A stretch of 64,000 bases of DNA from a virus, in IMG/VR virus record IMGVR_UViG_3300037424_001643, positions 1-64,000 of that record. One strand, written 5' to 3'. The position numbers were made by a program, and so were the translations under genes. A model generated the notes under the pieces. That model saw only the letters and a list, made by a program, of their open reading frames with translations. It had not been told where the DNA came from and did no database searches. This document shows positions 1 to 64,000 of this stretch, piece after piece. Within the stretch, counting starts at the first letter, position 1, and each line of letters starts with the position of its first letter.

Positions 1-155
1 CCACCCACGATGACGGCCTGACCGCGCGGCAGTGAGTCAACTTCCGTGACGTCGATGCGGTCGCAGTGCTCAAATTGAGCAAAGTATTGCTGCGGGCAAC
101 AGTTCAAGTCGCCGAGGTTCTCAGTGTTCTTGATGTGTGCGAAAACGGGTCGCAT
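1..155 (-). CDS. hypothetical protein, N-terminal part only (ORF leaves the window on the left)
   Basis: ATG at 155..153 on the minus strand. The frame MRPVFAHIKNTENLGDLNCCPQQYFAQFEHCDRIDVTEVDSLPRGQAVIVGG stays open to position 1. It starts 9 nt after the stop of 165..410. Confidence 0.5.
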   Translation of the reverse strand, partial: MRPVFAHIKNTENLGDLNCCPQQYFAQFEHCDRIDVTEVDSLPRGQAVIVG

Positions 156-164
156 TGGAAAATT

Positions 165-410
165 CTACTTCGACCGGGGGAGGATGTCAAACACAATCTC
201 GCGCTTCACCCGAAAAAAACTTTTCTCGAAGGCGGGTAGGACCGGGACCTTATACTGACCGTTCACCGCCGAGGGCAACTCAATCGGCCCATAGTAGTTC
301 CAAGGACCATTCGGGGTGGGGGCAATTTCCAGAGTGTCCTTGACTCCGGGCTCGAAATCCCAAATGATAAACATGATTGCAACCAGTAACAGATTTGCGA
401 ATTTTCTCAT
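165..410 (-). CDS. small secreted or membrane-anchored hypothetical protein
   Basis: 81-aa ORF with an N-terminal hydrophobic helix (MRKFANLLLVAIMFIIW). It is co-oriented with its neighbours. Confidence 0.6.
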   Translation of the reverse strand: MRKFANLLLVAIMFIIWDFEPGVKDTLEIAPTPNGPWNYYGPIELPSAVNGQYKVPVLPAFEKSFFRVKREIVFDILPRSK

Positions 411-449
411 GCTTGAGAGTCTCGCATCGCGTTTCTCAAAGTCAAGAAA

Positions 450-743
450 TCATTTATGGGGGTCAACGTAAGGAATCTGCGCAGCCAATTTTCGCAACTG
501 CTCGGCGCGCTCCGACCTCTGTCGTCCCGCCCGCTCCTGCCGGATGGCCCGCTTGATAAGAATTTCGGACTTCCGTAACAGCCCCTCCGTCCAAAGCTTC
601 TTTGCCGAATCGCGCGCATGTGCGGCTTCCCTGAACGCGCAATCCGCCGCCTGCTGATTCAGATACGAGAGGCGAAAAACTTCCCAGCGTTCGAGCCCGC
701 AGTTCAAGAGCAGCGTGGACCAAACGGGTATCGGGGGTTTCAT
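450..743 (-). CDS. hypothetical protein with basic C-terminal half
   Basis: 97-aa ORF whose start overlaps the stop of 740..925 by 4 nt, suggesting translational coupling. Confidence 0.55.
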   Translation of the reverse strand: MKPPIPVWSTLLLNCGLERWEVFRLSYLNQQAADCAFREAAHARDSAKKLWTEGLLRKSEILIKRAIRQERAGRQRSERAEQLRKLAAQIPYVDPHK

Positions 744-925
744 TCAGGCGGAGGTTGATTCGAGTCGTGAATGAAAATCACGACGCCGACTGCGAGAATC
801 AAAAAGCAACCGGCGGCGATAAACAGGAGGGGGGTCACAAAATTAAGGTTGACAAACATCATCACTTTTTCTTTCGGTTCGGGAGCACAACAAGGAGTAT
901 CGACACGATGGCCAGAAGAACCCAC
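740..925 (-). CDS. small membrane protein (possible alternative start at 862)
   Basis: 61-aa ORF with one clear TM helix (LLFIAAGCFLILAVGVVIFI). An internal MMFVNL start is possible. Confidence 0.5.
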   Translation of the reverse strand: MGSSGHRVDTPCCAPEPKEKVMMFVNLNFVTPLLFIAAGCFLILAVGVVIFIHDSNQPPPE

Positions 926-961
926 GCCAAATCAAGAAGGTGAAAATCAGGTCTCATAGCT

Positions 962-1438
962 CTACGAAAGTGTGCGCCAACTCTGAATGACGCCCGCGTC
1001 GTCAATGGTCGGGATGGACGAGTAAAACCACGACTCAAAGTCCGAAAGTTCGCGATTGGGCTTCGGCGGTGCGTGAGGAAAAACTCCGGCGCACAGGCAA
1101 TCGGCCCAAAAAACCAGTTCGGCCTTGAAAGGCTCCGGGTGTTCCTTGGCCTCCGCGCGTAGCTTGTCAATCATCGGCTGGACGAGGGTGACGATAAACG
1201 TCCGTGCAATTTGCATGGCGGCACCGTCCTTGGCAGAGATGCGGTCCCAGTGCAGGCGACGAAGCGTCTGAGGGTCGGGAGAACTCGTCGAGGAAGGGGT
1301 CGCCGTAGGGTCAGGGAGGCTGACAGGCGCGTCGGAAGACAGTTTTGGGGTCTCTACGGCTCCGCGGGCCATTTGCTCAAGGCGCTCGGCTTGCAGGCGT
1401 TGGATGCGCTGCATCTTCGTTTCTGGCTTGTCAGTCAT
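962..1438 (-). CDS. hypothetical protein
   Basis: 158-aa ORF preceded by a promoter-like box and a GTGTAAAC motif copy on the same strand. Confidence 0.7.
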   Translation of the reverse strand: MTDKPETKMQRIQRLQAERLEQMARGAVETPKLSSDAPVSLPDPTATPSSTSSPDPQTLRRLHWDRISAKDGAAMQIARTFIVTLVQPMIDKLRAEAKEHPEPFKAELVFWADCLCAGVFPHAPPKPNRELSDFESWFYSSIPTIDDAGVIQSWRTLS

Positions 1439-1443
1439 GCTTT

Positions 1444-1471
1444 ACTGTCGCCCGTTTGGACAAGATGTCAA
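1444..1471 (-). promoter_or_regulatory. sigma70-like promoter candidate, TTGACA-N16-GACAGT, 5 nt before ATG 1438
   Basis: On the minus strand, TTGACA is at 1471..1466 and GACAGT at 1449..1444. A second TTGACT plus GTGTAAAC element lies just upstream (1486..1504). Confidence 0.35.
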
Positions 1472-1815
1472 CTGGCCAGTTTGCTGTCGCGTTTACACAG
1501 TCAAGCCCCCGATGTCGATTTTTACACACGTCGGGGGAAGGAGTGAGCGGAGCCCCCGGCCCCCGAAATTCCCCCGTGGGGGTGCCCGGCAAGGTTTGCC
1601 GAGTGCCCTTCATCCATACCGCTAAGGCGACATGGAGTAACAAGTCACACAGGCTCAACGGCTTAGCGACGGATTGTGGTGTCCCTGCGTTGCACCACAA
1701 GGGAAGGCCGAGTAACCTAGTTGAGATTCGCCTTCGTATGTAAGTCATTGATGTGTAGCTAGTTTCGCTCCGTGTGATAGATACTGGAAGCATAGTGACA
1801 AGGACTTACCAACAT

Positions 1816-1855
1816 TTCTCAATCTCTCTCAATATCTTCCAATATCTTCCAAACG
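1816..1855. repeat. four degenerate tandem 10-bp units (TTCTCAATCT/CTCTCAATAT/CTTCCAATAT/CTTCCAAACG)
   Basis: Read directly from the sequence. The 10-bp period matches the helical repeat. It lies in an ORF-free region next to the stop of 1857..2501. Confidence 0.55.
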
Positions 1856-1856
1856 G

Positions 1857-2501
1857 TCAAGATTCGGCAGAAGTTGCCTTAATCGCAATCTCCTTCACAA
1901 CCTCTTGGCTCGCAGTAATTAGCGAATCTTTAATCTCACCATCCTGACAGCCCGACGCGTTCAAAGCTGTGATGATAGCTGCATGAAGGTCAGCAGGTTG
2001 AGAACCCGGTTGACCGGGCTTAATCGCGTCTTTGCGTTCCGTGGCCGTGTCGCCTAGCGCAGCGTATGTCATCGCGTGGCACTTCTCCATCGCTGCCGCC
2101 ATATCTGCCCAGAATCGCCCAGAGACTCGCACCACTCCGTTGCGGTCTGCCGTGGTGGAAACGTCCTTGATGGCGTCGCCTTCAAGCCCGCGAACATACT
2201 TGAGCATCCGGTCCATTGACTGACGGAACATGTGCGCTTGCACGTAGTTCAACGCGCGATTCGTTGCGCGCTCATAGTCGCCGGGCTTCTCGCTCTTCGA
2301 CATGACCGAGATGCGTCGAATCTTATCAAGCCAGCCCTCTTGCTTCGCGAGTGCATCCACGATTCGCGGGTCAATATCCAGCGCCGTGGCAGTCTTGTCG
2401 ATGTCGCCAATCGTGGCCATGAACACAAGAAAAATCTGGCTCACGTCCAACTCGGTCTTGTCAAGTGCAATCATCGCTTGGGTTTGTTCTTGGCATACCA
2501 T
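1857..2501 (-). CDS. hypothetical protein with N-terminal HTH-like segment (start may be 2474)
   Basis: 214-aa ORF. GDIDKTATALDIDPRIVDALAK looks like a helix-turn-helix. The ATG at 2474 forms an ATGA overlap with the stop of the upstream mini-ORF. Confidence 0.7.
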   Translation of the reverse strand: MVCQEQTQAMIALDKTELDVSQIFLVFMATIGDIDKTATALDIDPRIVDALAKQEGWLDKIRRISVMSKSEKPGDYERATNRALNYVQAHMFRQSMDRMLKYVRGLEGDAIKDVSTTADRNGVVRVSGRFWADMAAAMEKCHAMTYAALGDTATERKDAIKPGQPGSQPADLHAAIITALNASGCQDGEIKDSLITASQEVVKEIAIKATSAES

Positions 2502-2611
2502 TCGGCGCGTTTCTTATCACGGTCCGCCCGTTTGCCGTCGGAAAATAGCTTCTGCGCAGCGTGTGACGCACGCCCCATTAGCTTCTTTGCTGCCCGTTCT
2601 TTCTCGTCCAT
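2471..2611 (-). CDS. small basic hypothetical protein (46 aa)
   Basis: MDEKERAAKKLMGRASHAAQKLFSDGKRADRDKKRAEWYAKNKPKR. Its stop TGA overlaps the ATG at 2474. It is below the ORF-track size cutoff. Confidence 0.4.
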   Translation of the reverse strand: MDEKERAAKKLMGRASHAAQKLFSDGKRADRDKKRAEWYAKNKPKR

Positions 2612-2617
2612 ACGAAA

Positions 2618-2646
2618 AAGGGAGGCGAAGCCCAGCGCAGCGTCAA
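2618..2646 (-). promoter_or_regulatory. promoter candidate, TTGACG-N17-TCCCTT, 6 nt before ATG 2611
   Basis: Same geometry as the plus-strand boxes, but the -10 element is weak. Confidence 0.3.
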
Positions 2647-2751
2647 CGAGACGAAAAGGGCGGCAGCATCAATCAAACATAACCGGGAAATCATACTCCA
2701 TTACACAAAACATCTCCCTATATTCATAAAATAATAAGGAGAGGCATCCCA

Positions 2752-2763
2752 ATGGAATTCCAT
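2752..2763. promoter_or_regulatory. perfect 12-bp palindrome ATGGAATTCCAT in the divergent control region
   Basis: Self-complementary 12-mer in the AT-rich gap between the leftward and rightward operons. It is operator-like. Confidence 0.35.
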
Positions 2764-2830
2764 GAAGCTAGGAGACTGTTTGTCTGAAGGTTGTATGATT
2801 GGTGGACTATGAGTTATTGGATATGTTGTA

Positions 2831-2858
2831 TTGACGCAAGCGAACTATTGGCGACAAT
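2831..2858 (+). promoter_or_regulatory. sigma70-like promoter candidate, TTGACG-N16-GACAAT, 6 nt before ATG 2865
   Basis: The identical TTGACR-N16-GACAAT arrangement recurs at 3956 and 11919. Confidence 0.4.
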
Positions 2859-2864
2859 AAGGGT

Positions 2865-3542
2865 ATGCCGAAACCTAAAAACGAATGGTTGCAGAAGAAG
2901 CCGAGTGATTGGGGCCAGCCCACGAATTACCACGGGTTTGCATCCATCGCGCATAACCAAACCTATGTGGTCACGCTGTCCTGTCTCGGGAAGCAACACC
3001 ACATCAGCTACCACAAGGAGCAGCTTGAAGCCGCACGGGCGTATGACGCAGCGCTGCATTGCCTGTTGCCCTTCACGTCTCCACGTGCAAGGCCGAACTT
3101 CCCGAATGACTTTGAGACGATTAGCTATGAAGACGTCACGACTCTTTGTCCTTACGCCCTCGAACTCTTCAACGAACTTGCGGAGCGTGTGATGGCAATG
3201 GGCCTGTCAATCGAATCGCTTCGCACAGCACGCGAGTCGAACATCAAAATTGCAGTGACCGCTGAAGCCCCTGAAGAAACCCGTCAGGCTCGCGCGTTGC
3301 GCAGCTATGATGCGCTCAAGCATCGCATCAGTGTGGCAATGGCCGAGTCAAGCGAGAGTGCCGACAAAATTTCTGCGAAGCTTGGCGCGGTGGATTTGCG
3401 AAAGCTGCCTGTGGTCAACAAGGCCGTCAACGATGCGACCGTGAGATTGAAGGAAGCTTCGCTCGCTCTGCTCGAAGCTCACAACCTGCTCGCATCACAG
3501 CGCGAGTATTACGAGAAAATCAAACTCACCCCTATCGAATGA
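2865..3542 (+). CDS. AP2-domain DNA-binding protein without a nuclease domain, helical C-terminal half
   Basis: YHGFASIAHNQTYVVTLSCLGKQHHISYHKEQLEAARAYDAALHCLLPFTSPRARPNFP matches the AP2/ERF pattern (YxGV...W.A.I...LG.F...EAA.AYD.AA...NFP). There is no HNH motif. It is the first gene of the rightward operon. Confidence 0.75.
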   Translation: MPKPKNEWLQKKPSDWGQPTNYHGFASIAHNQTYVVTLSCLGKQHHISYHKEQLEAARAYDAALHCLLPFTSPRARPNFPNDFETISYEDVTTLCPYALELFNELAERVMAMGLSIESLRTARESNIKIAVTAEAPEETRQARALRSYDALKHRISVAMAESSESADKISAKLGAVDLRKLPVVNKAVNDATVRLKEASLALLEAHNLLASQREYYEKIKLTPIE

Positions 3543-3733
3543 GATGGTTCATTCAACACCGAGTAAAGGGCCGCAAGCTTCGCTGGCTCGACTTCACGAC
3601 GCCGCGAACGTATCACACTGACGAAGAGGAGTTGAAAGAGCGGCTCAGGGTTCTGCATGAGCGCTACCCGGAATACGAGTTTCGTCCGGTTCCTCCGATA
3701 CCGCCGACGATGATGACGCCGTCCGATATTTGA
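3539..3733 (+). CDS. hypothetical protein
   Basis: 64-aa ORF with an ATGA start/stop overlap with the AP2 gene. Confidence 0.6.
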   Translation: MRWFIQHRVKGRKLRWLDFTTPRTYHTDEEELKERLRVLHERYPEYEFRPVPPIPPTMMTPSDI

Positions 3734-3758
3734 CACTGCGCAAGCAGTGTGATAGTCA
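3730..3758 (+). promoter_or_regulatory. promoter candidate, TTGACA-N17-TAGTCA preceded by TGn, 8 nt before ATG 3767
   Basis: The TTTGACA...GTGTGATAGT layout resembles the boxes at 7952 and 6669. Confidence 0.35.
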
Positions 3759-3766
3759 TTCACTTA

Positions 3767-3964
3767 ATGAAAACGTATCAGATAGCATTCAATGTGAAGG
3801 ACGCGCAAGGGCGAAACCTGTATCAGACCGTAAAGGCTTTCGGGTTGAAGCAAGAGGGAAGCAACCTCGTGCATCTGCTGGACTGGACGGACGACCAGAT
3901 TGCCACGCTCGTTTTTAGTTCGGGCGTCCTTGAAGTTCGCCAGACCGATTCAACATTGACATGA
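3767..3964 (+). CDS. hypothetical protein (the track lists a GTG start at 3749)
   Basis: MKTYQIAFNVKDAQGRNLYQTVKAFGLKQEGSNLVHLLDWTDDQIATLVFSSGVLEVRQTDSTLT. The ATG at 3767 sits just after the promoter box. Confidence 0.6.
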   Translation: MKTYQIAFNVKDAQGRNLYQTVKAFGLKQEGSNLVHLLDWTDDQIATLVFSSGVLEVRQTDSTLT

Positions 3965-3983
3965 GCCGCTGTTTTCGGACAAT
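3956..3983 (+). promoter_or_regulatory. promoter candidate, TTGACA-N16-GACAAT
   Basis: Same box type as 2831 and 11919. It lies 28 nt upstream of ATG 4012. Confidence 0.35.
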
Positions 3984-4011
3984 ACCTAGACAGTAAAACT
4001 GAAACCTCTTT

Positions 4012-4356
4012 ATGAACGACAACAAAGACATCAAATTGCCTTTCCTTTCCCGCGACGCTGATGCGAAGGTGGATGCACCTGATTTGGTGGTTGCCTCTGC
4101 TACCGCTGAGACTCCGGCAGTCAACGGGGGTGCGAACGATTATCTTTTTCAGTGCTTCCCGGACGGCTCGCTGTTCCGTTACGGGGCGCATCCCGACGGC
4201 AGCGGAAGGCAATGTCTGCTTGATTCTCGCGGCACTGTGGTCGGAGTCGTGGCGCACAAGGCCATCGCGGATTTTCTGGTGCGCGGGGCGCATTGTCTGT
4301 GCTGCATTCTCCGCGATGAAGCCAAGGGGATTGAACCTGAGGTCGGGGGGAAATGA
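4012..4356 (+). CDS. hypothetical protein
   Basis: 114-aa ORF in the early operon. Confidence 0.65.
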   Translation: MNDNKDIKLPFLSRDADAKVDAPDLVVASATAETPAVNGGANDYLFQCFPDGSLFRYGAHPDGSGRQCLLDSRGTVVGVVAHKAIADFLVRGAHCLCCILRDEAKGIEPEVGGK

Positions 4357-4396
4357 AATCCGGCCAGCGAGCGGCAACATCAAGATTGACTGAAAA

Positions 4397-4630
4397 ATGA
4401 AAATCCGACAGAAGAGAACGCAATTCAAGTATTGGGTTGTCCTTCAGGACAAGGACCGGAGGCGCAAGCAGCATTGGAAGCTGTCGGGGTTCAACAAGTG
4501 GGACGGCGCTTATATCGGATGCGAAAGCCGGGTCGAGGCGGTGAAGCGATTGCCTGAACACGACGACCTTCAGCGACAGTTTTTCAACTACGAAATTTTG
4601 CGGTCTGTCGTGCCGCCACCCATTATCTGA
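4397..4630 (+). CDS. hypothetical protein
   Basis: 77-aa ORF in the early operon. Confidence 0.6.
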   Translation: MKIRQKRTQFKYWVVLQDKDRRRKQHWKLSGFNKWDGAYIGCESRVEAVKRLPEHDDLQRQFFNYEILRSVVPPPII

Positions 4631-4632
4631 AT

Positions 4633-4893
4633 ATGTTTACCAAATACAAATTTGAAGTCGGGCAGGATGTCATTGACCATACGGGCAAGGCGGGTGTGGT
4701 GGTCGGTCGATTCCGGCCGGGGAAGGCGGCGACACTGCTGGGCAATCCATCGACAGGAACGCCGGTCGGACACCGGCTGTATGCGATTGCGTATCGCTTT
4801 GCCGAGCCGTGCGCGGTGTATGGCACCTATGCAACGTGTTCCGTTTTCAACTGGGAAGAGTCTTTTCTGGAACCCGCTTACATCAAACCATGA
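4633..4893 (+). CDS. hypothetical protein
   Basis: 86-aa ORF starting 2 nt after the previous stop. Confidence 0.65.
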   Translation: MFTKYKFEVGQDVIDHTGKAGVVVGRFRPGKAATLLGNPSTGTPVGHRLYAIAYRFAEPCAVYGTYATCSVFNWEESFLEPAYIKP

Positions 4894-5267
4894 GCTACCA
4901 TCGAAAAAAAGGCAGCGGCAGTCGTGACCTTGGACTGAGTTCCAACGGCAAAGGCTCCGCGAGCCGCATCACCGACAACAAGGCGTTTGCCGACAACTAC
5001 GACGCAATTGACTGGGGTGTCAAGAAGACGACAGGCGCGAGCGAGTCGCTGCCCAAGCTTTGCGTAACGGAACTGCCACCGCCGAAGCCGCTGGTAAAGC
5101 CGGAAATTCTACCCCCAACGAAGCGCGAGGGCTGGCGGAAGCTGGCCCGCACGGAAATCTTGCAGGCAGGTGATGAATTCTGGGGGGTGGACGGGAGTTG
5201 GAATAAAACTCAATTTCCGGGGTGGAAAGCCAGAAGTTGGAACACCTATTTCCGAAAGCTGAAATGA
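4890..5267 (+). CDS. hypothetical protein
   Basis: The ATG at 4890 forms an ATGA overlap with the stop of 4633..4893. The sequence begins MSYHRKKGSGSRDLG. The track's longer 4809 start overlaps the previous gene. Confidence 0.6.
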   Translation: MSYHRKKGSGSRDLGLSSNGKGSASRITDNKAFADNYDAIDWGVKKTTGASESLPKLCVTELPPPKPLVKPEILPPTKREGWRKLARTEILQAGDEFWGVDGSWNKTQFPGWKARSWNTYFRKLK

Positions 5268-5273
5268 TTATTT

Positions 5274-5347
5274 CCGCAGATAGTTCAACGGAAGAACACC
5301 GGACTTGTAATCCGGAAACGGCGGTTCGACTCCGTCTCTGCGCTCCA
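5274..5347 (+). tRNA. tRNA-Thr, anticodon UGU, CCA encoded
   Basis: Manual fold into a 74-nt cloverleaf:
- Acceptor CCGCAGA/TCTGCGC, with C1-C72 unpaired.
- D stem GTTC/GAAC with a GG loop.
- Anticodon stem CCGGA/TCCGG with loop CTTGTAA.
- T stem GGCGG/CCGTC with loop TTCGACT.
- Discriminator T followed by CCA. Confidence 0.8.
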
Positions 5348-5354
5348 ATTTTTT

Positions 5355-5639
5355 ATGAGCACCATTCCAAACTTGGCTTATCCGCCGTCCATGACTGAAG
5401 CACCAGCAACGAAAGATTTGAAATCCGACGCGCTACCACCAAAGCCGACTTACATCAATATCAAGCTCTGTGATAATGGCTGGCTGGTTGGGGTTCACTA
5501 CCATCCGGAGGCTTTGCCGCATAACAATTACGGGTGCGCCCCAAAAGAGGAATACGTTTTCAACAGTGTGAAGGCGTTGGCTGAAGGGCTGTCACTGGTG
5601 GCAATGGGTGAAAGGGTGCCCGCGAACCTTAAGGCGTGA
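5355..5639 (+). CDS. hypothetical protein
   Basis: 94-aa ORF directly after the tRNA. Confidence 0.65.
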   Translation: MSTIPNLAYPPSMTEAPATKDLKSDALPPKPTYINIKLCDNGWLVGVHYHPEALPHNNYGCAPKEEYVFNSVKALAEGLSLVAMGERVPANLKA

Positions 5640-6013
5640 TGGGCTCACTTTCATCGCTCACTGTGCGGCTCGACGAAGAGCGCGATGACCTGACGGCGAA
5701 AGCCGAGACGGCGGGGGGCTATCTGCCGCTGATGCGTCAACGCGAGTATGAGTTTCGCGTGCGGATGCGGGGACTTTCGCCGACGATTATGATTTGCGGG
5801 GTGCAGATGTTTAATCATTTGCAGATGGAGATTGTCAAAGGTTCCGACTGGGCGGACTTTGCGCGCTGGCGTATTAGTCCGGCAGAAATGGACCAGTTGC
5901 CGGGCTATCCGTTCGCGCGCAAGATGTCGGTATCAAACAGGTCTATCATGCGCTATAAGGATTTGTGGATTGTGGCCGGTGTATGCTCGGAGAACGCAAT
6001 CGTATTTCTATGA
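5636..6013 (+). CDS. hypothetical protein
   Basis: 125-aa ORF with a 4-nt start/stop overlap. Confidence 0.65.
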   Translation: MMGSLSSLTVRLDEERDDLTAKAETAGGYLPLMRQREYEFRVRMRGLSPTIMICGVQMFNHLQMEIVKGSDWADFARWRISPAEMDQLPGYPFARKMSVSNRSIMRYKDLWIVAGVCSENAIVFL

Positions 6014-6216
6014 AAAAGCAATTGCAGGGAACAAAGGCGACAATGCACGAGGGGCATCCGGTCTGTCCTGAGGGGTATCGGTTTCTGCGACGCGGGGAGG
6101 TCATTGAAAAGCCGGATTTGTTCTGCTCGATACTTCATCGGTGGTTGCGCACTGTCCGGCCCGGCAGACGCACGGCAGGGGTTGTGTTTTACATCCGTCG
6201 AATTAAATCGAAATGA
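6010..6216 (+). CDS. hypothetical protein
   Basis: The ATG at 6010 forms an ATGA overlap. The sequence begins MKKQLQGTKATMHEGHPVCPEGYRFLRRGE. Confidence 0.55.
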   Translation: MKKQLQGTKATMHEGHPVCPEGYRFLRRGEVIEKPDLFCSILHRWLRTVRPGRRTAGVVFYIRRIKSK

Positions 6217-6608
6217 GTGACCTTGCCGACATCTCAGCCAATGCGGTCATCAAGCCGGAGCGCGGAATCTTCTGGCGGTTTGTCGGTGCGTCGTCTCGTC
6301 CGTCTGCTTGGGTGGAAGTGGCGACGGGGTGGACTGACTTGACCGCTGATGCAGTGAGGGCCTACAGTCAATCGCGAAGCAATCACACATTTGGAGAGAA
6401 CATCGTTTTCAAAGACTCGAAAAGGTGTTGCGGCTGTGTGGTGGCGTTGCACAATCAAGACGTGGTGCCGCGTCCCGTATGGTGGAGAGTCAGTTACTTC
6501 TTTGACCGGGACGGGAGCGAAGCCAATGTCTTTGTATGGAGTGCGCCCGAGAGACAATTTTTTCGACGGTCGTGGGACTGGTTTCAAGTGAGAGTTTGCG
6601 ACCGGTAG
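6213..6608 (+). CDS. hypothetical protein
   Basis: 131-aa ORF with an ATGA overlap. Confidence 0.65.
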   Translation: MSDLADISANAVIKPERGIFWRFVGASSRPSAWVEVATGWTDLTADAVRAYSQSRSNHTFGENIVFKDSKRCCGCVVALHNQDVVPRPVWWRVSYFFDRDGSEANVFVWSAPERQFFRRSWDWFQVRVCDR

Positions 6609-6668
6609 TTGTCAAGTTTTTTCTTCGATTTAGCGAAATTATTTCTGGGGGAATCTTCGCTTTGCCCC

Positions 6669-6696
6669 TTGCGTGTAAACGGTGATGTGATACTCT
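6669..6696 (+). promoter_or_regulatory. promoter/operator cassette, TTGCGT-N16-TACTCT with GTGTAAAC core, 6 nt before ATG 6703
   Basis: cccCTTGCGTGTAAACGGTGATGTGATACTCTtgaggtATG. The core GTGTAAAC is at 6673..6680. Confidence 0.4.
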
Positions 6697-6702
6697 TGAG
6701 GT

Positions 6703-6975
6703 ATGAAAATTGACCTGTATAACATTCCTCGCTTCCGCAAGTTCTCCGTCCGCTACGTCGGACCGAGTATGACCCGCCCTTCCCGCATCCGCATCATTGA
6801 CGAGCGGCACAAGTTGGCCAAGGTGGTCGTGTATGACTCCGAAATTGGTGACCTCGCCCAACAAGCGGCTTGCTACCTGAAGAAAGTCGGAATCTCCGTG
6901 GACGGGATGGCGCTGGGCAATCTTGACAGCGAAGTCCACTTGCTGTCACAGGATTTCGCAACGCCTCTCAAGTAA
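6703..6975 (+). CDS. hypothetical protein
   Basis: 90-aa ORF following the cassette. Confidence 0.65.
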   Translation: MKIDLYNIPRFRKFSVRYVGPSMTRPSRIRIIDERHKLAKVVVYDSEIGDLAQQAACYLKKVGISVDGMALGNLDSEVHLLSQDFATPLK

Positions 6976-7022
6976 CAAACTTTCTCAAGTAACAACCTCG
7001 AAAACAAATCGAAAGCCACAAT

Positions 7023-7667
7023 ATGACTCCCAAAATCGAAAACCGTTACGACCGCAACCAACGGCTTCAGAATTCGTTCTCCGTCTTCGTCGGCTCCCTT
7101 GCGCTCGCTCTTGACTGTGATTTCATCGCCACGCAGGATGGCGGTTGTTTCAGCGAAATTGTGCTCCGCGATGGGACCAAGCTTTCCGTGGGTCTAAATG
7201 GCTACGAGGGCAAGGTCGAAGTGGCCGTCGGCAGCAAGCGCGACTCCCGCAATCAGTTGTTTACTCTGCGAGATGTGATGAACTACGAAGAGCGCAACGG
7301 CGCAACGCCGATTACAGTCTGTATCAATGTGGCCGCAGAAGGGCGCACCTTCAAGGCGCTGGCGGCTGACATCACCCGCCGGTTGCTGCCGGATGCCCGT
7401 GTTATCTGGGCGCGTATCTGTGAGGCTGTGAAGCGCAGTGACGATTACGCGAGCGGCTGCGCGTCTGAAGCCGAGAAGTTCGCCGAATTGCTGGACTGTC
7501 CGCCACATCAAAACGATGCCCGCAGGGCGGAGAAGAACTTCTTTCCCGAGCTTCCGGGCGTTCATTGCGTGACAGTCGCGCAAGGCAACGTCGATTTCAA
7601 GTTCAGCGGTTCGCCCGCGACGGCGGCAAAGTTGCTGGCGTTGCTGAAAGAATTGTCGGCAGAGTGA
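7023..7667 (+). CDS. hypothetical protein
   Basis: 214-aa ORF with no motif I recognise. Confidence 0.7.
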   Translation: MTPKIENRYDRNQRLQNSFSVFVGSLALALDCDFIATQDGGCFSEIVLRDGTKLSVGLNGYEGKVEVAVGSKRDSRNQLFTLRDVMNYEERNGATPITVCINVAAEGRTFKALAADITRRLLPDARVIWARICEAVKRSDDYASGCASEAEKFAELLDCPPHQNDARRAEKNFFPELPGVHCVTVAQGNVDFKFSGSPATAAKLLALLKELSAE

Positions 7668-7697
7668 TTGGACAACGGGCAAAAGCTCGGATACCTT
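7668..7697 (+). promoter_or_regulatory. promoter candidate, TTGGAC-N18-TACCTT
   Basis: It shares GATACCTTCT with the 7952 and 10664 boxes. It lies 17 nt upstream of ATG 7715. Confidence 0.3.
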
Positions 7698-7714
7698 CTT
7701 GACGTCAAAGCTAT

Positions 7715-7942
7715 ATGATACCGCACAAATACACCAATAAAGACAAAGGCCGGTCGGTGGTTTACGAGCACCCCCACGGGGACAGCGTGTCGGCCACAAT
7801 TACGCAAGTGAACCCCAATGGAAACGTCGTGCTCCGATTCGCGGTGCCGTTGCGAGGCATACAGAGTGCGACCGTTTTGCCGACGGACACGGCACGAAGG
7901 TTGACACTGTTTCCGGTCAATTCATACTTTCTGGTTTGCTGA
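7715..7942 (+). CDS. hypothetical protein
   Basis: 75-aa ORF. Confidence 0.6.
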   Translation: MIPHKYTNKDKGRSVVYEHPHGDSVSATITQVNPNGNVVLRFAVPLRGIQSATVLPTDTARRLTLFPVNSYFLVC

Positions 7943-7951
7943 AAAAAGAAT

Positions 7952-7979
7952 TTGACGACGTGTAAACGTGTGATACCTT
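7952..7979 (+). promoter_or_regulatory. promoter/operator cassette, TTGACG-N16-TACCTT (TGA extended -10) with CGTGTAAACG core
   Basis: aaTTTGACGACGTGTAAACGTGTGATACCTTCTGG. The core is at 7960..7967. It lies 41 nt upstream of ATG 8021. Confidence 0.45.
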
Positions 7980-8020
7980 CTGGGTGTCGATAACACTGAA
8001 AACACTAAACCGAAAACAAT

Positions 8021-8476
8021 ATGAGCGAAAATCGAATCATCAATGACTTCACTCCCGAAACTCTCAGCCTTATCAATCGCCTCGTGGCGGCGGGCTTCGT
8101 CATTCACAGCGGCAGCAACGGCGAAGAGCGCTTCAACTTCGACGGCGATACGACGAAGTTTCTTGATAACCTGCTGGCCTGTGACGAGGGCTGGCTTTAT
8201 GTCGTCGCGCCGGGCACGCCGTTCACACCGTCTAATAAGGGGACGGGCAATCTGATTCAGCGGCGGCATTCGTTGTATCTAGTGCTTGGCAACTCGCCCG
8301 GCGAACTGGTCTGTGACCATTCGGAGCATCCGCTTCTTGACGAAGTGACGCGCGCGCACTATGCGGAATGGGACGGCAAGCCGCAGCTTACGACCACGGA
8401 AGCGGAGAAGTATGGTGTGCGCCGTCCGCAGCAGTGCATGGGGCATCTTTTCGTTGAAAACCTGAACGACGCCTGA
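8021..8476 (+). CDS. hypothetical protein
   Basis: 151-aa ORF. Confidence 0.7.
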   Translation: MSENRIINDFTPETLSLINRLVAAGFVIHSGSNGEERFNFDGDTTKFLDNLLACDEGWLYVVAPGTPFTPSNKGTGNLIQRRHSLYLVLGNSPGELVCDHSEHPLLDEVTRAHYAEWDGKPQLTTTEAEKYGVRRPQQCMGHLFVENLNDA

Positions 8477-8478
8477 AT

Positions 8479-8550
8479 ATGAACCTAGTATCGCTGATTG
8501 CCTACGTTGTCTTGGTTGAAGTGGTCATCCTCGCCCTCCTCTTTTTATGA
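8479..8550 (+). CDS. 23-aa hydrophobic micro-ORF (tentative)
   Basis: MNLVSLIAYVVLVEVVILALLFL. Its TGA stop overlaps the ATG at 8547 as ATGA, and it fills an otherwise empty 70-nt gap. Confidence 0.3.
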   Translation: MNLVSLIAYVVLVEVVILALLFL

Positions 8551-9002
8551 AACACATCGGACTGATTAACGGGCTCGACGTGCGTTACGTCGAGCATACA
8601 AACCGCTGGATTCTTGAAGACTCCGCGGGCAAAACTTTGTCGGAGGCTGGCAGTTTGAAAGAGCTTCGAGACTGGGAAGAACAGCAACGACGCAAAGAAG
8701 AGAAAGTGCCCTTCGTGCGCCGCTCCGCGATTCATTACAATCAGCACGGGTATGATTTTGGGGGAGTTCCCGTTGCAGTCTCGGTCACGAGTCAGGACAG
8801 CGGCGGGGAGTTTTGGGTTTCATACTCAAAGCCGGGCGAGGCACGGGCACGCCGGTCAAGGGTGCCTGCCAAGTTTCTGTTCGACCACACGCCGGAGAAC
8901 CTTCAAATGGTTGCCGCATCGGCAGAGGACCGGAAGGCCGGGGAAGCATTGATTTTGGCGGCGGCGAACAGGTTGAAATCCTTGCACCCTTTCAAGGTTT
9001 GA
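8547..9002 (+). CDS. hypothetical protein
   Basis: 151-aa ORF. Confidence 0.7.
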   Translation: MKHIGLINGLDVRYVEHTNRWILEDSAGKTLSEAGSLKELRDWEEQQRRKEEKVPFVRRSAIHYNQHGYDFGGVPVAVSVTSQDSGGEFWVSYSKPGEARARRSRVPAKFLFDHTPENLQMVAASAEDRKAGEALILAAANRLKSLHPFKV

Positions 9003-9003
9003 T

Positions 9004-9032
9004 TTGACAGGCGTGTAAACGTGTGAGAGGCT
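9004..9032 (+). promoter_or_regulatory. promoter/operator cassette, TTGACA-N17-GAGGCT with CGTGTAAACG core, 9 nt before ATG 9042
   Basis: gaTTTGACAGGCGTGTAAACGTGTGAGAGGCTagtggtgttATG. The core is at 9013..9020. Confidence 0.4.
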
Positions 9033-9041
9033 AGTGGTGTT

Positions 9042-9734
9042 ATGAAAATCACTCACGACATTAAAACGGCGCTTTGGTGTGGCCCCGCGGCCATCTCCGC
9101 AGTGACCGGAAGACCGACCTCCGAAATCATGGCGCTAGCCCGGCACTTCACCGGCAAGAAGACCGTGAAGGGTTTGAGCGTTCGCGCACTGCGGCAGGTG
9201 TTGAACGCGCTGGGCTATCGCACCGACGAGATTTTTTCGGCGGGGCTCGAATTCTGCGCGGGCAATCCAAACTGGAAACCGACGCTGGCCAAGTGGACCA
9301 AAGAAAATGCCAAGGCATTTTCCAAGCTGCCGTGCGTCGTGCTGGTGTCTAATCATTACGTCACGGTGAAGGGACGCCAGTTGGTTGACACTTTCACGCC
9401 GGGCTTCGAGCCGGTGCCGCTCAAAAAAGCGCCGTGGCGTCGTGCCCGTGTGGCGAAAGTTCTGCGGGTCGAGAAGACAGAAGGACCGGTCTTCGTTCCG
9501 CCACCGCCGTTCAAACCCGTTGTCGAAACCGCTGGACGTGGCGCGGTGCTGCGGCTCGCTCGACAATACAATATCGAAGTGGACGACCAACAAAAGGAGT
9601 TTGACCAGATTTGGATTTATCCACCCCCGGCGCTTACTGACGGAGCGCTGGACCGTTTCGACGGGGACCATTGCGTCTTCGATTGGGCCGACGCAATGCA
9701 ACGGGTGAAAGGCTACATCTCTGACTTGAAGTAA
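9042..9734 (+). CDS. hypothetical protein, possibly a papain-fold (C39-like) cysteine peptidase
   Basis: N-terminal LWCGPAAISAVTG (a Cys in a CGPAA context) and a later VLVSNHYVTVKG (His) resemble the Cys/His arrangement of C39-like peptidases. This rests on pattern only. Confidence 0.35.
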   Translation: MKITHDIKTALWCGPAAISAVTGRPTSEIMALARHFTGKKTVKGLSVRALRQVLNALGYRTDEIFSAGLEFCAGNPNWKPTLAKWTKENAKAFSKLPCVVLVSNHYVTVKGRQLVDTFTPGFEPVPLKKAPWRRARVAKVLRVEKTEGPVFVPPPPFKPVVETAGRGAVLRLARQYNIEVDDQQKEFDQIWIYPPPALTDGALDRFDGDHCVFDWADAMQRVKGYISDLK

Positions 9735-9775
9735 TTTTCGGTGATAGTGCGCAACAACCAAACCAAAGAAAGAAC

Positions 9776-10096
9776 ATGAAAAAACTACTGATAGCGCTGG
9801 CCCTGAGCTTGGCCAGTCTCACAACACAGGCCCGCAACGTAACGCTGGCATGGGACGCGGAACCCGACGCCAAGGTCATCGCCTACACAGTGACCTATTT
9901 CCAAGAGGGCGCTGGCACAAGCCAGACGGTCACGGTCGGGCCGACGGAGCGGCAGGCTAACATCACGGTCACGGCAGGCCAATGGAGTGCCTACGTCGTC
10001 GCAGTGGGCAATACCGGGTTGCCCAGTGACCCGTCGAACGTCGTGGATATATTCATCCCGATTCCCCCCGCAAATCTACGGATTGTCGTAGAGTAA
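9776..10096 (+). CDS. secreted FN3-like (Ig-like beta-sandwich) protein
   Basis: Signal peptide MKKLLIALALSLASLTTQA, followed by the LAWDA...VIAYTVTYF...VTAGQWSAYVVAV pattern typical of fibronectin type III domains. Confidence 0.5.
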   Translation: MKKLLIALALSLASLTTQARNVTLAWDAEPDAKVIAYTVTYFQEGAGTSQTVTVGPTERQANITVTAGQWSAYVVAVGNTGLPSDPSNVVDIFIPIPPANLRIVVE

Positions 10097-10104
10097 AAAA
10101 ACAG

Positions 10105-10137
10105 CACGGGGCACTTGACGGATTCAGGTGCCCCGTG
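10105..10137 (+). terminator. 10-bp GC-rich hairpin after the FN3 gene (weak T tract)
   Basis: CACGGGGCAC (10105..10114) pairs with GTGCCCCGTG (10128..10137). An A-run precedes it and no strong U-run follows. The loop carries TTGACG. Confidence 0.35.
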
Positions 10138-10143
10138 TATCTT
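10115..10143 (+). promoter_or_regulatory. promoter candidate, TTGACG-N17-TATCTT, 6 nt before ATG 10150
   Basis: The -35 element lies in the hairpin loop. The -10 box TATCTTCTGG resembles TACCTTCTG of the other boxes. Confidence 0.35.
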
Positions 10144-10149
10144 CTGGAC

Positions 10150-10677
10150 ATGTCGAACCTCACTGATAACGCCGCCGAAGTCGGAAAGCACAAGTTTGAA
10201 CTGGCGGGGCTCGGGCTCGCGCCGTTCCGATTCGTCAGGGTGTCGGATAACGTGATTACCTATCCAGACGGCACCCAGAAGGCCGGGGGCTCGTGCGACT
10301 ACTGCGGGACCGGCATCCGCACGGAATGCCAGATTGTCAGCGCGGACGGCAAGCGCTCCAAGGTCGGATGCAACTGTATCGAGAAGGTCGGGGACGCGGG
10401 ATTGCTCAAGGCATATAAGACCAGCCCGGAGTTTCGCAAAGCGCTTCGCGAGAAGACGGCCAAGAAGAACGCCGCGGTATTCGAGGAACTCAAGGCACTG
10501 GTGGAGAAGTTGCAGCCGGTGCTCGCCACTCAGCCGCATCCGCGCGGTTTCCGGGATTTCAAAACGGGCGAGCGGTTGACCGCGTTCGACTCAGTGAAAT
10601 GGCTTTTTGAGAACTCAGGAGCATCGGGCCGGGCGAGTCTTTTGAGGGCGCTGAAGAAACAATTTGACGGCGTGTAA
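10150..10677 (+). CDS. hypothetical Cys-cluster (putative zinc-binding) protein
   Basis: MSNLTDNAAEV... with CDYCGTGIRTEC...VGCNC. The track's GTG start at 10135 lies inside the promoter box. Confidence 0.65.
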   Translation: MSNLTDNAAEVGKHKFELAGLGLAPFRFVRVSDNVITYPDGTQKAGGSCDYCGTGIRTECQIVSADGKRSKVGCNCIEKVGDAGLLKAYKTSPEFRKALREKTAKKNAAVFEELKALVEKLQPVLATQPHPRGFRDFKTGERLTAFDSVKWLFENSGASGRASLLRALKKQFDGV

Positions 10678-10692
10678 ACCTTGAACTACCTT
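10664..10692 (+). promoter_or_regulatory. promoter/operator cassette, TTGACG-N17-TACCTT with CGTGTAAAC core, 5 nt before ATG 10698
   Basis: aaTTTGACGGCGTGTAAACCTTGAACTACCTTctgtgATG. The stop TAA of the upstream ORF is the TAA inside GTGTAAAC (10675..10677). Confidence 0.4.
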
Positions 10693-10697
10693 CTGTG

Positions 10698-10919
10698 ATG
10701 TCAAACAAGCCCACACTCGAAGCCCTGAAGTCAGAAGTTGTCCGCGCGGGCTTCACCCTCTCGGCGGGGGCGTGGGAAGACGAACATGCGATTTACGCCG
10801 CTTCGGCTGAAGCAGTTCCCGGTTGCTATGGTCATCCGAAGTTCGAGGCGACATTCTGCAAGCGCACCGGCTGGCTTAGGCTGGGAAAACGACCGGCAAT
10901 TAAATTCACGGAAGCATGA
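10698..10919 (+). CDS. hypothetical protein
   Basis: MSNKPTLEALKSEVVRAGF... The track lists a GTG one codon upstream at 10695. Confidence 0.6.
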   Translation: MSNKPTLEALKSEVVRAGFTLSAGAWEDEHAIYAASAEAVPGCYGHPKFEATFCKRTGWLRLGKRPAIKFTEA

Positions 10920-11188
10920 GCGCGCTGACCCGAAACTACTTTGACACGCTAGCCGAGACTCGCGAGGAGATTGCGCGACGATTGACCGACGCCAAGGCCG
11001 TGCTGCGCGACCCAGAATTTTTTTCTGACTGTTTCAAGTCCTTCCGTTCGGGGGTGCTCCCCGGCGAGACGGTGCGCGCGTGTGCGCCGCTATGGGAATA
11101 CAGGGGACACCCGACGCGCAAACACGCGACGGCGGTAATCTTTCGGATGGAGTCGGGAAAATACGAGCTTACTTTTTACGTGTTATGA
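10916..11188 (+). CDS. hypothetical protein
   Basis: 90-aa ORF with an ATGA overlap. Confidence 0.65.
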   Translation: MSALTRNYFDTLAETREEIARRLTDAKAVLRDPEFFSDCFKSFRSGVLPGETVRACAPLWEYRGHPTRKHATAVIFRMESGKYELTFYVL

Positions 11189-11406
11189 TTGGATTTTTAG
11201 AGGCGGTAGTATTCGCATTGTTCCTGAAATCGGCGGCAAAAGACTTCGTGGCCGACGGGCTGGCGTTGGACCGGGAAAGAGCGGAAGAGAAAAAGCGCCG
11301 GGAAGGTGTGCCGCCTTCTCCCCCGGTCGCAAAGATTCCAGTCACGCCCCCGACGTGGGAAGTCTGGAAAGGCGGGCGATGGGTCACGGAAAGGGTATCG
11401 CCATGA
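11185..11406 (+). CDS. small membrane-anchored hypothetical protein
   Basis: The ATG at 11185 forms an ATGA overlap. MIGFLEAVVFALFLKSAA is hydrophobic at the N-terminus. Confidence 0.55.
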   Translation: MIGFLEAVVFALFLKSAAKDFVADGLALDRERAEEKKRREGVPPSPPVAKIPVTPPTWEVWKGGRWVTERVSP

Positions 11407-11591
11407 GTGACGATTTTTTTATTGAAGAACTGATTGAGATTCAGAACGCCGGGCACGCGTGCCGCTTCGAGCCGTCAGTTCCGCGACTGACTTTTCTCTC
11501 CGATTTCACTACGCCGGACCATGTGCTTTGGTGGAGGGGATTTTACCCCGCGCTCGACAAGATGACCGTTCGATGCGCGATTCCTGAATGA
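11403..11591 (+). CDS. hypothetical protein
   Basis: The ATG at 11403 forms an ATGA overlap. The sequence begins MSDDFFIEELIEIQNAGHACRFEP. Confidence 0.55.
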   Translation: MSDDFFIEELIEIQNAGHACRFEPSVPRLTFLSDFTTPDHVLWWRGFYPALDKMTVRCAIPE

Positions 11592-11647
11592 TTTACTTCT
11601 GCGGGTTTTGACACATCCGCAATCTACAAAAACAAACCCCGAACGAT

Positions 11648-11948
11648 ATGGATAAACCCACCATCCACCAACACACCACTCCCCGCGCGGCGCGACAGGG
11701 CGCAGCCGACGGGGCTTCTTTTTCCGGTTTCAGCAGTCCGGGGGCCGTGATTCAAGCCGCGTGCTACGGCCTTGCCTATGGCATGGGCGCAAAACGCTTC
11801 GCCGAAGGTCAAGATTAACACCAAGGCTGCGCGCAAGCTCATGGCGGCAGCGTGTAAACGATACGGTGTCGTGGGCATTGTCACGGGCCGGTTGACCGAC
11901 TGGCAAAATATCGGCACGTTGACGAAGCGCCAAAAGCGCCGACAATAA
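11648..11948 (+). pseudogene. frameshifted relic resembling the fingers region (motif B) of a bacterial-type family A DNA polymerase
   Basis: Frame 1 (11648..11818): MDKPTIHQHTT...AVIQAACYGLAYGMGAKRFAEGQD*. A second frame continues as KINTKAARKLMAAACKRYGVVGIV... to 11948. Compare Pol I DIHxxTA...RxxAKxxNFGxxYGMSxxxLAxxLxIxxxEAxxxxxxYFxxYPGV. The motif-B lysine is replaced by Q. Confidence 0.4.
11919..11946 (+). promoter_or_regulatory. promoter candidate, TTGACG-N16-GACAAT, 8 nt before ATG 11955
   Basis: Third copy of the TTGACR-N16-GACAAT arrangement. Confidence 0.4.
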
Positions 11949-11954
11949 TTCGAC

Positions 11955-12548
11955 ATGCCAAATCCGCCCGCTAAATCTTCCTCCGGTTCCGTGCCCCCGA
12001 TTGCGACGCTAAAGCGCGCGCTGGTGGCTTTCTACATCATCCCCGACAAGGGGCTCGACTCCGTCGAGACGCCCGTCGTGGGCAATCCTGCCGTCGAGTA
12101 TGCGGCATTGGAGAACGCTATCCTCCGCAAGCACCCCGAGTTTAAGCCCGGTCAGCTTCGGCGACAGGGTTCCGTCGTGGAGCTTCGCGACGCGAACAAC
12201 ACCGGCTTCATCGAATACGGGCCGGGCGCAACCATCCGCCAAATCTTCGAGGGTCTGACCGTGGGGCAAGAGCCCGTGCGCAACATTGGCCGCGTGTTCT
12301 ACGAGGGCTCGCCCTACTTCATCGCGTTGCACTACACCGCCGGGGGCCAAATCAAGATTGTGCTTCAGCCGCGACTCGGCAGCGACTCTGCCATCCGGTT
12401 GCCGGACGTCATCGCGGGCCAGCGGGTCATCGCGGAACTCCCGGCTATCATCACGGAGCTTCTCGGCAACTCGGCGCGGGACATCACATTTCAGCTTCGC
12501 GAGGTCAAGAATCAGGTGGCGACGACCCCGACGGTCAAAACGGCCTAA
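11955..12548 (+). CDS. hypothetical protein
   Basis: 197-aa ORF. Confidence 0.7.
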   Translation: MPNPPAKSSSGSVPPIATLKRALVAFYIIPDKGLDSVETPVVGNPAVEYAALENAILRKHPEFKPGQLRRQGSVVELRDANNTGFIEYGPGATIRQIFEGLTVGQEPVRNIGRVFYEGSPYFIALHYTAGGQIKIVLQPRLGSDSAIRLPDVIAGQRVIAELPAIITELLGNSARDITFQLREVKNQVATTPTVKTA

Positions 12549-12585
12549 ATTGTTACGGGTAAGTAAACACTCACCACGCAGGAAA

Positions 12586-12765
12586 ATGGCAGAAATTGGA
12601 AATTTTTTCGAGACCCCGGTTTTTCGCGGTGCGAAAAATTCGGAATCCGAGAATAGCGTCGGCCTGAAAAAGGCGGACGACAATTTCCACGGCGAACAAT
12701 CGAATTCGCTGCCGCCGTTTGTGCAAGTTCCGGTGAGAGTGCTTTCCCCCGTCTCAAAATTTTGA
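12586..12765 (+). CDS. hypothetical protein (59 aa)
   Basis: MAEIGNFFETPVFRGAKNSESENSVG... This is the tail of the track ORF 12286..12765. The upstream part of that ORF overlaps 11955..12548. Confidence 0.5.
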   Translation: MAEIGNFFETPVFRGAKNSESENSVGLKKADDNFHGEQSNSLPPFVQVPVRVLSPVSKF

Positions 12766-12767
12766 CC

Positions 12768-12974
12768 ATGCTCTTCTGCGTTAACCCAATCTGCCGTTGC
12801 CATGTCGAAGCCCCTGACGGAGTGGACCGGCTGCAATATCGTGAAGCCAACGGAGGAGTTGTCGTCACCGCTCGCCACACGGTCATCGCGTCATCGGAGC
12901 CCGGTGAGAAGAAAGAATTTTTCTTTTGCGACACTTGCGTTAAGGCGGTGGCGATGGTAAACTCTCTCGATTGA
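12768..12974 (+). CDS. small zinc-ribbon-like protein
   Basis: MLFCVNPICRCH...FFFCDTCVKA carries two Cys pairs. The ATG is at 12768, and the track lists a TTG at 12762. Confidence 0.55.
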   Translation: MLFCVNPICRCHVEAPDGVDRLQYREANGGVVVTARHTVIASSEPGEKKEFFFCDTCVKAVAMVNSLD

Positions 12975-13474
12975 ACATGAACGCGGTAGTATTTTTACCT
13001 TTATCTCAGGGCAAGGTGACGACCATTGATGCGTCTGACTTTGAACTAGTCGGTCGTTTCAAATGGTATGCCGCCAAGAGTCGGAATACGTTCTACGCCC
13101 AAAGGACCGTGATTGGCCCCGGAGGCGCACCGACAATCGAGCTTCTACACCGGGCTTTAAGACCGCACTGCAAACAGGTGGACCACCGAGACGGAAACGG
13201 TTTGAACAACACCGGAGAAAACTTGAGGGAGTCGAATTCCAGCCACAACCGGCGAGCAAAGCTGACGAAGAGCGCGGGAAAGTCGAGTAGATTTCGCGGC
13301 GTGCATAAGCCGAAGAATACTTCCAAGTGGCGGGCACAGGTGACATACCTCGGAGAATTGTTTTATGCGGGTCTCTTTTCAGACGAGGAAGAAGCGGCGC
13401 GCGCCTACGACGAATCGGCCCGAGCGTTGGGGTTCTCGGAAGAGGCAATGAATTTTCCGCTTGCAAAAAGTTGA
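12971..13474 (+). CDS. HNH-AP2 homing endonuclease (copy 1, intact)
   Basis: HNH_3-type core VDHRDGNGLNNTGENLRESNSSHN, followed by the AP2 domain SRFRGVHKPKNTSKWRAQVTYLGELFYAGLFSDEEEAARAYDESARALGFSEEAMNFP. Confidence 0.85.
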   Translation: MNMNAVVFLPLSQGKVTTIDASDFELVGRFKWYAAKSRNTFYAQRTVIGPGGAPTIELLHRALRPHCKQVDHRDGNGLNNTGENLRESNSSHNRRAKLTKSAGKSSRFRGVHKPKNTSKWRAQVTYLGELFYAGLFSDEEEAARAYDESARALGFSEEAMNFPLAKS

Positions 13475-13488
13475 TTCTCAGTTACAGT
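13461..13488 (+). promoter_or_regulatory. weak promoter candidate, TTGCAA-N16-TACAGT
   Basis: It overlaps the end of the HNH-AP2 gene and lies 27 nt upstream of ATG 13516. Confidence 0.25.
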
Positions 13489-13515
13489 AAAAACGAACAT
13501 TAAACCCATCAAATT

Positions 13516-13983
13516 ATGTCAGCAAGAAACAAACTGGCCATTAAGAAAATCCGCAAAGAGACCCGCGAACTGAAAAAGGACCGTCCGGCCCTTCATCCGC
13601 ACGCCCCCCTCGACTTCATGGAGCGTCTCGCCCGTCAGGCGAAGGCCGCCCCCATCGAGAAGCTGCTTCGCCTCCGTCGTCGTTCCGTCGTGAAAGCCGC
13701 CGGTCTGTCGAACGCCCTTCGCCGCGCACAGCAGAAGGGTCTTGCTGCTGTCTTCCGGGAACCGTTGCGTCGGGCTTATCGGTTACAGAGCGAACGCGCC
13801 TTGGTGCTTCACGCCGAGATTGAAGCGCGCAAGGAGACCTGCATCAAGTCCCCGTTGCGCTCGTGCGTTCCGCACAAGCAGCGTAACGGGGTGCCAATGC
13901 AGGAAGAACATCCCTCCGGGCTGTCCGGCGAGCATGGCGTCGTGTTGGACGCCATCCATCAAGAATGTCTTCACGGCAACTGA
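13516..13983 (+). CDS. hypothetical basic protein
   Basis: 155-aa ORF, rich in Arg and Lys. Confidence 0.65.
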   Translation: MSARNKLAIKKIRKETRELKKDRPALHPHAPLDFMERLARQAKAAPIEKLLRLRRRSVVKAAGLSNALRRAQQKGLAAVFREPLRRAYRLQSERALVLHAEIEARKETCIKSPLRSCVPHKQRNGVPMQEEHPSGLSGEHGVVLDAIHQECLHGN

Positions 13984-13986
13984 TTT

Positions 13987-14166
13987 ATGAAAGAACAGAT
14001 TCTTGGATTTCTTCTCTTGGCGGGATTCGGTTTGGCCCTCTTGCTTGTGTTCGTCGGGGGCTCCTACCTGGAGGCCAAGACTTACAACCGACTCACGGGG
14101 GCGAAGGTCTCGACGTGGGATGCCATTTGGGTTGACCTGAGGGTTCAAGAGCAGACCTTGAAATGA
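13987..14166 (+). CDS. small single-pass membrane protein (59 aa)
   Basis: MKEQILGFLLLAGFGLALLLVFVGGSYLEAK... Its stop forms an ATGA overlap with ATG 14163. It is below the track cutoff. Confidence 0.5.
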   Translation: MKEQILGFLLLAGFGLALLLVFVGGSYLEAKTYNRLTGAKVSTWDAIWVDLRVQEQTLK

Positions 14167-14624
14167 CCACCGAGGGACATTACGAAGAATTTGGGATTTA
14201 CGCCCCCAACTCAAAAAAATCTATGAGCGAAAATACCACAAAGAAAACTCGGGCACTTCCCCGAGTATGGAAACAAATCAAGCACCTGCAACACGGCGAC
14301 CTGTTTTACCTCGGAAAGATTCTCGTGGCCAAAACGAGTTTCTTTACCGCCCGCGAGTTTGAATTCGATTCATGCCTCGGGCGTCCGTCGCTGACCGGGG
14401 ACGGCCATTTCGTCTGGCCTTGGCGGCGCGTGAAGACGACTCAGCTTGTGCGCGACGCGAAGCCGGGCGGCAAGAGCAGTCAGGACTTGACTATGAGTCG
14501 CGCCACCGAGAACAGTCTCGAAGCGGCACGTTTACACGAAGCGCGCAAAGACGACTGCGGAGTCATCGAAATAAAGTCGGTGCAGCCGAACAGCGACAAC
14601 AACGTCACCGGCCCCACGAGCTAA
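14163..14624 (+). CDS. hypothetical protein
   Basis: 153-aa ORF. Confidence 0.65.
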   Translation: MTTEGHYEEFGIYAPNSKKSMSENTTKKTRALPRVWKQIKHLQHGDLFYLGKILVAKTSFFTAREFEFDSCLGRPSLTGDGHFVWPWRRVKTTQLVRDAKPGGKSSQDLTMSRATENSLEAARLHEARKDDCGVIEIKSVQPNSDNNVTGPTS

Positions 14625-14632
14625 CACAAAAC

Positions 14633-14821
14633 GTGTTCCTGTTCCCTCACTACTGGGTTCCGGTTCTCTACCGTTGGTCGAGTCCGCCTGAAAAGCGCGC
14701 GAACTGGCAACCGTGGCACGATGCGCCTTGGTTCAAGGAGTGGGAACGAATCGCCAAGGAGGGCCAGCAATACAAAGAACCGCGTCCGTTTTTTCCGGAC
14801 GCACCAAAATCAAATGGCTAA
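14633..14821 (+). CDS. Trp-rich small hypothetical protein (GTG start, tentative)
   Basis: VFLFPHYWVPVLYRWSSPPEKRANWQPWHDAPWFKEWERIAKEGQQYKEPRPFFPDAPKSNG. This is the non-overlapping tail of the track ORF 14372..14821. Confidence 0.4.
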   Translation: MFLFPHYWVPVLYRWSSPPEKRANWQPWHDAPWFKEWERIAKEGQQYKEPRPFFPDAPKSNG

Positions 14822-15326
14822 GAAAATTTTATTTGTGGGATTCGGTCGAAGCGGGAAAGATGAAGCCGGGATGTTCCTCGCGGAACACTGCGGGCTTCGT
14901 TACGGGGGGAGCACGTCATGGGCGGCGCTGCCGTTGATGGCGGAGTTCCTGAAGGTGCATCCAATGGTCGCTTGGGAGAACCGGCACAAGAATCGCGAGC
15001 TTTGGAAAGCACAATGCGACGTCTTCCGCGCGGAAGACCCGTGTCGGCTAATTCGCCTCGCGCTGGTGCAGGGCGACGTCATCACAGGGGTTCGCGGACT
15101 GCCCGAGATTCAGGCAGCACGCAGGGCGAATCTCTTTGACCATATCATCTGGGTGGCGAATCCGAGGGTGCCAGTGGACCCGACGGTCGATTTTGGACTC
15201 GACGAGTGCAACGGAGTCGTCGTGAACGAAGGCACCTTGGAAGAGTATCATCGCAAACTCGCCCAGATGGCGGCGTTCGCTTTCAGTGCCGAGAACTTTT
15301 CACCTTACGCACTCAAGCTGCTATGA
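14814..15326 (+). CDS. deoxynucleoside monophosphate kinase-like P-loop protein
   Basis: MAKKILFVGFGRSGKDEAGMFLAEH closely resembles the N-terminal P-loop of phage dNMP kinases (xLSGxKRSGKDT). Confidence 0.55.
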   Translation: MAKKILFVGFGRSGKDEAGMFLAEHCGLRYGGSTSWAALPLMAEFLKVHPMVAWENRHKNRELWKAQCDVFRAEDPCRLIRLALVQGDVITGVRGLPEIQAARRANLFDHIIWVANPRVPVDPTVDFGLDECNGVVVNEGTLEEYHRKLAQMAAFAFSAENFSPYALKLL

Positions 15327-16291
15327 CGGTGGGGACCAAAAGCGCCCTGTTTGGGGTGCATCAGTTTTTATATCACCCCGTAACTGTCGCCCTTGCTTGG
15401 CGACGACTCTACCGGCGGTGGCCGAACTGGGGTGAATGGGTGGCAATTTTTTTGCACGATAACTATTGGGGTCTTCCGAATATCGACGGGCCAGAAGGGC
15501 GGTTACACCCCGCGAGAAACGCCCGGCTCGCGCGATTTCTCGGCGGGAGGGAGGCGGAGGAATTAGTTCGTTTTCACTCGCGCGCCTTTTCCGAGGCGGC
15601 TGACCGGAATCCTTCCGCGCTCTGTGCGCCAGACAAAGCCTCTCTCCTCCTAGAGCCGGAGTGGTTCTATTTCTGGCGCGCGTCGGCGTCGGGAGAAATA
15701 GAGGAGTTTCGACGTAATGCGATTGCGGAAGAGTCCCTCTCCGTTGGCGCTTCCCGGCGGGAGTGGTTTCAGTTTTATCGACAAAAGATACAGAAACAGT
15801 TTATGAACGTGGTTTATTTGCCCTTACGGGAGGGCGTGTGGACGGCAGTAGATGCGGATGCCCCCGATTTCATCCGCCTACAGAAGTGGTCCCTGAATGA
15901 AAAAACGAGGGGTCGCGGGTATGCTTACCGGACCCTCTCCGGAACGAAATCCACCCAGCATCAGCACCTTCACAGGTTAATCGCGGGGGCCGCGCGCGGC
16001 GAAACGGTGGACCACATAAACGGAGACACCCTAGATAATCGGCGTTGTAATTTGCGTGTCTGTTCTACTTCCGAGAACAGTAAAAATTTGCGGAAGTGGG
16101 CGAGTCCGACTTCCTCGCAGTTCAAGGGAGTCTCAAAAATGCGGCCCGGAGCATGGCGCGCATATATCGTAATCGCGAGCAAACAACGGCATCTAGGGAC
16201 TTTTTCTGATGAAGTCCTCGCGGCGAAAGCCTACGACGCGGAAGCAAAGAAGCTGTTCGGGGAGTTTGCCAAGCTAAACTCCCCTGTTTGA
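15323..16291 (+). CDS. composite ORF: unknown N-terminal domain (LHD...HP...HS motifs) fused in frame to an HNH-AP2 endonuclease
   Basis: The ATG at 15323 forms an ATGA overlap. There is no stop before the HNH-AP2 module, which begins with its own Met at 15803. Confidence 0.65.
   Translation: MTVGTKSALFGVHQFLYHPVTVALAWRRLYRRWPNWGEWVAIFLHDNYWGLPNIDGPEGRLHPARNARLARFLGGREAEELVRFHSRAFSEAADRNPSALCAPDKASLLLEPEWFYFWRASASGEIEEFRRNAIAEESLSVGASRREWFQFYRQKIQKQFMNVVYLPLREGVWTAVDADAPDFIRLQKWSLNEKTRGRGYAYRTLSGTKSTQHQHLHRLIAGAARGETVDHINGDTLDNRRCNLRVCSTSENSKNLRKWASPTSSQFKGVSKMRPGAWRAYIVIASKQRHLGTFSDEVLAAKAYDAEAKKLFGEFAKLNSPV
15803..16291 (+). mobile_element. HNH-AP2 homing endonuclease (copy 2, intact module)
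   Basis: MNVVYLPLREGVWTAVDADAPDF (a family-typical N-terminus), the HNH core VDHINGDTLDNRRCNLRVCSTSEN, and the AP2 domain SQFKGVSKMRPGAWRAYIVIASKQRHLGTFSDEVLAAKAYDAEAKKLFGEFAKLN. Confidence 0.75.
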
Positions 16292-16330
16292 AGTATGCAA
16301 CCTCTCGGAAATCAAAAAACCCCTGACCAA

Positions 16331-16921
16331 ATGAAACTCCTCGTCATCCTAGTCTTCGCCCTGCTTCTATTATCGAAGTGCGCGCCCACAATTCCCGGAC
16401 AGAGTATCGTCAAGAGTGACCCGAACCTGCAATACCCGGCGCTCACCAGCGGCGTGGCGCTATGGCTGTCGGTCATCGAGACGTTTGACCCGGAGCTTGA
16501 GACCTCGACGACTCACTGCCCGCTCGACGGTCTGTATGCGAAGCCCCCGGCGGCGCACCTTCAGCAAATTGAAAAGTTCCGACAGAAGTTTCGGGACACA
16601 TCAAAGTTTCACCGGGATTCGCACGACTGCGATGACTTCGCCCGAGAGGCCACGTATTTGGCGAAGCGATGGAGCCACCGGAACTATGCTGAATTGCCCG
16701 CTTCCATCGCCTACGGGAGCGCTTACATCCGCATCGTCGGGCGGTATCCGCTGGGCGCTGGGATGGACTGTTCTCCCCAGTCTCCGGGCTATCACGTCAT
16801 CAATGTTTTTCAGCGCAACGACGGCAAGTGGTTTTTTCTTGAGCCGCAGAAGGGTAGAGTTGAGGAAGCCCTGTCGCTGATTTACGAAGGCGTCGTTGAA
16901 GTGTTGCGTATCGAAATATGA
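16331..16921 (+). CDS. putative secreted protein or lipoprotein (the track start 16295 is also possible)
   Basis: MKLLVILVFALLLLSKC is a signal peptide with a lipobox-like LSKC. The gene sits between two HNH-AP2 genes. Confidence 0.55.
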   Translation: MKLLVILVFALLLLSKCAPTIPGQSIVKSDPNLQYPALTSGVALWLSVIETFDPELETSTTHCPLDGLYAKPPAAHLQQIEKFRQKFRDTSKFHRDSHDCDDFAREATYLAKRWSHRNYAELPASIAYGSAYIRIVGRYPLGAGMDCSPQSPGYHVINVFQRNDGKWFFLEPQKGRVEEALSLIYEGVVEVLRIEI

Positions 16922-17267
16922 GCGGGGTTCGATATTTACCGCTGTCGCAGGGGAAAGTCGCGGTCATAGACGCGGACGATTTTGACCGGGTCGGTCACTT
17001 TAAGTGGAGTTACAAGGAATCAGGTAAAACGGGATACGCCGTCCGGTGCGTCGGCGGACGGAAAAACCCGAAACGACTTTGGCTTCATCAAGTTATTTTA
17101 GGCATTCCGTATGTGGACCACCGGGACGGCGACGGGCTGAACAATTGCCGGTATAACCTCCGCCCGTCCGATTCCGAGTCCAACGCCCGAGCATTTCGGC
17201 GAAAGCCCGTGACGAGCTTGCCCGGTCTCTCGGTTTCTCCGAAGAGGCGATGAACTTCCCCCGATGA
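16918..17267 (+). pseudogene. decayed HNH-AP2 (copy 3): HNH part intact, AP2 core deleted, AP2 tail in another frame
   Basis: Frame 1 gives MSGVRYLPLSQGKVAVIDADDFDRVGHFKW...VDHRDGDGLNNCRYNLRPSDSESN and stops at 17253. A second frame reads AKARDELARSLGFSEEAMNFPR*, which is the end of an AP2 domain (compare copy 1). That frame stops at 17265..17267, overlapping the helicase ATG. Confidence 0.6.
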
Positions 17268-18811
17268 ATCCCGCAGGACTGTTAGACTATCAGATTCCGG
17301 CGGCGGAAAAATTGGTCTCCGCCATCAACGTCTTTGGAGCCGCTTTGGACGCGAGCGAGATGGGCACCGGCAAGACCTATAACGCCGGGGCGGTCATCCG
17401 CCATTATGACTGTCCGACGTTGGTCATGTGTCCGGAAGTCACAATTCCCGGATGGCAGCGCATGGGCGCGGCGATGGGAATCGAGTTCAGTATCCTGAAC
17501 TATGAAATGCTCCGCACGGGCCGGACGCCTTACGGCTGGTGGGAGAATCCGCCGCCGAAACGACTCCCCACAAAATTCAAATGCACTCAATGTCGAACCG
17601 TCGTGGACCCGGAGAAACCGGTTCCGTGTCACCTTCACCACTTGGGCATTCACTGTGTAGAGACCGAAACTATTCCGCACGACTATGGCAAATTCACTTG
17701 GGCTCCCGAAATCAAACTGCTGGTCGTCGATGAAGCGCACCGTTGCAGCGCGGTTGATTCTCTCCACGCTGATATGCTCATTGCGGCTGGACGACAGAAG
17801 ATTAAAACTCTCCTGCTCTCCGCCACTGTTGCAGAGTCCCCGATACAGCTTCGCGCCATCGGATTTTTACTTCGATTACACAACCTCATTGACTCTCGAA
17901 TACCGGGCAGTCCTGTCGGGTTCTACAAGTGGGCAATGGGCCTCGGTTGTCGCAAGCTACCGTTTCAGGGATTCCATTTTGCTGTTGGAGAAGAACGGCG
18001 AAAGGAGATACTTTCTCGACTGCATTCCGACATCTTTACTCGGCGCGGATGCCGAGTCCGCATTGAAGACTTGGGAGATGCGTTCCCAGATTGTCAGGTC
18101 ACTGCGGAACTCTACCACGCCGAAAAAGCTGGACGGGCAGAAGAACTCTTCCGAACAATGGAAGAGGCAATCCGCACCCTCAATGACATTCGTGAGGGAG
18201 ACCCGGAACATCCCCTCACGGTGCTGTTGCGTGCAAGCCAAGAAGTCGAGTTGCTGAAGGTGCCCATCTTCGTTGAACTGACAACTGATGCGTTAGCAGA
18301 AGGCAAGCATGTCGCCCTTTTCGTCAACTACCGGCAGACGGTTGAGGAACTGTGTAAACGGTTGAAGACCCAGTGCCGCATAGACGGCTCCCAGACGGGC
18401 GTTAGGGGGGCCAAGGTGCGAGCGGCGAACGTGGAGGACTTCCTGCATGACCGGGAGCCTGTAATCGTCGCCAGCGCGGCGGCGGGGGGTCTCGGCATCG
18501 GACTGCACGACATTCTCGGGAGGTTTGGACGGCTGGGGCTGGTATCGCCCGGCTTCTCCGCGAAACAGTTTCGGCAGATTCTCGGGAGACTCCGACGGCA
18601 GGGCGGCAAGTCCACGGCGCTATATCGGGCAATCTTCATGGCGGGAACACCGGACGAAAAGCGGCACAAAGCGCTTGCAGCGAAGCTGGACTGTATCGAC
18701 ACACTGAACGACGGAGATTTATTTCCGAATCTGGTCTTGACAAAATTCCGCGAGCGGGTTATTGACTTAGAGACTGACATGCCGACAACACTGAAAACAT
18801 TCAAAATATGA
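17264..18811 (+). CDS. SNF2/DEAH-type superfamily 2 helicase
   Basis: Motif I is SEMGTGKTY, motif II LLVVDEAHRC, motif III LLLSAT, and motif VI QILGRLRRQG. A Cys/His insert is present (KCTQCRTV...CHLHHLGIHC). Confidence 0.8.
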   Translation: MNPAGLLDYQIPAAEKLVSAINVFGAALDASEMGTGKTYNAGAVIRHYDCPTLVMCPEVTIPGWQRMGAAMGIEFSILNYEMLRTGRTPYGWWENPPPKRLPTKFKCTQCRTVVDPEKPVPCHLHHLGIHCVETETIPHDYGKFTWAPEIKLLVVDEAHRCSAVDSLHADMLIAAGRQKIKTLLLSATVAESPIQLRAIGFLLRLHNLIDSRIPGSPVGFYKWAMGLGCRKLPFQGFHFAVGEERRKEILSRLHSDIFTRRGCRVRIEDLGDAFPDCQVTAELYHAEKAGRAEELFRTMEEAIRTLNDIREGDPEHPLTVLLRASQEVELLKVPIFVELTTDALAEGKHVALFVNYRQTVEELCKRLKTQCRIDGSQTGVRGAKVRAANVEDFLHDREPVIVASAAAGGLGIGLHDILGRFGRLGLVSPGFSAKQFRQILGRLRRQGGKSTALYRAIFMAGTPDEKRHKALAAKLDCIDTLNDGDLFPNLVLTKFRERVIDLETDMPTTLKTFKI

Positions 18812-19080
18812 CATTACGAAAACACAAAAACAACCGTTGGTTCCGTATCAAGTATCATTTCGAGAAGTCCATCCCGACGGGCCAGAGATGGACGGGCTCG
18901 AAGATGGTGCCGCGCTCCGTCGAAGTGAAGCCCGTGGGTCACGGAGTCGTCTTCCGCTACGGCAGCGAAGTGGGGGCGGTGGAACGGGCGTTTCGCCGGT
19001 ATCAGGACAACACCATACGCGTTACCTGCCGACTCGCCTACGCGTCGGAAATCAAGGAACACAATCTCCTCCCCCGCTAA
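18808..19080 (+). CDS. hypothetical protein
   Basis: 90-aa ORF with an ATGA overlap. Confidence 0.6.
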   Translation: MTLRKHKNNRWFRIKYHFEKSIPTGQRWTGSKMVPRSVEVKPVGHGVVFRYGSEVGAVERAFRRYQDNTIRVTCRLAYASEIKEHNLLPR

Positions 19081-19087
19081 GAAAAAT

Positions 19088-19894
19088 ATGCAACAACTCA
19101 ATCCAAATGACCTCGCGTGGTGCCTCCGGCGCACGCCCAAGAAAGTTCTCGAACTGCTGAAACTCTACCCCGGCAAGTTCTGTGTGGCGGGCGGCTTCAT
19201 CCGTTCCTGTATCGCGAACGAGAAAATCAACGACGTGGACATTTTCGCATCCGACGCGTCATACGCCGCGCTCGGCGCGGATTTTCTCGCAGAAGGCAAA
19301 GGCAATAACGGAATCGGCAGAGGTCGCATTCACAAGACCGATAACGCCTACACGATTTTCGGTTACGTGACGACTCCGCAAATCATTCACCGCTGGACGT
19401 TCCCGAACCCGCGTGACGTCGTGCCGAGTTTCGATTTCACGATTGCCTGTGCGGCGTTCTGGTGGGGGTCCGAGTTGACCGGTAAATACGGAAATTTCTC
19501 GGTCTCCGCGCCGGAGTGGACTTCGCTCTGTGACTCCGACTTCTATTCCGACCTCGCGGCGAAGCGGCTGGTTTACCGTTCGCCAGACCGCAACGAAGAC
19601 GCAGGCGGCTCCCTCTTAAGGGTATTAAAATTTTACTCGCGGGGGTATCGAATTCCGCTCGATTCGATGGGTGCGGTTATCGCCCGCCTCTGTCAAGGAG
19701 TGAAATGGAATGAAGTGGCCCGAGACGCGAGTCTTTTGAAAATCTCCGAAGAAGAACAGTTGGGCGAAGTCCTGTCGGGTCTCTTGAGGGAGATAGACCC
19801 AACACTGGACCCGAGTCATATTGCGCATTTGCCTTCGATAAAGGCGGCGCGAAATCTCGGAAAAGCGCCAATCGAAGAAGGAACAGACGAATGA
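19088..19894 (+). CDS. Pol-beta superfamily nucleotidyltransferase-like protein
   Basis: AGGFIRSCIANEKINDVDIF fits hG[GS]-x9-13-DhD. It also resembles the GGxVRDxxxxxxxxDxD head motif of CCA-adding and poly(A) polymerases. Confidence 0.45.
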   Translation: MQQLNPNDLAWCLRRTPKKVLELLKLYPGKFCVAGGFIRSCIANEKINDVDIFASDASYAALGADFLAEGKGNNGIGRGRIHKTDNAYTIFGYVTTPQIIHRWTFPNPRDVVPSFDFTIACAAFWWGSELTGKYGNFSVSAPEWTSLCDSDFYSDLAAKRLVYRSPDRNEDAGGSLLRVLKFYSRGYRIPLDSMGAVIARLCQGVKWNEVARDASLLKISEEEQLGEVLSGLLREIDPTLDPSHIAHLPSIKAARNLGKAPIEEGTDE

Positions 19895-19933
19895 GGGTTG
19901 ACGACACTGAGTAAGTGTTGTCCTCTTTTTTGT

Positions 19934-20452
19934 ATGGCGACTTTCAAGAACAGTGAAAAATGCGGGAGTGTTACCTACCTGTATTTTACCGGGGGCTTCC
20001 GGGCGGTGCTCGATTCCGTGGATTGGGACCGAGTAAAGATTCGTCGGTGGAGAGTAAACAAAGCCGGAGGGGGGTTAGCGTATGTAGCGGGCACCCGTCG
20101 CCTACCCAACGGAGAACCAAGGACCGAGTTTTTACATACCGTTTTGACCGGATGGCCTCGGGTTGACCATCACGACGGGAACGGCCTCAACAACTGCCGT
20201 AAAAATCTCCGGCCATGCTCGGGGTCCACAAACGCTCAAAATCAGAAGCCGCAGTCTCGTTCGGGGAAACACTCCCGTTTCAAGGGCGTTACTAAAAACC
20301 CCTTAAAGCCTAGTTGTTGGGTCGCGAGAATCCGGGTTCACGGGAAGTTAATCTACCTCGGGTCTTTTCAGGGCGAAATCGAAGCGGCGAAGGCGTATAA
20401 TCTGGCAGCGAAAAAACACTTTAACGATTTTGCGAGGCTCAATGAATTCTAG
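19934..20452 (+). CDS. HNH-AP2 homing endonuclease (copy 4, intact)
   Basis: HNH core VDHHDGNGLNNCRKNLRPCSGSTN and AP2 domain SRFKGVTKNPLKPSCWVARIRVHGKLIYLGSFQGEIEAAKAYNLAAKKHFNDFARLN. The ATG is at 19934. Confidence 0.8.
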   Translation: MATFKNSEKCGSVTYLYFTGGFRAVLDSVDWDRVKIRRWRVNKAGGGLAYVAGTRRLPNGEPRTEFLHTVLTGWPRVDHHDGNGLNNCRKNLRPCSGSTNAQNQKPQSRSGKHSRFKGVTKNPLKPSCWVARIRVHGKLIYLGSFQGEIEAAKAYNLAAKKHFNDFARLNEF

Positions 20453-21716
20453 CACTCGGACCCACCATATTTATAGCCCGTCGTCATTACAGATGCGCGA
20501 GGCGTGCCCCAAGTTCACGCAGCGCGGCGGGCCAGTGCATGAGATGGCGGTTATCGGCACCCTGCAACACGACATGGTCGAATCGCAGCTTGACGACGAC
20601 CGACTGCCCGACTACAGGGCTCAGGCTGTCGCGGAGTGTATCCGGTTCGGCGAAGAGCGGGCCAAGCAGTATCCCGGCTGTCGAGTCATCAAGGAGGACT
20701 ATCTCCCCATTGACGACGAGTTGCTCGCCGCGACCGAGATGGTCGAGTTTACTATTACCGACCCGGACACCGGGCTTGAATGTCCCGGCTACCGGCAGGA
20801 GGTTTACTGGTATCGTGGGACGACCGCCGGTTATCTGGATTTCGGTATCATCTCCGCCAACGAGACCGAAGGCGAGATTATCGACTACAAGTTCGGCAAC
20901 AACGCGGTCGAGGAAGCGTCCAACAATGCGCAAGGCATCGGCTACGCGCTCGGGCTCCGAAAGAAGTTTCCGAAGCTGAAGAAAATCACGGTAATTTTCA
21001 TCATGCCGCATCTGGATTACGTGACACAACACACCTTCACCGTGCCGGACTTCGGGATGATGTATCTGCGCGTTGTGACGATTGTCCGCCGAGCCATCGA
21101 AGCGCACAAGCGACCCGATGACTTTTCGATGGCGACTCCGAACACCTCCTCGTGCCTGTTCTGCGGGCTGGTGGGCAAGTGCCCGAAGGTCACGGAAATC
21201 GCACTGAAGGTGGGGAAGAAGTATCGCCCGCTTCAGGTGCCGGACAGTGTAACGCCCTCGTTGATGCTGGACCCGAACGACGTGGCCAAGGGCATCAAGC
21301 TCGCGGCCATCATCGCCGAGTGGGCCGACGCGTTCAAACGTCAAGCCACTGCGAAGACGGTTGACCATCCCGACTTCATCCCGGACGGATACATTCTGGT
21401 GCAAACGCAAAAGCGCGTCATCAAAAATGCGAAGGCGTTGGGCGAACTGGCCAAGAAGACTCTCTCCCGGCTTGCCCCCACTGTGGAGAAGTATGCCGAG
21501 TTGGAGACTTCCGTCGAGGCGTGTTACGACGTCGCGCTCGGCAAGCTCGAAAAACTTATCAGCACGGCGGCACCGCGGGGCACCAAGGAAGCGGAAGTCG
21601 ATGAATTCGGAGTTTCGGCTCTGAACTCCGGTGCCGTGGAGTTGGGCGAGCCCTTCGCGTTTCTCCGGCAAAGCCGGAAACAAGAAGGCGACAAGAAAAC
21701 GACCGAGAAGGCGTAA
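20442..21716 (+). CDS. PD-(D/E)XK nuclease, Cas4/RecB-like with 4-Cys cluster
   Basis: GYLDFGII...GEIIDYKFG provides the D...(D/E)xK motif. One N-terminal Cys (REACPKF) plus CLFCGLVGKC (CxxCxxxxxC) suggest an Fe-S cluster. The gene overlaps HNH-AP2 copy 4 by 11 nt. Confidence 0.65.
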   Translation: MNSSTRTHHIYSPSSLQMREACPKFTQRGGPVHEMAVIGTLQHDMVESQLDDDRLPDYRAQAVAECIRFGEERAKQYPGCRVIKEDYLPIDDELLAATEMVEFTITDPDTGLECPGYRQEVYWYRGTTAGYLDFGIISANETEGEIIDYKFGNNAVEEASNNAQGIGYALGLRKKFPKLKKITVIFIMPHLDYVTQHTFTVPDFGMMYLRVVTIVRRAIEAHKRPDDFSMATPNTSSCLFCGLVGKCPKVTEIALKVGKKYRPLQVPDSVTPSLMLDPNDVAKGIKLAAIIAEWADAFKRQATAKTVDHPDFIPDGYILVQTQKRVIKNAKALGELAKKTLSRLAPTVEKYAELETSVEACYDVALGKLEKLISTAAPRGTKEAEVDEFGVSALNSGAVELGEPFAFLRQSRKQEGDKKTTEKA

Positions 21717-21765
21717 GACTTTTGCCCGGTAGTCGGGCAGATTAACAACAGAAAGAAAAAACATC

Positions 21766-22719
21766 ATGGGTAACGTAAACTTCAGTAAGCCCGGCGAGGG
21801 CGCAATCGGCCAAGTGGCCAAGGTTGTCACCGAAAATCAGGCCGTCCCGACTCCGGTCGAGGGCGTCACGATTGACGTGGTCAACACTCACGTCGAACCG
21901 GCTGCGCAAGTGGCGGTGGCGGTCCCCGACGTGGCTCCGGCTGCGGCGGCGATTCCGACGACTTCGGCGCTTGTCCCGGCGGGTCCGGCGGCGGTGTCGC
22001 GTCACGAGAACTCGCCGGTCCAGTTTGACGACGAGAACATCGGATTCGAGGACGTCATTCTCCCTCGCATCAACATCGTTCAGAAGGTGGGCGACCTGTC
22101 GAACATCTTCGGCGGCGGCGAAGTCGTGCTGAATCAGCAAGTCGTGATTCACACTCCGGCGGACGTGGCCAAGAAGGTCGTGGGAACTCCGCCCATCAAC
22201 ATCACCATCCTCGGTTTCCGCCGTCGGCAGTTCACGGAGAAAGTCGGGGGCGGCAAAATGGGCCTGCTCGCCAACAACGAACAGGAAGTCGTGAAGCACG
22301 GCGGAACGCTCGACTACAACGAGTGGCAGGCTTCGCTGAAGCCCGAGAACGGCATCAAGCCGCTCCGATATTTTCAGCGCTTGGCTACCGCCGTTCTGCT
22401 CATTGAGCGTCCGGACTTCATGGCCGAAACCGACAGCGACCATATCCTGTTCCCGTATGAGTTTCAGGGGCGTTTCTACGCTCTGGCGCTCTGGGGCATG
22501 AAGGGCATCGCCTACACTGGCGCGGCGAAAGTCATCTTCACCGCTCGCAAGCTGGGTCACTTGCGCCAAGGATACATCAAGCAAGCCTACACGCTGACCA
22601 GCAAGCTCGAAAGCTACGGCGAGAACTACGCCTACAAGCCCGTGCTGGGCATCGGTGCGCGGACGTCTCCCGAATTCGAGCAGTTCATCCGCGCCGAGAT
22701 TCTCGGCTCGGGTAACTAA
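21766..22719 (+). CDS. hypothetical protein (possible ssDNA-binding or annealing role, from position only)
   Basis: 317-aa ORF with an Ala/Pro/Val-rich N-terminal linker. It sits between the Cas4-like nuclease and a strong terminator. Confidence 0.6.
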   Translation: MGNVNFSKPGEGAIGQVAKVVTENQAVPTPVEGVTIDVVNTHVEPAAQVAVAVPDVAPAAAAIPTTSALVPAGPAAVSRHENSPVQFDDENIGFEDVILPRINIVQKVGDLSNIFGGGEVVLNQQVVIHTPADVAKKVVGTPPINITILGFRRRQFTEKVGGGKMGLLANNEQEVVKHGGTLDYNEWQASLKPENGIKPLRYFQRLATAVLLIERPDFMAETDSDHILFPYEFQGRFYALALWGMKGIAYTGAAKVIFTARKLGHLRQGYIKQAYTLTSKLESYGENYAYKPVLGIGARTSPEFEQFIRAEILGSGN

Positions 22720-22737
22720 TCCGACGACGATACAACA

Positions 22738-22767
22738 GGGCAGGCCAAGGACGGTCTGCCCTTTTTT
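22738..22767 (+). terminator. rho-independent terminator
   Basis: GGGCAGGCC-aaggac-GGTCTGCCC followed by TTTTTT. Confidence 0.7.
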
Positions 22768-22773
22768 GTCCCC

Positions 22774-22801
22774 TTGACAGTCTGAATTTCCGTGTTAGAT
22801 T
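22774..22801 (+). promoter_or_regulatory. sigma70-like promoter, TTGACA-N16-TAGATT with TGT extended -10, 5 nt before ATG 22807
   Basis: It lies immediately after the terminator. This is the best consensus match in the window. Confidence 0.5.
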
Positions 22802-22806
22802 TGGGT

Positions 22807-23448
22807 ATGAATAGAGAATCTTGGCTCAATGCCGCCGTCGATGAATTTCGCCCGTTTTTTCTCGGACAGAACTTGAAAGTCCCGGACCTCTACGTCTCGT
22901 GCGGCTTCCCGTCTCGCAACGCCACCGGCACCAAGAAGCGCGCCATTGGCGAGTGCTGGGATGGTCTGCAATCCGCCGACAAGAAGCCCCAGCTTTTCAT
23001 TTCGCCGTTCCTCGTTGCGCCGTTGGAGCCGCAAGGCGTGCTGGCGACGCTCGCGCACGAGATTGTCCACGCGACCATCGGTTGCGAGGCGAAACATGGG
23101 CCGAAGTTCGTGGCCGCGATGAAAAAAGTCGGGCTGGAAGGCAAACCGACGGCCACCATCGCGGGTGAATTGCTTGTCGAGAAACTCCGTCGCATTCACG
23201 AGAAGCTCGGCGACTATCCGCACAGCGAGTTGAAGCTTGTGCGAGAACGCAAGGTCCAGACCACGCGCATGAAAAAAGCCGTGTGCTCGTGCGACGGCTG
23301 CGAATACACCGTGCGGCTTTCTCAGAAGTGGATTGACGAAGTCGGCCTGCCGATTTGCCCCGGCGGGACGGCGGACACGGCACACGGACCGATGAAAGTT
23401 CCTCTTCCGGTCGGTGAAGCGCCGGACGATGGCGAGGGGGAAGAATGA
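22807..23448 (+). CDS. SprT-like zinc metalloprotease-domain protein with C-terminal zinc ribbon
   Basis: LAHEIVHATIG carries the HExxH motif, and CSCDGCEY...PICPGG forms the ribbon. Confidence 0.5.
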   Translation: MNRESWLNAAVDEFRPFFLGQNLKVPDLYVSCGFPSRNATGTKKRAIGECWDGLQSADKKPQLFISPFLVAPLEPQGVLATLAHEIVHATIGCEAKHGPKFVAAMKKVGLEGKPTATIAGELLVEKLRRIHEKLGDYPHSELKLVRERKVQTTRMKKAVCSCDGCEYTVRLSQKWIDEVGLPICPGGTADTAHGPMKVPLPVGEAPDDGEGEE

Positions 23449-23633
23449 ATCTCTGCTCCGACGGTCACGACGAAGTTTGTTTTGAATGCCGAAGTTGCCC
23501 GGCGTGCGAGATGAAGGGAGAACGGGACGGTGCTCAATCGGAAGCGGGGGCGCTAGAAAGCGAACGCGACGAGTTGAAGACTGAAGTGAAGCTGCTCGGA
23601 CTTGAACTTCGGCAAGTGACCGGAAGCCAATGA
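23445..23633 (+). CDS. small Cys-rich protein with coiled-coil tail
   Basis: CSDGHDEVCFECRSCPAC followed by heptad-like ELKTEVKLLGLELRQV. Confidence 0.55.
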   Translation: MNLCSDGHDEVCFECRSCPACEMKGERDGAQSEAGALESERDELKTEVKLLGLELRQVTGSQ

Positions 23634-24127
23634 TACGCTCTCAGGCGCAGAAGATTGTAATTCGGGGCCGCAAGGCGGAGATTTCCCTAACCCGGGGGAA
23701 GGTCGCGCTGATAGATACTGCGGACCTCGCACGGGTTCAGAAATTCAAATGGTTTGCCCGGAAAGACGCGTCCGGGAAGTGGAGGGTTTGCACGATAGTC
23801 GAACTATCTCGATTCGTTCTTCAACTCCCGCCGGGGAGAGGGTTGGCGGACCACAAGAATCTCAACCCGCTCGACAATCGTCGGCGTAACCTTCGCCGGG
23901 CGTCGCCGTCCCAGAATCTCGCCAACGTTGCGAAGCGGGAGGGTAAATTTTCTTCTCGATTCAAAGGCGTGTGCTGGTCGTCGGAAAAGAAGCGTTGGCG
24001 AGCCTACGTGAAACGGGGAACTTACCGCCATCTGGGATATTTTAAGTCGGAATGGGCGGCGGCAAAAGCCTATAATGCGGCTGCAAAAACCTTATTCGGG
24101 GAATTCTATTATGCCAATCGCCGTTGA
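23630..24127 (+). CDS. HNH-AP2 homing endonuclease (copy 5, intact)
   Basis: HNH core ADHKNLNPLDNRRRNLRRASPSQN and AP2 domain SRFKGVCWSSEKKRWRAYVKRGTYRHLGYFKSEWAAAKAYNAAAKTLFGEF. It overlaps the DNA polymerase start by 17 nt. Confidence 0.8.
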   Translation: MIRSQAQKIVIRGRKAEISLTRGKVALIDTADLARVQKFKWFARKDASGKWRVCTIVELSRFVLQLPPGRGLADHKNLNPLDNRRRNLRRASPSQNLANVAKREGKFSSRFKGVCWSSEKKRWRAYVKRGTYRHLGYFKSEWAAAKAYNAAAKTLFGEFYYANRR

Positions 24128-26150
24128 TTTTGAGACCTACTACAATGAAGCCGAAGGGCTCGGCATCAAGCAACAAGGCACTTGGAAGTATTGCCACGAC
24201 CCTCGCTTCGATGCATATCTGATTTCGGTTTGTGATGGCAAGAACTCTTGGGCCGGGCAACCGAAGAACCTTAATTGGGACGCGTTAGAGGGAGAACTTA
24301 TCCTGTCGCACAACCGCTATTTCGACTCGTCCGTCTATGAAGTCATGGTTGAGCGCGGGGTATTCCCGAAAATCAATTTCGCGGGCTGGGAATGCACCGC
24401 TAACCTGACGACCTACCTTTGTATGCGCCGCGACCTCGGTCGGGCGTGCGAATTCCTGCTCGGAGTGCAACTCGACAAGAGCGTCCGTGGCGAGGCCGAC
24501 GGCAAGGGCTGGGATGACTTGGTGAAAGAAGATGGTGGCGCGTCCATGCTCGAATACGCGCGCAAGGACGCCTATTACTGTTGGTTGTTATGGCACAAGT
24601 TTGGGCATCTGTGGCCCGAACGGGAGCGGAAGCTGTCGAACATCTCCATTGACCAAGGGCAGCGCGGCGCGCAAATTGACGAAGACAAACTTAATCGGTT
24701 CATGGCGGTTGCACAGGAGATGCTGATTGCGATGGAACTTCGGTTGCCGTGGATGAAGCAGGGTAAAAAGCCCACGAGCCCGAAGGCCATCGCCGAAGAG
24801 TGCCGTAAGCACAATATCCCACCGCCCCCCATCAAGAACCCGAAGAAAAAACCGACGGCGGACTACAACGGCGAAGAGGCGTATGAGGAGTGGTCCGCGC
24901 TTTTCGCGCCTCGCTTTGAGTGGGTCAAGGCTTATGCAGATTACCGTGTCGTGGAGAAACTATTGGGCACCCTTGAGACCATCAAGGAACGTTTACACCC
25001 CGATGGCGTGTTCTCGTATGACATGCTTTACTTCGGGGCACATACCGGTCGCTGGGCGGGCGCGGGCGGTTTCAACATGCAAAACCAAAGAAAATTGCCC
25101 TACTACCGCGCAATAGACGGCACCCTGATTACCTGCCCGAAGCTTCTGGCGAACATTGAAGACAGTCTGCGAGTCGATAAGCGATTGCCCGACTTCGTTT
25201 CTGATGTCCTCGACATCCGTTCCCTGTTCATCGCGCGCCCCGGTAAAAAATTGCTGATTGGCGACTTGAGCCAGATTGAACCGCGCGTGCTGGCGTGGCT
25301 GGTGGACGACCACGCGATGCTCACGATGATGGGGGCCGGAAAATCACCTTATCAGGCTCACGCGGAAGCGACGATGAACTGGACGCGCGGGGACATGAAG
25401 AGTTTAATCAAGGCGGGGGACGGCGAAGCCAAAAACCTTTACGCGCTCGCCAAAGCGCGCGTGCTCGGTCTAGGCTTCGGTTGCGGATGGAAAAAGTTTA
25501 TCACCGTCGCGCAGGTGATGGCGGGTTTGGACATCACCGTTGACGACCCGGAGATGGTGCCAGTTTTGAACGAGTTCGGAGACCAGTGCATAGGCAAGGA
25601 CGGAAAGCCGCTCTTTGAGTCCGGATACGGATTCAACAGCAAGCGAATCGTGAAAGAATACCGCGAACAAAATCCCCTGATTACGGGCCTGTGGGAAACC
25701 TTGGACAACGCCCTCCGCGAGTCGGTCGGCAGTGATTTTTCGATGACCCTCCCGAGCGGGCGGGTGATGCGTTACCCGGAAGTGCGACGCGGGCGCAAGC
25801 CAATCGTGGACCCAGAGAACCCCAAGAAAATTACGCACAAGTGGGAGACTTCGGCACTTGCCTTCGACCAGAAATACAATCGGGTCGTGCGTAAGGGTTT
25901 CTACGGGGGAATCCTTTGTGAAAATTTGGTGCAGGCCACGGCGCGCGACGTGTTCGGAGAAATCGTTATCGACCTCGCAGAGACCTCAGGGATGGACGTT
26001 CTTTTCACGGCTCACGACGAAGCGGTGGTGGAAGCAGACTCTTCGGCGACAAAGAGAGATGTCGAAGAGATAATGAGTCGCACGCCGGAATGGATTCCGG
26101 GGCTCCCGGTGTCGGCGGAGGTCGTAGAATCTCAATGTTATTTGAAATGA
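24111..26150 (+). CDS. family A DNA polymerase with 3'-5' exonuclease domain
   Basis: Exo motifs are VDFET, SHNRYFD and YARKDAYY. Pol motif A is IGDLSQIEPRVLAWL, motif B KARVLGLGFGCGWKKF, and motif C FTAHDEAVVE. Confidence 0.85.
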   Translation: MPIAVDFETYYNEAEGLGIKQQGTWKYCHDPRFDAYLISVCDGKNSWAGQPKNLNWDALEGELILSHNRYFDSSVYEVMVERGVFPKINFAGWECTANLTTYLCMRRDLGRACEFLLGVQLDKSVRGEADGKGWDDLVKEDGGASMLEYARKDAYYCWLLWHKFGHLWPERERKLSNISIDQGQRGAQIDEDKLNRFMAVAQEMLIAMELRLPWMKQGKKPTSPKAIAEECRKHNIPPPPIKNPKKKPTADYNGEEAYEEWSALFAPRFEWVKAYADYRVVEKLLGTLETIKERLHPDGVFSYDMLYFGAHTGRWAGAGGFNMQNQRKLPYYRAIDGTLITCPKLLANIEDSLRVDKRLPDFVSDVLDIRSLFIARPGKKLLIGDLSQIEPRVLAWLVDDHAMLTMMGAGKSPYQAHAEATMNWTRGDMKSLIKAGDGEAKNLYALAKARVLGLGFGCGWKKFITVAQVMAGLDITVDDPEMVPVLNEFGDQCIGKDGKPLFESGYGFNSKRIVKEYREQNPLITGLWETLDNALRESVGSDFSMTLPSGRVMRYPEVRRGRKPIVDPENPKKITHKWETSALAFDQKYNRVVRKGFYGGILCENLVQATARDVFGEIVIDLAETSGMDVLFTAHDEAVVEADSSATKRDVEEIMSRTPEWIPGLPVSAEVVESQCYLK

Positions 26151-26551
26151 AGCGGTGCCCCAAGTGCGAGCGGAGGAAACCGGCGGGAAAATTCTCTCGA
26201 CGGATTCGAGGGAGTCGTATCGGCCTACAGAGCCAATGCAAAAAATGCCATTCCCAACACGCCCAAGAATGGGCGAAGAGACACCCGAAGGAACACGCGG
26301 AAACTTGGGCTCGCTACCGACGAAAGAGCCTTTACGGAGTCTCGGAGGAAGAGTTTTCTGCGCGCGTCCTGAAGCAGGGCGGGGCCTGTGCGATTTGCGG
26401 CGAAATCCCGAAGACCCTTCAAGTGGACCATTGTCACGCCTCTAATGAAGTTCGGGGATTGCTTTGCGGGCGATGTAATCGGGGGCTTGGAATGTTCAAA
26501 GACTCCCCCAAGCGGTTACATGCGGCCCTCGAATACCTCGCCCGGAGTTGA
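26147..26551 (+). CDS. endonuclease VII-type (HNH-fold) junction-resolving nuclease
   Basis: CAICGEIPKTLQVDHCHASNEVRGLLCGRCNRGLGMFKD is the Endonuclease_7 signature. An N-terminal CxxC...CxxC is also present. Confidence 0.75.
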   Translation: MKRCPKCERRKPAGKFSRRIRGSRIGLQSQCKKCHSQHAQEWAKRHPKEHAETWARYRRKSLYGVSEEEFSARVLKQGGACAICGEIPKTLQVDHCHASNEVRGLLCGRCNRGLGMFKDSPKRLHAALEYLARS

Positions 26552-26577
26552 CATCAACCCCTTTTCAAGGACATACT
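26548..26577 (+). promoter_or_regulatory. promoter candidate, TTGACA-N18-CATACT, 6 nt before ATG 26584
   Basis: It overlaps the end of the endonuclease VII gene. It would yield a leaderless primase mRNA starting with MLLRLANL. Confidence 0.3.
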
Positions 26578-28815
26578 ACTTCGATGCTGCTTCGCTTGGC
26601 CAATCTGTGTTCGTCGGAAATCTTCAGCGACGTAGCGCCTTGGGACTTCATGTCGTTCGACAAAGTTCCTCCCGCCTGTTTGACTGACAAGCGACTTCGA
26701 GACCAGTGGATTAACAATCCAGAACTGAACTTCAACGTTTACACGCTTTACGAAGGCGCGCAGAGCAACCTCCGCCTGCGAAGTGCTCGGGCCGGGGTCG
26801 AAGACAACCCCCCGGTTGCCATGCACGGGGTCGCTGTCGATTATGACGTGCCGATGACGTTGCCGGAGATTTTGCGAGTTGCAGACCGTTTCGGGGCCAA
26901 GCTCCCGGCGTGGTTTGAACAGACCCTCTCCGGCAACGCTCGGCTGATATGGCTCTTCGAGACCCCGCTCCGCCTGCCGTCGCGCCGGTTCCTCAAGGCG
27001 CTGCTTGACAAACTGACGGAGTTCCTGCCCATTGACCGCCTTGCGGGCATGGACAAAGGAGCCTTGGAGACTCCGGAACGCTATTTCACCAACGGAGCGC
27101 GGTGGGCACAAATCAGCAGCTACGTCGTCCCGTCGGCCCTGCTTAATGGCTGGGTCATCAAGGCCACGGAGAAATTCGACTGGACGTCCAAGGAACTCGG
27201 CAAGGCCATCAATCTCGGCTCTGTCGCGGAAGAGTGCCGTAAACAATATCCCAAGTTTTCGGAGTGGCCCGGCGAATTTGTTCTCGGGGCCGCGGGTCCG
27301 TCTTTCTGGCTCGACGCATCGACATCGCCGAAGTCCGCCATCGTGCGCGAAACGGGGATGCACACTTTCTCTGCGCACGCGGATAAAGCTTTTTACTCGT
27401 GGGCGGAAATCGTCGGCAGTGAGTTCGTCGATACGACGGAGAATAATGCTATTGGCAAGGCCGTCGAGGGCATCCATTACGACGGACGCCAGTATATCTG
27501 GAAAGACTCCTCTGGGAAATTCATCTTTGAAAACCGACCGAACCTTGAACTCACTCTCCGCGTTCGTCGCGGCGTATCAGACCGTAAACCAAAAGGCGGG
27601 CATTCCGACCTCGAACTCGCTGTCGCCCACATTATCGACAAACAACGTGTCGATGGCGCGACGTCTTGCGCGTTTTATCCGCACGGCGTCTTCGACTTCC
27701 AAGGCAAGCGCATTCTCAACACCCATCAAATAGAGGCGATGAAACCGGCAGAGTCCGGAGTCTGGGGACCCGAAGGCGATTTCCCGTTTCTCTCCTCCTT
27801 CCTCGACACCTTCTTCGACCCCGCCCACCCGCAGCTTGACCTGTTCCTTGCGTGGCTGCAAATCTTCTACCGCTCGTGTCTCTACCGCACCCCCCGAAGC
27901 GGGCACGGCGTATTTGTGTGCGGACCCGTCAACACGGGGAAAACTTTTTTGAATCACGGCCTCCTCGCTCAAATGGTGGGCGGTCACTCCCCCGCCAATG
28001 AGTATTTAGTGGGGAGCGACGGATTTAATTCAGAGCTTTTCGACGTGGCCCTCTGGACAATCGACGACGGCAGTGTTATGAGTAGCGGTGCAGTGCATCG
28101 ACTATTCTCGGAAAACGTGAAAAAGACCGTGGCGAACCGGCACCATCGGGCCAACGAAAAATATCGCAAGGCGGTGATTACGCCGTGGCAGGGGCGAATC
28201 TTTGTCACCTGCAATGATGACGCGATTTCAATTCGCATTATTCCGGACTTGAGCATCTCGGTTCGCGAGAAACTGATGATTTTCCGGGCCGGCGTGCGTA
28301 AGGTAAACTTTCTGTCTCAGCCGGAAATGGAGGACCTGCTGAAAGTTGAGCTTCCGCACTTCTGTCGCTGGTTGCTGGACTGGACCGCCCCGGCGGAATG
28401 CTTCCACGGGGCCGACATTCGTTTCGGCGTGAAAGACTACTGCGAAGGGTCGCTGGCCCGTTCGTCGAATCGTTCGTCAAACATCTCGGTCTTCTCTGAA
28501 CTACTCGCAAACTGGCTCCGTCAGTATTTCCAATCAGAATCGAATCGCGGAGTTGAATTTTGGGAGGGCTCCGCGACTCAGTTGCGCATTGCCATGACCG
28601 CCGACCCGTCCTATGCCGAAATGTTGCGGTCCTACAAGCCCGAGTCCGTGCCCCAAATGCTTGCGATGTTGCAACAGCAAGGCGCATTCAAAATCACCAT
28701 CGACGACCGCGATGAACGTGTCTTCCGCATTCTTCGCGAAGAACGGTTCATGCGTAGCAATACCGCAGCAATCCAAGTGCCTCAAGCAGACAATTCAAAA
28801 TTCCAAAAAGCATGA
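26548..28815 (+). CDS. primase / SF3 (D5- or P4-like) replicative helicase (start TTG 26548 or ATG 26584)
   Basis: Walker A is VCGPVNTGKTF and Walker B VALWTIDDGS. The large N-terminal domain has an acidic motif (VAVDYDV) compatible with a primase-polymerase domain. Confidence 0.7.
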   Translation: MTSTPFQGHTTSMLLRLANLCSSEIFSDVAPWDFMSFDKVPPACLTDKRLRDQWINNPELNFNVYTLYEGAQSNLRLRSARAGVEDNPPVAMHGVAVDYDVPMTLPEILRVADRFGAKLPAWFEQTLSGNARLIWLFETPLRLPSRRFLKALLDKLTEFLPIDRLAGMDKGALETPERYFTNGARWAQISSYVVPSALLNGWVIKATEKFDWTSKELGKAINLGSVAEECRKQYPKFSEWPGEFVLGAAGPSFWLDASTSPKSAIVRETGMHTFSAHADKAFYSWAEIVGSEFVDTTENNAIGKAVEGIHYDGRQYIWKDSSGKFIFENRPNLELTLRVRRGVSDRKPKGGHSDLELAVAHIIDKQRVDGATSCAFYPHGVFDFQGKRILNTHQIEAMKPAESGVWGPEGDFPFLSSFLDTFFDPAHPQLDLFLAWLQIFYRSCLYRTPRSGHGVFVCGPVNTGKTFLNHGLLAQMVGGHSPANEYLVGSDGFNSELFDVALWTIDDGSVMSSGAVHRLFSENVKKTVANRHHRANEKYRKAVITPWQGRIFVTCNDDAISIRIIPDLSISVREKLMIFRAGVRKVNFLSQPEMEDLLKVELPHFCRWLLDWTAPAECFHGADIRFGVKDYCEGSLARSSNRSSNISVFSELLANWLRQYFQSESNRGVEFWEGSATQLRIAMTADPSYAEMLRSYKPESVPQMLAMLQQQGAFKITIDDRDERVFRILREERFMRSNTAAIQVPQADNSKFQKA

Positions 28816-29495
28816 ACGACCAAAATCGACGCCCGATTCCGGGGAACCCCATCCACAAATACTATCAGCAGGAGCCCGACCTTCGGTTCGCGGTCCTGTC
28901 TGCTGAACAGGAAAAAGACCTCTTTCTTCGAGCGCGCAAAGGCGACGAGGAAGCGCGGACTTTCCTAATCGAGAACCACCTTCTCTTCACTGCGCAGGCA
29001 GCGCGCCAGCGTTCCAAGGGCAAACTGCCGGACGATGAAGTCGTGAGCGCCGCCAATTCCGCCTTGATGAACTGCATCGACCGCTTCGACCCAAACCGCG
29101 GAGCGCGATTCACCACGTATCTCCGCTTCTATATCCGGGCGGCAATCTCGAAACTCTGGACAGAGCGGGACCCGGTCGATTACAAGAAGCATTTTCCCGT
29201 GGACGAACCAGAGGACCCGGCATTTCGCGCGCCGCTAGAGGAGCAGGTTGAAACCCCGGACTATGCCGGGCAGGAACTCAAGACCCTGATGTTTGAAGCC
29301 CTCCTGAAAATTCGCAGCACCCTGTCAGAGTCCGACCAGCGGTTGCTCCGCCGACACTATGACGACGGCGCGACCTTTGCGGACATTGGACGGGAAGAGA
29401 ATCCCCCAGTCAGCCGGGAAGCCATCCGCACGAGGCACAAGCGACTTCTCGGCAAACTCCGCTCGGTTATCAAGGGCGAAACTACCCTCGAATGA
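28812..29495 (+). CDS. sigma-70 family factor (regions 2 and 4 only, ECF-like size)
   Basis: Region 2 is FLIENHLLFTAQAARQ...ALMNCIDRFDPNRGARFTTYLRFYIRAAI. Region 4 is LLRRHYDDGATFADIGREENPPVSREAIRTRHKRLLGKLR. Confidence 0.75.
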   Translation: MNDQNRRPIPGNPIHKYYQQEPDLRFAVLSAEQEKDLFLRARKGDEEARTFLIENHLLFTAQAARQRSKGKLPDDEVVSAANSALMNCIDRFDPNRGARFTTYLRFYIRAAISKLWTERDPVDYKKHFPVDEPEDPAFRAPLEEQVETPDYAGQELKTLMFEALLKIRSTLSESDQRLLRRHYDDGATFADIGREENPPVSREAIRTRHKRLLGKLRSVIKGETTLE

Positions 29496-30037
29496 ACGCG
29501 CTCGCGATTGACCTAGGCACGACCACGGGCTACGCTCTCTCCGTGGAGGGGGGAGATTTTTTCGCGGGCTCGTGGCTTCTCGCCTCCCCCGCGGTCGTCA
29601 CTCAGGCCAAGCGCGACCGCCTCGACCGGCGTCTCGACCCGCGAATCCCAATTTTCGACCAGACCCTTCGCCGGGAGTTACCGCTGTTCAAAGTTGACTG
29701 GCTCTTTTTCGAGGATGTTCAGTTTGGAAAAACGCTTCAACAGGTGCAACTCTGGTCTAGCTTTCGTGGGGTGCTCTGGGCGGCGGCGGCGGCATACAAC
29801 GTGCGGGTCGAATGCTGCCCCGTGGGCACCCTGAAGAAGTTCGGCTCGGGGTTCGGAGGGTCAGACAAGAACGGAATGGCCTACGGACTGTGTAAACGCG
29901 ACCCCGACCGGTTCAAGTTGGTCGGCAAGAAAGTAAAAGACTGTGTTACGGGTCAGATTTTGGATGACAATGCAGTGGACGCCCTCCACCTATTAAAGTG
30001 GGGTCTGGAATTGACCCGAAACTGGAAACGAAGCTAA
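29492..30037 (+). CDS. RuvC-like Holliday junction resolvase
   Basis: Catalytic acidic residues sit in the expected contexts: AIDLGTTTGYA, LFFEDVQF and DDNAVDALHL. Confidence 0.65.
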   Translation: MNALAIDLGTTTGYALSVEGGDFFAGSWLLASPAVVTQAKRDRLDRRLDPRIPIFDQTLRRELPLFKVDWLFFEDVQFGKTLQQVQLWSSFRGVLWAAAAAYNVRVECCPVGTLKKFGSGFGGSDKNGMAYGLCKRDPDRFKLVGKKVKDCVTGQILDDNAVDALHLLKWGLELTRNWKRS

Positions 30038-30603
30038 TGGCCCTACCTCAAAAGTTCCTCGGTGTCGCAAGCAAGGAGCAGTCGGTTTCCCGCAGCATCA
30101 ACACGGTGTTGGAAATCATCTCTAGTCTGACGCATTGCCGTAACGGCGACGGATATGAAGACGGAGAGTCGAAAGGCGGCATAAAGGATGGCGGAGCGAA
30201 GTGCGCTCTCGACACGACCATCATTCAGGCGTGCAACCGGCTCGACACGATGCTCGGGGAATCCTCGAATTGGGACAATAAAGTCCAAGAGGACATGATG
30301 CGCGCCGTCACTAAAACGCACGAGTTGCAACACGCTTTCATAGCGGCGCAAGCCGATGCGGCGCGGAGTATCCAGAAGCCCTCGTTTCAGTTGAAGCCAA
30401 CGCTTGTCTCTACCGGCGCGGAGTTTCTCGCCATCTACGGAGACCCCGGCGTCAAGGGCGGCGCAATCATCGGCAGCGGCGCGACGCCGGAATCCGCACT
30501 GGCGGACTTCGATGCGGCGTTCGGACGTGACGCAGGACAACAGAAAGTTTTACAGCCGGTGAACCCACCGGGCAAGAAGAAACCCAAACATGAAAAACAG
30601 TAA
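30037..30603 (+). CDS. hypothetical protein
   Basis: The ATG at 30037 shares its A with the RuvC TAA stop. The sequence begins MALPQKFLGVASKEQ. Confidence 0.6.
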   Translation: MALPQKFLGVASKEQSVSRSINTVLEIISSLTHCRNGDGYEDGESKGGIKDGGAKCALDTTIIQACNRLDTMLGESSNWDNKVQEDMMRAVTKTHELQHAFIAAQADAARSIQKPSFQLKPTLVSTGAEFLAIYGDPGVKGGAIIGSGATPESALADFDAAFGRDAGQQKVLQPVNPPGKKKPKHEKQ

Positions 30604-31855
30604 TTGGACTGACCGCGAGATTGCATTGCTGCAAAACCCACATAAGAGCGACGGAGATTTGTCACTCGAAATCGGGAGGAGTGGAGCCGCTATTCGCGGA
30701 AAGCGGCAGCGGCTCGGAATCAAGATTGAAAGGACGAAGGCGGCAGAAAAGACCCCCACGACTTTCGAGCAGGACGACAGCCGTCACGCGACGGATTACT
30801 GGCGGCGGGAGTATAAGACCCTCGAACTGAAATACGAGAAGGCCCTCCGCACGAAGTCAGTTTCCGACCGGCTCGTCGAGAAGGCGATTGAACTCGCGCC
30901 GAAGTCATACTCTCCAGACCCCAAGGTTCAGATTCTCACCCGGAGCAAGGGCAGCCCGCAAAGCGCGGTTCTGCTACTCACGGACTGTCACGTCGGCCTC
31001 GTTGTGAAGCCCGAGCAGACCCTCGGCTATGGGGAATACAATTTCGACGTCTTCTTGGCGAGATTGAAGTTTCTTGAGGAGGCCGTCGTTTCCATCCTTC
31101 GGGACCATACGACCACCCCGGTCCCGGAACTCGTGCTCTGCCTCGGCGGCGACTTTCTCGACGGCTCTCTTCACCACTCTGCCGAAGCAGGCCAGAAGAA
31201 CACAATTTTCACCCAATTCTATGGGGCGGGGCACGCTATCTCTCAGTTCATCCGGAACATTTCGGCTTACGTTCCGAAGGTCCGCGTGTATTGCACCCAA
31301 GGCAACCACACGCGGTTTCAAGACCAAAAACGGATGCCGACAACGAATCGTTTTTCTTCCTTCGATTCGTTCCTTTACGCCTACATACAAGCCCTGACTC
31401 GGGAACTCTCGAACGTGGCTTGGACTTTAGACCAACAGCCGGTGGCACTTTTTGAGGTCCAAGGGTTCCTCTTGCAACTTCTGCACGGGGACCAATTGCG
31501 CGGAGGCGATAAGGCGCTCGGGATTCCGAATCACAGTGTTGGTCGGATGGTATCCGCTAGCAGCCAACTTTGCGGAAAATTTAGAAAGCCGTCCCCCGAT
31601 TATTTCCTTTGCGGCCACTTGCATCGGTCGATTTCTCTGCCCACGGCCAAAGGGGAGTTCATCATTGGCGGAGGTTTCCCCGGCTTGGACGGATACGGGC
31701 TCGCTTCGGGCTTCGTGCCCGTTGACCCGTCGCAAGTTTTCTTTCTCGTCCACCCCAAATACGGAAAGAGTGCTACATACTCAATCAGCCTGAAGCACGC
31801 GGAAAAGAGTAAAGTTCCACCCTACGAGATTCCGAAAGAGTTCCCAGCGGAATGA
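30590..31855 (+). CDS. calcineurin-like metallophosphoesterase (Mre11/SbcD-like) with N-terminal Myb/SANT-like helix
   Basis: Motifs are TDCH, GGDFLDG, QGNHT, LLHGD and CGHLH. The N-terminus has WTDREIALLQN. Confidence 0.65.
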   Translation: MKNSNWTDREIALLQNPHKSDGDLSLEIGRSGAAIRGKRQRLGIKIERTKAAEKTPTTFEQDDSRHATDYWRREYKTLELKYEKALRTKSVSDRLVEKAIELAPKSYSPDPKVQILTRSKGSPQSAVLLLTDCHVGLVVKPEQTLGYGEYNFDVFLARLKFLEEAVVSILRDHTTTPVPELVLCLGGDFLDGSLHHSAEAGQKNTIFTQFYGAGHAISQFIRNISAYVPKVRVYCTQGNHTRFQDQKRMPTTNRFSSFDSFLYAYIQALTRELSNVAWTLDQQPVALFEVQGFLLQLLHGDQLRGGDKALGIPNHSVGRMVSASSQLCGKFRKPSPDYFLCGHLHRSISLPTAKGEFIIGGGFPGLDGYGLASGFVPVDPSQVFFLVHPKYGKSATYSISLKHAEKSKVPPYEIPKEFPAE

Positions 31856-32114
31856 AATCTCTTCCGCTATCTCAGGGGCGAGTCGCCCTCGTTGATGATT
31901 CCGACTGGCCCGCCGAAAACGAATTCAAGCCGGTGTCTCCCGCTTTCGCGGGGTGGCGTGGGACCGGAATCGTAAGAAGTGGATAGCTCAAACAACAGCC
32001 CTCGGGAAGAACGTATTTCTCGGGCGGTTCTCGGACGAGTTGCAGGCGGCGCGCGCTTACGACGAATACGCGAAACGCACCTACGGCGATTTTACTCAAC
32101 TCAACTTCCCTTAA
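31852..32114 (+). pseudogene. decayed HNH-AP2 (copy 6): family N-terminus plus AP2 domain in a different frame, HNH core missing
   Basis: Frame 1 gives MKSLPLSQGRVALVDDSDW... and then stops. A second frame reads SRFRGVAWDRNRKKWIAQTTALGKNVFLGRFSDELQAARAYDEYAKRTYGDFTQLNFP*, which has no start codon of its own. Confidence 0.6.
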
Positions 32115-32127
32115 CCCCAAGCAAGCA

Positions 32128-32159
32128 AAAGGCCCGTCCGATTTCTCGGACGGGCCTTT
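32128..32159. terminator. bidirectional rho-independent terminator at the convergent junction
   Basis: AAAGGCCCGTCCG-atttct-CGGACGGGCCTTT. The stem carries a T-run on both strands. Confidence 0.75.
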
Positions 32160-32179
32160 GTCGTTTAGCGTGTAAACGC

Positions 32180-42008: not shown

Positions 42009-43343
42009 TCAGGGATTGGCGTTTTCGAGTGCGAGCACTTTTGCCGCGAGGGCTTGAAGGGCAGTCAACATGATGCCGTTGGCATCAACGACATTGATTG
42101 CACGGTCGGTGCTTCCGAGCTTGAAGGCTTCGGAGAAATCTTGCGCCATCGGTCCAATGTGGAGTGCGCCATCGTTGTGGTCGCCTGCGGCTTCGGTGTA
42201 ATTCCACGAAGAGACCGGAAGTTCCATGACCTTGCGGAGAATCTTCTCGCGCGACTCTTCGTCGAGCGGCTTGATGTTCTCTTTGACGTTCTTGTCCGAG
42301 AGCATTCCCACCAAACCGAGAATGGAACCGATGCTCCCGCCCGAACCACCCCCGCCGCCACCCGTGAGGCCCCCGAGCATTCCGCCGCCGGAGCCGCCAC
42401 CGCCATCACCGCCCGCCGGGGCTCCGGTTGCCGGGTCAACAGTGCCGGGATTGTAAAGCAAACCGCCAACCGACGCAGCCTGCCCGATAATATTCGAGAC
42501 GAAGCGCGCTTGAGTCAATTTATTCTGAGCCGACAAATCCGCGCGCTGCTGCACGAGATTTCGCTGGCCTTCACGACCCGCGATGTCCATAGACGAAACT
42601 TCGCGACCCGTAAGACCGCCCTGCGGAAGACTGGCGTCGCCGAAGGCAAACGCTGCGGCAGACCGGGACCCGGCCTGCTGTTCCTGCGCCGCGACGGTGG
42701 GAAAAATGTTGCTGAGAATCTTGAACCGAGCATCGGTCAAACCCGAAGCCGTGTTCGCGAGATTCATCGCCTGATTCTGGCGCGCGTTCTTGAGAGCGAT
42801 GCCGCCGGAGCCGAGAATCTTTGAGACGTTGCCGCCAATGGTCCGTCGGCTGAGTCCGATGCCGGACGAGGCTCCGGCTTCGAGACCCGACCGAACTAGC
42901 TCGGCTTGAAATTCCGGGGGAAGTTCCGCTCCTTGGTCGAGTTCCGTGTTCGCCTCAGTTACGAGACGTTCGCGAAGCTTTTTCGCCTCAGGAGACTCAT
43001 TGATATTCTCCCGAAAAAGTTGATTCGCCGCCTGTGTGCTCTGGCGCGCGGAAGTCGGCGTCTTGAACTCGGCGACAAGCTGTTCCTTGCCTAGCTGACG
43101 AAGCTCCGCCAACTCGGGGTCGATTTCTTTCTGAAGCTCGACGCGCTTTAGGAGGTATTTTTTGTCATACTTGTTGACCATCGCGTTGATGCGCTCCGGG
43201 TTGTAGTCCTCCTTCAGCATCTTCTGCTGCTTGGCCAGACCCGCGCGCTGCGTGCGATAAGCGTCCTTCGCCGCGTCCTTCTCCATGAAGGCCGAAATAA
43301 TCTTGGGGCCAGAGCCCAACACACTGCCGACAGCGTCACCCAT
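42009..43343 (-). CDS. fibre or needle-like protein with poly-Gly linker and C-terminal S74 intramolecular chaperone (auto-cleaving) domain
   Basis: GGDGGGGSGGGMLGGLTGGGGGGSGGS is followed by LSDKNVKENIKPL...LHIGPMAQDF...LTALQALAAKVLALE. This matches the SD(K/R)xxKxxI...IAQE...AIQxL pattern of Peptidase_S74. Confidence 0.65.
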   Translation of the reverse strand: MGDAVGSVLGSGPKIISAFMEKDAAKDAYRTQRAGLAKQQKMLKEDYNPERINAMVNKYDKKYLLKRVELQKEIDPELAELRQLGKEQLVAEFKTPTSARQSTQAANQLFRENINESPEAKKLRERLVTEANTELDQGAELPPEFQAELVRSGLEAGASSGIGLSRRTIGGNVSKILGSGGIALKNARQNQAMNLANTASGLTDARFKILSNIFPTVAAQEQQAGSRSAAAFAFGDASLPQGGLTGREVSSMDIAGREGQRNLVQQRADLSAQNKLTQARFVSNIIGQAASVGGLLYNPGTVDPATGAPAGGDGGGGSGGGMLGGLTGGGGGGSGGSIGSILGLVGMLSDKNVKENIKPLDEESREKILRKVMELPVSSWNYTEAAGDHNDGALHIGPMAQDFSEAFKLGSTDRAINVVDANGIMLTALQALAAKVLALENANP

Positions 43344-43801
43344 TACGTTAATTCCTTCCGATAGACCATCTCGCGAAGGACGAATCCCTCGTTCTCAAAA
43401 AAAACTCGAAAACCATCCTCGTTCACCGTGAGTATGTGGCCCGCCAGCACCGCGGAAGCTTCCCGGCGCTTTGCTTCTTGCATCATGTGCCGGAACAATG
43501 ACGTGCCGACTCGATTCCCTCTAACCTCTTGACGGGCATACCAAAAATGCACGAGTGCCGTTAGCTCCCCGTTGAAGAGGCTGGGGGAAAAAATCGCTCC
43601 AATCAGTCCGACGACCCGTTCTTTAACTGTAGCGATAAAGATTTCGCCGTAGCCCGCGGAAAGCATTGGCCCCCAGAAGCTTGAGAAGGTGTCGAATGCA
43701 AATTCTCCGGGGTATCGAGCCTCGACGAAGAAATCCCGCGCAATCGGCTCGATTGCGGCGAGTTCATCCGGCTTTAGCTGGCGAATGTCGAAGTCCATCA
43801 A
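43343..43801 (-). CDS. GNAT-family N-acetyltransferase
   Basis: VRGNRVGTSLFRHMMQEAKRR is GNAT motif A (R/QxxGxG/A). The 152-aa size is typical of the family. Confidence 0.6.
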   Translation of the reverse strand: MMDFDIRQLKPDELAAIEPIARDFFVEARYPGEFAFDTFSSFWGPMLSAGYGEIFIATVKERVVGLIGAIFSPSLFNGELTALVHFWYARQEVRGNRVGTSLFRHMMQEAKRREASAVLAGHILTVNEDGFRVFFENEGFVLREMVYRKELT

Positions 43802-43829
43802 AGAATAAGACTCGTGTTCGTGTCAACCG

Positions 43830-44897
43830 TCAAGATTTTACAAGCGCCCAGAGCGCGAGAGTGGGCTGTTGGTTGTCGTGAGCCAGCGCCGCTCCGGTGT
43901 ATGCCGCCGCATTCGCGAGGCTCAACTGACGAGACGTCACGAACATTGTGCCCGCGCCTGTCGAGGGCAAACCCCCCGTTTTCGTTCCATTCCCGCCGCC
44001 GTCGCCGTTAATCTGTGCGTGGTTTGGGGGCGTGACCGCCGGAGTGGCAATTGTCTCCCCGTCGTCCACCCGATAGAAGTAGGCGTTGTTGTCCGAATTC
44101 AACAGCGTAAGCGCCCCGACCAAATGCGTATGCTGCTCGATTTGGGTCGAAGTCAGAATGACCGACTCAGAACCGAACGTATCGCCCGGAGCGCGCTGGG
44201 TAATGTTCGCATCCACGAGGTAGGACGCCGCCGGAGCGCCGCCGGGGTCCTTGGACGCCACGGCCAGCACCTTGCCGCGCCATGCCTGAGTGCCCTCCCC
44301 GAGGTATTCCCAGCCGGGATTCGCCGTCTTTGCCGCCGCCAACGTGGTCGTAGTGACAAACTTGACGTCGCCGGGAGTCCCGGAGACTGTGCGCCACGAA
44401 CCGCGCTCGAAATGAATCAAGCAGTTGATGTCCGTGTCGAAATACTGCTCAAGGTCTTGTGGGGTGGACGGACGTTCCGCCGTAGTGCCGCTGGGGGGCA
44501 CGTTTCCGCCGGGACGCCATGCGAGACCATTCCAAAAATAAAGACCGATGACCCGGTCGTTGTCGGTGCGAATCCAGATAGTTGCATCATCGTCACCGGG
44601 GGCGGCAGGTTCAGCCTCCGAAACCGTTAGGAGGCGCGGAAGCGAGTCCGTAATGTCCACGGGAACGTATTTCGCTTCGGTCGTGTCAAAGACATACCAC
44701 TTTGTCCCTTCACGCAACCAAGGTCCAAGGTTAACCTCCGGTTCAACATCCGACACCACGAAAAAATTCGTTCCGACGGGGGACAGAATTTGCAGACGTT
44801 CGACGAACGCTTGAAAAAGTGCCTGCAAGTTACCTCGAAAGTCCGACGGTAGCGGAGAGGCGACAAGGACTAGACCGGTTTTATTGAGCGCACCCAT
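43830..44897 (-). CDS. tail fibre protein
   Basis: The C-terminal FGSESVILTSTQIEQHTHLV resembles the LTxxQxPxHxH segment of tail-collar/MdpB-type fibres. The call is supported by structural-module context. Confidence 0.5.
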   Translation of the reverse strand: MGALNKTGLVLVASPLPSDFRGNLQALFQAFVERLQILSPVGTNFFVVSDVEPEVNLGPWLREGTKWYVFDTTEAKYVPVDITDSLPRLLTVSEAEPAAPGDDDATIWIRTDNDRVIGLYFWNGLAWRPGGNVPPSGTTAERPSTPQDLEQYFDTDINCLIHFERGSWRTVSGTPGDVKFVTTTTLAAAKTANPGWEYLGEGTQAWRGKVLAVASKDPGGAPAASYLVDANITQRAPGDTFGSESVILTSTQIEQHTHLVGALTLLNSDNNAYFYRVDDGETIATPAVTPPNHAQINGDGGGNGTKTGGLPSTGAGTMFVTSRQLSLANAAAYTGAALAHDNQQPTLALWALVKS

Positions 44898-44900
44898 AAA

Positions 44901-45311
44901 TTAAACTGTTCCTGACACGATGTTGGACGCAAGAGTCTCGCCATAGTTCGGCTCGATTCCCGTCGCCTTGTAGTAATACGTCCCCGGCACGTCCGGAGTG
45001 TCCACGTAGAAATTTTCGACCACCCCCGAAGTCAGGAGGAGGTAAGGGCCTCCTTCAACCGTGGCGCGGTAGATGACATAGGAGAATGCGTTCGCCACTA
45101 GCATCCATTCGAGCCGATTCTCGCCTGCATTAGGCTGAGTGAGCGCAAGCACCGGACCGACCTCTTGAAGCGTCGGCAGGATGTCGAGCAGCGACAGGTC
45201 GCCGGTCCCGGACGCGGAGAAAGGGACGTCGTTGTGACAAATCAACGGCGACACGTAGTTAATCGGAATAGCGCGACGGGTAATTCCCCTCAACGCGTCG
45301 AACTCATTCAT
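44901..45311 (-). CDS. structural protein with C-terminal FN3-like domain
   Basis: LEWMLVANAFSYVIYRATVEGGPYLLL...GTYYYKATG. Confidence 0.5.
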   Translation of the reverse strand: MNEFDALRGITRRAIPINYVSPLICHNDVPFSASGTGDLSLLDILPTLQEVGPVLALTQPNAGENRLEWMLVANAFSYVIYRATVEGGPYLLLTSGVVENFYVDTPDVPGTYYYKATGIEPNYGETLASNIVSGTV

Positions 45312-47271
45312 TGGCTAGTTCTCCTTGCGACACAATTAGGGGCAACTGTTCTTCGAGATTGTGACTCGCCAACCGCCGCGCAATACACGTCGCAATGTAA
45401 TCCGCGTTCGCCTGAGAGATGACACTCTCCGCCGAACCCGAAGCGACTTCCGTGATGCCCTCCTGTGTGACTGTCTCCACGCGCGTTGAATTGAACACCG
45501 GGTTATTTACACCAAAATCGACAATCGCTTCGGGAATTGTTTCCGCTTCCGCGGCCCCGCCGTCCGCGCGGACGTAGTTCCCTTCCGTTTCGTCTTTCTC
45601 GCACCGGCCCGATTCGTTTTCGTTGATGACTGGCGACGTGTAAGTCGTATATCCGCGAATCGCACCGGGACCCGAACCGACAATCAAAAGTTGAAACGCC
45701 TCGTCACGAAACTCCTCGTGCGGGTCTTCGACGTCGCACGACGACAGCGGTTCGTCTAGGTGACTCGCTTTCGCATCGACAGTGCGCAACGGACGAGACT
45801 GTTTCTTCGACGAAAAGAGAATGTCCTCGTAGTTGAACTCCACTTCCCCCACGAAAGGTCCGACGGACGCCTGAATCCGCTTGGTCATAATTTGCTTGTA
45901 GCGCCCGCGATAGGCCCCCGCATAGAAGACCGCAAAATCAACCTGACCTTCAAGCTCCGTGCTGAACACTTCGGCGAAGTGGAAATCCTTCAGGAAACCT
46001 GGAAGCCGTCCGTTCAGCGCGCGAGTTTCCATCCACCAAGTAATCGGGCAACCTTCGTCGAGCCGGTCAGGGGTGAACGCTTCCCAGAGACGATTTACAC
46101 CGTCCACGTCGGCAGAAACATACAGGCAACGATTACGACCGTTGACGTTTTCGGTCGCCCACTGCACCGGACGCGTGCCGGTCCAAAACGAATTCCACGC
46201 GGGCGATTCATTGCCGCCAACTTTCAACGGGGCTTGGTCAAGAACCCAAGTATGCGTGTTGTAGTTGCTCGAATGCGGAACGCTCACGAGGAGGTAATTC
46301 TCGAAGGCCGCACAGGCGACGCCGGACAAGTCTTCTGAGAGTCGCGCCTTGCTGTCGGTCATGGCGTCGTCCTGATAGGGCAGGGACGAGGTTACGTTCG
46401 TCTGCGCGGCAGAGTCCAAAGAGGTCAACCCATATTCGCTGAACCACCACAAATAACCGTGCTGGGCAATGACTGAGCGCTGCGAAACACAACCGACGTC
46501 GAAAATCTGTTTCTGAAAATCCACCGTCTGCGACCAGAGAGCGCGGGCACGAACCCCGGCTTGCACCATACTGGTCGTTTTGTTCGTGTAAACGAAAAGC
46601 TGGCCCGTCTGCACTGCCGGATTCGTGGCAAGCGCCGTGACCGTGTCCGGGAAGACCAACGAGCCCGCGCCGGACACATACAGAGACTCGACAAAGGCCA
46701 GCGGGTTTCCCAAGTCGGACGCATACACGCGCGAGTCGCGCGCGACCCAGAGCCGGTCGCCGACCCACGCCATCGGCCCGCCGACGGGAAGCTTGCCGAC
46801 TCCGCGCTGCGCCTCGAAAGTCGTGCCATCAAACGACACGCCTGCCGAGAAACCGCCGTCTTGGATAATCAGGAGATTCTTGGGATTCGACAGGAAAGAA
46901 ATGGACCCATCTTCATTCGACACGACGGCCTGTTCTACCTGTTGAAAGTAAATCTGACTGACAATCGACGACATGGAAATACCGTCAATGAGCCGCCAAC
47001 TGCCGTAGGGGAAATCACAAACATACAGCCGACCGGCGACAGCGACCACGACAATCGGAATGCCAATCTTCGGCTTGAAGACGTGGAACCCTTGAAGCAG
47101 TCCGTCTGGGAGAGCCGTCAAACACCGGTATCCGGGACGGCATTGAACGATGCCCCCGCGATTCACCACGTTCATTCCGCGCGCGTAGAAGCCGCCCGGC
47201 AACTGCACCGGGTCAATGCTGCTATTCTGTCCGAGGATGAACGAGAAATCGGATTCGGGAGTCTTGGGCAT
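45304..47271 (-). CDS. large beta-rich structural protein (possibly tail tubular or nozzle protein B-like)
   Basis: 655-aa ORF directly after a 312-aa gene, the order seen for podovirus tubular proteins. The call rests on size and position only. Confidence 0.45.
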   Translation of the reverse strand: MPKTPESDFSFILGQNSSIDPVQLPGGFYARGMNVVNRGGIVQCRPGYRCLTALPDGLLQGFHVFKPKIGIPIVVVAVAGRLYVCDFPYGSWRLIDGISMSSIVSQIYFQQVEQAVVSNEDGSISFLSNPKNLLIIQDGGFSAGVSFDGTTFEAQRGVGKLPVGGPMAWVGDRLWVARDSRVYASDLGNPLAFVESLYVSGAGSLVFPDTVTALATNPAVQTGQLFVYTNKTTSMVQAGVRARALWSQTVDFQKQIFDVGCVSQRSVIAQHGYLWWFSEYGLTSLDSAAQTNVTSSLPYQDDAMTDSKARLSEDLSGVACAAFENYLLVSVPHSSNYNTHTWVLDQAPLKVGGNESPAWNSFWTGTRPVQWATENVNGRNRCLYVSADVDGVNRLWEAFTPDRLDEGCPITWWMETRALNGRLPGFLKDFHFAEVFSTELEGQVDFAVFYAGAYRGRYKQIMTKRIQASVGPFVGEVEFNYEDILFSSKKQSRPLRTVDAKASHLDEPLSSCDVEDPHEEFRDEAFQLLIVGSGPGAIRGYTTYTSPVINENESGRCEKDETEGNYVRADGGAAEAETIPEAIVDFGVNNPVFNSTRVETVTQEGITEVASGSAESVISQANADYIATCIARRLASHNLEEQLPLIVSQGELANE

Positions 47272-47273
47272 AC

Positions 47274-48212
47274 TCAGTCAATGTCTTCGGAAACGATGCC
47301 GGTGCGATTCTCCACTTGAATCGGATTCGCTGTCGGACTCGTGACGCAATTCTCGCGTTCAGTCAACAGTCGAGTGGCCTGCGCCTCAAACTGCATCGCG
47401 GCCCCGAGGTCATACTCGCGGTATTTCTTGATGGCATGCATGGCGAGAATCAAAGCCGTCCGGGAATGCAAAAGAATCCGGTCGTTGACCGAAAGAATCT
47501 TCGTAGAGCGCTTCCGATACATGAGGCGAATCCAATCGCAACCGCGATTGATGCGAATGCGGCGATAACTGGGGACCGTTTCATCTGGCTCAAACACGCC
47601 GAGCAAAGTGCCGGTAAAAGTGGAATTGTCGAAGCTCGACAAACGGACGTTCCCGACTGTCTTATCTTTTACGATGGCCGTGATGCGACCCACCGTCTGC
47701 GCGGAGGAGTCCGGAAGAGCATAGCCGAAAATTGTGGGGACCCGGAGTCCGTCTTCCCAGACATCACCGACCTTGGTTCGGAGCGGGCGGTTCTGGTCAT
47801 CGAATCCGAACACGCGAAGGAGTTTTCCAGAGTCCTCTTCGCTGTCGAGAAAAGCAATCAACTTGGACGGACACCGCAAATCCCGGTAGGTCGGAAACGA
47901 GCCGGTGTTATACCACGAGAAGTTGCAGCTAGTGGTGAAGTCACCGGGGCCGTTCAGGTGGAACGAAAAAACTTCGTCGTGACCGAGCGCAGGGTGTCCG
48001 CCAATGTTCACGCCAAGCACGGTCTCACATTCCCGAGGCAGGCTAATGCACTCGCCATCAACACAGATGTCCACGTAGCCGACGTTAGCGTCAATTTCGC
48101 CTTTGTTCGACAGCAATTCAATCGCGTCGGTAATTAACGCGAACAGCCGCTTCTCATTGCAGACGCCGAAGATTTCTTCAGCGTCTTCATAGATGTCCTC
48201 GACGATAATCAT
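47274..48212 (-). CDS. structural protein (possibly adaptor or tubular protein A-like)
   Basis: 312-aa ORF. The call rests on position only. Confidence 0.45.
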   Translation of the reverse strand: MIIVEDIYEDAEEIFGVCNEKRLFALITDAIELLSNKGEIDANVGYVDICVDGECISLPRECETVLGVNIGGHPALGHDEVFSFHLNGPGDFTTSCNFSWYNTGSFPTYRDLRCPSKLIAFLDSEEDSGKLLRVFGFDDQNRPLRTKVGDVWEDGLRVPTIFGYALPDSSAQTVGRITAIVKDKTVGNVRLSSFDNSTFTGTLLGVFEPDETVPSYRRIRINRGCDWIRLMYRKRSTKILSVNDRILLHSRTALILAMHAIKKYREYDLGAAMQFEAQATRLLTERENCVTSPTANPIQVENRTGIVSEDID

Positions 48213-48544
48213 TCGTCGTCTTTCTCAACTTCGTCTTTGTAACGGTCCAACACTTTGCCCGAATCTTCCTCCGGCTCTTCGTCTGCCATCTTGTCGGCCT
48301 TGACCGACAAAATCTTGGTGACGTCGAGGGAAACGGACTGGCGTTCCTTGCCGTCTTTCTCCGTGGTGTTCGTCTCCCGAGTCCGGACGAAACGCACGGT
48401 CATCACGCCCGACGCGGGAATTTCATAGCTCTCGTCCCAATCCAGATACAGGCACGGGTAATACTTTTCGCCGGGGCTGGACGGATTATACGGGGTCATT
48501 TCGCCCATTTTCTTTCCGAGGTCGATAGGGAATTTGTCTGGCAT
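48209..48544 (-). CDS. hypothetical acidic structural-module protein
   Basis: 111-aa ORF with an acidic C-terminal tail. Confidence 0.6.
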   Translation of the reverse strand: MPDKFPIDLGKKMGEMTPYNPSSPGEKYYPCLYLDWDESYEIPASGVMTVRFVRTRETNTTEKDGKERQSVSLDVTKILSVKADKMADEEPEEDSGKVLDRYKDEVEKDDE

Positions 48545-48579
48545 AAAGAATAGGTCGGTTTTCAGGGGGCCGGGTCAAC

Positions 48580-49671
48580 TCAAAAAAGAGCGGTATAGAA
48601 TCGGATAGTGGCCACGTCCAAGGCTTTTGCAACGCCTCCACCGTCTCGGGTTCGGACGGACACGCCGGTCCCCAGAAGGTCGCCGAAGGAGGGTAGATGG
48701 GTAGTGGACGTGTAAACAAGCGTGCCGTTGATGTAGAACCGAACGGCGCTTGCCAGCCGGTCCCACTCCATCGACAGCGCCACAAAAACGGTGGTGCTCA
48801 GGGCAATGCCTGTGTCAACAACGGTCTGAGAGCCGTTGTCCCCGCAAACGATAGTCCAGTTCGCATCCCCGGCCTGCGTCGAGTATCTGAAACCAAAATA
48901 TCGGTGGGGGGAGACGGCGTTCGACGGATTGTCATTTGCCCGCAAGCCCGTCCCCGATAACGCAGCGCCGTTTGCCGCGGAGGCCCAAATGGAACACAGT
49001 GTCGTCTGCACTGGCATGACCAAAAAAGTAACCTTTGACCGGTAGGCTAAATTCAACAGAAGAGTGCTGTTGTTAAAAACTACCGCGGAATTGTCTAGCA
49101 CCGTCGTAGTGAGGCAGCGGTGACTCGGCAGAGTCGTTCCACTTGAGGGGACTTGAAAGGTCGCCCCCGAAGTTCCCCACACGTCGCCGTAGCTAAGGGT
49201 GCCGCCGGAATTAGAACTCCATTGTGCCGACTTGGTTCCCGTCCACCACGAACGGCTCCACGAGGTCACATAATCGACAGAGGAATCTTTGCGTAGAAAA
49301 TCCAGCCGTCCGCCACCGACCGGTAATCCGCTGCCTGCGGCTCCGGTTGCGCCGGTTGCGCCGGTTGCACCCGCTGCTCCGGTTGCGCCGGTTGCGCCGG
49401 TTGCGCCGGTTGCGCCGGTTGCACCCGCTGCTCCGGTTGCCCCCGCTGCTCCGGTTGCGCCGGTTGCGCCGGTTGCTCCTGCGGGACCCGCCGGACCCGA
49501 GGGGCCTTGGAATCCTTGAATGCCCGCGATTCCTTGCGACCCCACCGTGCCGACACGAGTCGAAAGAATTTTCTTGATTCGGAAGCTTCCGTCGGGTTGC
49601 TCGACGGACATGAAACAATATGCACGACTCGGCTGAGTCAATTGCTCGTTGTATTCAGTGACCTTTGCCAT
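48580..49671 (-). CDS. collagen-like repeat fibre protein (paralog A)
   Basis: The ATG is at 49671. The 40-aa N-terminus contains [13 protein letters not shown], followed by 25 G-X-Y triplets (mostly GAT/GAA) and a beta-rich C-terminal domain. Confidence 0.75.
49327..49551 (-). repeat. G-X-Y coding tandem repeat (9-bp GGTTGCGCC-type units on the plus strand)
   Basis: Read directly from the sequence. It encodes aa 41-115 of paralog A. Confidence 0.8.
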
Positions 49672-49672
49672 A

Positions 49673-50746
49673 TCAGATGACAGCCTGTCGAATGGCCATC
49701 TCCGTAATATTGTAGGATTTCGCCGCCGCATTCAAGGTCGTGAGATACACGCCAAAAAAAGCGAGGGACGTAGTCGGTGGGATATTCGCCGACGAGATTG
49801 TCGCCACCAAAACGTTGTCAATGTAGAAATACACCGAACCGATTCCCAAATCCCATTCGATTGCAAACGCTTTGGAGGTCGTCCCAAAAGCGATTCCGGT
49901 GTCCACGAGGGTCTGCACGCCCGCATTTGCGCAAACGGCCTGCCAAGTCGTGTCTCCCGCGTTTGTCGAGAATCGGAACGCACAGTAACTCGTAGCGGCG
50001 GGGGCATCTGACCCGCCCATCGTCGCCCCGCTTCCGGTAGTTACTCCGGTCCAGCAGCGAACATTCGTGTTGCTGTTCCACTGAACGATTGAAAAAAACT
50101 GTGTCCGCGCATTAAACACGTAATACGCTGTCGCACTGTTAGAGACGTGAAATGCCACATTGTTCGCGACTGCACTCGTGTTCGCAATCAGGGATGGAAG
50201 CGTATCTGAGTCAGGAGTCGCATTCGACGAGGACGAAACTGTCCCGGTAAAATTGTCTCCGATGCCGAGCGCTGCCGCGCCCGTCCCATACGACGCGCGC
50301 GATTCTTTGAAATACATCCACTCGTCAGTTTTCCAATCGAAGTCGTAATCCGTGCCAGAGTTCTTTCGGAGCGCTTGTAGCCGGGTTCCACCCGTCGGAA
50401 CTCCTTGGCCCGCGGCTCCGGTTGCGCCGGTTGCGCCAGTAGCGCCGGTTGCGCCAGTAGCGCCGGTTGCGCCAGTAGCGCCTGCGGGACCCGCTGGACC
50501 TGTCGCGCCAGCCGGACCTGCGGGACCCCCTGCGCCCGCCGCGCCTGCGGGACCGGCTGGACCCGCCGCGCCCGCCGCGCCTGCGGGACCTTGCAAACCC
50601 TGCGGACCGGACGCCCCGTGCGCGCCGAGCACGTCCGGACGAATTTTCTTCGTGATGAAGCTCCCGTCGGGCTGTTCAACCGAGACGAACAAAAATCCGA
50701 CTGGTGATGGGTCTGTCTCTTCTGTGTAATCGCTAATGAAGGGCAT
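49673..50746 (-). CDS. collagen-like repeat fibre protein (paralog B)
   Basis: Same layout as paralog A: a 40-aa N-terminus with [13 protein letters not shown], 25 G-X-Y triplets, and a related C-terminal domain ([30 protein letters not shown] versus [30 protein letters not shown]). Confidence 0.75.
50402..50626 (-). repeat. G-X-Y coding tandem repeat
   Basis: It encodes aa 41-115 of paralog B. Confidence 0.8.
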
Positions 50747-50751
50747 AAATC

Positions 50752-50976
50752 TCAGCGTAAATTATCGAAAATGAACCCCCCGGTGAGGTCATCGAGAATC
50801 GCAAACCCGTCTTCATCTTGAAGCACGTCCTGCGACTGATTGTTCCGGACTGGCGCGGGCAACGTCCGACAAAAAAGATGCAACTCTTTCGTCTGCCCGC
50901 CGCTCGGACAACGACCCGAAGTCGGACACCCCGAAAGGTCTCCGTTCACGTCGCGAATAATGGGCAATTGGTGCAT
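50752..50976 (-). CDS. hypothetical protein (74 aa)
   Basis: The ATG at 50976..50974 overlaps the TAA of the upstream fibre gene by 1 nt. The track's longer 51204 start overlaps that gene. Confidence 0.45.
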
Positions 50977-52088
50977 TACGCGAGTTTGACGTAAGTCATC
51001 CGAGAATTCGCAAAAGCGATGTCTTGCGTTGCAGCCGCATTCGACGTCTGCGCATAAAGCTGAATGATATTGTTTGGGGTATTCGTCGTCACCAGCGCAG
51101 TGAGCACAAGCGAATGATACTGAGCCCCGAACGTCATCCGAAAGAACGACTCCGAATTCGTAACGTCCGCCGCCGTCGTCGAATTGAAAAGTTTCAAGTC
51201 CCACTGACGGTCGGCGGCAGAACTGTTCAGCGCACTGATTTGGACCACGAAAAGATACGTGCCCGCGTCCGCGAGGGGGGCTTCCATGTCGGTCACGCCG
51301 AAATCAACTTTGGCATAGGAGGCCGTCATCGTGTAGTCGGTAGAGCCGCCGACAATGGACGAATTCGCACTCGTTGCCGCCGTCCCTGCCGGACCCACCG
51401 GACCCGTTGCGCCGGTCGCGCCAGTTGCGCCGGTCGCGCCTTGATTCCCTTGGTCTCCCTTGGCTCCGGTATTCCCCGTGTCCCCTTTGATGGACAGCCC
51501 GCGCGGACCAGTCGGCAAGACGATTGTTCCGGGAGTAACGACGGCCACCGGGGAGGCGATAAGCTCAAGCAGAGTCGCAAAAACGGTCTCCTGCTGAAAA
51601 ACGTTCGTGATAGAAAGCCATCCCACTCCGGGGACAAAAATCGTTTGCCCCGTCGCCACGACCGTAGTCGGAATCACGTTGAATTGGACTGCGGGCGCGA
51701 CGAGGGTCGGGGCATTAAAAGCTGTCGTTGAAACGGCATAGGCGTTCTTGCCGTTCGTGCCCGCTGCACCTGTGTCGCCCTTGGGGCCGGTAAGCCCGAC
51801 CAAACCGTCTTCAAAGAGGCGAATGAAATAGCACGCCAGACCCTCGTTGTCGCCGCGAGGATTGTTCGGGAGACCGATGTCGAGGTTGCAGGGCAACACC
51901 CAAGTCACAACCCCATTGACCGTGGTCTTGGTGATGGTGCCGAAGAACTGACGGACAAAGTTGTCTAGCTGCGACGGCAGCGTTTCACACGCCGCACTGT
52001 TGGTCGGACACTCGCTGCACGGACTGCAACCGCGATTGTTATTGTCGCAGTCGCCGCACGAGCCGTTGTTACAATTGGAGCAACTCAT
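50976..52088 (-). CDS. collagen-like repeat fibre protein with Cys-rich N-terminus
   Basis: MSCSNCNNGSCGDCDNNNRGCSPCSECPTNSAAC, followed by two G-X-Y segments at aa 98-115 and aa 194-232. Confidence 0.7.
   Translation of the reverse strand: MSCSNCNNGSCGDCDNNNRGCSPCSECPTNSAACETLPSQLDNFVRQFFGTITKTTVNGVVTWVLPCNLDIGLPNNPRGDNEGLACYFIRLFEDGLVGLTGPKGDTGAAGTNGKNAYAVSTTAFNAPTLVAPAVQFNVIPTTVVATGQTIFVPGVGWLSITNVFQQETVFATLLELIASPVAVVTPGTIVLPTGPRGLSIKGDTGNTGAKGDQGNQGATGATGATGATGPVGPAGTAATSANSSIVGGSTDYTMTASYAKVDFGVTDMEAPLADAGTYLFVVQISALNSSAADRQWDLKLFNSTTAADVTNSESFFRMTFGAQYHSLVLTALVTTNTPNNIIQLYAQTSNAAATQDIAFANSRMTYVKLA
51393..51509 (-). repeat. G-X-Y coding repeat (second segment of the third fibre); a shorter one lies at 51744..51797
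   Basis: It encodes [39 protein letters not shown]. Confidence 0.7.
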
Positions 52089-52300
52089 TTCTTCTTTCGG
52101 GCGCGGGACTTCGACCCGCGAATTTTTTTCAGTTTGGCGTAAATGTAGAGAATCGTGACCGTAGCGACCCCAACTTGTCCCGCAAGAATAAGCGTGTTCA
52201 AAAGAGGTTCAAGGTTCTTCAGGAAAAGGTTGACGCCCGGCGCTGAAAATCCGAACAGCGCGGCCCCCTGAACTTTCCAAGTTTCTGAGTCGAAAAACAT
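52085..52300 (-). CDS. small membrane protein with very basic C-terminus (holin-like)
   Basis: The ATG is at 52300. It has a TM segment (LLNTLILAGQVGVATVTILYIYA) and the tail KLKKIRGSKSRARKKK. Its stop forms an ATGA overlap with the next gene. Confidence 0.35.
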   Translation of the reverse strand: MFFDSETWKVQGAALFGFSAPGVNLFLKNLEPLLNTLILAGQVGVATVTILYIYAKLKKIRGSKSRARKKK

Positions 52301-52304
52301 CGTA

Positions 52305-53579
52305 TTAGAGTGCGTTAACTGCGGTGACAACGTCTGCGGCGGCGACCGTCGTCCCGGCATCCGTCAAATGGGTCCCATCAGAATAATAGGTAAGGTCATT
52401 CGGGTTTGTCAACAGAGGGTTGACTGCCACATCGACAAGCCCGTCGGCGAACTCCGCGAATCCAGAACGAATTCGCGTGTTGTAGTCGAGGCGCTGCGCC
52501 TCTTGATACGCTGTAAAAGCGGCGCGGGGCAGAGTTGTAAAAACAAGAACTTCCATGCCGTTTTCTCGCACTCGCTGACAATACTCTACGAGGGTCGAAT
52601 AGACTGACGCCGCGCTCCGACCTCCGATGATGTCATTCGTTCCGGCCCAGACCGTGACGATGTTTCGCGCGAATCGGTTGTCTCGATACGGAAGAAGGTC
52701 CGTAGAGAATCGGGGGACGATGTTTTCCACCAGCCGTTCTCCACCGCTCGCCCGAAGGTTCGTTCCCCAAGACGCCTCTCCCAACGAGATGACGACTTTC
52801 TCGCCCCACGTTTGAGAGAGCGAGAGTCCCGCCCCTGCGGTCAGTGAATCGCCTTCAAGAATGAGATTGTTAACAGACAGCCCCAATCGAAACGCCGAAT
52901 AGGCATGAAGTCGGGTCAACTCCAACGCCGTAAGTGCGCGCGTGAAACCCAACATTTCCAGCACTTCGATATTTCCCTGTAGTGCGCCGAGATGCGATGC
53001 CCCCCACGTCATGCCGCCGAAACCCGCCGCTCCGGGGTCACCGCCTTGAACCCGACCCCGATTAACCCGAAAAACCGACGAAGAGCCCGACCAGTGGGAA
53101 GTCAAAAACGCCCACGTATTGACGGTCCAACTCGTCTTCGAGGGGCCAGAAGTGCCTCCCGTTCGCATGAGCACCTGCGGCGTAACGCCCACCTGATGAA
53201 TGAAACCGTCAGTCAATCCGTTGAAGACCCGTCGCCCCGACACCCATGTTACCTGACGAGCCAAAAACAAAGTCGTCGAAGGCTGATTCAGCGTGAACGC
53301 GGCAGACTGAAGATAGTGCCCCGTGGTGGCGACGCCGTTGAACAGTGCGGTGCGATGTCCGTTTACCGTGCCCGAAGATGCGGGCCGACGGGTCGAGGTC
53401 GTCTGATTCAAATGAAAGCCTCCCTGTCGGTCCATCACTCGGGAAAAGGCGTTCGCGGGGTCCCGCGAGTTGCCGCCGTCATCGCTCTTCCACCAGACCA
53501 AAAGGTCGGACACATCAGTCGGAAGGAATCCCTTCTCCGACCGGTTGCTGGCATACTGTCTGGATGTCGCGTAAGACAT
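52305..53579 (-). CDS. LamG/ConA-like lectin domain fused to an SGNH/GDSL esterase
   Basis: SGNH block I is LEGDSLTAG, block III WAGTNDI, and block V SDGTHLT. The N-terminal roughly 230 aa have a laminin-G-like beta-sandwich pattern. Confidence 0.65.
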   Translation of the reverse strand: MSYATSRQYASNRSEKGFLPTDVSDLLVWWKSDDGGNSRDPANAFSRVMDRQGGFHLNQTTSTRRPASSGTVNGHRTALFNGVATTGHYLQSAAFTLNQPSTTLFLARQVTWVSGRRVFNGLTDGFIHQVGVTPQVLMRTGGTSGPSKTSWTVNTWAFLTSHWSGSSSVFRVNRGRVQGGDPGAAGFGGMTWGASHLGALQGNIEVLEMLGFTRALTALELTRLHAYSAFRLGLSVNNLILEGDSLTAGAGLSLSQTWGEKVVISLGEASWGTNLRASGGERLVENIVPRFSTDLLPYRDNRFARNIVTVWAGTNDIIGGRSAASVYSTLVEYCQRVRENGMEVLVFTTLPRAAFTAYQEAQRLDYNTRIRSGFAEFADGLVDVAVNPLLTNPNDLTYYSDGTHLTDAGTTVAAADVVTAVNAL

Positions 53580-53584
53580 GTGAA

Positions 53585-54145
53585 TCAGTCGTAGTCTTCG
53601 ACGAAGGAGAGACGCGGGGTGCCTGAGGCGGAGATGGCGAAAATGGCCGCAGCCGTGTAGAGGTCAACAGACGCTCCGGCGGCGAGAACGTATCCAGTCG
53701 TAGAAGAGACCGTGCCGTCGTGTCCGACGTAGATAACAATGGACCCGTCGATATTCTTGACCGACACCTTACGACGCGTAGCGCGCGAGGCGAGGGCCTG
53801 TGCGGCAGCGGTGGCCGTTGCCACCTGAGACACGGCGAGGTTCGCCGCTCCGGTAAGCTTGCTGACGGTAACCGAATCATTGGCCGCGTCGAGAGTCGTG
53901 GCCGACCGGACCAGAAGAATTCCTTTTTGGTCAGCAATCACCCGTCGGACGGTCCCGATAGTCCCGTCGGCGGGCAACGAATTCGGGTCCACCAATTCTG
54001 CCCCCGCGACCGAAATCTCATCTCCGGGGGGTTGGTCTTGCTGGCTTTCCGCGCTATTCCCGGCGGAAGAATTCAGCAATTGACAAATCTTGAACAGCAG
54101 GTTATTGTCGCTGTCGTTGTGTTTTGGAGAGGGGTCTGCGAACAT
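53585..54145 (-). CDS. hypothetical structural protein
   Basis: 186-aa ORF, the first gene after the capsid terminator. Confidence 0.6.
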   Translation of the reverse strand: MFADPSPKHNDSDNNLLFKICQLLNSSAGNSAESQQDQPPGDEISVAGAELVDPNSLPADGTIGTVRRVIADQKGILLVRSATTLDAANDSVTVSKLTGAANLAVSQVATATAAAQALASRATRRKVSVKNIDGSIVIYVGHDGTVSSTTGYVLAAGASVDLYTAAAIFAISASGTPRLSFVEDYD

Positions 54146-54170
54146 AATCTAGGATGAAAAAATTTGAAAG

Positions 54171-54206
54171 AAAAAAGCCGGGTGAGCGTCTGCTCGCCCA
54201 CCCGGC
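54171..54206 (-). terminator. strong rho-independent terminator after the major capsid gene
   Basis: On the minus strand: GCCGGGTGGGCG-agcaga-CGCTCACCCGGC followed by TTTTTT. Confidence 0.75.
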
Positions 54207-54226
54207 TCGTGACATCTACTCGACGA

Positions 54227-55498
54227 TTAGCAGACGCCAACAGTCGTGAACGCGTCGTTACCAGTGTAGCTGGACGAATCCGGCGCCTCACAGTCGGTCA
54301 GACCGAGGTCAGCGCGGCAGCGTTTGTGCAGAATCGGCACCACGAATTGCGGGCGCTCGGGCTGATAGGCACGGGTAATCTGATACTTGTGCCAGCCGAA
54401 GTCGCCGAAGGTGTTACAGTCGTTGTCGATGTGGTAGTGCCAATCGAGTTCGCCCATGTGCAACTGAGGCGCGAACTTGAAGGACCCTTCGCCGACATAG
54501 CGCTCGGGCACGAGGCGCTTGAAGGAACGGTCAGCGAGCAGGAAGCCGACTTCGTAGTCAGCCGCGAGCCACGCCGGATTCACCTTGGCGTAAGCCGTGT
54601 TCTTGGAAACGTTGCTGACGATGGTGAACGGGTCAACCACGTTCAACAGGCCGGAAGCATTGAAACCCGTCGCGCGGAGCGGGCGCTGGTCGATACCGAA
54701 GGCAATGCCGCGGTAAGCACCGGCAGTTTCCCAGCTATAGCCGCGGAGAGCCTTCTCGCCGAACTGATAGCTTCCGTTGACGAACGAGAGCAGCACGTCC
54801 TTGACGCCCGCTTCGTTGCGGAACGACTCGACGATGTCGCTGGAACCGATGAACCGGAAGTGCATCTGGCCTTCGCCGCCTGCGCTGAACATGTCAGCGA
54901 GGAGCACTTCTTTCAAATGTCGGGCGAGATAGTGAAGGGCCTTGAAGGACATGGGGCCGGTCGGGAGCAGCGGAGCGAACTTGACACCGATGTCCGTCTC
55001 GTTACCGCCCGTGAAGAGCGAGTCGAAATCGTAGCCAGCGACAGCGCTGAACTTGGACGCGGAGCGCAGATACAACTGAGCCCGAATGTCCGCATTGAGA
55101 TACTGGGTGACCAGTTTCTTGAGGGAGTCTTCAGCCGAGAGATAGCTCGACTTGTAGGCTGCATAGCCCTTCTTGACGCAGACGCGAGGACCCTTACCGC
55201 GCTTGCTTTCGAGGCGGGCGGTGAAGTCGATGGCATCAGTCAAGTCCTGAAGACCTTGGGTGCCGCACAAGTCAGTGTCACAGACGAAGGTCGGAATCGC
55301 CAGCGAGTCGCCGGGAGCCGCCTGCATCTGAACAGAAGTGCGGATTTCGTCAGAAACGCCGGACGGAAAAGTTCCGCCCTGAATGACGTTGATGAACGGG
55401 GAGTTGATAGCCAGCGCCTTAGCGATGGAACCAACGAGACGAGAAGTGTCCTTCCGAGAAATATCGGACAGCGTGGACGGCGCGACGCAATCAGCCAT
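54227..55498 (-). CDS. major capsid protein (putative)
   Basis: 423-aa ORF downstream of the scaffold gene, bracketed by a structured leader and a strong terminator. This is a high-expression signature. No motif-level proof. Confidence 0.6.
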   Translation of the reverse strand: MADCVAPSTLSDISRKDTSRLVGSIAKALAINSPFINVIQGGTFPSGVSDEIRTSVQMQAAPGDSLAIPTFVCDTDLCGTQGLQDLTDAIDFTARLESKRGKGPRVCVKKGYAAYKSSYLSAEDSLKKLVTQYLNADIRAQLYLRSASKFSAVAGYDFDSLFTGGNETDIGVKFAPLLPTGPMSFKALHYLARHLKEVLLADMFSAGGEGQMHFRFIGSSDIVESFRNEAGVKDVLLSFVNGSYQFGEKALRGYSWETAGAYRGIAFGIDQRPLRATGFNASGLLNVVDPFTIVSNVSKNTAYAKVNPAWLAADYEVGFLLADRSFKRLVPERYVGEGSFKFAPQLHMGELDWHYHIDNDCNTFGDFGWHKYQITRAYQPERPQFVVPILHKRCRADLGLTDCEAPDSSSYTGNDAFTTVGVC

Positions 55499-55510
55499 GT
55501 TTTTTACAAA

Positions 55511-55528
55511 AAATCCCCTAGGGGATTT
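55511..55528 (-). promoter_or_regulatory. perfect 18-bp palindrome AAATCCCCTAGGGGATTT, 12 nt upstream of the capsid ATG
   Basis: The hairpin is followed by a T-run on the minus strand. A second hairpin, CTGAGGTC-aaac-GACCTCGG, lies at 55535..55554. Confidence 0.45.
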
Positions 55529-55691
55529 AATTTTCTGAGGTCAAACGACCTCGGGTTAAACGGTTTACGAAGCCCACTTGTGGTCTTCACCCATCACCCT
55601 CACGCGCGGCTGAGAGACATAGCGCAGTCCGGCGAGACCAAACCGGAGAATTTACAGTCTCAAAGAATAAGAGAAACCCACCTACCGCACG

Positions 55692-56405
55692 TCAACCAAG
55701 AAAACGGCGGCGAACGTGGTTAATCATGGAATCGTCCTTCACCCCATGCAAGAAGACCGCACCTTGCCGGGACAAATCGTTGAACTGCTCAACCGTGGAA
55801 GTCTTCGTCTGCCACCACGAACGCATCGCCGGGCAGTCAGCCCATCCACGCTTTTTGAATTCGGGAGCAAGGTGGAAGTCCCATCCTTTGTGGGGCGAAC
55901 ATCCACCGACGTCGCGTGCAATCCACCGGAGAAAGGCTTTATCTCCGGACATTAAACAATTGCCGTTCACGTGTTCGCCGGGATATTGGAGGAGCGGGCC
56001 GACGACTTTCTTTTTGGCCCGGTCCCAGAAGTGAGACAACTCCGAAATCCAATTCGGCGCAAGCGGGCAGGCGTCGGCTTCAAACAAAAGCAAAGCCTTG
56101 TAGGGCGGAATTCGTTCCGCCTCTCCGTGACCATAAACCCAGTCTAAAGCCCCGAACGCCATCTCGTTGCACCCGAAAGGCCATAGCGTTCCGCGCCTTC
56201 GGTTTATGGCGTGGTGGACGTTGAACTTTTTCGACACGTATTTTATCGTATCGAGGTCCTGAGAACAGTCGAACCTAGAGAAAAATAAAAAGTCCGCATA
56301 CTCTGAAAACCGGGGCTCGAAATCCGCGATTAGCCGGGCCACCTTCATCGCTTGCTCTTTATCGCCGTCGTAAAACTGGCTAACGAGTAAGATTTTATTT
56401 GACAT
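55692..56405 (-). CDS. putative glycosyltransferase-like protein
   Basis: 237-aa ORF. Features compatible with a GT-A-type enzyme are an N-terminal Rossmann-like ILLVSQFYDGD, an acidic LLFEADACP motif and HVNGNCL. This rests on pattern only. Confidence 0.35.
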   Translation of the reverse strand: MSNKILLVSQFYDGDKEQAMKVARLIADFEPRFSEYADFLFFSRFDCSQDLDTIKYVSKKFNVHHAINRRRGTLWPFGCNEMAFGALDWVYGHGEAERIPPYKALLLFEADACPLAPNWISELSHFWDRAKKKVVGPLLQYPGEHVNGNCLMSGDKAFLRWIARDVGGCSPHKGWDFHLAPEFKKRGWADCPAMRSWWQTKTSTVEQFNDLSRQGAVFLHGVKDDSMINHVRRRFLG

Positions 56406-57009
56406 ACTTGTCCTTCTTGGCGCAGTTCTCCGCTGCGAATAGCGGCTGCAAATTCATCCAGTGAAAACAGATTTTTTGTTGCTCGGGGTCTGTGGAGTCG
56501 AAGCTTGCGCACGGACGAATGTGGTCAATGTGCCAGACGGGGCCGTAATTTTCCCAAGTCATGCCGGGTCGAAATTGGCCTTGTAGGTAGATTTTGAACT
56601 CGGCGATTTCCATACCGAGAAGTGCAAGAGTTCGGGCGGACTTAGATTCTTTCTTAACGCTATGGTGAATTCGAGTCCGAAGATTACTCAAAATCCGAAA
56701 TTCCACTCTCAAGCGACGTCTCTTCGCCTGCTCTCGGTAAAGAGCCCTCTGCCGTTCCGGATTCTCCTTACTCCAATGTTTCGCTTTCTCAATGCGTTCT
56801 TCCCGGTGGTCTCGGTAGTGCGTCGAGTTTAATTCTTTGACTCGTTCGGGGTGCGTCTGTCGCCATTCTCGCAAATACTCCGGGGAGGTCCGTTTCTTCT
56901 CAACCGGACTCTCAATCCCGAGCGCCGCACAAACTTTCCCAAAGCTTCGGGTAAACTTCCTAGCCTCCGGAATCAATTGAGTCTCTCCGTAGCAAACTTT
57001 TCGTCTCAT
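56395..57009 (-). CDS. HNH endonuclease (no AP2 domain)
   Basis: The ATG at 57009 forms an ATGA overlap with the stop of 57006..57872. The C-terminal HNH core is WHIDHIRPCASFDSTDPEQQKICFHWMNLQPLFAAENCAKKDK. Confidence 0.7.
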   Translation of the reverse strand: MRRKVCYGETQLIPEARKFTRSFGKVCAALGIESPVEKKRTSPEYLREWRQTHPERVKELNSTHYRDHREERIEKAKHWSKENPERQRALYREQAKRRRLRVEFRILSNLRTRIHHSVKKESKSARTLALLGMEIAEFKIYLQGQFRPGMTWENYGPVWHIDHIRPCASFDSTDPEQQKICFHWMNLQPLFAAENCAKKDKYVK

Positions 57010-57872
57010 GGTAGAATCGGATAAACGCAATTTCCGACGTGACCCGCCCAGCAACCGAGGTCCACGTAAGGTTGATGCCCGGACTGCGCGGCGCGGCGAC
57101 AGAAGATGACGTCTTCCCCGACTCCAAGATTGGACACGGCGCGTGCCTTGGCGTCGCCCGCATACCAAATTTTCAACGCCTCCGCAATCCGGCCCGGTTC
57201 TGACCTCAACGTGTCTTCGAGAACGTCGCGAATCTGGTCGAATGCTTTCTTCAAATCGTGCTCGGACGACGTGAACCACTGACCCGTTCCGTTGTTGGCG
57301 GCACGAGACAGGTGTGGAAAATTCTCTTCAATGGCGAGAAAAACGCTTCGATGAATCAGCAACCCGCCGGTTCCAATCCACTGCGTCGGACGAATCTCGT
57401 TGCGAGGCCCGTTGCGACGTAGCTCCAAATCAGACGCCTTGCCCTCGGCGAAAATCGGCAGGCCCTCGCGCCAACGACCGAAGTAGGTGACACCAATCAG
57501 AGTCTTGCCGTGTGACTGAAGCCGGTCGATGGTGTGCATCCCGGCATAGAAGTCGGTAAACTTTTTGAAGCCCGTATTTCCGCGAAACCAGTTGGCGTCG
57601 CCGAACGGAAGAATCATGTCGTCGTCCACCGTGAACATCCACTCCAAAGACGAGTTCACGAACTGAGTCGCCAGTTTGTTCCGCGAGTGCGCGATAAACG
57701 CGTCTCCGAACCCGAGAGAGATTCCCATTTTAGTCCGGTCCGCGAGTGCCATCATGCAGAACGTAGTCAACGGCGAGGCCGTTTTATACCACGGAAGGCA
57801 AAGCAAGAGTTTCTTACCCTCGCGAAGAACGCTTGGCGGCGCTACGTCCGGAATATCGACCGTGAAGTCCAT
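57006..57872 (-). CDS. GT-A fold (family 2-like) glycosyltransferase
   Basis: LLLCLPWYK...AHSRNKLATQF...EWMFTVDDDMILP carries the DxD-type motif, together with GEDVIFCRRA. Confidence 0.5.
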   Translation of the reverse strand: MDFTVDIPDVAPPSVLREGKKLLLCLPWYKTASPLTTFCMMALADRTKMGISLGFGDAFIAHSRNKLATQFVNSSLEWMFTVDDDMILPFGDANWFRGNTGFKKFTDFYAGMHTIDRLQSHGKTLIGVTYFGRWREGLPIFAEGKASDLELRRNGPRNEIRPTQWIGTGGLLIHRSVFLAIEENFPHLSRAANNGTGQWFTSSEHDLKKAFDQIRDVLEDTLRSEPGRIAEALKIWYAGDAKARAVSNLGVGEDVIFCRRAAQSGHQPYVDLGCWAGHVGNCVYPILP

Positions 57873-59206
57873 TACTCGCGGTTAGCCGCTTCAGCTTCGA
57901 CTTCCTTGCGAATTCGGTCGAGCGCACTATCGCCCGGCTCGTCAAAGCTGCTCTTCGTCGTAACCTTCGGCGCTCCGCCTGCCGGAGCCGAAGAACCCCC
58001 GAGTCGTCCCGTTGAAGACTTCTGAATGTCCGCGATGAACTTCTCCTTCTCGGCGAGAGTGGCCTTGAGCTTGTCCGTCTCCGCCTTGTGCGACGCCTTC
58101 ACTTGAGCGAGGTCCGCCTCGCTCTTCAGCATCTTTGCGTATCCCGCAACGAGGACCGCGTGCATCTCCGGAGAATGGTCATTCAAAGCCTCCTTGACAT
58201 CGGCCTGAATTTCTTTCACGCGCGCGTTATGCGCCTCAATTTTGACCTTGTCGGCGGGCTTCGTGTCCTTGGTGATTTCCTGCTCTTTGAGCCACGGCAA
58301 TTGACCCGACAAATCCGAAAAATGCTTGCTCGCAATTTCCTTTCGCGAGCTTTCGGACTTCGAGGACTCCGCCTGACGGTTCTTCAAGAACTCCACGGAA
58401 TTCTTCTTCGCGGCTCCGATGGCCTTCTCTTTCGCATCCGCAAGCGATTCATTCTCCACCAGCTTAACGTCGAGAAAACGACGCACGTCTGCGGGAACCT
58501 TCTCCCCGAGCGCCGTCCAGTTGACCTGACTCACTCCGATTTCCTTCACTCGCTTGATGGACGCCTCGTCAAATCCAGCCTTCTGTAGCCGCAAATAAAT
58601 CGCGTCCTCATTCGCCGTGATTTGCGCGTCGAATTTCTTGAATTCCGGGTCCGATTCCACGTCGAGGCCCCGGCGAAAACTACGAAGCTCTTCCAATTCC
58701 GCTTCAATTTCCTTGGACGCCTTTCCGCTCTTGGCGATTTCGATGGCCTCGTTCGCGGACTTGAGGTCGGCGGTCAACTTCTCGACCGTGCCTGAGAGTT
58801 CGGTAATCTTCGTGCGCGCCAGTTCCTTGACTTTGGTGAAGGACTCGACCGTCTTCGGCTTGACGTGCGGCGGCAACTCGACGGAGTCGAGTTCATCCGT
58901 TTTCGCAGCCGTGGCCGCTTTCGCAGCCTCGTCCGCCTTGGCTTTCGCGGCAGCGTCGTCGGTGTTCACCGCGGCGGCAGCATCCGCTTCAGACTTGGCT
59001 TTGGCTTCCAAATCCGCCTTGGCTTTTTCGTCCGCCTTCTGCTGTTCTAGCGCCGCCTTTTCGTCGTCGCTTACCGGCGTCTGGTTTTCGTCTCCGCCCC
59101 CCTCCGCCTTGAGCAAATCGTCGAGAGCGTTGGAGGATTCAGCGGAAGCTTCAACAGAGCCCACTAGCTCTGCGTTTCCGGGCAATACTTGTATTTCGTC
59201 GGGCAT
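57872..59206 (-). CDS. scaffolding protein (putative)
   Basis: 444 aa, Ala/Lys/Glu-rich with predicted coiled coil. It lies between the portal and capsid genes. Confidence 0.6.
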   Translation of the reverse strand: MPDEIQVLPGNAELVGSVEASAESSNALDDLLKAEGGGDENQTPVSDDEKAALEQQKADEKAKADLEAKAKSEADAAAAVNTDDAAAKAKADEAAKAATAAKTDELDSVELPPHVKPKTVESFTKVKELARTKITELSGTVEKLTADLKSANEAIEIAKSGKASKEIEAELEELRSFRRGLDVESDPEFKKFDAQITANEDAIYLRLQKAGFDEASIKRVKEIGVSQVNWTALGEKVPADVRRFLDVKLVENESLADAKEKAIGAAKKNSVEFLKNRQAESSKSESSRKEIASKHFSDLSGQLPWLKEQEITKDTKPADKVKIEAHNARVKEIQADVKEALNDHSPEMHAVLVAGYAKMLKSEADLAQVKASHKAETDKLKATLAEKEKFIADIQKSSTGRLGGSSAPAGGAPKVTTKSSFDEPGDSALDRIRKEVEAEAANRE

Positions 59207-59209
59207 AGG

Positions 59210-59536
59210 TCAGTTTTTCGTCGGGGGAAGAGTCGGATTTTTTCCGTCTCCCCATTTGGTATCGTCGTCAAGCGAAGGATAATTCTCCTCCGGTTGTTCT
59301 TGCTCTGGCTCAGTGTGAACCAAACTCGTGAGAAACGCCAGTGCGTCCTCGTATCCCTTGTGCTCCCCCGAGCGAACCAAGGTCTCGTTCACATGCGAGC
59401 CATCAAACAAGACAGGTGTGTTAAGTTGACAGAGTGTCAACATCTTGGTTCCGGTATCGGAGGTCAAAAAATCCCGGAGCGCCTTCGCTTCCACCGAAGT
59501 CCATTTCGGCGCATCTGAAAAAAGCGTGACGCTCAC
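59210..59536 (-). CDS. hypothetical head-module protein
   Basis: 108-aa ORF coupled to the portal stop. Confidence 0.6.
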   Translation of the reverse strand: MSVTLFSDAPKWTSVEAKALRDFLTSDTGTKMLTLCQLNTPVLFDGSHVNETLVRSGEHKGYEDALAFLTSLVHTEPEQEQPEENYPSLDDDTKWGDGKNPTLPPTKN

Positions 59537-61665
59537 ATTGCACCCCCCGCCGTCGGCTGCGTCGGCTGTTCCCCGCTAATCTCGCTCGCGACCTCGTCGG
59601 CCTGCTGCGCGGCGAGCGCCGCCTGCTGCTGCTCGACTTCGTCGAGTTGTTGAATCGCCCCCTTGATTTGATTCAAAAGGTCTCCCACCGGCTTCAGTTC
59701 GTCCTTGTTTCCGCCTGCGGCGAGTGCCGCATCAAGATGCCCCTGCGCATGAATGTAAATCGCCTTCAGCGTTCCGAGTCCCGCCGGGTCTTGTGCCGCC
59801 ACCGGCGCAGCCTGTTCCATCGCGGGCATCAAAACACTCAAATGCACCTGATGGTTGTCACGCGGAGAAATCGGAACCTGCGCACCCTGACCGACAATCA
59901 GTAGAAGCTCCAACTGCTGAAGTCGTGTCTGCTCTGCCGTGACTGTCGGGTCTTCCTCCGGAAGCAGCACCGCATCGGCGAACTCCTCGTCGATTTGCGC
60001 CGTGAGTTTCCGACGTTCAAGCTCCCGCTGGTCATACAACGGATTTCCCCGGCCTTCCGTGGCCGCGATGACCACGGCCTGCCGTTCCAATTCGGTGTAG
60101 TCCTTGACTGTCTCGGCCACCGGTCGCTTGGAAATCAAATCAAGCTCCTCGCGAGTCATCACCTTGAGCAAACGCTCCTGCATCTCCTTGGCGTCTTCGT
60201 CCGCGGTCTTGGGGTCGCACATGCGTCGTTGCATGGTGCCCACGTATGACGCGAACTGAGTGAGAAAACGCCCAATGATATTGTCTCGCCCCTCTTCCTC
60301 GCGGCCCGCGAGCAGATTCACGGCAGCGGCAGTCACGCGCTCGCCTTCAAGGGCGCGCGGCGTCACGGCTCCCGCCATCTGGTCGAGCAAGGAGGTCAGA
60401 AATTGGTCCAGCGTCAGAAAAGGCTCGACTGCGGCATCGAGTTTCATCTGGTTAATTGTGAACCCGTTTTCAATGAGAATCGCATTCCCGACCACCGACA
60501 TCTTGAACTTCTTAATCTGCTTCGGGTCGCCCTGAATGATGACCTTCCCCGCGAGATTCAGCCGGTCAACAACTTCGTTGCGACTCTTGTCAAGCATCGA
60601 CGCCATGTTGTAGATTTCACGGCCAATCCCCTTCGAGCCATGCAGCTTTCCGTTGCCCTGCTGGAAAGAAAAGAACGCGACCGCGTCTTTCATCGTCGGA
60701 TACTGTTCCTCCCGCTCAAAGAGCACCGTCTTTTTGTCGAGCGCGGGGTCGGCCTTCGTGCTGGCGCTTTCCGTCTTCTCCAAAATGATGTAATGCGAAA
60801 TCTTCCCGGAAATCTCCTGTGCGAGCAGATGCCACACCGATACTACCAGCGCGCCTGCCTCGTGAGAGAGCCCCACGTTGCATTCCCGAATCAAGTCCTC
60901 GTAAACCCTCTCCCAGCCCATCTCTTTCGAGCGCCGGTCTTCCGGCATGGCGTTGTTGATGGCGTCGAGAGTGTTCTGGATATTCCAACCCACCGTCTTC
61001 GCCGCTTCGGTCTCTTCCACCAGCGCAAAGAGTTCGTGGACGAGGAAAGTCTCGCGCATCGCGACGATTTGAGCCGAGTCAGGAAGCTGACCGGTGCCCG
61101 TCGGAACGAAGAAGCTATCCTGCCGAAAATGCTTTGGAAAATAGTGAAATTCATCCAGCCACGAGCAACAAGTGAACCCGAAAAGCGCATTCTCTTGCGC
61201 GATTTCCGAAATGAGATTGTTCCAGCCGGGGCGTGCGCGCAATGTGCTCGTGATTTCTCGCCGGAACGCTTCCGTCTTCACGTCCGCGCCGGGGACATCT
61301 TCCGGGAAGGCGGAGTTCGTCAAAAACTTCGCCGCATCCACCGCCTTTGAAAATCGTGGCGCGACTTTATCAATGAGCACCGGAAGCGGCTTGGTGGTAA
61401 AGTTGGACTTCCATCCAACTCCCTCCGCCTTCAACTGCTCAGTGGAATAGGGTTTCTCTGAGTTGTATTTCGCCATGATGCGCGCATTCTTGAGGTTACG
61501 CTCGCGCGCAGCCTCCTGAAGTGACCGCACGATGTTCCGCGCCTGCGTTACCGACGAAATTGCGTGCCGCTTCGGCTTCCCCTTGGGAGAGAGTTCAGGT
61601 GTGTTTACCGACCCGGTGGTGCTACCGGAGTGGTCTAGCGAAGAATCTTCCGTAGAAAGTGGCAT
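59533..61665 (-). CDS. portal protein (putative)
   Basis: 710-aa ORF two small genes downstream of TerL and upstream of the scaffold gene. Size and order are typical of a portal. Confidence 0.6.
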   Translation of the reverse strand: MPLSTEDSSLDHSGSTTGSVNTPELSPKGKPKRHAISSVTQARNIVRSLQEAARERNLKNARIMAKYNSEKPYSTEQLKAEGVGWKSNFTTKPLPVLIDKVAPRFSKAVDAAKFLTNSAFPEDVPGADVKTEAFRREITSTLRARPGWNNLISEIAQENALFGFTCCSWLDEFHYFPKHFRQDSFFVPTGTGQLPDSAQIVAMRETFLVHELFALVEETEAAKTVGWNIQNTLDAINNAMPEDRRSKEMGWERVYEDLIRECNVGLSHEAGALVVSVWHLLAQEISGKISHYIILEKTESASTKADPALDKKTVLFEREEQYPTMKDAVAFFSFQQGNGKLHGSKGIGREIYNMASMLDKSRNEVVDRLNLAGKVIIQGDPKQIKKFKMSVVGNAILIENGFTINQMKLDAAVEPFLTLDQFLTSLLDQMAGAVTPRALEGERVTAAAVNLLAGREEEGRDNIIGRFLTQFASYVGTMQRRMCDPKTADEDAKEMQERLLKVMTREELDLISKRPVAETVKDYTELERQAVVIAATEGRGNPLYDQRELERRKLTAQIDEEFADAVLLPEEDPTVTAEQTRLQQLELLLIVGQGAQVPISPRDNHQVHLSVLMPAMEQAAPVAAQDPAGLGTLKAIYIHAQGHLDAALAAGGNKDELKPVGDLLNQIKGAIQQLDEVEQQQAALAAQQADEVASEISGEQPTQPTAGGAM

Positions 61666-61943
61666 GTCTTAAAAAAGAGACGTAGAAGCGCCGCGGGCGT
61701 CAACCGGACGGATTTCCAATAACCGAGGGGACACTTCTCGGTCTTGAACTGAATTTTCAGGTCCACCTGACAGGCGCAGACGTTGCACTGCCGGACGTAT
61801 TTGTCGAAATGCACGCACGTTTCACACAGCGAGAGCCGCCGTTCGAGCGTTTCGGCGTCCACAAGCGGATTTTTGCCCTTCAAGAGTGCGCAAAGCACTC
61901 GTTTCAAGGCTCTTAGGGCGGAAAAAGGGTTGGGGAAACGCAT
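61635..61943 (-). CDS. small Cys-rich (zinc-binding-like) protein
   Basis: CETCVHFDKYVRQCNVCACQVDLKIQFKTEKCPLGYW. Confidence 0.55.
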   Translation of the reverse strand: MRFPNPFSALRALKRVLCALLKGKNPLVDAETLERRLSLCETCVHFDKYVRQCNVCACQVDLKIQFKTEKCPLGYWKSVRLTPAALLRLFFKTCHFLRKILR

Positions 61944-61955
61944 AAAAGGGAAGAC

Positions 61956-62543
61956 TCAGTCGCTTTTTCGTCGCCAGCACTCTGCCGGGAGACTCGGCTC
62001 GGCTTCCGGGGCCTGTTCAATGTGGACCGAGACGGTGCAATCTTCCCCGAGAGCCGAGCAGGGGCTAAGATTCTGATGCTGAGATTCCCTTCCGTCGAGA
62101 ATCACCTTCCTCGACGTCTTTACGGAGGAAATACATGCCTCACATGCGGCATTCAATGCCTGCTGACGCGGACAGCGCGCACAAATTGCCGCGCGGTCGG
62201 CGGCGACCGAATCCTCGACGCGCGGAATAGCGTGTAAACGCTTACGGCTAAGTTGAACGCTATACCACTGCAAAACCCGCTGATTGTGGCTCTGGCTGTG
62301 GCTCTGGCTGTGGTGGTTGGGCGGAACGTGTGGGGCGTTCGGACGACATAAGTGAGGCATCTTGGCACACAGTTGCGCCGACACTTCGACCTCGGGGTCG
62401 CCCGGCGCGAACTTGTTGATTTCCCGATAGCGTCGAATCTGCTCAAAAAGATGCCGCCACGATTCGCCCTTATGAATTGTCCCGTCCCTATCCACGAATT
62501 TTCTCCCCCCATCGGGGAAGACATTCCAATTGAATTCGGACAT
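61956..62543 (-). CDS. Cys-rich hypothetical protein with SQSH repeat
   Basis: 195 aa. It has HHSQSHSQSHNQ plus CARCPRQQALNAACEAC. Confidence 0.6.
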   Translation of the reverse strand: MSEFNWNVFPDGGRKFVDRDGTIHKGESWRHLFEQIRRYREINKFAPGDPEVEVSAQLCAKMPHLCRPNAPHVPPNHHSQSHSQSHNQRVLQWYSVQLSRKRLHAIPRVEDSVAADRAAICARCPRQQALNAACEACISSVKTSRKVILDGRESQHQNLSPCSALGEDCTVSVHIEQAPEAEPSLPAECWRRKSD

Positions 62544-62555
62544 ACTAAAAAGGAG

Positions 62556-64000
62556 TCACGGTCCTATGTCCACGTCAAGGTCGTCCGTTCTATTAGTAAC
62601 GTCTATGCGAACATCGGACAAATCGTCGTCATCGTATCCCGAGCGCGAATTCTCTGACACCATGCCGGGAATGAAACTGAATGCCCTACGCACCACCTGC
62701 ACAAGCAACGTAATGGTGTCCGCCTCGTCCGGACTCTTTCCGTTCGCGCGCGATTTGTAGTCGTCTTTTTCCTCGACCTTGGACTTCTTGCCCATCGCCC
62801 GAAATCGACGGCCCGTGAGTTGCGGAAAAAGTTCTTCCGTGCTGAACCCGAGCGCAAGTTTCAGATACCCGAACTCAATGAATTTCCGTGTCGCAAACCA
62901 AAGCTCTGAGTGAATCCGAACGTAAAGTTCCTTGGCGATGTCATGGTCCTCCTGCATGACTTTCGACTCGCTCGCGCTCTCCGAATAATTCACGCCAATG
63001 ACTTCGCCGAAGTTGTGCCTGAGCATATCATACGTTCCCTGCCCGTGGCCTGTGCGGTCAACGCACAGACAGTCCGGTCGAATGTTGTAGATGCGCGCAA
63101 TCCGCATCACTTCCGCCGCCTGCTCGACCGTGTCGCCCTTCGGCATTACCAGCATCGTCTCGGCGAGCACAATGTCCCTGAGCACCGCGTTGCCCGCCGC
63201 ATTCTTGAACATTATCGTCCGGCCCTCCGGGTGCAACAGTGAAGGAGGAAGTCGAATTCCGGACGCCGGTCCAAAACTCCCCTTGATGAAAATGGCCTTG
63301 TCCGAACCGTTGAAAGCCAAGTCCACCGCCCCCACGGGCGTCGGGTGGTCATACCACAAAATCTCCGCCTTCACGTCGGCCAGCAAGCCCGACGGAATGA
63401 TTGACATTGGAACGCCCGTCGGCGGAAAGCAACCGCGGCACATGGACCAATAGCCGGGCGAATCCATGCCGCCCGAGTTCCTAATAACCATCTGAAAACC
63501 CTCGTAGGTTTGCAGACCGGGGAACACAAGTTTCCTCTGAAGCACGTTCTCGCATCGGGCAGCGTCCAGCCGCACGACCTTCCACCCGCGAGTCGATACC
63601 CATTCAAATTCAACGTCCGGGTCGAACATCGACCAGCCCGCCGGAGGCTCCGTCCGCGCTCCGACTTCATCGTTCTGATTCGTCGGGTTAAACGCGCCGA
63701 TAATCTTGAGCCCGTCACCGGAGGAACCGGTAATCAAGTTGTCGATGTCCCGCCAGATGCCCGGCGGAATGTTCGCAATTTCGTCCAGAAAGATGAACAT
63801 GCGGAAGGTCTTTCCGAAGACTGGATGCGGAACTTTTCGGTTGGCGCGCTTCACGCCCTGCAAACGACCGGCGGCTTTCTTCCCGAGTGGGATGACGACA
63901 CCCGAAATTGAACTCTTGCGCTCGCGCGGGTCGAGACCGATGAAAAGCTGATTGACCTGTCCCGGCAACGGAATCGTCGAGCCCCGGTGAAGAGAGACAA
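62556..64000 (-). CDS. terminase large subunit, C-terminal about 480 aa (N-terminus outside the window)
   Basis: Walker B-like MFIFLDEIANI. The RNaseH-like nuclease domain shows VGAVDLAFNGSDKAIF, LCVDRTGHGQGTYD and KSPDEADTITL. The frame stays open to position 64000. Confidence 0.8.
   Translation of the reverse strand, partial: VSLHRGSTIPLPGQVNQLFIGLDPRERKSSISGVVIPLGKKAAGRLQGVKRANRKVPHPVFGKTFRMFIFLDEIANIPPGIWRDIDNLITGSSGDGLKIIGAFNPTNQNDEVGARTEPPAGWSMFDPDVEFEWVSTRGWKVVRLDAARCENVLQRKLVFPGLQTYEGFQMVIRNSGGMDSPGYWSMCRGCFPPTGVPMSIIPSGLLADVKAEILWYDHPTPVGAVDLAFNGSDKAIFIKGSFGPASGIRLPPSLLHPEGRTIMFKNAAGNAVLRDIVLAETMLVMPKGDTVEQAAEVMRIARIYNIRPDCLCVDRTGHGQGTYDMLRHNFGEVIGVNYSESASESKVMQEDHDIAKELYVRIHSELWFATRKFIEFGYLKLALGFSTEELFPQLTGRRFRAMGKKSKVEEKDDYKSRANGKSPDEADTITLLVQVVRRAFSFIPGMVSENSRSGYDDDDLSDVRIDVTNRTDDLDVDIGP

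Follow-up and report, generated by a model that had tools for sequence, protein, structure and literature searches.

A dispersed near-palindromic word as a candidate operator of early promoters in an uncultured phage

The 8-letter word GTGTAAAC is dispersed through the 71.5-kb genome (93% coding) of an uncultured phage, where it is selected at the DNA level. Exact counting found 16 copies in the genome and 15 (11 on the plus strand, 4 on the minus strand) in the 64,000-nt stretch analyzed here, referred to as the window. Since the word is selected at 16 places, five of them in the cores of early promoters, it is most likely a docking site of a regulatory protein. With a probability of about one half, we propose that its overall form, (C/t)GT(G/T)TAAAC(G/a), is a dispersed operator, a putative site of a sequence-specific dsDNA-binding protein that is most likely a symmetric dimer.

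Enrichment of the word

The same number and strand distribution of copies had been given in the first-pass annotation, and most of its coordinates hold, except for three that are corrected here (11852 instead of 11862, 26737 instead of 26747 and 62232 instead of 62231). The longer identities that it described also exist, at corrected coordinates: AGCGTGTAAACG occurs at 11849, 32167 and 62229 on the plus strand and at 26736-26747 on the minus strand, AGCGTGTAAACGCTTA is identical at 32167 and 62229, and the 17-mer GACTGTGTAAACGCGAC is common to 29886 (plus) and 1486-1502 (minus). In addition, CGTGTAAACGTGTGA is shared by the copies at 7960 and 9013. All copies are listed in Table 1.

The claimed over-representation withstands correction for composition. 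Dinucleotide-preserving shuffles of the window give an expectation of 0.83 copies, and 15 copies were reached in none of 100 shuffles, while Markov models predict 1.2 (order 3) and 4.0 (order 5) copies. For the 10-letter CGTGTAAACG, 0.08 copies were expected and 9 observed. Ranked among 8-mers, GTGTAAAC comes second as an outlier, behind a 9-bp collagen repeat of the tail-fibre genes. The word is all-or-none, with 23 one-mismatch variants of GTGTAAAC against 29 expected, i.e., none enriched, and only its G form is present in the window; TTTAAA and GTAC do not occur in the window at all. Non-coding DNA, which makes up about 7% of the sequence, carries 7 of the 15 copies. When synonymous codons were shuffled with the protein sequences fixed, 0.99 in-gene copies were expected (maximum of 5 in 2000 shuffles), compared with 8 observed.

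That this enrichment is an artefact, produced by composition, codon usage, conserved peptides or duplicated cassettes of promoters, was tested and rejected, and we regard the chances of it as practically nil. The copies at 7960, 9013 and 10672 do share longer flanks (ATTTGAC...CGTGTAAAC) and are possibly duplicated cassettes, but 13 copies are left after such duplicates are discounted, and chance is rejected by both kinds of shuffle (dinucleotide-preserving and synonymous-codon) as well as by Markov models up to order 5. The intragenic copies are read in three different frames by genes that are unrelated, three copies contain a rare TTA codon, and the enrichment recurs independently in at least ten related genomes. 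The primase copy sits within a conserved peptide; its V-Y-T codons keep the word at the DNA level in five genomes, among which no third codon position within the motif differs, whereas neighbouring columns that encode a conserved amino acid vary in 6 of 6 cases (Fisher p=0.012).

Table 1. Copies of the word and associated features in the window
Feature	Position	Strand	Context
Motif copy	1491..1498	-	intergenic; directly 3' of cTTGACt; upstream of gene 962-1438(-); within the 17-mer
Motif copy	6673..6680	+	overlaps -35 box (cTTGC-GTGTAAAC), promoter of gene 6703-6975
Motif copy	7960..7967	+	promoter spacer, TTGACgac-GTGTAAAC-gtgtga-TACCTT
Motif copy	9013..9020	+	promoter spacer, TTGACaggc-GTGTAAAC
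Motif copy	10672..10679	+	promoter spacer; its TAA doubles as stop codon of gene 10135-10677
Motif copy	11852..11859	+	probably non-coding; 60 nt upstream of -35 box, promoter of gene 11955-12548
Motif copy	14530..14537	-	in gene 14163-14624, antisense; R-L-H, rare TTA codon
Motif copy	18352..18359	+	in helicase gene, sense; L-C-K-R; position kept in L258 (5489)
Motif copy	24991..24998	-	in DNA polymerase gene, antisense; R-L-H with TTA
Motif copy	26737..26744	-	in D5-like primase gene, antisense; V-Y-T
Motif copy	29890..29897	+	in RuvC-like gene, sense; L-C-K-R; 108 nt upstream of gene 29998-30603 start
Motif copy	32170..32177	+	convergent replication/late junction, between terminator hairpin and stop codon of 32180-32779(-)
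Motif copy	46586..46593	+	in late gene 45304-47271(-), antisense; V-Y-T
Motif copy	48710..48717	+	in tail-fibre gene 48580-49731(-), antisense; V-Y-T
Motif copy	62232..62239	+	in gene 61956-62543(-), antisense; R-L-H with TTA
Intrinsic-terminator-like hairpin	32130..32157	+	AGGCCCGTCCG-atttct-CGGACGGGCCT, then TTGTCGTTT; 12 nt before copy 32170
Promoter-like frame	1478..1504	-	-35 TTGACT 1504-1499, motif, candidate -10 CAAACT 1483-1478; ~55 nt upstream of leaderless 962-1438 start, whose own promoter is TTGACA-N17-ACAGTA
Promoter, class cTTGC-motif-N10-(-10)	6669..6705	+	TTGCGT 6669-6674; -10 TACTCT 6691-6696; ATG 6703, leaderless
Promoter	7952..7979	+	-35 TTGACG 7952-7957; 16-nt motif-bearing spacer; -10 TACCTT 7974-7979; upstream of gene 8021-8476
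Promoter	9004..9044	+	-35 TTGACA 9004-9009; 17-nt motif-bearing spacer; weak -10 GAGGCT 9027-9032; ATG 9042
Promoter	10664..10700	+	-35 TTGACG 10664-10669; 17-nt motif-bearing spacer; -10 TACCTT 10687-10692; ATG 10698, leaderless

Copies at early promoters and elsewhere

Sigma-70-type promoters of leaderless early genes accommodate five of the window copies between their -35 (TTGAC or cTTGC) and -10 boxes, a placement not noted in the first-pass annotation. For 4 of the 15 copies, TTGAC stands 0-4 nt upstream (P=6e-6). Leaderless promoters of the form TTGAC-N16/17-TAnnnT-N5-7-ATG are general in this genome, with TTGAC located 31-38 nt before 14 of 74 starts; the genes behind the word-bearing ones are mostly orphan. 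In this phage and its closer relatives, the word either overlaps the -35 box or comes immediately after it, with 5-10 nt separating its end from the -10 box. Taken together, 17 promoter-embedded copies from the window and the relatives align in two fixed classes, and in 12 of these 17 the motif ends 16-23 nt before the ATG. The 16-mer TTGACGGCGTGTAAAC of the promoter at 10664 recurs in the relative L258 at 9716-9731. The word stands in varying register to the -35 box, and a suitably spaced -10 box is missing at the intragenic copies, in agreement with the earlier preference for a protein-read site over a pure promoter; the word is a stand-alone recognition site and no promoter box in itself. 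At the convergent junction, L258 carries GTTTAAAC in the terminator loop. Occlusion of promoters leaves a conserved copy in the middle of a helicase or polymerase gene unexplained.

Sister word, palindromy and orientation

The word was also found in close relatives: across 331 kb of the close clade, there are 35 copies of GTGTAAAC against 4.5 expected and 23 copies of its sister word GTTTAAAC against 2.4, with GTATAAAC and GTCTAAAC at expectation. The 10-mer is a near-palindrome, self-complementary at 8 of 10 positions, and GTTTAAAC is a perfect palindrome. Relatives swap the two words both within one genome (GTGTAAAC plus GTTTAAAC amount to 3+2 in L258, 1+3 in L260 and 1+2 in L261) and at orthologous promoters. 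Specifically, the G form at 6673 in the window corresponds to the T form, GTTTAAAC, at 5288 in L264, where the downstream proteins are 66% identical, and the G form at 9724 in L258 corresponds to the T form at 4145 in L261. The pooled flanks have C at -1 in 43 of 59 sites and G at +1 in 44 of 59, and the symmetry ends at 10 bp; a classical HTH dimer would be expected to have a longer operator.

Since a perfect palindrome substitutes for the word in relatives, its orientation probably carries no information. The strand bias reported in the first-pass annotation is not significant (11:4, two-sided binomial p=0.12 in the window; 12:4, p=0.08 in the whole genome), and relative to transcription there are eight sense copies, six antisense copies and one at the convergent junction. 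The lack of significance of this bias, the near-palindrome and its replacement by GTTTAAAC count against the DNA-tracking, Chi-like, packaging and replication-orientation signals suggested earlier, and the word is most likely not a strand-oriented signal.

The early regions of closer relatives also contain promoter-embedded sites (4 of 4 in L264 and 2 of 6 in L267). Among more distant relatives, copies are mostly intragenic (14 of 51 are non-coding and 2-3 are next to TTGAC), and the early region of one relative, L109, has zero copies, so that promoter control cannot be the sole role of the word and may not be the ancestral one.

Candidate reader proteins

The only sequence-specific dsDNA-binding modules recognizable in the window are sigma and AP2 domains, and no HTH or RHH regulator was found by Pfam, PHROGs and PDB sequence searches with about 70 proteins. 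The AP2 domains belong to a family of numerous HNH-AP2 paralogs and to a 53-aa ORF located 56 nt from the copy at 32170. A serine-recombinase-like gene just outside the window is conserved in the family and present in 16 of the family loci examined. Candidate readers are the AP2-domain proteins, the serine-recombinase-like protein, a host factor or a small early protein that escaped detection.

Comparison with known systems

The repressor gp71 of mycobacteriophage L5 (Cluster A) has operator and 'stoperator' sites in tens of near-identical copies genome-wide, one overlapping the -35 region of an early promoter and others in or between genes of all modules, and relatives of L5 have slightly different versions of the word. 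The phage studied here is similar in that a short word is dispersed genome-wide, at -35 boxes and elsewhere, with variants in relatives. However, the 13-bp L5 sites are asymmetric, each bind a monomer, are found mostly between genes and point in the direction of transcription, whereas the site described here is a 10-bp near-palindrome that follows no orientation rule; several promoters rather than one carry it, and no repressor gene or lysogeny module was identified in this phage. The C1 operators of phage P1 and the conserved inverted repeats to which the repressor of phiC31 binds likewise form many scattered, sharply conserved copies at several promoters, a distribution shared by our word, although these operators are 17 bp long, occur almost exclusively at promoters and come from temperate phages whose repressors are known, while half of the copies in this phage are intragenic. 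The KorA (GTTTAGCTAAAC) and KorB operators of the IncP plasmid RK2 are perfectly conserved short palindromes of dimeric global repressors, some located over promoter cores, some distant and some far from any promoter. A conserved palindromic word is similarly distributed over the replicon here, partly at promoter cores, but in a phage rather than a plasmid and with 10 bp instead of 12-13 bp. The KorA half-site GTTTA/TAAAC resembles GTTTAAAC, which may serve as a lead; searches of the proteins of this phage detected no homologs of KorA, KorB or ParB.

In T4 middle promoters, the MotA box, a 9-bp word peculiar to the phage, is located between -35 and -25 and defines a temporal class of sigma-70 promoters. 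Our word is also near the -35 of sigma-70-type promoters; unlike MotA boxes, which take the place of the -35 box at a set distance from the -10 box and are confined to promoters, it usually accompanies a consensus -35 box, is found in two registers and has many non-promoter copies. Finally, Chi, DNA uptake sequences and HIP1-type palindromes are exact 8-10-mers that are strongly enriched genome-wide in both the coding and the non-coding DNA of hosts, with lineage-specific one-letter variants. Apart from the host genome-wide spread, these traits recur here, in contrast to the promoter-core link, as none of those words is known to be tied to promoter cores, and Chi is asymmetric and polar; no word-carrying host was found among the matches listed.

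Alternative explanations

The word may instead be the site of a DNA-transaction protein, such as an HNH-AP2 nicking enzyme (compare the localized nicks of T5-like phages), a D5-like primase-helicase initiator or the serine-recombinase-like protein, with its siting in promoter spacers arising mainly because hardly any other DNA is free of constraint in a genome that is 93% coding. The share of copies in non-coding DNA agrees with this explanation, as do the mostly intragenic copies of distant relatives, the conserved primase and helicase copies, the many HNH-AP2 paralogs, the recurrence of the recombinase-like gene and the all-or-none sharpness, which is commoner for enzymes than for regulators. 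Nevertheless, we consider it rather unlikely: the adjacency to the -35 box far exceeds a non-coding effect, the two fixed geometries recur in relatives, and none of the candidate proteins is linked to the word. Moreover, serine-recombinase sites require a dyad symmetry of 24-30 bp, the copies are unclustered, unlike iteron origins, and 16 recombination or origin sites per genome would be destabilizing. An activator site, at which a phage protein at or over the -35 box recruits or remodels RNA polymerase at delayed-early or middle promoters, is improbable. It would suit the cTTGC-motif class, in which the word covers part of a weak -35 box, TTGCGT, and keeps a fixed spacing of 10 nt to the -10 box in 5 of 5 examples, and the phage has its own sigma factor, so reprogramming of the polymerase does occur. 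The other class, however, combines a consensus TTGAC with sound -10 boxes and has the word 3-5 bp nearer the -10 box, and an activator dependent on the face of the helix would not tolerate both registers; in addition, the intragenic copies lack a -10 box at the matching distance.

The word could also come from the host, either as a site that a host regulator binds and the phage exploits or as a mirrored genome-wide word resembling Chi, an uptake sequence or the cyanobacterial HIP1, a highly iterated palindrome maintained by biased repair. Several observations point this way: the same word is kept in phages that have no detectable early-gene homology, an HTH or RHH reader is absent from the phage proteins searched, the genome bears clear marks of host restriction systems, and the word has alternative forms that differ by one letter, much like the dialects known for uptake sequences and HIP1. 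On the other hand, a scan of genomes of 185,579 species for close pairs of the 10-mer gave no dispersed enrichment among the matches listed, and isolated copies in the 847 kb retrieved among these matches are at background (0.17 per 10 kb against 2.3 in the window), which is weak evidence as it covers the matches listed. Unrelated phages recovered by the same polymerase query are not enriched, all known Chi sites are asymmetric and polar whereas the palindrome substitutes freely here, and roles of the Chi or uptake type leave the fixed promoter geometry unexplained. We view a host origin of the word as doubtful.

Proposed mode of action

As a dispersed operator, the word would be bound as CGTGTAAACG or CGTTTAAACG by the probably dimeric reader, which might then exclude RNA polymerase from the promoter. 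The geometry of the sites suggests that the regulator probably represses early promoters, and repression fits better than position-dependent activation given the good -35 and -10 boxes of these promoters and the two registers 3-5 bp apart. The conserved intragenic copies and the terminator-junction copy may act in an auxiliary capacity, as roadblocks, looping partners or loading sites, or reflect a second role of the protein. If the bound protein excludes RNA polymerase, the word would mark a set of early promoters that are shut off together, for example, at the early-to-middle transition.

Enrichment of the word in the phage genome

The G form of the word, GTGTAAAC, occurs in 15 exact copies in the window, 11 on the plus and four on the minus strand, as counted in the first-pass annotation. 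Most of the coordinates given there hold, and three that were slightly off are corrected to 11852, 26737 and 62232 (copies are named by their first window coordinate and lie on the plus strand unless stated). The reported over-representation was confirmed, with 0.83 copies expected from dinucleotide shuffles and 1.2 or 4.0 from Markov models of order 3 or 5, and the longer identities around the copies are real. The 10-mer CGTGTAAACG occurs nine times in the window against 0.08 expected, and the whole 71.5-kb genome contains 16 exact G-form copies. The word is all-or-none, its 24 one-mismatch variants totaling 23 copies against 29 expected. A full-text literature search for it returned primer noise only.

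In a stricter control, synonymous codons were permuted in 2,000 shuffles that kept every protein sequence; 0.99 intragenic copies are expected under this scheme (maximum 5), whereas eight are observed. The intragenic copies encode V-Y-T (three), R-L-H (three) and C-K-R (two) in three reading frames of unrelated genes, and three of them use TTA, which accounts for only 3% of leucine codons. The synonymous shuffle, the variety of frames and the TTA usage rule out a peptide or codon effect as their cause. Non-coding DNA makes up about 7% of the window sequence, yet it harbors seven of the 15 copies.

Relative to transcription, eight copies are sense, six are antisense and one is located at a convergent junction. 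The finding of the first-pass annotation is real and biologically meaningful in its enrichment, whereas the strand orientation on which it turned is not significant (11:4, p = 0.12; 12:4 in the full genome, p = 0.08). The remaining top-ranked window k-mers are accounted for by collagen-like 9-bp repeats. Among them, GCGCAACCGG, the second enriched word, was rejected as a relative of the G form, being the 9-bp period of collagen-like tail-fibre genes; GCGCAACCGG and its relatives form tandem repeats encoding the Gly-X-Y stretches of three paralogous genes.

Genome organization and related phages

The word belongs to an uncultured tailed phage with a genome of about 71.5 kb, of which the window covers 64,000 bp; the missing 7,537 bp are supplied by the Logan contig L268, which matches window positions 1-7969 and 62499-64000 at 100% identity. 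There was neither a DNA match nor a terminase match among sequenced phages, so the phage has no annotated relative there, and its DNA polymerase is at most 30% identical to those of sequenced phages. The gene blocks and other features are listed in the table. The terminase large subunit comprises 630 aa in the full genome, as compared with 470 aa from the first in-window start codon. The 2,422-aa virion-module protein, whose gene is motif-free over 7.3 kb, has a 2,721-aa homolog with ART-PolyVal and DUF7178 domains in the related phage contig L258, domains that suggest a polyvalent, probably injected protein. The early region also encodes a tRNA-Thr; its ACA codon is a minor Thr codon in the phage (10%).

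Features of the phage genome and of retrieved contigs (window coordinates unless a contig is named)
Feature	Position	Strand or direction	Remarks
Short block of genes	1-2600	leftward	
Early block	2.8-14 kb	rightward	small orphan genes
Replication block	14-32 kb	rightward	helicase, two exonucleases, family A DNA polymerase, D5-like primase, sigma factor, RuvC-like protein
Late block	32-64 kb	leftward	2,422-aa virion protein, collagen-like tail fibres, terminase
Inverted repeat TCCCCCGA...TCGGGGG	1511-1542	-	18-nt loop contains GTGTAAAAA
tRNA-Thr	5274-5347	+	anticodon UGU
HNH paralogs and AP2 ORF	12971-13474, 15206-16291, 16918-17253, 19898-20452, 23630-24127, 31953-32114	+	AP2 domains in 12971-13474, 19898-20452, 23630-24127, 31953-32114
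SprT-like protein	22792-23448		
Sigma factor	28812-29495	+	227 aa, regions 2 and 4
Virion-module protein	32946-40214	-	2,422 aa
Tandem 9-bp repeats	49343-49478, 50418-50472, 51403-51439	-	GCGCAACCGG and relatives
Terminase large subunit	62556-64000	-	runs past window end
Leaderless-type promoters (examples)	2831-2867, 10115-10152, 22774-22809, 26549-26586	+	
Leaderless-type promoters (examples)	40215-40255, 48545-48580	-	
Serine-recombinase-like protein	L268 10249-10965		238 aa, outside window
-10 boxes of L024 (examples)	1258, 1575, 3557, 6138, 9008, 12301		GGTAACTAT
-10 boxes of L008	868, 1305, 4336, 8466		GGTAACTGTT
Period-8 arrays (examples)	L157 171-338, L176 5115-5410, L198 5709-5820		GTNNNAAC units

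A family of 65-76-kb metagenomic phage genomes was recovered by protein-anchored searches, with closer relatives (proteins 59-87% identical) obtained through two protein searches; a metagenome scan with an early orphan protein gave no match. Unbiased k-mer ranking of the relatives' loci repeatedly gave the T form, GTTTAAAC, the first rank or one close to it. The T form is perfectly palindromic and differs by one letter from GTGTAAAC, and the two forms coexist in single genomes (G plus T copies: 3+2 in L258, 1+3 in L260 and 1+2 in L261). The close clade, sampled over 331 kb, contains GTGTAAAC in 35 copies against 4.5 expected and GTTTAAAC in 23 against 2.4, together 58 against 6.9. The neighbor words GTATAAAC (3 against 2.7), GTCTAAAC (2 against 2.2) and all others tested in this clade are at expectation. 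Among 59 pooled sites, C precedes the word in 43 and G follows it in 44, and no conservation or symmetry was detected past the 10-mer. These flanks define the unit (C/t)GT(G/T)TAAAC(G/a), a palindrome of 10 bp in which one half-site may carry G.

Orthologous promoters can bear either form. Copy 6673 (G form) corresponds to a T-form copy at position 5288 of L264, the downstream products being 66% identical, and the G form at L258 9724 and the T form at L261 4145 both precede orthologous small genes upstream of the gene for the SprT-like protein. Such pairs directly indicate that the two words are functionally equivalent and that their orientation probably carries no information. Polar readings of the word, which the first-pass annotation had listed among its candidates (Chi, packaging direction, replication orientation or a tracking factor), are disfavored by the free substitution of the palindrome and by the lack of a significant strand bias; a Chi-like hotspot is an asymmetric word with biased orientation along the genome and over-representation in the host. 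In more distant relatives, the positions turn over while the density is kept, with 14 of 51 copies non-coding and most intragenic; the early region of one relative has no copies.

Promoter-embedded copies

A TTGAC element was found 31-38 nt before the start codon in 14 of 74 genes, both early and late, followed by a 16-17-nt spacer, a TAnnnT-like box, 5-7 nt and the ATG. By its sequence, this TTGAC-N16/17-TAnnnT-N5-7-ATG layout is that of sigma-70-type promoters for leaderless mRNAs. Five copies of the word lie inside such promoters, namely 1491 (minus strand), 6673, 7960, 9013 and 10672, where they overlap or directly follow the -35 box (P = 6e-6 for at least four of 15 random positions to fall 0-4 nt after a TTGAC). 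Counted from the first T of the -35 box, the word begins 5 to 10 nt downstream, and 5-10 nt separate its end from the -10 box; in copy 10672, the TAA of the motif doubles as the stop codon of the upstream gene. We aligned 17 promoter-embedded examples on the motif, five from the window and 12 from relatives, and identified two classes, cTTGC-motif-N10-(-10 box)-N6-ATG and TTGAC-N3/4-motif-N5-7-(-10 box)-N5-6-ATG. Promoter-embedded copies account for all four copies in the early region of L264 and two of six in L267, with single examples in L258, L261, L128, L031 and L011. A scan of a viral collection for TTTGAC-N2/3-CGTGTAAACG yielded 17 single hits, unrelated and attributable to chance.

The word itself was rejected as a promoter box. 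As a sigma-70 -35 box it would place the transcription start beyond the ATG, and the spacing varies; as an ECF-type -35 box with an AAC core it would require a common -10 box 16-17 nt downstream, which is absent. None of the eight intragenic window copies is followed by a TAnnnT box 6-7 nt downstream, and lacking a -10-like box at promoter distance, they are not promoters themselves.

The more distant relatives L024 and L008 have -10 boxes of their own, GGTAACTAT and GGTAACTGTT, respectively, which are sharply conserved, precede the ATG by about 7 nt and often have a TTGACA-like hexamer 16-17 nt upstream. These boxes are distinct from GT(G/T)TAAAC, and L024 carries both. An inverted repeat is located just upstream of copy 1491, and L003 contains a similar GTGTAAAAAAA, which precedes the GTTTAAAC copy at position 573 by about 25 nt.

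Copies outside promoters

Several intragenic copies are shared among relatives. The primase copy (V-Y-T, GTT TAC ACG) is shared by the window, L258, L260, L261 and L001, with no variation at the third position of any of its three codons, whereas all six neighboring columns in which the amino acid is conserved and has several codons vary (Fisher p = 0.012). A helicase copy is common to the window and L258, and L260, L261, L128 and L129 have in common a copy within the homolog of 29998-30603 that the window has lost. Window copy 29890 (L-C-K-R) does not correspond to the A-F-K-R site of L128 and L129, which belongs to the next gene, where the window has F-G-R. Among the non-coding copies, 11852 lies 60 nt upstream of the -35 box of the next promoter, and 32170 is flanked by an intrinsic-terminator hairpin on one side and by the stop codon of the first leftward gene on the other, where the transcription directions converge. 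This junction also bears a copy in L258, within the terminator loop rather than beside the terminator as in the window. Promoter occlusion does not explain the intragenic and junction copies, which may be auxiliary sites or serve a second role.

Candidate binding proteins and comparison with known site classes

The word is a sharply defined near-palindrome of 10 bp, is under selection as DNA, tolerates one alternative base and is placed between the -35 and -10 boxes of several promoters in two registers 3-5 bp apart. These features point to a sequence-specific double-stranded DNA-binding protein, probably dimeric. Pfam, PHROGs and PDB sequence searches with about 70 proteins revealed no regulator of the HTH or RHH type. 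Proteins with a recognizable DNA-binding module are the sigma factor, the HNH endonucleases with AP2 domains, a 53-aa AP2-only ORF and, outside the window, a serine-recombinase-like protein and a 118-aa ORF; the AP2 proteins, which the first-pass annotation had proposed, the recombinase-like protein and the 118-aa ORF are the foremost candidates for binding the word. The products of 21766-22719, 29998-30603 and 1857-2501 have no match among solved structures, the SprT-like protein was dismissed as no binder, and the proteins downstream of motif-bearing promoters were dismissed as unrelated orphans. A 118-aa ORF outside the window has a weak HTH resembling sigma region 4. The phage sigma factor is conserved in the relatives, and the closest matches of its region 2 are SigA/RpoS rather than ECF sigmas.

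Several described site classes were compared with the word and rejected. LacI/GalR-family operators are 14-16-bp palindromes with a central CG, e.g., TGTAAACGTTTACA; the window copies have the left half GTGTAAACG only, and their downstream bases are not GTTTACA. The DnaA box TTWTNCACA is a 9-mer with an invariant CACA core; GTTTACACG fits seven of nine positions, but the interchangeable GTTTAAAC breaks the CAC core. Serine recombinases (resolvases and invertases) use 24-30-bp imperfect dyads around a central dinucleotide, whereas the 59 pooled sites show no dyad past the 10-mer. A hairpin or cruciform signal (CG-TGTAAA-CG with a GNRA-like GTAA loop) is not supported either, since the outer flanking pairs are complementary at chance, in 18-20 of 59 sites.

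The operator model and its alternatives

The placement in the promoter core next to sound -35 and -10 boxes favors a repressor, which, bound at the word, would shut off a set of early promoters. We assign a probability of about one half to this reading of the word as an operator for a repressor of early promoters. We regard an activator site as quite improbable: a register-dependent activator fits less well with two registers 3-5 bp apart and with sound boxes. A role of the word in replication or as the target of an enzyme appears rather unlikely. The phage does encode enzymes to consider in this respect, including five or six paralogous HNH (HNH_3) endonuclease genes among the replication genes, several with AP2 domains; a 53-aa AP2-only ORF next to copy 32170 may be a remnant of this family. 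A serine-recombinase-like protein (Resolvase N-terminal domain, E = 1e-26; catalytic motif YMRVSSAGQ; partial Recombinase domain) is encoded about 4 kb upstream of the terminase start, and its gene was present in 16 of the family loci inspected, in each case at a distance of 1.5-3 kb upstream from the terminase; multimer resolution, integration and packaging are candidate roles. As for a restriction-modification or methyltransferase target, phages normally avoid such sites rather than accumulate them, as is seen here for GATC, GTAC and most 6-bp palindromes, and none of the scanned proteins showed a methyltransferase domain.

A further alternative, that the word is a host word or is bound by a host factor, seems quite improbable. 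Host genome-wide words, such as uptake sequences or HIP1-like elements, occur about once per kb or more throughout the chromosome. We searched 185,579 genomes, one for each species of bacteria and archaea covered, for two copies of the 10-mer no more than 30 nt apart, a pattern that should flag genomes with the word at Chi-like density or above. Among the matches listed, there was no organism with dispersed enrichment; isolated copies occurred at 0.17 per 10 kb in 847 kb of retrieved sequence, which is background. The listed hits comprised tandem arrays, hairpin repeats with a TGTAAA loop and LacI-type operators, the full LacI/GalR-type palindromes being confined, among these matches, to actinomycete genomes.

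The tandem arrays consist of 5-23 GTNNNAAC units with AACGT every 8 bp and were found in bacterial and archaeal metagenome-assembled genomes (L138-L257) of Chloroflexota, Acidobacteriota, Planctomycetota, Omnitrophota, KSB1 and Bacteroidota. The last unit lies 2-20 nt upstream of the start codon of a housekeeping gene, the genes concerned being unrelated (PheT, AtpG, PurA and ABC transporters), and we know of no described function for the arrays. None of the three hit classes shows a link to the phage word.

The word is best classified with the L5, P1 or RK2 systems, as a dispersed operator embedded in promoters. As with L5 stoperators and P1 C1 operators, many near-identical copies are spread across the phage genome, and copies overlap early-promoter cores. 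In contrast to the L5 stoperators, which are asymmetric and oriented with transcription, the present word is near-palindromic, with eight sense and six antisense copies. It further differs from the L5, P1 and RK2 systems by its very short palindrome, the leaderless-promoter context and the conserved intragenic copies.

Restriction-site avoidance and the G form

The window contains no GATC and no GTAC, of each of which about 100-300 copies are expected, and no TTTAAA (4-12 expected). Overall, 28 of 64 six-base palindromes are absent from it, as compared with about 3% of other hexamers. CTAG occurs 41 times against 55-240 expected. The avoidance is seen in window positions 1-64000 and also in L268 7970-15506; GTAC is nearly absent from most relatives, and GATC avoidance varies among them (176 copies in L028).

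TTTAAA is part of GTTTAAAC, and GTAC is part of the doubly substituted GTGTACAC, leaving GTGTAAAC as the only member of the symmetric family allowed. A tentative and, in our estimate, doubtful scenario is that host restriction pressure rewrote the regulatory code, converting 16 sites of an ancestral CGTTTAAACG, bound by a symmetric dimer tolerating G or T at one position of each half-site, to GTGTAAAC. A purge of TTTAAA and GTAC would explain why all 16 copies have the G form, as well as their strand-oriented look and all-or-none sharpness. The same dimer would then hold the replication-gene and terminator-junction sites and have a role beyond promoter control. Counting against this scenario, relatives with few TTTAAA keep them in the motif (three of three in L128, three of four in L129 and two of two in L003), and overall palindrome avoidance does not correlate with the form used across loci. 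The absence of TTTAAA alone fits the choice of form, a weak agreement given the few copies expected per 20 kb. With one genome restricted to the G form and relatives that mix both, the family offers a natural test of restriction-site avoidance acting on regulatory sequence.

Implications

The seeming strand bias of a near-palindromic word need not signal a polar, tracking-type function. As an operator, the word would help to locate early promoters, and the regulator acting on them, in phages that resist cultivation, and would provide a compact, portable promoter-operator cassette. If the operator model is true, an uncultured family of 70-kb soil phages would control a block of fast-evolving orphan early genes by one short shared operator, placed within leaderless-mRNA promoters that are ordinary in other respects.

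What the first reader, a model, noticed from the sequence alone, without database searches (positions are those of the whole stretch)
6669..10692. Reiterated cassette TTTGAC-N2-4-CGTGTAAAC(G)-...-TAnnnT in front of consecutive early genes
Four plus-strand copies of the core GTGTAAAC lie 18-54 nt upstream of ORF starts.
- The cores are at 6673, 7960, 9013 and 10672.
- The matching ORF starts are 6703, 8021, 9042 and 10698.

Three copies share an almost identical context, aTTTGAC[AG]..CGTGTAAACGTGTGA. All four carry a -10-like box (TACTCT, TACCTT or GAGGCT) 16-17 nt after the TTGAC-like box.

A fifth copy in the same orientation relative to its gene sits on the minus strand at 1486..1504, upstream of 962..1438.

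At 10675..10677 the stop codon of the upstream gene is the TAA inside the motif.

The conserved spacer sequence is unusual for a plain promoter. It suggests one of two things:
- An operator embedded in the promoter.
- A -35 element of TGTAAAC type, like those used by ECF sigma factors. The phage sigma gene at 28812..29495 could supply such a factor.
Basis: partly seen in the sequence, partly recalled or inferred. Interest (0 to 1): 0.7.

Follow-up and report, generated by a model that had tools for sequence, protein, structure and literature searches.

The report
Phage promoter box tied to SprT-like protein
The repeated box in four early promoters of this uncultured phage is one use of an exact 8-base word (GTGTAAAC / GTTTAAAC) that is scattered through the whole genome. 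Across hundreds of unrelated phages this word is strongly enriched only where a particular "SprT-like" zinc protein is encoded, which suggests an undescribed protein-plus-DNA-word system.

Summary
The four cassettes are real and sit at the stated coordinates. They are sigma-70/SigA-type promoters (TTGACR or TTGCGT, N16-17, TGn-TAnnnT) whose -10 box lies 5-9 nt before the ATG, so most transcripts would be leaderless.

The conserved "spacer" is not a promoter element.
- GTGTAAAC occurs 15 times in the window against 0.8 expected.
- Ten copies lie outside promoters, in three reading frames and both orientations.
- No internal one-mismatch variants exist.
- Relatives carry it, or the palindrome GTTTAAAC, at varying offsets from the -35 box.

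The motif tracks one gene, window 22807..23448 (PHROG 6361, "SprT-like": HExxH plus a C-terminal zinc ribbon).
- 80 IMG/VR loci fetched by that protein alone: GTTTAAAC 433 observed vs 29.5 expected, GTGTAAAC 115 vs 23.3.
- 78 loci fetched by DNA polymerase that lack the protein show no excess, including syntenic relatives that keep the phage sigma.
- Cultured examples: Arthrobacter phage Crewmate has 21 copies vs 0.17 expected, four of them abutting -10 boxes, one in front of its own SprT-like gene. E. coli phage HeidiAbel has 6 vs 0.5.

Best reading: the SprT-like protein binds GTKTAAAC, and at promoters the site acts as an operator. Binding is inferred, not shown. The ECF -35 idea is rejected.

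The parts
6669..6705 (+). Early promoter cassette 1 (class B). TTGCGT 6669-6674 overlaps the motif GTGTAAAC 6673-6680. The -10 box is TACTCT 6691-6696 and the ATG is at 6703, so the mRNA would be leaderless. It drives the 90-aa gene 6703..6975.
   Evidence: The orthologous cassette CTTGCGTTTAAACG is present in L012, L011 and L041 (A7).
7952..8023 (+). Early promoter cassette 2 (class A). TTGACG 7952-7957, motif 7960-7967, TGa-TACCTT 7974-7979, then a leader of about 35-40 nt that is C/A-rich and has no Shine-Dalgarno sequence, ATG 8021.
   Evidence: The orthologous promoter in L017 (at 3842) has the same -35 box, -10 box and leader but no motif.
9004..9044 (+). Early promoter cassette 3 (class A). 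TTGACA 9004-9009, motif 9013-9020, TGa-GAGGCT 9027-9032, ATG 9042. A terminator-like hairpin at 8980-8997 precedes it.
10664..10700 (+). Early promoter cassette 4 (class A). TTGACG 10664-10669, motif 10672-10679 (its TAA is the stop codon of gene 10135..10677), TACCTT 10687-10692, ATG 10698 (leaderless).
1491..1504 (-). TTGAC-N1-GTGTAAAC with no matching -10 box. It lies 20 nt upstream of the separate promoter (TTGACA 1471-1466, N16, GACAGT) of gene 962..1438.
11852..11859 (+). Solitary motif copy inside gene 11778..11948, sense strand, read as C-K-R.
14530..14537 (-). Solitary motif copy inside gene 14163..14624, antisense, read as R-L-H.
18352..18359 (+). Solitary motif copy inside helicase-like gene 17264..18811. 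A copy sits at the orthologous position in L009 (366).
24991..24998 (-). Solitary motif copy inside DNA polymerase gene 24111..26150, antisense.
26737..26744 (-). Solitary motif copy inside primase/helicase-like gene 26584..28815, antisense. A copy sits at the orthologous position in L009 (7933, - strand).
29890..29897 (+). Solitary motif copy inside the RuvC-like gene 29492..30037, sense strand.
32170..32177 (+). Solitary motif copy directly after the terminator hairpin of the rightward operon, in the convergent gap. At the same place L009 has GTTTAAAC in the terminator loop (13734).
46586..46593 (+). Solitary motif copy antisense in late gene 45304..47271.
48710..48717 (+). Solitary motif copy antisense in late gene 48580..49671.
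62232..62239 (+). Solitary motif copy antisense in gene 61956..62495.
22774..23448 (+). Gene for the 213-aa SprT-like / PHROG 6361 protein (22807..23448), with HEIVH at residues 84-88 and a C-terminal zinc ribbon. Its own motif-free leaderless promoter is TTGACA 22774-22779, N16, TAGATT. This protein is the inferred binder of GTKTAAAC.
   Evidence: Association with the motif.

Best explanation
The four cassettes are promoters read by the host's primary sigma factor (TTGACR or TTGCGT, 16-17 nt, TGn-TAnnnT). They start transcription at or within a few bases of the ATG. Each fronts a different small early gene.

The conserved sequence inside them is a copy of an exact 8-bp word, GTGTAAAC, with preferred flanks C and G. 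This is the G variant of the palindrome GTTTAAAC. The phage carries it 15 times.

The word is the DNA half of a two-part system. The protein half is the SprT-like zinc protein encoded at 22807..23448 (PHROG 6361), made from its own motif-free promoter in the replication block.

Inferred mechanism: as this protein accumulates it binds every GTKTAAAC site. Where a site overlaps the -35/spacer junction it keeps RNA polymerase off. That would shut down the four transcription units at 6.7-11 kb as one regulon.

The dispersed copies probably serve the system's primary role, which is still unknown. My guess is that they address a DNA-activated metalloprotease, or in HExxH-less lineages a plain DNA binder, to the phage's own DNA.

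Shown: promoter anatomy, motif statistics, conservation and variation in relatives, and the protein-motif association. Inferred: direct binding, repression, and the role of the protease.
For: Promoter anatomy and statistics.

The motif is an independent exact word.
- 15 copies vs 0.83 expected.
- All 15 matches allowing one mismatch keep the 8-mer core intact.
- Nothing beyond the 10-mer is conserved around the sites.
- Intragenic copies use three reading frames and both orientations.

The position within promoters varies.
- The offset from TTGAC ranges from -1 to +4 nt in the window, L009, L011, L012, L023 and L041.
- In Arthrobacter phage Crewmate it sits immediately after the -10 box, in four cassettes CTTGCG-N17-18-TAnnCT|GTTTACAC. 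One of these drives the SprT-like gene itself.
- In E. coli phage HeidiAbel a copy lies 8 nt after a TATAAT and 20 nt before its SprT-like gene.

Association with the protein.
- Among 240 loci fetched by a 14-mer, the only window protein shared with the motif-dense loci is 22807..23448.
- 80 loci fetched by that protein alone: GTTTAAAC 433 vs 29.5, GTGTAAAC 115 vs 23.3. 66 of 80 have at least 3 copies, and it is the top pooled 8-mer.
- Control of 80 loci fetched by DNA polymerase: the 78 without the protein have 20 vs 23.4 and 16 vs 26.6, and none has 3 or more copies. The 2 with the protein have 5 and 4 copies vs 0.4 and 0.7.
- Loci with the sigma but without the protein have 0 and 1 sites (L373, L376).
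- A site lies within 300 nt upstream of the protein's gene in 25 of 80 loci vs 12 expected.

Other support.
- The family's HExxH is lost in several motif-dense contigs while the zinc ribbon is kept, so DNA binding is the conserved feature.
Against: - No binding data exist. The link between protein and motif is a correlation.
- 14 of the 80 protein-bearing loci have fewer than 3 copies. Bordetella phage CN1, with a 37% identical homologue, has one G-type and no T-type copy.
- About 45 motif-rich loci from the 14-mer scan show no homologue within the 5-14 kb fetched. The gene may lie elsewhere on those contigs.
- In the window no copy lies near the protein's own gene.
- Across the family, sites are only mildly enriched near gene starts: 14% vs 7.5% within 30 nt. 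Transcription control may be secondary.
- An all-asymmetric G-type site set is odd for a symmetric dimer.
- Both structure predictions were unusable, with pLDDT 37-38.
Confidence: 0.55

Rival explanations
1. The motif is the site of a different, unidentified factor, either a phage protein that travels with the SprT-like gene or a host protein. The SprT-like protein would then be only a co-inherited marker.
For: - The evidence for the SprT-like protein is purely correlative.
- In Crewmate the SprT-like gene is flanked by a DNA methylase, an HTH protein and a sigma-like DNA-binding protein.
- Some motif-rich loci show no homologue in the DNA fetched.
Against: - In tblastn of all window proteins against the 240 loci fetched by the 14-mer (L051-L290), 22807..23448 is the only one found in the motif-dense contigs.
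- Pfam screening of 52 of the window's proteins (the early and middle genes) found no methylase.
- HeidiAbel has no sigma-like or methylase gene annotated, yet is enriched 12-fold.
- The hosts span E. coli, Arthrobacter and metagenomes of 36-71% GC, which argues against one host factor.
Confidence: 0.2
2. The cassettes are mobile promoter modules, analogous to T4 PeSLs. Their shared sequence serves as a recombination point for shuffling small early genes, with no protein bound to the spacer.
For: - Every motif-bearing promoter in the window, L009, L011, L012, L023 and L041 fronts a different, unrelated small ORF.
- Two cassettes follow terminator hairpins (8980-8997 in the window; L009 4560-4590).
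- PeSL precedent: PMC2839356, PMC4122927.
Against: - It does not explain the ten non-promoter copies, their conservation at orthologous sites in L009, or the exactness of only 8-10 bp.
- It does not explain the association with one protein family across unrelated phages.
- Only 8-15 bp are shared between cassettes, which is short for homologous recombination.
Confidence: 0.1
3. The AP2-domain protein 2865..3542, product of the first rightward gene, binds the motif as a monomeric operator protein.
For: - It has an AP2-like domain (Y-G-F ... EAARAYD ... PNFP) followed by a helical tail (A8).
- Its predicted secondary structure is three strands plus a helix.
- AP2 domains read short asymmetric words (general knowledge).
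Against: - The family is present in motif-free L017 and L031/L047.
- It was not detected in motif-rich L039 and L041.
- It is absent from all motif-dense contigs.
- The basic and aromatic residues of the AP2 sheet are not conserved.
- There is no Pfam hit.
Confidence: 0.06
4. GTGTAAAC is a -35 (or -10) element read by RNA polymerase carrying the phage sigma factor 28812..29495.
For: - The AAC ending resembles ECF -35 boxes.
- A sigma gene is present.
- AZ-cluster phages also pair a sigma-like protein with the SprT-like gene.
Against: - There is no partner element at a fixed distance from the motif.
- The motif lies 5-12 nt from the TAnnnT box. A start site derived from a motif-based -35 would fall inside the coding sequence.
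- The sigma is group-3-like, not ECF.
- Relatives with the sigma but without the SprT-like gene have no motif.
- 67 protein-bearing loci have no such sigma nearby yet carry 0.54 sites per kb.
Confidence: 0.03

Closest known systems
Operator/stoperator system of Cluster A mycobacteriophages (L5 gp71, TipsytheTRex repressor; PMC9283540)
   Same: One phage protein with more than 20 short sites spread over the genome. Some sites overlap early promoters and others lie far from promoters. The word varies between lineages.
   Different: - Stoperators are 13-bp asymmetric sites in short intergenic gaps, oriented with transcription, and are bound by an HTH-plus-stoperator-domain immunity repressor.
- Here the word is 8-10 bp and palindromic or nearly so, and lies mostly inside genes.
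- It shows no orientation rule (9 sense, 6 antisense).
- The associated protein is a zincin plus zinc ribbon.
Dispersed operator regulons of phage P1 C1 and plasmid RK2 KorA/KorB (from my own knowledge, not checked here)
   Same: A single regulator with many identical sites scattered over a replicon. Some overlap -35 or -10 boxes and others lie distant from or inside genes.
   Different: The protein folds are different (C1; HTH KorA; ParB-type KorB). The sites are longer (12-17 bp). There are 10-20 sites per replicon, rather than up to 2 per kb as in some contigs here.
T4-type PeSLs, promoter-early stem-loop cassettes (PMC2839356, PMC4122927)
   Same: A reiterated, nearly identical early-promoter module in front of consecutive small, variable, unrelated ORFs.
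   Different: PeSLs are terminator-plus-promoter composites of T4-like phages and are thought to act through recombination. Here only some cassettes have a hairpin, and the shared core also occurs outside promoters.
SprT / Spartan / Wss1 DNA-dependent metalloproteases (Pfam PF10263)
   Same: An HExxH zincin core followed by a small C-terminal zinc-binding DNA-binding module. The phage homologues are annotated 'SprT-like protease'.
   Different: - Known members bind DNA without sequence preference and remove DNA-protein crosslinks.
- No cognate DNA word has been described for them.
- Several phage members have lost HExxH.
Start-associated sequences of Cluster K mycobacteriophages (from my own knowledge, not checked here)
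   Same: A short conserved word placed immediately upstream of many start codons. This matches Crewmate gp7, gp22 and gp33 and contigs L053 and L080.
   Different: That word is a different 13-bp sequence, found only next to start codons, with no linked protein family known.

Membership tests
Sigma-70/SigA-type promoter | -35 hexamer close to TTGACA | tested here: met
   TTGCGT, TTGACG, TTGACA and TTGACG at 6669, 7952, 9004 and 10664.
Sigma-70/SigA-type promoter | A -10 hexamer of the form TAnnnT, 16-18 nt after the -35 box | tested here: met
   Spacers are 16, 16, 17 and 17 nt. The boxes are TACTCT, TACCTT, GAGGCT (weak, with TGn) and TACCTT. The pattern occurs 9 times vs 1.2 in shuffles.
Sigma-70/SigA-type promoter | Transcription starts 6-8 nt after the -10 box | not testable with these tools
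   This needs 5' RACE or dRNA-seq. The ATG lies 5-9 nt after the -10 box in three of the four cassettes.
ECF (group 4) sigma promoter | A -35 box ending in AAC, then 16-17 nt, then a conserved CGT-type -10 box | tested here: not met
   No column beyond the 10-mer is conserved in the 15 sites. The sequences 16 nt downstream differ at every site.
ECF (group 4) sigma factor (protein 28812..29495) | Closest to ECF models, with regions 2 and 4 only | tested here: not met
   The best NCBIfam and PDB matches are RpoH, RpoS, RpoD and SigA over residues 13-118, which include region 1.2. The only ECF-named hit is the generic sigma-70 superfamily model TIGR02937.
Cluster A stoperator system | Site orientation follows the direction of transcription | tested here: not met
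   9 sense and 6 antisense. In Crewmate, where nearly all genes are on one strand, 7 copies are on the + strand and 14 on the - strand.
Cluster A stoperator system | Non-promoter sites lie in short intergenic gaps | tested here: not met
   Nine of the ten non-promoter copies lie inside coding sequence.
Cluster A stoperator system | An HTH-plus-stoperator-domain immunity repressor is encoded | tested here: inconclusive
   No HTH family was found among 52 proteins scanned with Pfam. No structural search was possible.
PeSL cassette | An early promoter fused to an upstream stem-loop terminator | tested here: inconclusive
   A hairpin precedes cassette 3 (8980-8997) and L009 4601. There is no convincing hairpin before cassettes 1, 2 and 4.
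PeSL cassette | Flanks variable, unrelated small ORFs | tested here: met
   Among the 15 ORFs downstream of cassettes, only one orthologous pair is related.
SprT-like family (PF10263) / PHROG 6361 (protein 22807..23448) | Profile match | tested here: met
   PHROG 6361 matches full length with E = 1.6e-40. Pfam SprT-like gives E = 6e-5, 23.3 bits, just under the 25.6-bit cut-off. 7 of 16 family members match Pfam, best E = 1.4e-9.
SprT-like family (PF10263) / PHROG 6361 (protein 22807..23448) | HExxH metal site | tested here: met
   HEIVH at residues 84-88. It is lost in L053, L066, L076, L098, L139 and L261.
SprT-like family (PF10263) / PHROG 6361 (protein 22807..23448) | DNA-dependent protease activity | not testable with these tools
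   This needs a biochemical assay.
AP2 domain (protein 2865..3542) | Match to the AP2 profile or fold | tested here: inconclusive
   There is no Pfam hit. A local profile built from the window's own AP2 domains gives E = 1e-4 over residues 42-76. The alignment shows EAARAYD...PNFP. The model has pLDDT 37.7.

The most novel reading that the evidence does not exclude
PHROG 6361 proteins are sequence-addressed SprT-type factors. Their zinc-ribbon module reads GTKTAAAC, a word the phage has sown through its own genome at 0.2-2 copies per kb. That tethers a DNA-activated metalloprotease, or in HExxH-less lineages a plain binder, to phage DNA. There it would strip or block DNA-bound proteins such as RNA polymerase at selected promoters, host nucleoid proteins or defence proteins. 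This would be a self-marking DNA word paired with a protease, a kind of system not described so far.
Probability: 0.3. Interest if true: 0.85.

Novelty: new variant of a known kind. Interest (0 to 1): 0.72.

Why it matters
**A function for a large orphan family.** "SprT-like protease" genes are annotated in hundreds of cultured phages of Arthrobacter, Microbacterium, Streptomyces, Pseudomonas, Bordetella and E. coli, with no known role. The family has over 2,100 clusters at 50% identity. If these proteins recognise a specific 8-bp word, the family gains a testable function. A conspicuous oligonucleotide bias in many phage genomes also gains an explanation.

**An unusual mechanism.** It would be the first sequence-specific member of the Spartan/SprT kind. 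It would also give a new way for a phage to tell its own DNA from the host's, or to switch off early genes.

**Testability.** Two cultured systems carry both parts: E. coli phage HeidiAbel_Bas97 and Arthrobacter phage Crewmate.

**For this phage.** The motif defines a co-regulated block of four early transcription units. It also shows that most of the phage's mRNAs are probably leaderless.

Tried and rejected
- **Close relatives by DNA.** Megablast of 6-12 kb against cultured phages found nothing.
- **Sigma-based locus search in IMG/VR.** No relative was found.
- **The 16-base pattern TTTGACNNCGTGTAAACG in IMG/VR.** It gave 7 single hits, consistent with chance.
- **Genome collection scan with the 230-aa early protein.** Nothing was found, so the host remains unknown. 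The leaderless TTGAC/TAnnnT promoters are only a hint of an actinobacterium-like host.
- **Fetching the 7.6 kb of the phage outside the window.** The look-up failed.
- **Small proteins 6703..6975 and 7715..7942 as binder candidates.** Their presence first seemed to track the motif. With more genomes the pattern broke: the 75-aa family is in motif-free L042, and both are absent from L039 and L041.
- **HNH-AP2 homing endonucleases as users of the motif.** There are four plus one decayed copy. None was found in any relative's locus, including L009, which keeps the motif. Their distances to the nearest sites are ordinary.
- **Peptide-driven repeats.** Rejected because three reading frames are used.
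- **Homologue search for 2865..3542.** It returned only the query itself.
- **Structure predictions.** Single-sequence models of 2865..3542 and 22807..23448 had pLDDT 37.7 and 36.8. No fold search was run on them.
- **Profile of the SprT-like family against PDB sequences.** No hit.
- **Literature searches.** Searches for the motif, for SprT-like phage proteins with motifs, and for the sample accessions found nothing relevant.
- **The cluster AZ preprint.** It describes the protein but not the motif.

Full report
**Setting**

The window is 64 kb of an uncultured phage of about 71.6 kb, 56.8% G+C. It appears as a JGI contig and as Logan SRR12684511. There is no nucleotide-level relative among cultured phages.

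- Genes run rightward from 2.8 to 32 kb. These are small early genes followed by a replication block: helicase-like, PD-(D/E)XK/DUF2800, SprT-like, DNA polymerase A, DUF5906 primase/helicase-like, a sigma factor, RuvC-like and a phosphoesterase.
- Genes run leftward from 64 to 32.2 kb (structural genes, including a 2,422-aa protein) and from 2.6 to 0 kb.

**The observation**

The four cassettes read as follows.

| -35 box | Motif | -10 box | ATG |
|---|---|---|---|
| TTGCGT 6669 | 6673 | TACTCT 6691 | 6703 |
| TTGACG 7952 | 7960 | TGa-TACCTT 7974 | 8021 |
| TTGACA 9004 | 9013 | TGa-GAGGCT 9027 | 9042 |
| TTGACG 10664 | 10672 | TACCTT 10687 | 10698 |

- In three of the four, the ATG follows the -10 box by 5-9 nt, so the transcripts should be leaderless. 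The same layout recurs at many other genes of the window and of its relatives.
- TTGACR-N16-18-TAnnnT occurs 9 times against 1.2 in dinucleotide shuffles. With an ATG 4-9 nt later it occurs 5 times against 0.05.
- A second -10 type (GACAAT/GACAGT) serves genes 2865, 4012, 11955 and 962 (- strand).

- GTGTAAAC occurs 15 times in the window against 0.83 expected. With its preferred flanks it is the most over-represented 9- and 10-mer of the sequence.
- Ten copies are not in promoter cassettes. Nine lie inside genes and one lies behind the terminator at 32170.
- The intragenic copies are read as C-K-R, R-L-H or V-Y-T, three each. Three are sense and six antisense, so no peptide explains them.
- Nothing outside CGTGTAAACG is conserved around the sites.
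- All 15 matches that allow one mismatch keep the 8-mer core intact.
- Twelve of the 15 copies lie in the first 32 kb.
Its gene has a separate promoter.

**Relatives**

Relatives were found through the sigma factor and the 230-aa early protein 9042..9734. They share the leaderless promoter layout.

- Some carry the same word: L009 has 4 copies in 20.7 kb. One sits in a promoter (TTGACGgcGTGTAAAC-N7-TAGTTT-N5-ATG) and two sit at positions orthologous to window 18352 and 26744. L023 and L039 also carry it.
- Others carry the perfect palindrome GTTTAAAC in the same places: L011, L012/L014 and L040/L041.
- Others carry neither: L017, L031/L047, L042, L043 and L044.
- The orthologous promoter of the 90-aa gene is CTTGCGTgTAAACG in the window and CTTGCGTtTAAACG in L012, with diverged flanks (A7).
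- The promoter of the 151-aa gene is conserved in L017 but without the word.
- The offset between TTGAC and the word ranges from -1 to +4 nt. Its distance to the -10 box is 5-7 or 10-12 nt.

A word that moves relative to both hexamers, also occurs alone, and can be swapped out is not a polymerase recognition element. It behaves as the site of a separate factor that overlaps the promoter.

**The sigma hypothesis**

- The protein at 28812..29495 has regions 2 and 4. Its best matches are RpoH, RpoS, RpoD and SigA across regions 1.2-2, not ECF sigmas.
- No element accompanies the word at -10 distance.
- Relatives that keep this sigma but lack the SprT-like gene have no enrichment (see below).
- This reading is rejected.

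**Searching for the binder**

- The AP2-type protein 2865..3542 does carry an AP2-like domain and a helical tail. Its family, however, occurs in motif-free relatives and was not detected in motif-rich loci.
- The four HNH-AP2 homing endonucleases and one decayed copy were found only in the window, not in any relative's locus.
- Two small early proteins that at first tracked the motif failed with more genomes.
- The genes downstream of motif-bearing promoters are unrelated to one another.

**The turning point**

Scanning IMG/VR for CTTGCGTTTAAACG and CTTGCGTGTAAACG returned mostly chance hits. About 70 of the 240 loci, however, held three or more copies of GTKTAAAC, and about 20 held 10-25 copies in 10-14 kb. 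These are otherwise unrelated phages of 42-53% G+C.

Comparing every window protein with these loci showed a single shared protein: 22807..23448. It has these properties.

- It is 213 aa, with HEIVH and a C-terminal cysteine-rich ribbon (KKQTTRMxKxxCxxCxYxVRxTxKW...GxPxCP).
- It matches PHROG 6361 over its full length and Pfam SprT-like just under the cut-off.
- Of the proteins compared between the window and L009, it is the most conserved, at 79% identity.

**Unbiased test and control**

| Set | GTTTAAAC obs vs exp | GTGTAAAC obs vs exp | Loci with 3 or more copies |
|---|---|---|---|
| 80 loci fetched by similarity to this protein (349 relatives found; 1.15 Mb, 36-71% G+C) | 433 vs 29.5 | 115 vs 23.3 | 66 of 80 |
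| 78 loci fetched by DNA polymerase, lacking the protein | 20 vs 23.4 | 16 vs 26.6 | 0 |
| 2 loci fetched by DNA polymerase, carrying the protein | 5 vs 0.4 | 4 vs 0.7 | 2 of 2 |

- GTTTAAAC is the top pooled 8-mer in the protein-fetched set.
- Within the control, L373 and L376 are relatives that keep the phage sigma but not this protein. They have 0 and 1 copies.
- Conversely, 67 protein-bearing loci without such a sigma carry 0.54 sites per kb.
- Genomes with only the G variant are the G+C-rich ones, at or above 57%, like the window.

**Cultured phages**

Homologues are annotated "SprT-like protease" in 164 deposited phage genomes: Arthrobacter 70, Microbacterium 45, Streptomyces 11, Bordetella 9, Pseudomonas 8 and Escherichia 5.

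- **Arthrobacter phage Crewmate** (68.8% G+C) has 21 copies of GTGTAAAC against 0.17 expected.
  - Four lie in reiterated promoters CTTGCG-N17-18-TAnnCT|GTTTACAC, directly after the -10 box.
  - These promoters front gp53 (the SprT-like gene itself), gp54, gp64 and gp65.
  - Three copies lie between the Shine-Dalgarno sequence and the start codon.
- **E. coli phage HeidiAbel_Bas97** has 6 copies of GTTTAAAC against 0.5 expected. One lies 8 nt after a TATAAT and 20 nt before its homologue.
- **Bordetella phage CN1** shows no enrichment.
- In the IMG/VR set a copy lies within 300 nt upstream of the gene in 25 of 80 loci against 12 expected.
- Overall the sites are only mildly concentrated near gene starts.
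- The family is large: 2,136 clusters at 50% identity with E at or below 1e-10.
- A 2025 preprint on cluster AZ phages predicts a C-terminal DNA-binding module in this protein. It notes that the protein pairs with a sigma-like protein, but it does not mention any motif.
- I found no paper linking the word and the protein.

**Interpretation**

Shown:
- The cassettes have the anatomy of primary-sigma promoters for leaderless mRNAs.
- Their conserved spacer is one instance of a genome-wide exact word.
- The word's enrichment is tied, across unrelated phages and against a matched control, to one protein family.
- In different phages the word overlaps different parts of core promoters, including the promoter of the protein's own gene.

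Inferred:
- The SprT-like protein binds GTKTAAAC, probably through the conserved zinc ribbon. The HExxH is dispensable in several motif-dense lineages.
- Sites that overlap promoters act as operators. In this phage, a product of the replication block would then switch off four early transcription units.
- The dispersed copies reflect a primary function that is still unknown. The most interesting possibility is that they address a DNA-activated protease to the phage's own DNA.

Weak points:
- There are no binding data.
- There are exceptions in both directions.
- An all-asymmetric G-type site set is hard to square with a symmetric dimer.
- No usable structural model was obtained.

**Comparison with known systems**

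- It works most like the dispersed operator sets of mycobacteriophage L5 (stoperators; PMC9283540), phage P1 C1 and plasmid RK2 KorA/KorB.
- It fails the defining stoperator tests of orientation, intergenic placement and repressor type.
- The reiterated cassettes in front of variable ORFs resemble T4 PeSLs (PMC2839356, PMC4122927). That model does not account for the non-promoter copies or the protein link.
- The protein belongs to the SprT/Spartan kind by sequence, but sequence-specific DNA recognition has not been described for that kind.
- I therefore class the finding as a new variant of a known kind, a phage regulator with dispersed sites. There is a realistic chance that it is something more unusual.

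Noticed in passing
window 5274-5347 (+): A tRNA-Thr (anticodon TGT) lies among the early genes. It is the only RNA gene found by ARAGORN and Rfam.
   Followed up: yes
window 12977-13474, 15206-16291, 19898-20452, 23630-24127, 31852-32114 (+): Four HNH-AP2 homing-endonuclease-like genes are scattered in the replication block. There is also a decayed, frameshifted remnant with the N-terminal piece and the AP2 domain but no HNH. None was found in any relative's locus.
   Followed up: partly
window 49343-49469, 50418-50472, 41500-41509 (-): GCGCAACCGG occurs 13 times, mostly at 9-nt spacing, inside genes 48580..49671, 49673..50746 and 40256..41596. These look like collagen-like Gly-X-Y triplet repeats in tail-fibre-type proteins.
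   Followed up: partly
window, upstream of minus-strand genes ending at 2611, 40214, 43798, 48544 and 61665: Late and leftward genes are preceded by TTGAC(G/C)-N17-(T/A)CyyTT boxes that lack the TA of a normal -10 box. This may be the promoter class read with the phage sigma 28812..29495.
   Followed up: no
window 9042-9734 (+): The 230-aa early protein family has invariant Cys13, His105 and Asp116 (LWCGP ... NHYVTV ... D), suggesting a papain-like peptidase. Distant homologues occur in Brevundimonas jumbo phages and Roseobacter phages.
   Followed up: partly
window 7980-8020 (+); L017 3800-3841 and 800-855: The few early genes that do have leaders share C/A-rich, unstructured-looking 5' UTRs of about 40 nt with no Shine-Dalgarno sequence. 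These are conserved between relatives.
   Followed up: no
L041 321, 6557, 11145, 18918; L047 3373-3415; L043 6654, 7401, 8078, 9331: Relatives carry other reiterated promoter-embedded elements. L041 has the 20-bp palindrome TTGACACCAATTGGTGTCAA four times. L047 has two tandem copies of ATGCGTGATTTTCACGCAT. L043 has four near-identical 50-bp promoter cassettes.
   Followed up: no
L053, L080, L098 (IMG/VR contigs); L453 6676, 17731, 24039: In several SprT-like-bearing phages the motif sits exactly between the Shine-Dalgarno sequence and the ATG, or just before the Shine-Dalgarno sequence, at many genes (for example GGAGtgGTTTAAACATG). Density reaches up to 2 per kb, which hints at a role beyond promoters.
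   Followed up: partly
window 1438-1857: A 418-nt gap with no ORF call lies between leftward genes. It contains a hairpin (CCCCCGA ... TCGGGGG, 1535-1504) whose loop holds a near-copy of the motif (GTGTAAAA). There is no Rfam match.
   Followed up: no
pooled loci L291-L370: The DnaA-box word TTATCCACA (as TATCCACA / GTGGATAA) is about 7-fold over-represented in the pooled SprT-like-bearing loci. These may be phage origins near the replication genes.
   Followed up: no

What the first reader, a model, noticed from the sequence alone, without database searches (positions are those of the whole stretch)
55692..57872. Glycosyltransferase-HNH-glycosyltransferase cassette between scaffold and major capsid genes
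Scaffold and capsid genes are normally adjacent. Here three genes separate them:
- A GT-A-like glycosyltransferase at 57006..57872, with FTVDDDMILP and GEDVIFCRRA.
- An HNH endonuclease at 56395..57009.
- A second putative glycosyltransferase-like ORF at 55692..56405.

All three are translationally coupled by start/stop overlaps. A structured 193-nt leader before the capsid gene follows them.

The position suggests co-expression with head proteins, and therefore glycosylation of the capsid or other virion proteins. This has been reported only for a few actinobacteriophages. Alternatively the cassette could modify a host surface glycan.

The HNH gene suggests the cassette may have arrived as, or with, a mobile element.
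Basis: inference. Interest (0 to 1): 0.7.

Follow-up and report, generated by a model that had tools for sequence, protein, structure and literature searches.

The report
Glycosylation genes inside phage head operon
Two sugar-transferring enzymes sit between the scaffold gene and the putative capsid gene of an uncultivated ~72-kb phage, an arrangement shared, often with extra sugar-making genes, by every related phage examined, which suggests these viruses decorate their own particles with sugars; the nuclease gene between the two enzymes is a later selfish insertion.

Summary
Three translationally coupled genes lie on the minus strand between a scaffold-like gene and the putative major capsid gene (MCP).

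ORF A (57006-57872) and ORF C (55692-56405) match no Pfam, NCBIfam or PDB sequence. Both give high-confidence AlphaFold models (pLDDT 91.5 and 97.2) whose Foldseek hits are GT-A glycosyltransferases, and both have invariant DxD-type motifs.

The pair is not an insert. In 49 of 49 unique loci retrieved through the MCP alone, scaffold and ORF A lie upstream of the MCP; 46 of 49 also have ORF C.

Relatives carry up to 4.8 kb more at this spot:
- GDP-mannose 4,6-dehydratase and SDR epimerase/reductases
- sulfotransferases and a pyruvyl transferase
- extra GT-A paralogues

Methyltransferases appear in more distant relatives.

Only the HNH gene (56395-57009) is sporadic and low in GC. It sits exactly at the ORF A/ORF C junction, as expected of a homing endonuclease.

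Best reading (about 0.55): a late-expressed, cytoplasmic island that glycosylates a virion protein. Candidate acceptors are the MCP's hypervariable Ser/Thr-rich C-terminal tail and the Gly-X-Thr collagen-like fibres.

DNA glycosylation is less likely, because no base-hydroxymethylation genes were detected anywhere in the genome. MCP and portal identities rest on gene order and indirect features only.

The parts
57872..59206 (-). Scaffold-like protein (444 aa, rich in Ala, Glu and Lys). Its stop codon overlaps the ORF A start.
   Evidence: ORF and translation. Homologues occupy the same position in all relatives at 26-45% identity. No family hit, so the function is inferred from position and composition.
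57006..57872 (-). ORF A ('GTA'): soluble GT-A-fold glycosyltransferase, 288 aa, with an invariant D83-D84-D85 (DxD) and E253-D254. It is the universal member of the island.
   Evidence: AF2 pLDDT 91.5. Foldseek against PDB: LH3 glycosyltransferase domain 2.4e-7, STIV A197 3.5e-7, COLGALT1, mimivirus R699, SpsA. Foldseek against BFVD: uncultured-phage GT-A proteins down to 1.2e-15. Invariant columns in 59 sequences. No transmembrane segment. 492 homologues.
56395..57009 (-). Free-standing HNH-type (endonuclease VII-like) homing endonuclease gene, 204 aa, inserted exactly at the ORF A/ORF C junction.
   Evidence: phrog_1035 E = 9.5e-8. H-N-N motif in the translation. Relative L001 has ORF A and ORF C joined directly by ATGA. 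GC 0.50 and GC3 0.56, against GC3 0.63-0.75 in neighbouring genes. Same-slot homologues only in L026 (36% identity, E = 4e-32) and L099.
55692..56405 (-). ORF C ('GTC'): second soluble GT-A-fold glycosyltransferase, 237 aa, with an invariant E109-x-D111 and H220-G-x-K223.
   Evidence: AF2 pLDDT 97.2. Foldseek against PDB: GfsA 6e-8, B3GalT5, B3GNT2, xylosyltransferase 1 (TMq up to 0.69), glycogenin. Invariant columns in 56 sequences. No transmembrane segment.
55499..55691 (-). 193-nt leader of the putative MCP gene. It contains the box TTTAACCCG (55560-55552), hairpin 1 GAGGTC-GTTT-GACCTC (55552-55537), and hairpin 2 AAATCCCC-TA-GGGGATTT (55528-55511) followed by a T-run.
   Evidence: Sequence. 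Fold z = -2.1. Palindrome listed. No Rfam match. Relatives carry a hairpin or pseudoknot at the equivalent place.
54227..55498 (-). Putative major capsid protein, 423 aa. The body is highly conserved. The C-terminal tail (about 54230-54310) is hypervariable and rich in Ser/Thr, and is a candidate acceptor.
   Evidence: 65-88% identity across 856+ homologues. Tail pattern ...C-x5-6-SS[YF][ST]G[AS]D[ST]F[TA]T[VI]GVC plus 0-45 further residues. Highest GC3, 0.75. No family or PDB hit, so the identity is positional.
54175..54208 (-). Strong intrinsic-terminator-like hairpin (14-bp stem, 10 G-C pairs, T-run) that closes the scaffold-to-MCP transcription unit.
   Evidence: It is the longest stem of the 12 terminator-like sites listed in 54000-59600 (12 found, against a shuffle expectation of 8.5 +/- 2.5).
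48580..52088 (-). Three collagen-repeat (Gly-X-Thr-rich) fibre genes downstream of the MCP. They are alternative candidate acceptors.
   Evidence: Pfam Collagen, E = 3e-8 to 5e-13. About 12% Thr, against 4-6% in other genes. Collagen-like G-X-T genes occur downstream of the MCP in 20 of 21 relatives with at least 3.5 kb of downstream sequence.

Best explanation
The interval is the minimal version of a conserved virion-glycosylation island built into the head-morphogenesis operon of a large, uncultivated family of ~70-75-kb phages.

Shown:
- ORF A and ORF C are soluble GT-A-fold glycosyltransferases with intact, invariant catalytic-type motifs.
- They are translationally coupled to the scaffold gene.
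- No strong terminator-like site was seen between the scaffold gene and the strong one after the putative MCP gene.

Inferred:
- They are made late, in the cytoplasm, together with the head proteins. They transfer sugars from host nucleotide-sugar pools onto Ser/Thr (O-linked) of a virion protein before or during assembly.
- ORF A is found in every relative and always sits next to the scaffold gene, so it probably adds the first sugar. ORF C, nearly universal, probably extends it.
- Relatives elaborate the glycan with further GT-A paralogues, their own GDP-6-deoxyhexose pathway, and sulfo-, pyruvyl- and methyl-transferases. This makes the spot a diversification locus comparable to an O-antigen cluster.
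- The favoured acceptor is the hypervariable Ser/Thr-rich C-terminal tail of the MCP (about 0.35 of the total). The Gly-X-Thr collagen-like fibres come next (about 0.2).

The HNH gene is a separate element. It is a free-standing homing endonuclease that inserted precisely between the two glycosyltransferase genes and restored start/stop coupling on both sides.
For: Fold and motifs:
- AF2 pLDDT 91.5 and 97.2. All significant Foldseek hits are GT-A transferases.
- Invariant DDD and ED in 59 ORF A sequences, and E-x-D and H-x-x-K in 56 ORF C sequences.
- No transmembrane segment.

Coupling and transcription unit.

Conserved synteny:
- The order scaffold, ORF A, ORF C, then 0-4.8 kb, then MCP holds in 83 ORF A-anchored loci.
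- Without circularity, it holds in 49 of 49 (ORF A) and 46 of 49 (ORF C) unique MCP-anchored loci.
- The linkage persists in phages whose MCP is only 43%, 36% and 21% identical (ORF A or ORF C homologues at E = 1e-41, 1.6e-42 and 1.3e-24). It is lost in one at 18%, where the scaffold-like gene abuts the MCP.

Content of the variable island in relatives:
- GDP_Man_Dehyd, E = 6.7e-136; SDR Epimerase, E = 1e-53 to 1e-58
- Sulfotransfer_3, E = 2e-28; PS_pyruv_trans
- Family c2, a distant ORF C paralogue with NDSDS and HxVK motifs (hhalign E = 4.4e-4, probability only 33.5%, so tentative)
- FkbM-type and Methyltransf_24 methyltransferases in distant relatives
- This phage itself encodes a PS_pyruv_trans gene just outside the window.

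Acceptor candidates:
- MCP C-terminal tail. Its Ser+Thr count correlates weakly with island size (rho = 0.36, p = 0.012, not corrected for phylogeny).
- G-X-T collagen-like fibres.

Precedent: mycobacteriophages Che8, Corndog and Myrna glycosylate the C-termini of capsid and tail-tube subunits with their own glycosyltransferases (as summarised in PMC12619734, PMC12363180 and PMC11256854).

HNH as an insertion.
Against: - No biochemical evidence exists. The acceptor is not identified by any computation here.
- The MCP and portal labels are positional only.
- Conserved gene order could simply be inherited rather than functionally required.
- ORF A carries the generic R...DDD...ED motif that DNA-glycosylating phage GT-A enzymes also share (bioRxiv 10.1101/2023.12.21.572611).
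- Phages that have ORF A only (L024, L031) have the same MCP tail motif and the same collagen-like fibres. Presence/absence patterns therefore do not discriminate between acceptors.
- TM-scores of ORF A to solved glycosyltransferases are modest (0.41-0.45). No donor or acceptor specificity can be read from them.
Confidence: 0.55

Rival explanations
1. The enzymes and timing are the same, but the acceptor is the set of collagen-like fibres. Thr in Gly-X-Thr repeats would be O-glycosylated, as in the Bacillus exosporium protein BclA or in glycosylated mimivirus collagen. The capsid protein would not be the target. This is a sub-variant of virion glycosylation.
For: - ORF A's best solved-structure matches include collagen glycosyltransferases (LH3 2.4e-7; COLGALT1 1.8e-5; mimivirus R699 6e-5) and a Megavirus procollagen-lysine dioxygenase/glycosyltransferase (4.3e-8).
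- Three collagen-repeat genes lie 2-6 kb downstream, with GAT, GPT and GTN repeats and about 12% Thr.
- Such genes occur in 20 of 21 relatives with enough downstream sequence.
- BclA-type collagen-like proteins are known glycoproteins (PMC8968730).
Against: - The island is coupled to the scaffold gene and abuts the MCP gene, not the fibre genes.
- Distant relative L087 keeps an ORF C homologue and a methyltransferase upstream of the MCP, but shows no collagen-like gene in the 1.8 kb downstream.
- LH3 and COLGALT1 act on hydroxylysine, and no lysyl hydroxylase was detected in the genome.
- The TM-scores (0.41-0.45) are those of a generic GT-A match.
Confidence: 0.2
2. The glycosyltransferases hypermodify the phage DNA. 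They would add sugars to hydroxymethylated pyrimidines to evade restriction, as in T4 or the 5mYOX- and ThyS-linked GT-A/GT-B systems.
For: - DNA glycosylation is the classic role of phage glycosyltransferases.
- DNA-modifying phage GT-A enzymes share an R...DDD...EDY/F motif pattern that ORF A also has (R64, D83-85, E253-D254).
- Some such gene clusters lie near structural genes.
Against: - No C5-methyltransferase, TET/JBP-like dioxygenase or thymidylate-synthase-like hydroxymethylase was detected. This covers my Pfam scans of the window ORFs and the precomputed Pfam hits for the two Logan contigs of the same phage (L090 and L091), which include the ~7 kb outside the window.
- The relatives' islands add sulfotransferases, pyruvyl and methyl transferases and a GDP-6-deoxyhexose pathway. 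These are typical of protein or polysaccharide glycans and are not known on DNA.
- Tight, deep linkage to the MCP gene has no rationale for a DNA enzyme.
Confidence: 0.1
3. The enzymes act on a host glycan or a small molecule. Examples are remodelling LPS, capsule or teichoic acid precursors to block superinfection or to stop progeny sticking to debris. They would not act on the virion.
For: - Seroconverting phage glycosyltransferases are well known.
- Foldseek hits include teichoic-acid and LPS enzymes (TarS, TarP, LgtC).
- The phage also carries an SGNH/GDSL esterase and a GNAT acetyltransferase in its structural module.
Against: - Neither enzyme has a membrane-spanning segment or signal-like N-terminus.
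- The family looks lytic: only 2 MAG hits among 185,579 species genomes, although a serine recombinase (Resolvase) gene is present.
- The genes sit in the late head operon, where surface conversion would come too late to matter.
Confidence: 0.08
4. The HNH protein is not selfish. It would be a packaging-associated HNH that assists the terminase, as in HK97 gp74, and so a functional part of the head module.
For: It lies in the morphogenesis operon, is translationally coupled on both sides, and has an intact nuclease motif.
Against: - It is absent from most relatives. A homologue occurs in 4 of 83 ORF A-anchored loci, one of them a 24-residue fragment, and in 6 of 49 MCP-anchored loci.
- Where present it occupies different slots: between ORF A and ORF C, before the scaffold gene, before the portal gene, before the MCP, or 7 kb downstream.
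- It has the lowest GC in the region.
- Other endonuclease VII/HNH genes recur in the same island in 11 loci.
Confidence: 0.04

Closest known systems
Mycobacteriophage virion glycosylation (Che8, Corndog, Myrna; Freeman et al. 2023, Cell Host Microbe, as summarised in PMC12619734, PMC12363180 and PMC11256854)
   Same: Phage-encoded soluble glycosyltransferases. In the mycobacteriophages the glycans sit on the C-termini of capsid and tail-tube subunits. Here the putative MCP has a variable Ser/Thr-rich C-terminal tail. A cluster-F mycobacteriophage protein (Ardmore gp87) is a weak structural match to ORF A (E = 4.5e-5, TM 0.44).
   Different: There is no detectable sequence homology. In cluster F1 phages the glycosyltransferase genes lie near the 3' end of the genome (PMC11256854); here they are embedded between the scaffold and MCP genes and translationally coupled. 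The host is unknown and the family is uncultivated. Relatives add nucleotide-sugar, sulfo-, pyruvyl- and methyl-transferase genes. Glycosylation is not demonstrated here.
Capsid glycosylation by virus-encoded enzymes in chloroviruses, giant viruses and the archaeal virus STIV (A197, PDB 2c0n)
   Same: Virus-encoded GT-A enzymes. STIV A197 is the second-best solved-structure match to ORF A (3.5e-7). A PBCV-1 protein also appears among the matches.
   Different: Those viruses have double-jelly-roll capsids and infect eukaryotes or archaea. This is a tailed-phage-like genome. Structural similarity is at the level of the general GT-A fold only.
Collagen glycosyltransferases (human LH3 glycosyltransferase domain, COLGALT1; mimivirus R699/L230-type)
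   Same: They are the best solved-structure matches to ORF A. The phage encodes three collagen-repeat proteins.
   Different: Those enzymes glycosylate hydroxylysine. No hydroxylase was detected here, and the repeats are Gly-X-Thr. TM-scores are 0.41-0.45 with 10-12% identity.
DNA-hypermodifying phage GT-A enzymes (Pyle et al., bioRxiv 10.1101/2023.12.21.572611)
   Same: GT-A fold and an R...DDD...ED motif pattern. Some of those clusters lie near structural genes.
   Different: Those enzymes are defined by linkage to C5-methyltransferase plus 5mYOX, or to ThyS homologues. None was detected in this genome.
Free-standing HNH/endonuclease VII-type homing endonuclease genes of phages (for example the T4 mob and seg genes; my own knowledge, not checked in a paper here)
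   Same: A small nuclease ORF inserted between conserved genes, sporadic among close relatives, and compositionally deviant.
   Different: No Pfam HNH hit, only a PHROG match and a sequence motif. The target site and any homing activity are untested.

Membership tests
GT-A fold glycosyltransferases (ORF A) | Single Rossmann-like alpha/beta/alpha nucleotide-sugar-binding domain (GT-A fold) | tested here: met
   AF2 pLDDT 91.5, pTM 0.85. The top 50 PDB hits are GT-A glycosyltransferases and nucleotide-sugar pyrophosphorylases of the same fold. The named BFVD hits are almost all glycosyltransferases; many others are unnamed.
GT-A fold glycosyltransferases (ORF A) | DxD motif for metal and NDP-sugar binding, plus an acidic catalytic-base motif (xED) | tested here: met
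   D83 and D85 are invariant and D84 is at least 90% conserved. E253-D254 are invariant in 59 homologues. Their catalytic roles are inferred.
Curated GT2-type sequence family (Pfam Glycos_transf_2 / NCBIfam) (ORF A) | Significant match to the family HMM | tested here: not met
   No Pfam or NCBIfam family at E <= 0.1. The only match is phrog_1574, of unknown function. ORF A is therefore not filed as a GT2 member.
GT-A fold glycosyltransferases (ORF C) | GT-A fold | tested here: met
   AF2 pLDDT 97.2, pTM 0.93. 338 PDB hits at E <= 1e-3, and all 50 listed are glycosyltransferases. TMq is up to 0.69, to xylosyltransferase 1.
GT-A fold glycosyltransferases (ORF C) | DxD motif | tested here: inconclusive
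   An E109-A-D111 variant (ExD) is invariant in 56 homologues, together with H220 and K223. Its position in the fold relative to canonical DxD motifs was not mapped residue by residue.
Phage virion-glycosylation systems (Che8/Corndog/Myrna type) | Glycans covalently attached to capsid or tail proteins | not testable with these tools
   Requires mass spectrometry or glycan staining of virions.
Phage virion-glycosylation systems (Che8/Corndog/Myrna type) | Structural subunit with a C-terminal region that can carry the glycan | tested here: inconclusive
   The putative MCP has a hypervariable Ser/Thr-rich C-terminal tail. Its surface exposure and use as an acceptor are unknown.
Phage virion-glycosylation systems (Che8/Corndog/Myrna type) | Homology to the characterised glycosyltransferases (Che8 gp110, Corndog gp38) | not tested
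   Only an indirect weak structural hit to Mycobacterium phage Ardmore gp87 (E = 4.5e-5). tblastn of ORF A against 50,697 phage records found nothing.
DNA-glycosylating phage systems (T4 AGT/BGT; 5mYOX- or ThyS-linked glycosyltransferases) | Genome encodes an enzyme that makes the hydroxymethyl-pyrimidine acceptor (C5-methyltransferase plus TET-like dioxygenase, or a ThyA-like hydroxymethylase) | tested here: not met
   No such Pfam family was found in my scans of the window ORFs. None appears among the precomputed Pfam hits for two contigs of the same phage that cover part of the window and the ~7 kb outside it. Highly divergent enzymes could be missed.
Seroconversion glycosyltransferases (Gtr-type) | Membrane-embedded enzymes that act on undecaprenyl-linked or periplasmic substrates | tested here: not met
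   The maximum 19-residue Kyte-Doolittle hydropathy is 0.96 for ORF A and 0.81 for ORF C, far below the value of a transmembrane helix.
Free-standing HNH homing endonucleases | HNH (beta-beta-alpha-metal) nuclease motif | tested here: inconclusive
   An H...N...N motif is present. PHROG endonuclease VII, E = 9.5e-8. No Pfam HNH hit at E <= 0.1. No structure prediction was run.
Free-standing HNH homing endonucleases | Sporadic presence among close relatives, at the boundary of conserved genes, with deviant composition | tested here: met
   No homologue in 79 of 83 and 43 of 49 loci. Where present, the slots vary. L001 has a direct ORF A/ORF C junction. GC is 0.50, against 0.53-0.59 in neighbouring genes.

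The most novel reading that the evidence does not exclude
Virion glycosylation is a family-wide, ancestral trait of an abundant group of uncultivated environmental phages, not a curiosity of a few actinobacteriophages. It would be encoded by a hypervariable island locked inside the head operon between the scaffold and capsid genes. The island would behave like a viral 'O-antigen locus'. A universal priming glycosyltransferase (ORF A) is paired with interchangeable extension enzymes, a GDP-6-deoxyhexose pathway, and sulfation, pyruvylation and methylation modules. Together these would give each lineage a different capsid or fibre glycan coat. The two glycosyltransferase families belong to no Pfam or NCBIfam family.
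Probability: 0.35. Interest if true: 0.8.

Novelty: new variant of a known kind. Interest (0 to 1): 0.6.

Why it matters
Self-glycosylation of phage particles was shown only recently, and only in a few mycobacteriophages.

If this island does the same, it extends the phenomenon to a large environmental phage family: 492 ORF A and 856 MCP homologue clusters in public data. It would also show that the glycan machinery can be hard-wired into the head-assembly operon and diversified gene by gene.

That would bear on several questions: phage stability, adhesion, predation and immune recognition; how phage 'serotypes' evolve; and how phages might be engineered with defined glycan coats.

The finding also supplies two uncharacterised GT-A families with clear catalytic motifs, a clean natural example of a homing-endonuclease insertion, and a covarying RNA element upstream of the capsid gene in relatives.

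Tried and rejected
Searches that found nothing:
- Pfam, NCBIfam and PDB sequence searches of ORF A and ORF C, alone and as profiles, gave nothing meaningful.
- tblastn of the MCP and of ORF A against 50,697 cultured-phage records gave no match.
- Attempts to prove MCP and portal identity all failed: PDB profile searches with close and with very broad alignments, PHROGs on 19 family members and on 10 distant relatives, and a 5.8-billion-protein search that returned only 'hypothetical protein' names.
The repeat found 208 relatives but no annotation.
- The Freeman et al. 2023 paper itself is not held, so it is cited through papers that summarise it.
- A look-up of the terminase failed because the gene runs off the end of the window.
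- Rfam has no match in 54000-59600.

Ideas rejected:
- Host assignment. The GTDB species genomes gave only two MAG contigs (a Peribacteraceae bin and a Rhodoferax bin), probably mis-binned phage DNA.
- The box TTTAACCCG as a repeated phage promoter. It is not enriched in the window: 9 matches with up to 1 mismatch, against 14.3 expected.
- ORF A and ORF C as paralogues of each other. hhalign shows no relationship (E = 0.47).
- Using presence or absence of ORF C, or island size, to choose between the MCP tail and the fibres as acceptor. Both features are present in all variants.

I did not run the count of structure pairs on the leader. Any alignment I could build would have been fitted to the structure I had already seen, so I used shuffle controls instead.

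Full report
**What is there**

On the minus strand the window carries a phage structural module.

| Coordinates | Gene | Basis |
|---|---|---|
| 62556 to past the window end | large terminase (true product about 630 aa) | phrog_5713 E = 4.3e-6; Terminase_6C; length |
| 59533-61665 | portal-sized protein, 710 aa | position only |
| 59210-59536 | 108-aa ORF | position only |
| 57872-59206 | scaffold-like protein, 444 aa, rich in Ala/Glu/Lys | position and composition |
| 57006-57872 | ORF A, 288 aa | see below |
| 56395-57009 | HNH-type ORF, 204 aa | see below |
| 55692-56405 | ORF C, 237 aa | see below |
| 55499-55691 | 193-nt gap (leader) | |
| 54227-55498 | putative major capsid protein (MCP), 423 aa | position and indirect features |
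| 54208-54175 | terminator-like site with the longest stem in the region | |

Downstream of these lie a 186-aa protein, an SGNH/GDSL hydrolase, three collagen-repeat proteins, tail and internal-virion proteins, and a 2422-aa protein.

**Are the flanking ORFs glycosyltransferases?**

Sequence methods say nothing. There is no Pfam, NCBIfam or PDB match, alone or as profiles. ORF A matches only a PHROG of unknown function.

With alignments of 59 and 56 metagenomic homologues, AlphaFold2 gives confident models:
- ORF A: pLDDT 91.5.
- ORF C: pLDDT 97.2.

ORF A hits in Foldseek are GT-A transferases:
- the glycosyltransferase domain of lysyl hydroxylase 3 (2.4e-7)
- STIV A197 (3.5e-7)
- COLGALT1, mimivirus R699 and SpsA
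- among viral models, uncultured-phage GT-A proteins down to 1.2e-15, a Megavirus collagen-modifying enzyme, and a mycobacteriophage protein

ORF C hits GfsA, B3GalT5, B3GNT2, xylosyltransferase 1 (TMq up to 0.69) and glycogenin, among 338 hits at E <= 1e-3.

Catalytic-type motifs are invariant. ORF A has D83-D84-D85 and E253-D254. ORF C has E109-x-D111 and H220/K223.

Neither protein has a hydrophobic segment that could span a membrane. The two are not detectably related to each other.

The fold assignment is therefore solid. Neither protein can be placed in a curated glycosyltransferase family.

**Is it an insert?**

No. Loci were retrieved in two ways.

- Through ORF A: 80 IMG/VR loci out of 366 confirmed, plus three from assemblies. 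Every one shows the order portal, small ORF, scaffold, ORF A, ORF C, a variable stretch, then MCP.
- Through the MCP alone, to avoid circularity. Among 49 unique loci with at least 6 kb upstream, 49 have scaffold plus ORF A and 46 also have ORF C.

The distance from the end of ORF A to the MCP start ranges from about 200 nt to 4.8 kb.

The extra genes form recurring families. Representatives are:
- GDP-mannose 4,6-dehydratase (E = 6.7e-136)
- SDR epimerase/reductases (E about 1e-53 to 1e-58)
- sulfotransferases (E = 2e-28)
- a polysaccharide pyruvyl transferase
- endonuclease VII genes
- a 33-member family that is probably a distant GT-A paralogue of ORF C, sharing the NDSDS and HxVK motifs (hhalign E = 4.4e-4, probability only 33.5%)

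The linkage is deep. ORF A or ORF C homologues, with FkbM-type or Methyltransf_24 methyltransferases in two of the three, still sit just upstream of MCPs that are only 43%, 36% and 21% identical to this one. One relative at 18% has the scaffold-like gene directly abutting the MCP.

The phage in the window has the minimal island. It does encode a pyruvyl transferase just outside the window's left end.

**The HNH gene**

In relative L001 the ORF A stop and the ORF C start share ATGA. In the window, the HNH ORF sits exactly there and has re-created overlaps at both ends.

It has the lowest GC in the 50-64 kb region (0.49-0.51; gene GC3 0.56 against 0.63-0.75 in neighbours).

Homologues occur in only 4 of 83 loci, one of them a 24-residue fragment, and in 6 of 49 loci. 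They occupy different slots:
- the same slot in L026 (36% identity, E = 4e-32) and L099
- before the scaffold gene, before the portal gene, before the MCP, or about 7 kb downstream

This is the signature of a free-standing homing endonuclease. It is not a packaging HNH, and it is not evidence that the cassette is mobile.

**What the island most likely does**

Shown:
- two soluble, catalytically intact-looking GT-A enzymes
- translational coupling to the scaffold gene
- no strong terminator-like site between the scaffold gene and the strong one after the MCP gene
- family-wide conservation of the position
- accessory enzymes typical of glycan synthesis and decoration

Inferred: the enzymes are made late, alongside the head proteins, and O-glycosylate a virion protein in the cytoplasm. 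ORF A would act as the universal priming enzyme and ORF C as the first extender. In this phage the nucleotide sugars would come from the host.

There are two credible acceptors.

1. **The MCP tail.** The body of the putative MCP is 65-88% identical across 856+ homologues. After a conserved ...ADLGL.C, it ends in a hypervariable Ser/Thr-rich tail, SS[YF][ST]G[AS]D[ST]F[TA]T[VI]GVC, followed by 0-45 variable residues. This parallels the C-terminal glycosylation reported for mycobacteriophage capsid and tail-tube subunits (PMC12619734; PMC12363180).
2. **The collagen-like fibres.** Their Gly-X-Thr repeats (about 12% Thr) are present in 20 of 21 relatives with enough downstream sequence. They recall the glycosylated BclA (PMC8968730) and fit ORF A's best structural matches to collagen glycosyltransferases.

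I could not discriminate between the two. ORF A-only phages keep both features.

**Rivals**

DNA glycosylation deserves weight. DNA-modifying phage GT-A enzymes share the generic R...DDD...ED pattern, and some lie near structural genes.

However, no C5-methyltransferase, TET-like dioxygenase or ThyA-like hydroxymethylase was detected. This covers my scans of the window and the precomputed annotations of two contigs of the same phage, which include the 7 kb outside the window. Sulfo-, pyruvyl- and methyl-transferases are also not known on DNA glycans.

Host-glycan conversion is disfavoured by three things: the absence of membrane segments, the late-operon position, and the family's near absence from bacterial genomes.

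**The leader**

The 193-nt gap folds only modestly better than shuffles (z = -2.1) and has no Rfam match.

Relatives nevertheless keep a structured element at the same place. In the subset of close relatives that share the box, an (A)ACC(C)G motif is followed by a hairpin. In many others there is an H-type pseudoknot ending 10-30 nt before the start codon, followed by an AGAAAGG-like ribosome-binding sequence.

A perfect 4+5-bp interleaved pattern at that position occurs in 21 of 51 unique leaders. Dinucleotide shuffles give 2.3 +/- 1.6, with a maximum of 8 in 300 shuffles. The second stem has 15 different sequences, which means many compensatory changes.

The window has two plain hairpins instead. 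The function of the element is open: mRNA 5'-end stabilisation, attenuation of read-through from the enzyme genes, or translational control.

**Verdict**

The glycosyltransferase assignment is confirmed by fold. The 'mobile cassette' idea is refuted, except for the HNH gene itself.

Virion glycosylation is the best-supported function, at about 0.55 for any virion protein, but it is unproven and the acceptor is unresolved.

Relative to known systems this is a new variant of phage and viral self-glycosylation. It has an operon-embedded, family-wide, modular island, and its two GT-A families belong to no Pfam or NCBIfam family.

Noticed in passing
Relatives, 10-60 nt upstream of the MCP start (for example L002:13370-13423, L014, L020, L033, L042, L047, L052, L060, L061, L073, L077). 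The equivalent region in the window is 55499-55560.: A covarying H-type pseudoknot (S1 about CCGG/CCGG; S2 GAGAC/GTCTC, GAGGC/GCCTC, GGGAC/GTCCC, GAAGC/GCTTC and others) lies just before the capsid gene's ribosome-binding site. It occurs in 21 of 51 unique leaders, against 2.3 +/- 1.6 in dinucleotide shuffles, with 15 distinct S2 sequences. There is no Rfam family for it. Several close relatives that share the TTTAACCCG box, and the window itself, have hairpins after the box instead.
   Followed up: partly
L090:6509-7291, the same phage in another assembly. This maps to about 627 nt left of the window start through window position 155, on the minus strand.: A 260-aa polysaccharide pyruvyl transferase gene (Pfam PS_pyruv_trans, unmarked hit) lies just outside the window. 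The same enzyme family sits inside the scaffold-MCP island of some relatives (L002, L014, L072). The phage's glycan toolkit may therefore be larger than the two glycosyltransferases.
   Followed up: partly
window 48580-52088 (-), 52305-53579 (-) and 43343-43801 (-): Three tandem collagen-repeat genes carry GAT, GDT and GNT repeats and about 12% Thr. They are preceded by a protein with an SGNH/GDSL esterase domain. A GNAT acetyltransferase is embedded among the tail genes. These are probably fibres and carbohydrate-active virion components.
   Followed up: partly
window 54227-55498 (-): The putative MCP has eight invariant cysteines (C4, C73, C78, C107, C361, C394, C403, plus a near-terminal GVC) across relatives that are 64-88% identical. 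This is unusual for a cytoplasmically assembled capsid protein and hints at disulfide or metal cross-links.
   Followed up: no
window 28812-29495 (+): A phage-encoded sigma-70-family factor (regions 2 and 4) lies at the end of the replication module. It may drive late transcription of the structural operon.
   Followed up: no
window 15206-16291 (+). A second HNH_3 hit and an AP2 hit are among the ORFs of alignment A4, with coordinates not resolved. In relatives: 11 endonuclease VII ORFs within the scaffold-to-MCP interval, usually just upstream of the MCP (for example L033:11874-12356).: Several further HNH, AP2 and endonuclease VII homing-type genes occur in this phage and in the same island in relatives. 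The neighbourhood of the capsid gene appears to be a hot-spot for selfish nucleases.
   Followed up: partly
window 5274-5347 (+): There is a single tRNA-Thr (anticodon UGU). The collagen-like fibre genes are about twice as Thr-rich as other genes and use ACG often. A link between the two is speculative.
   Followed up: partly
window 32946-40214 (-): A 2422-aa protein with a C-terminal DUF7178 lies at the end of the structural module. It may be an internal or ejected virion protein. The window's right end cuts the large terminase gene, and the genome appears circularly permuted across the window ends.
   Followed up: no
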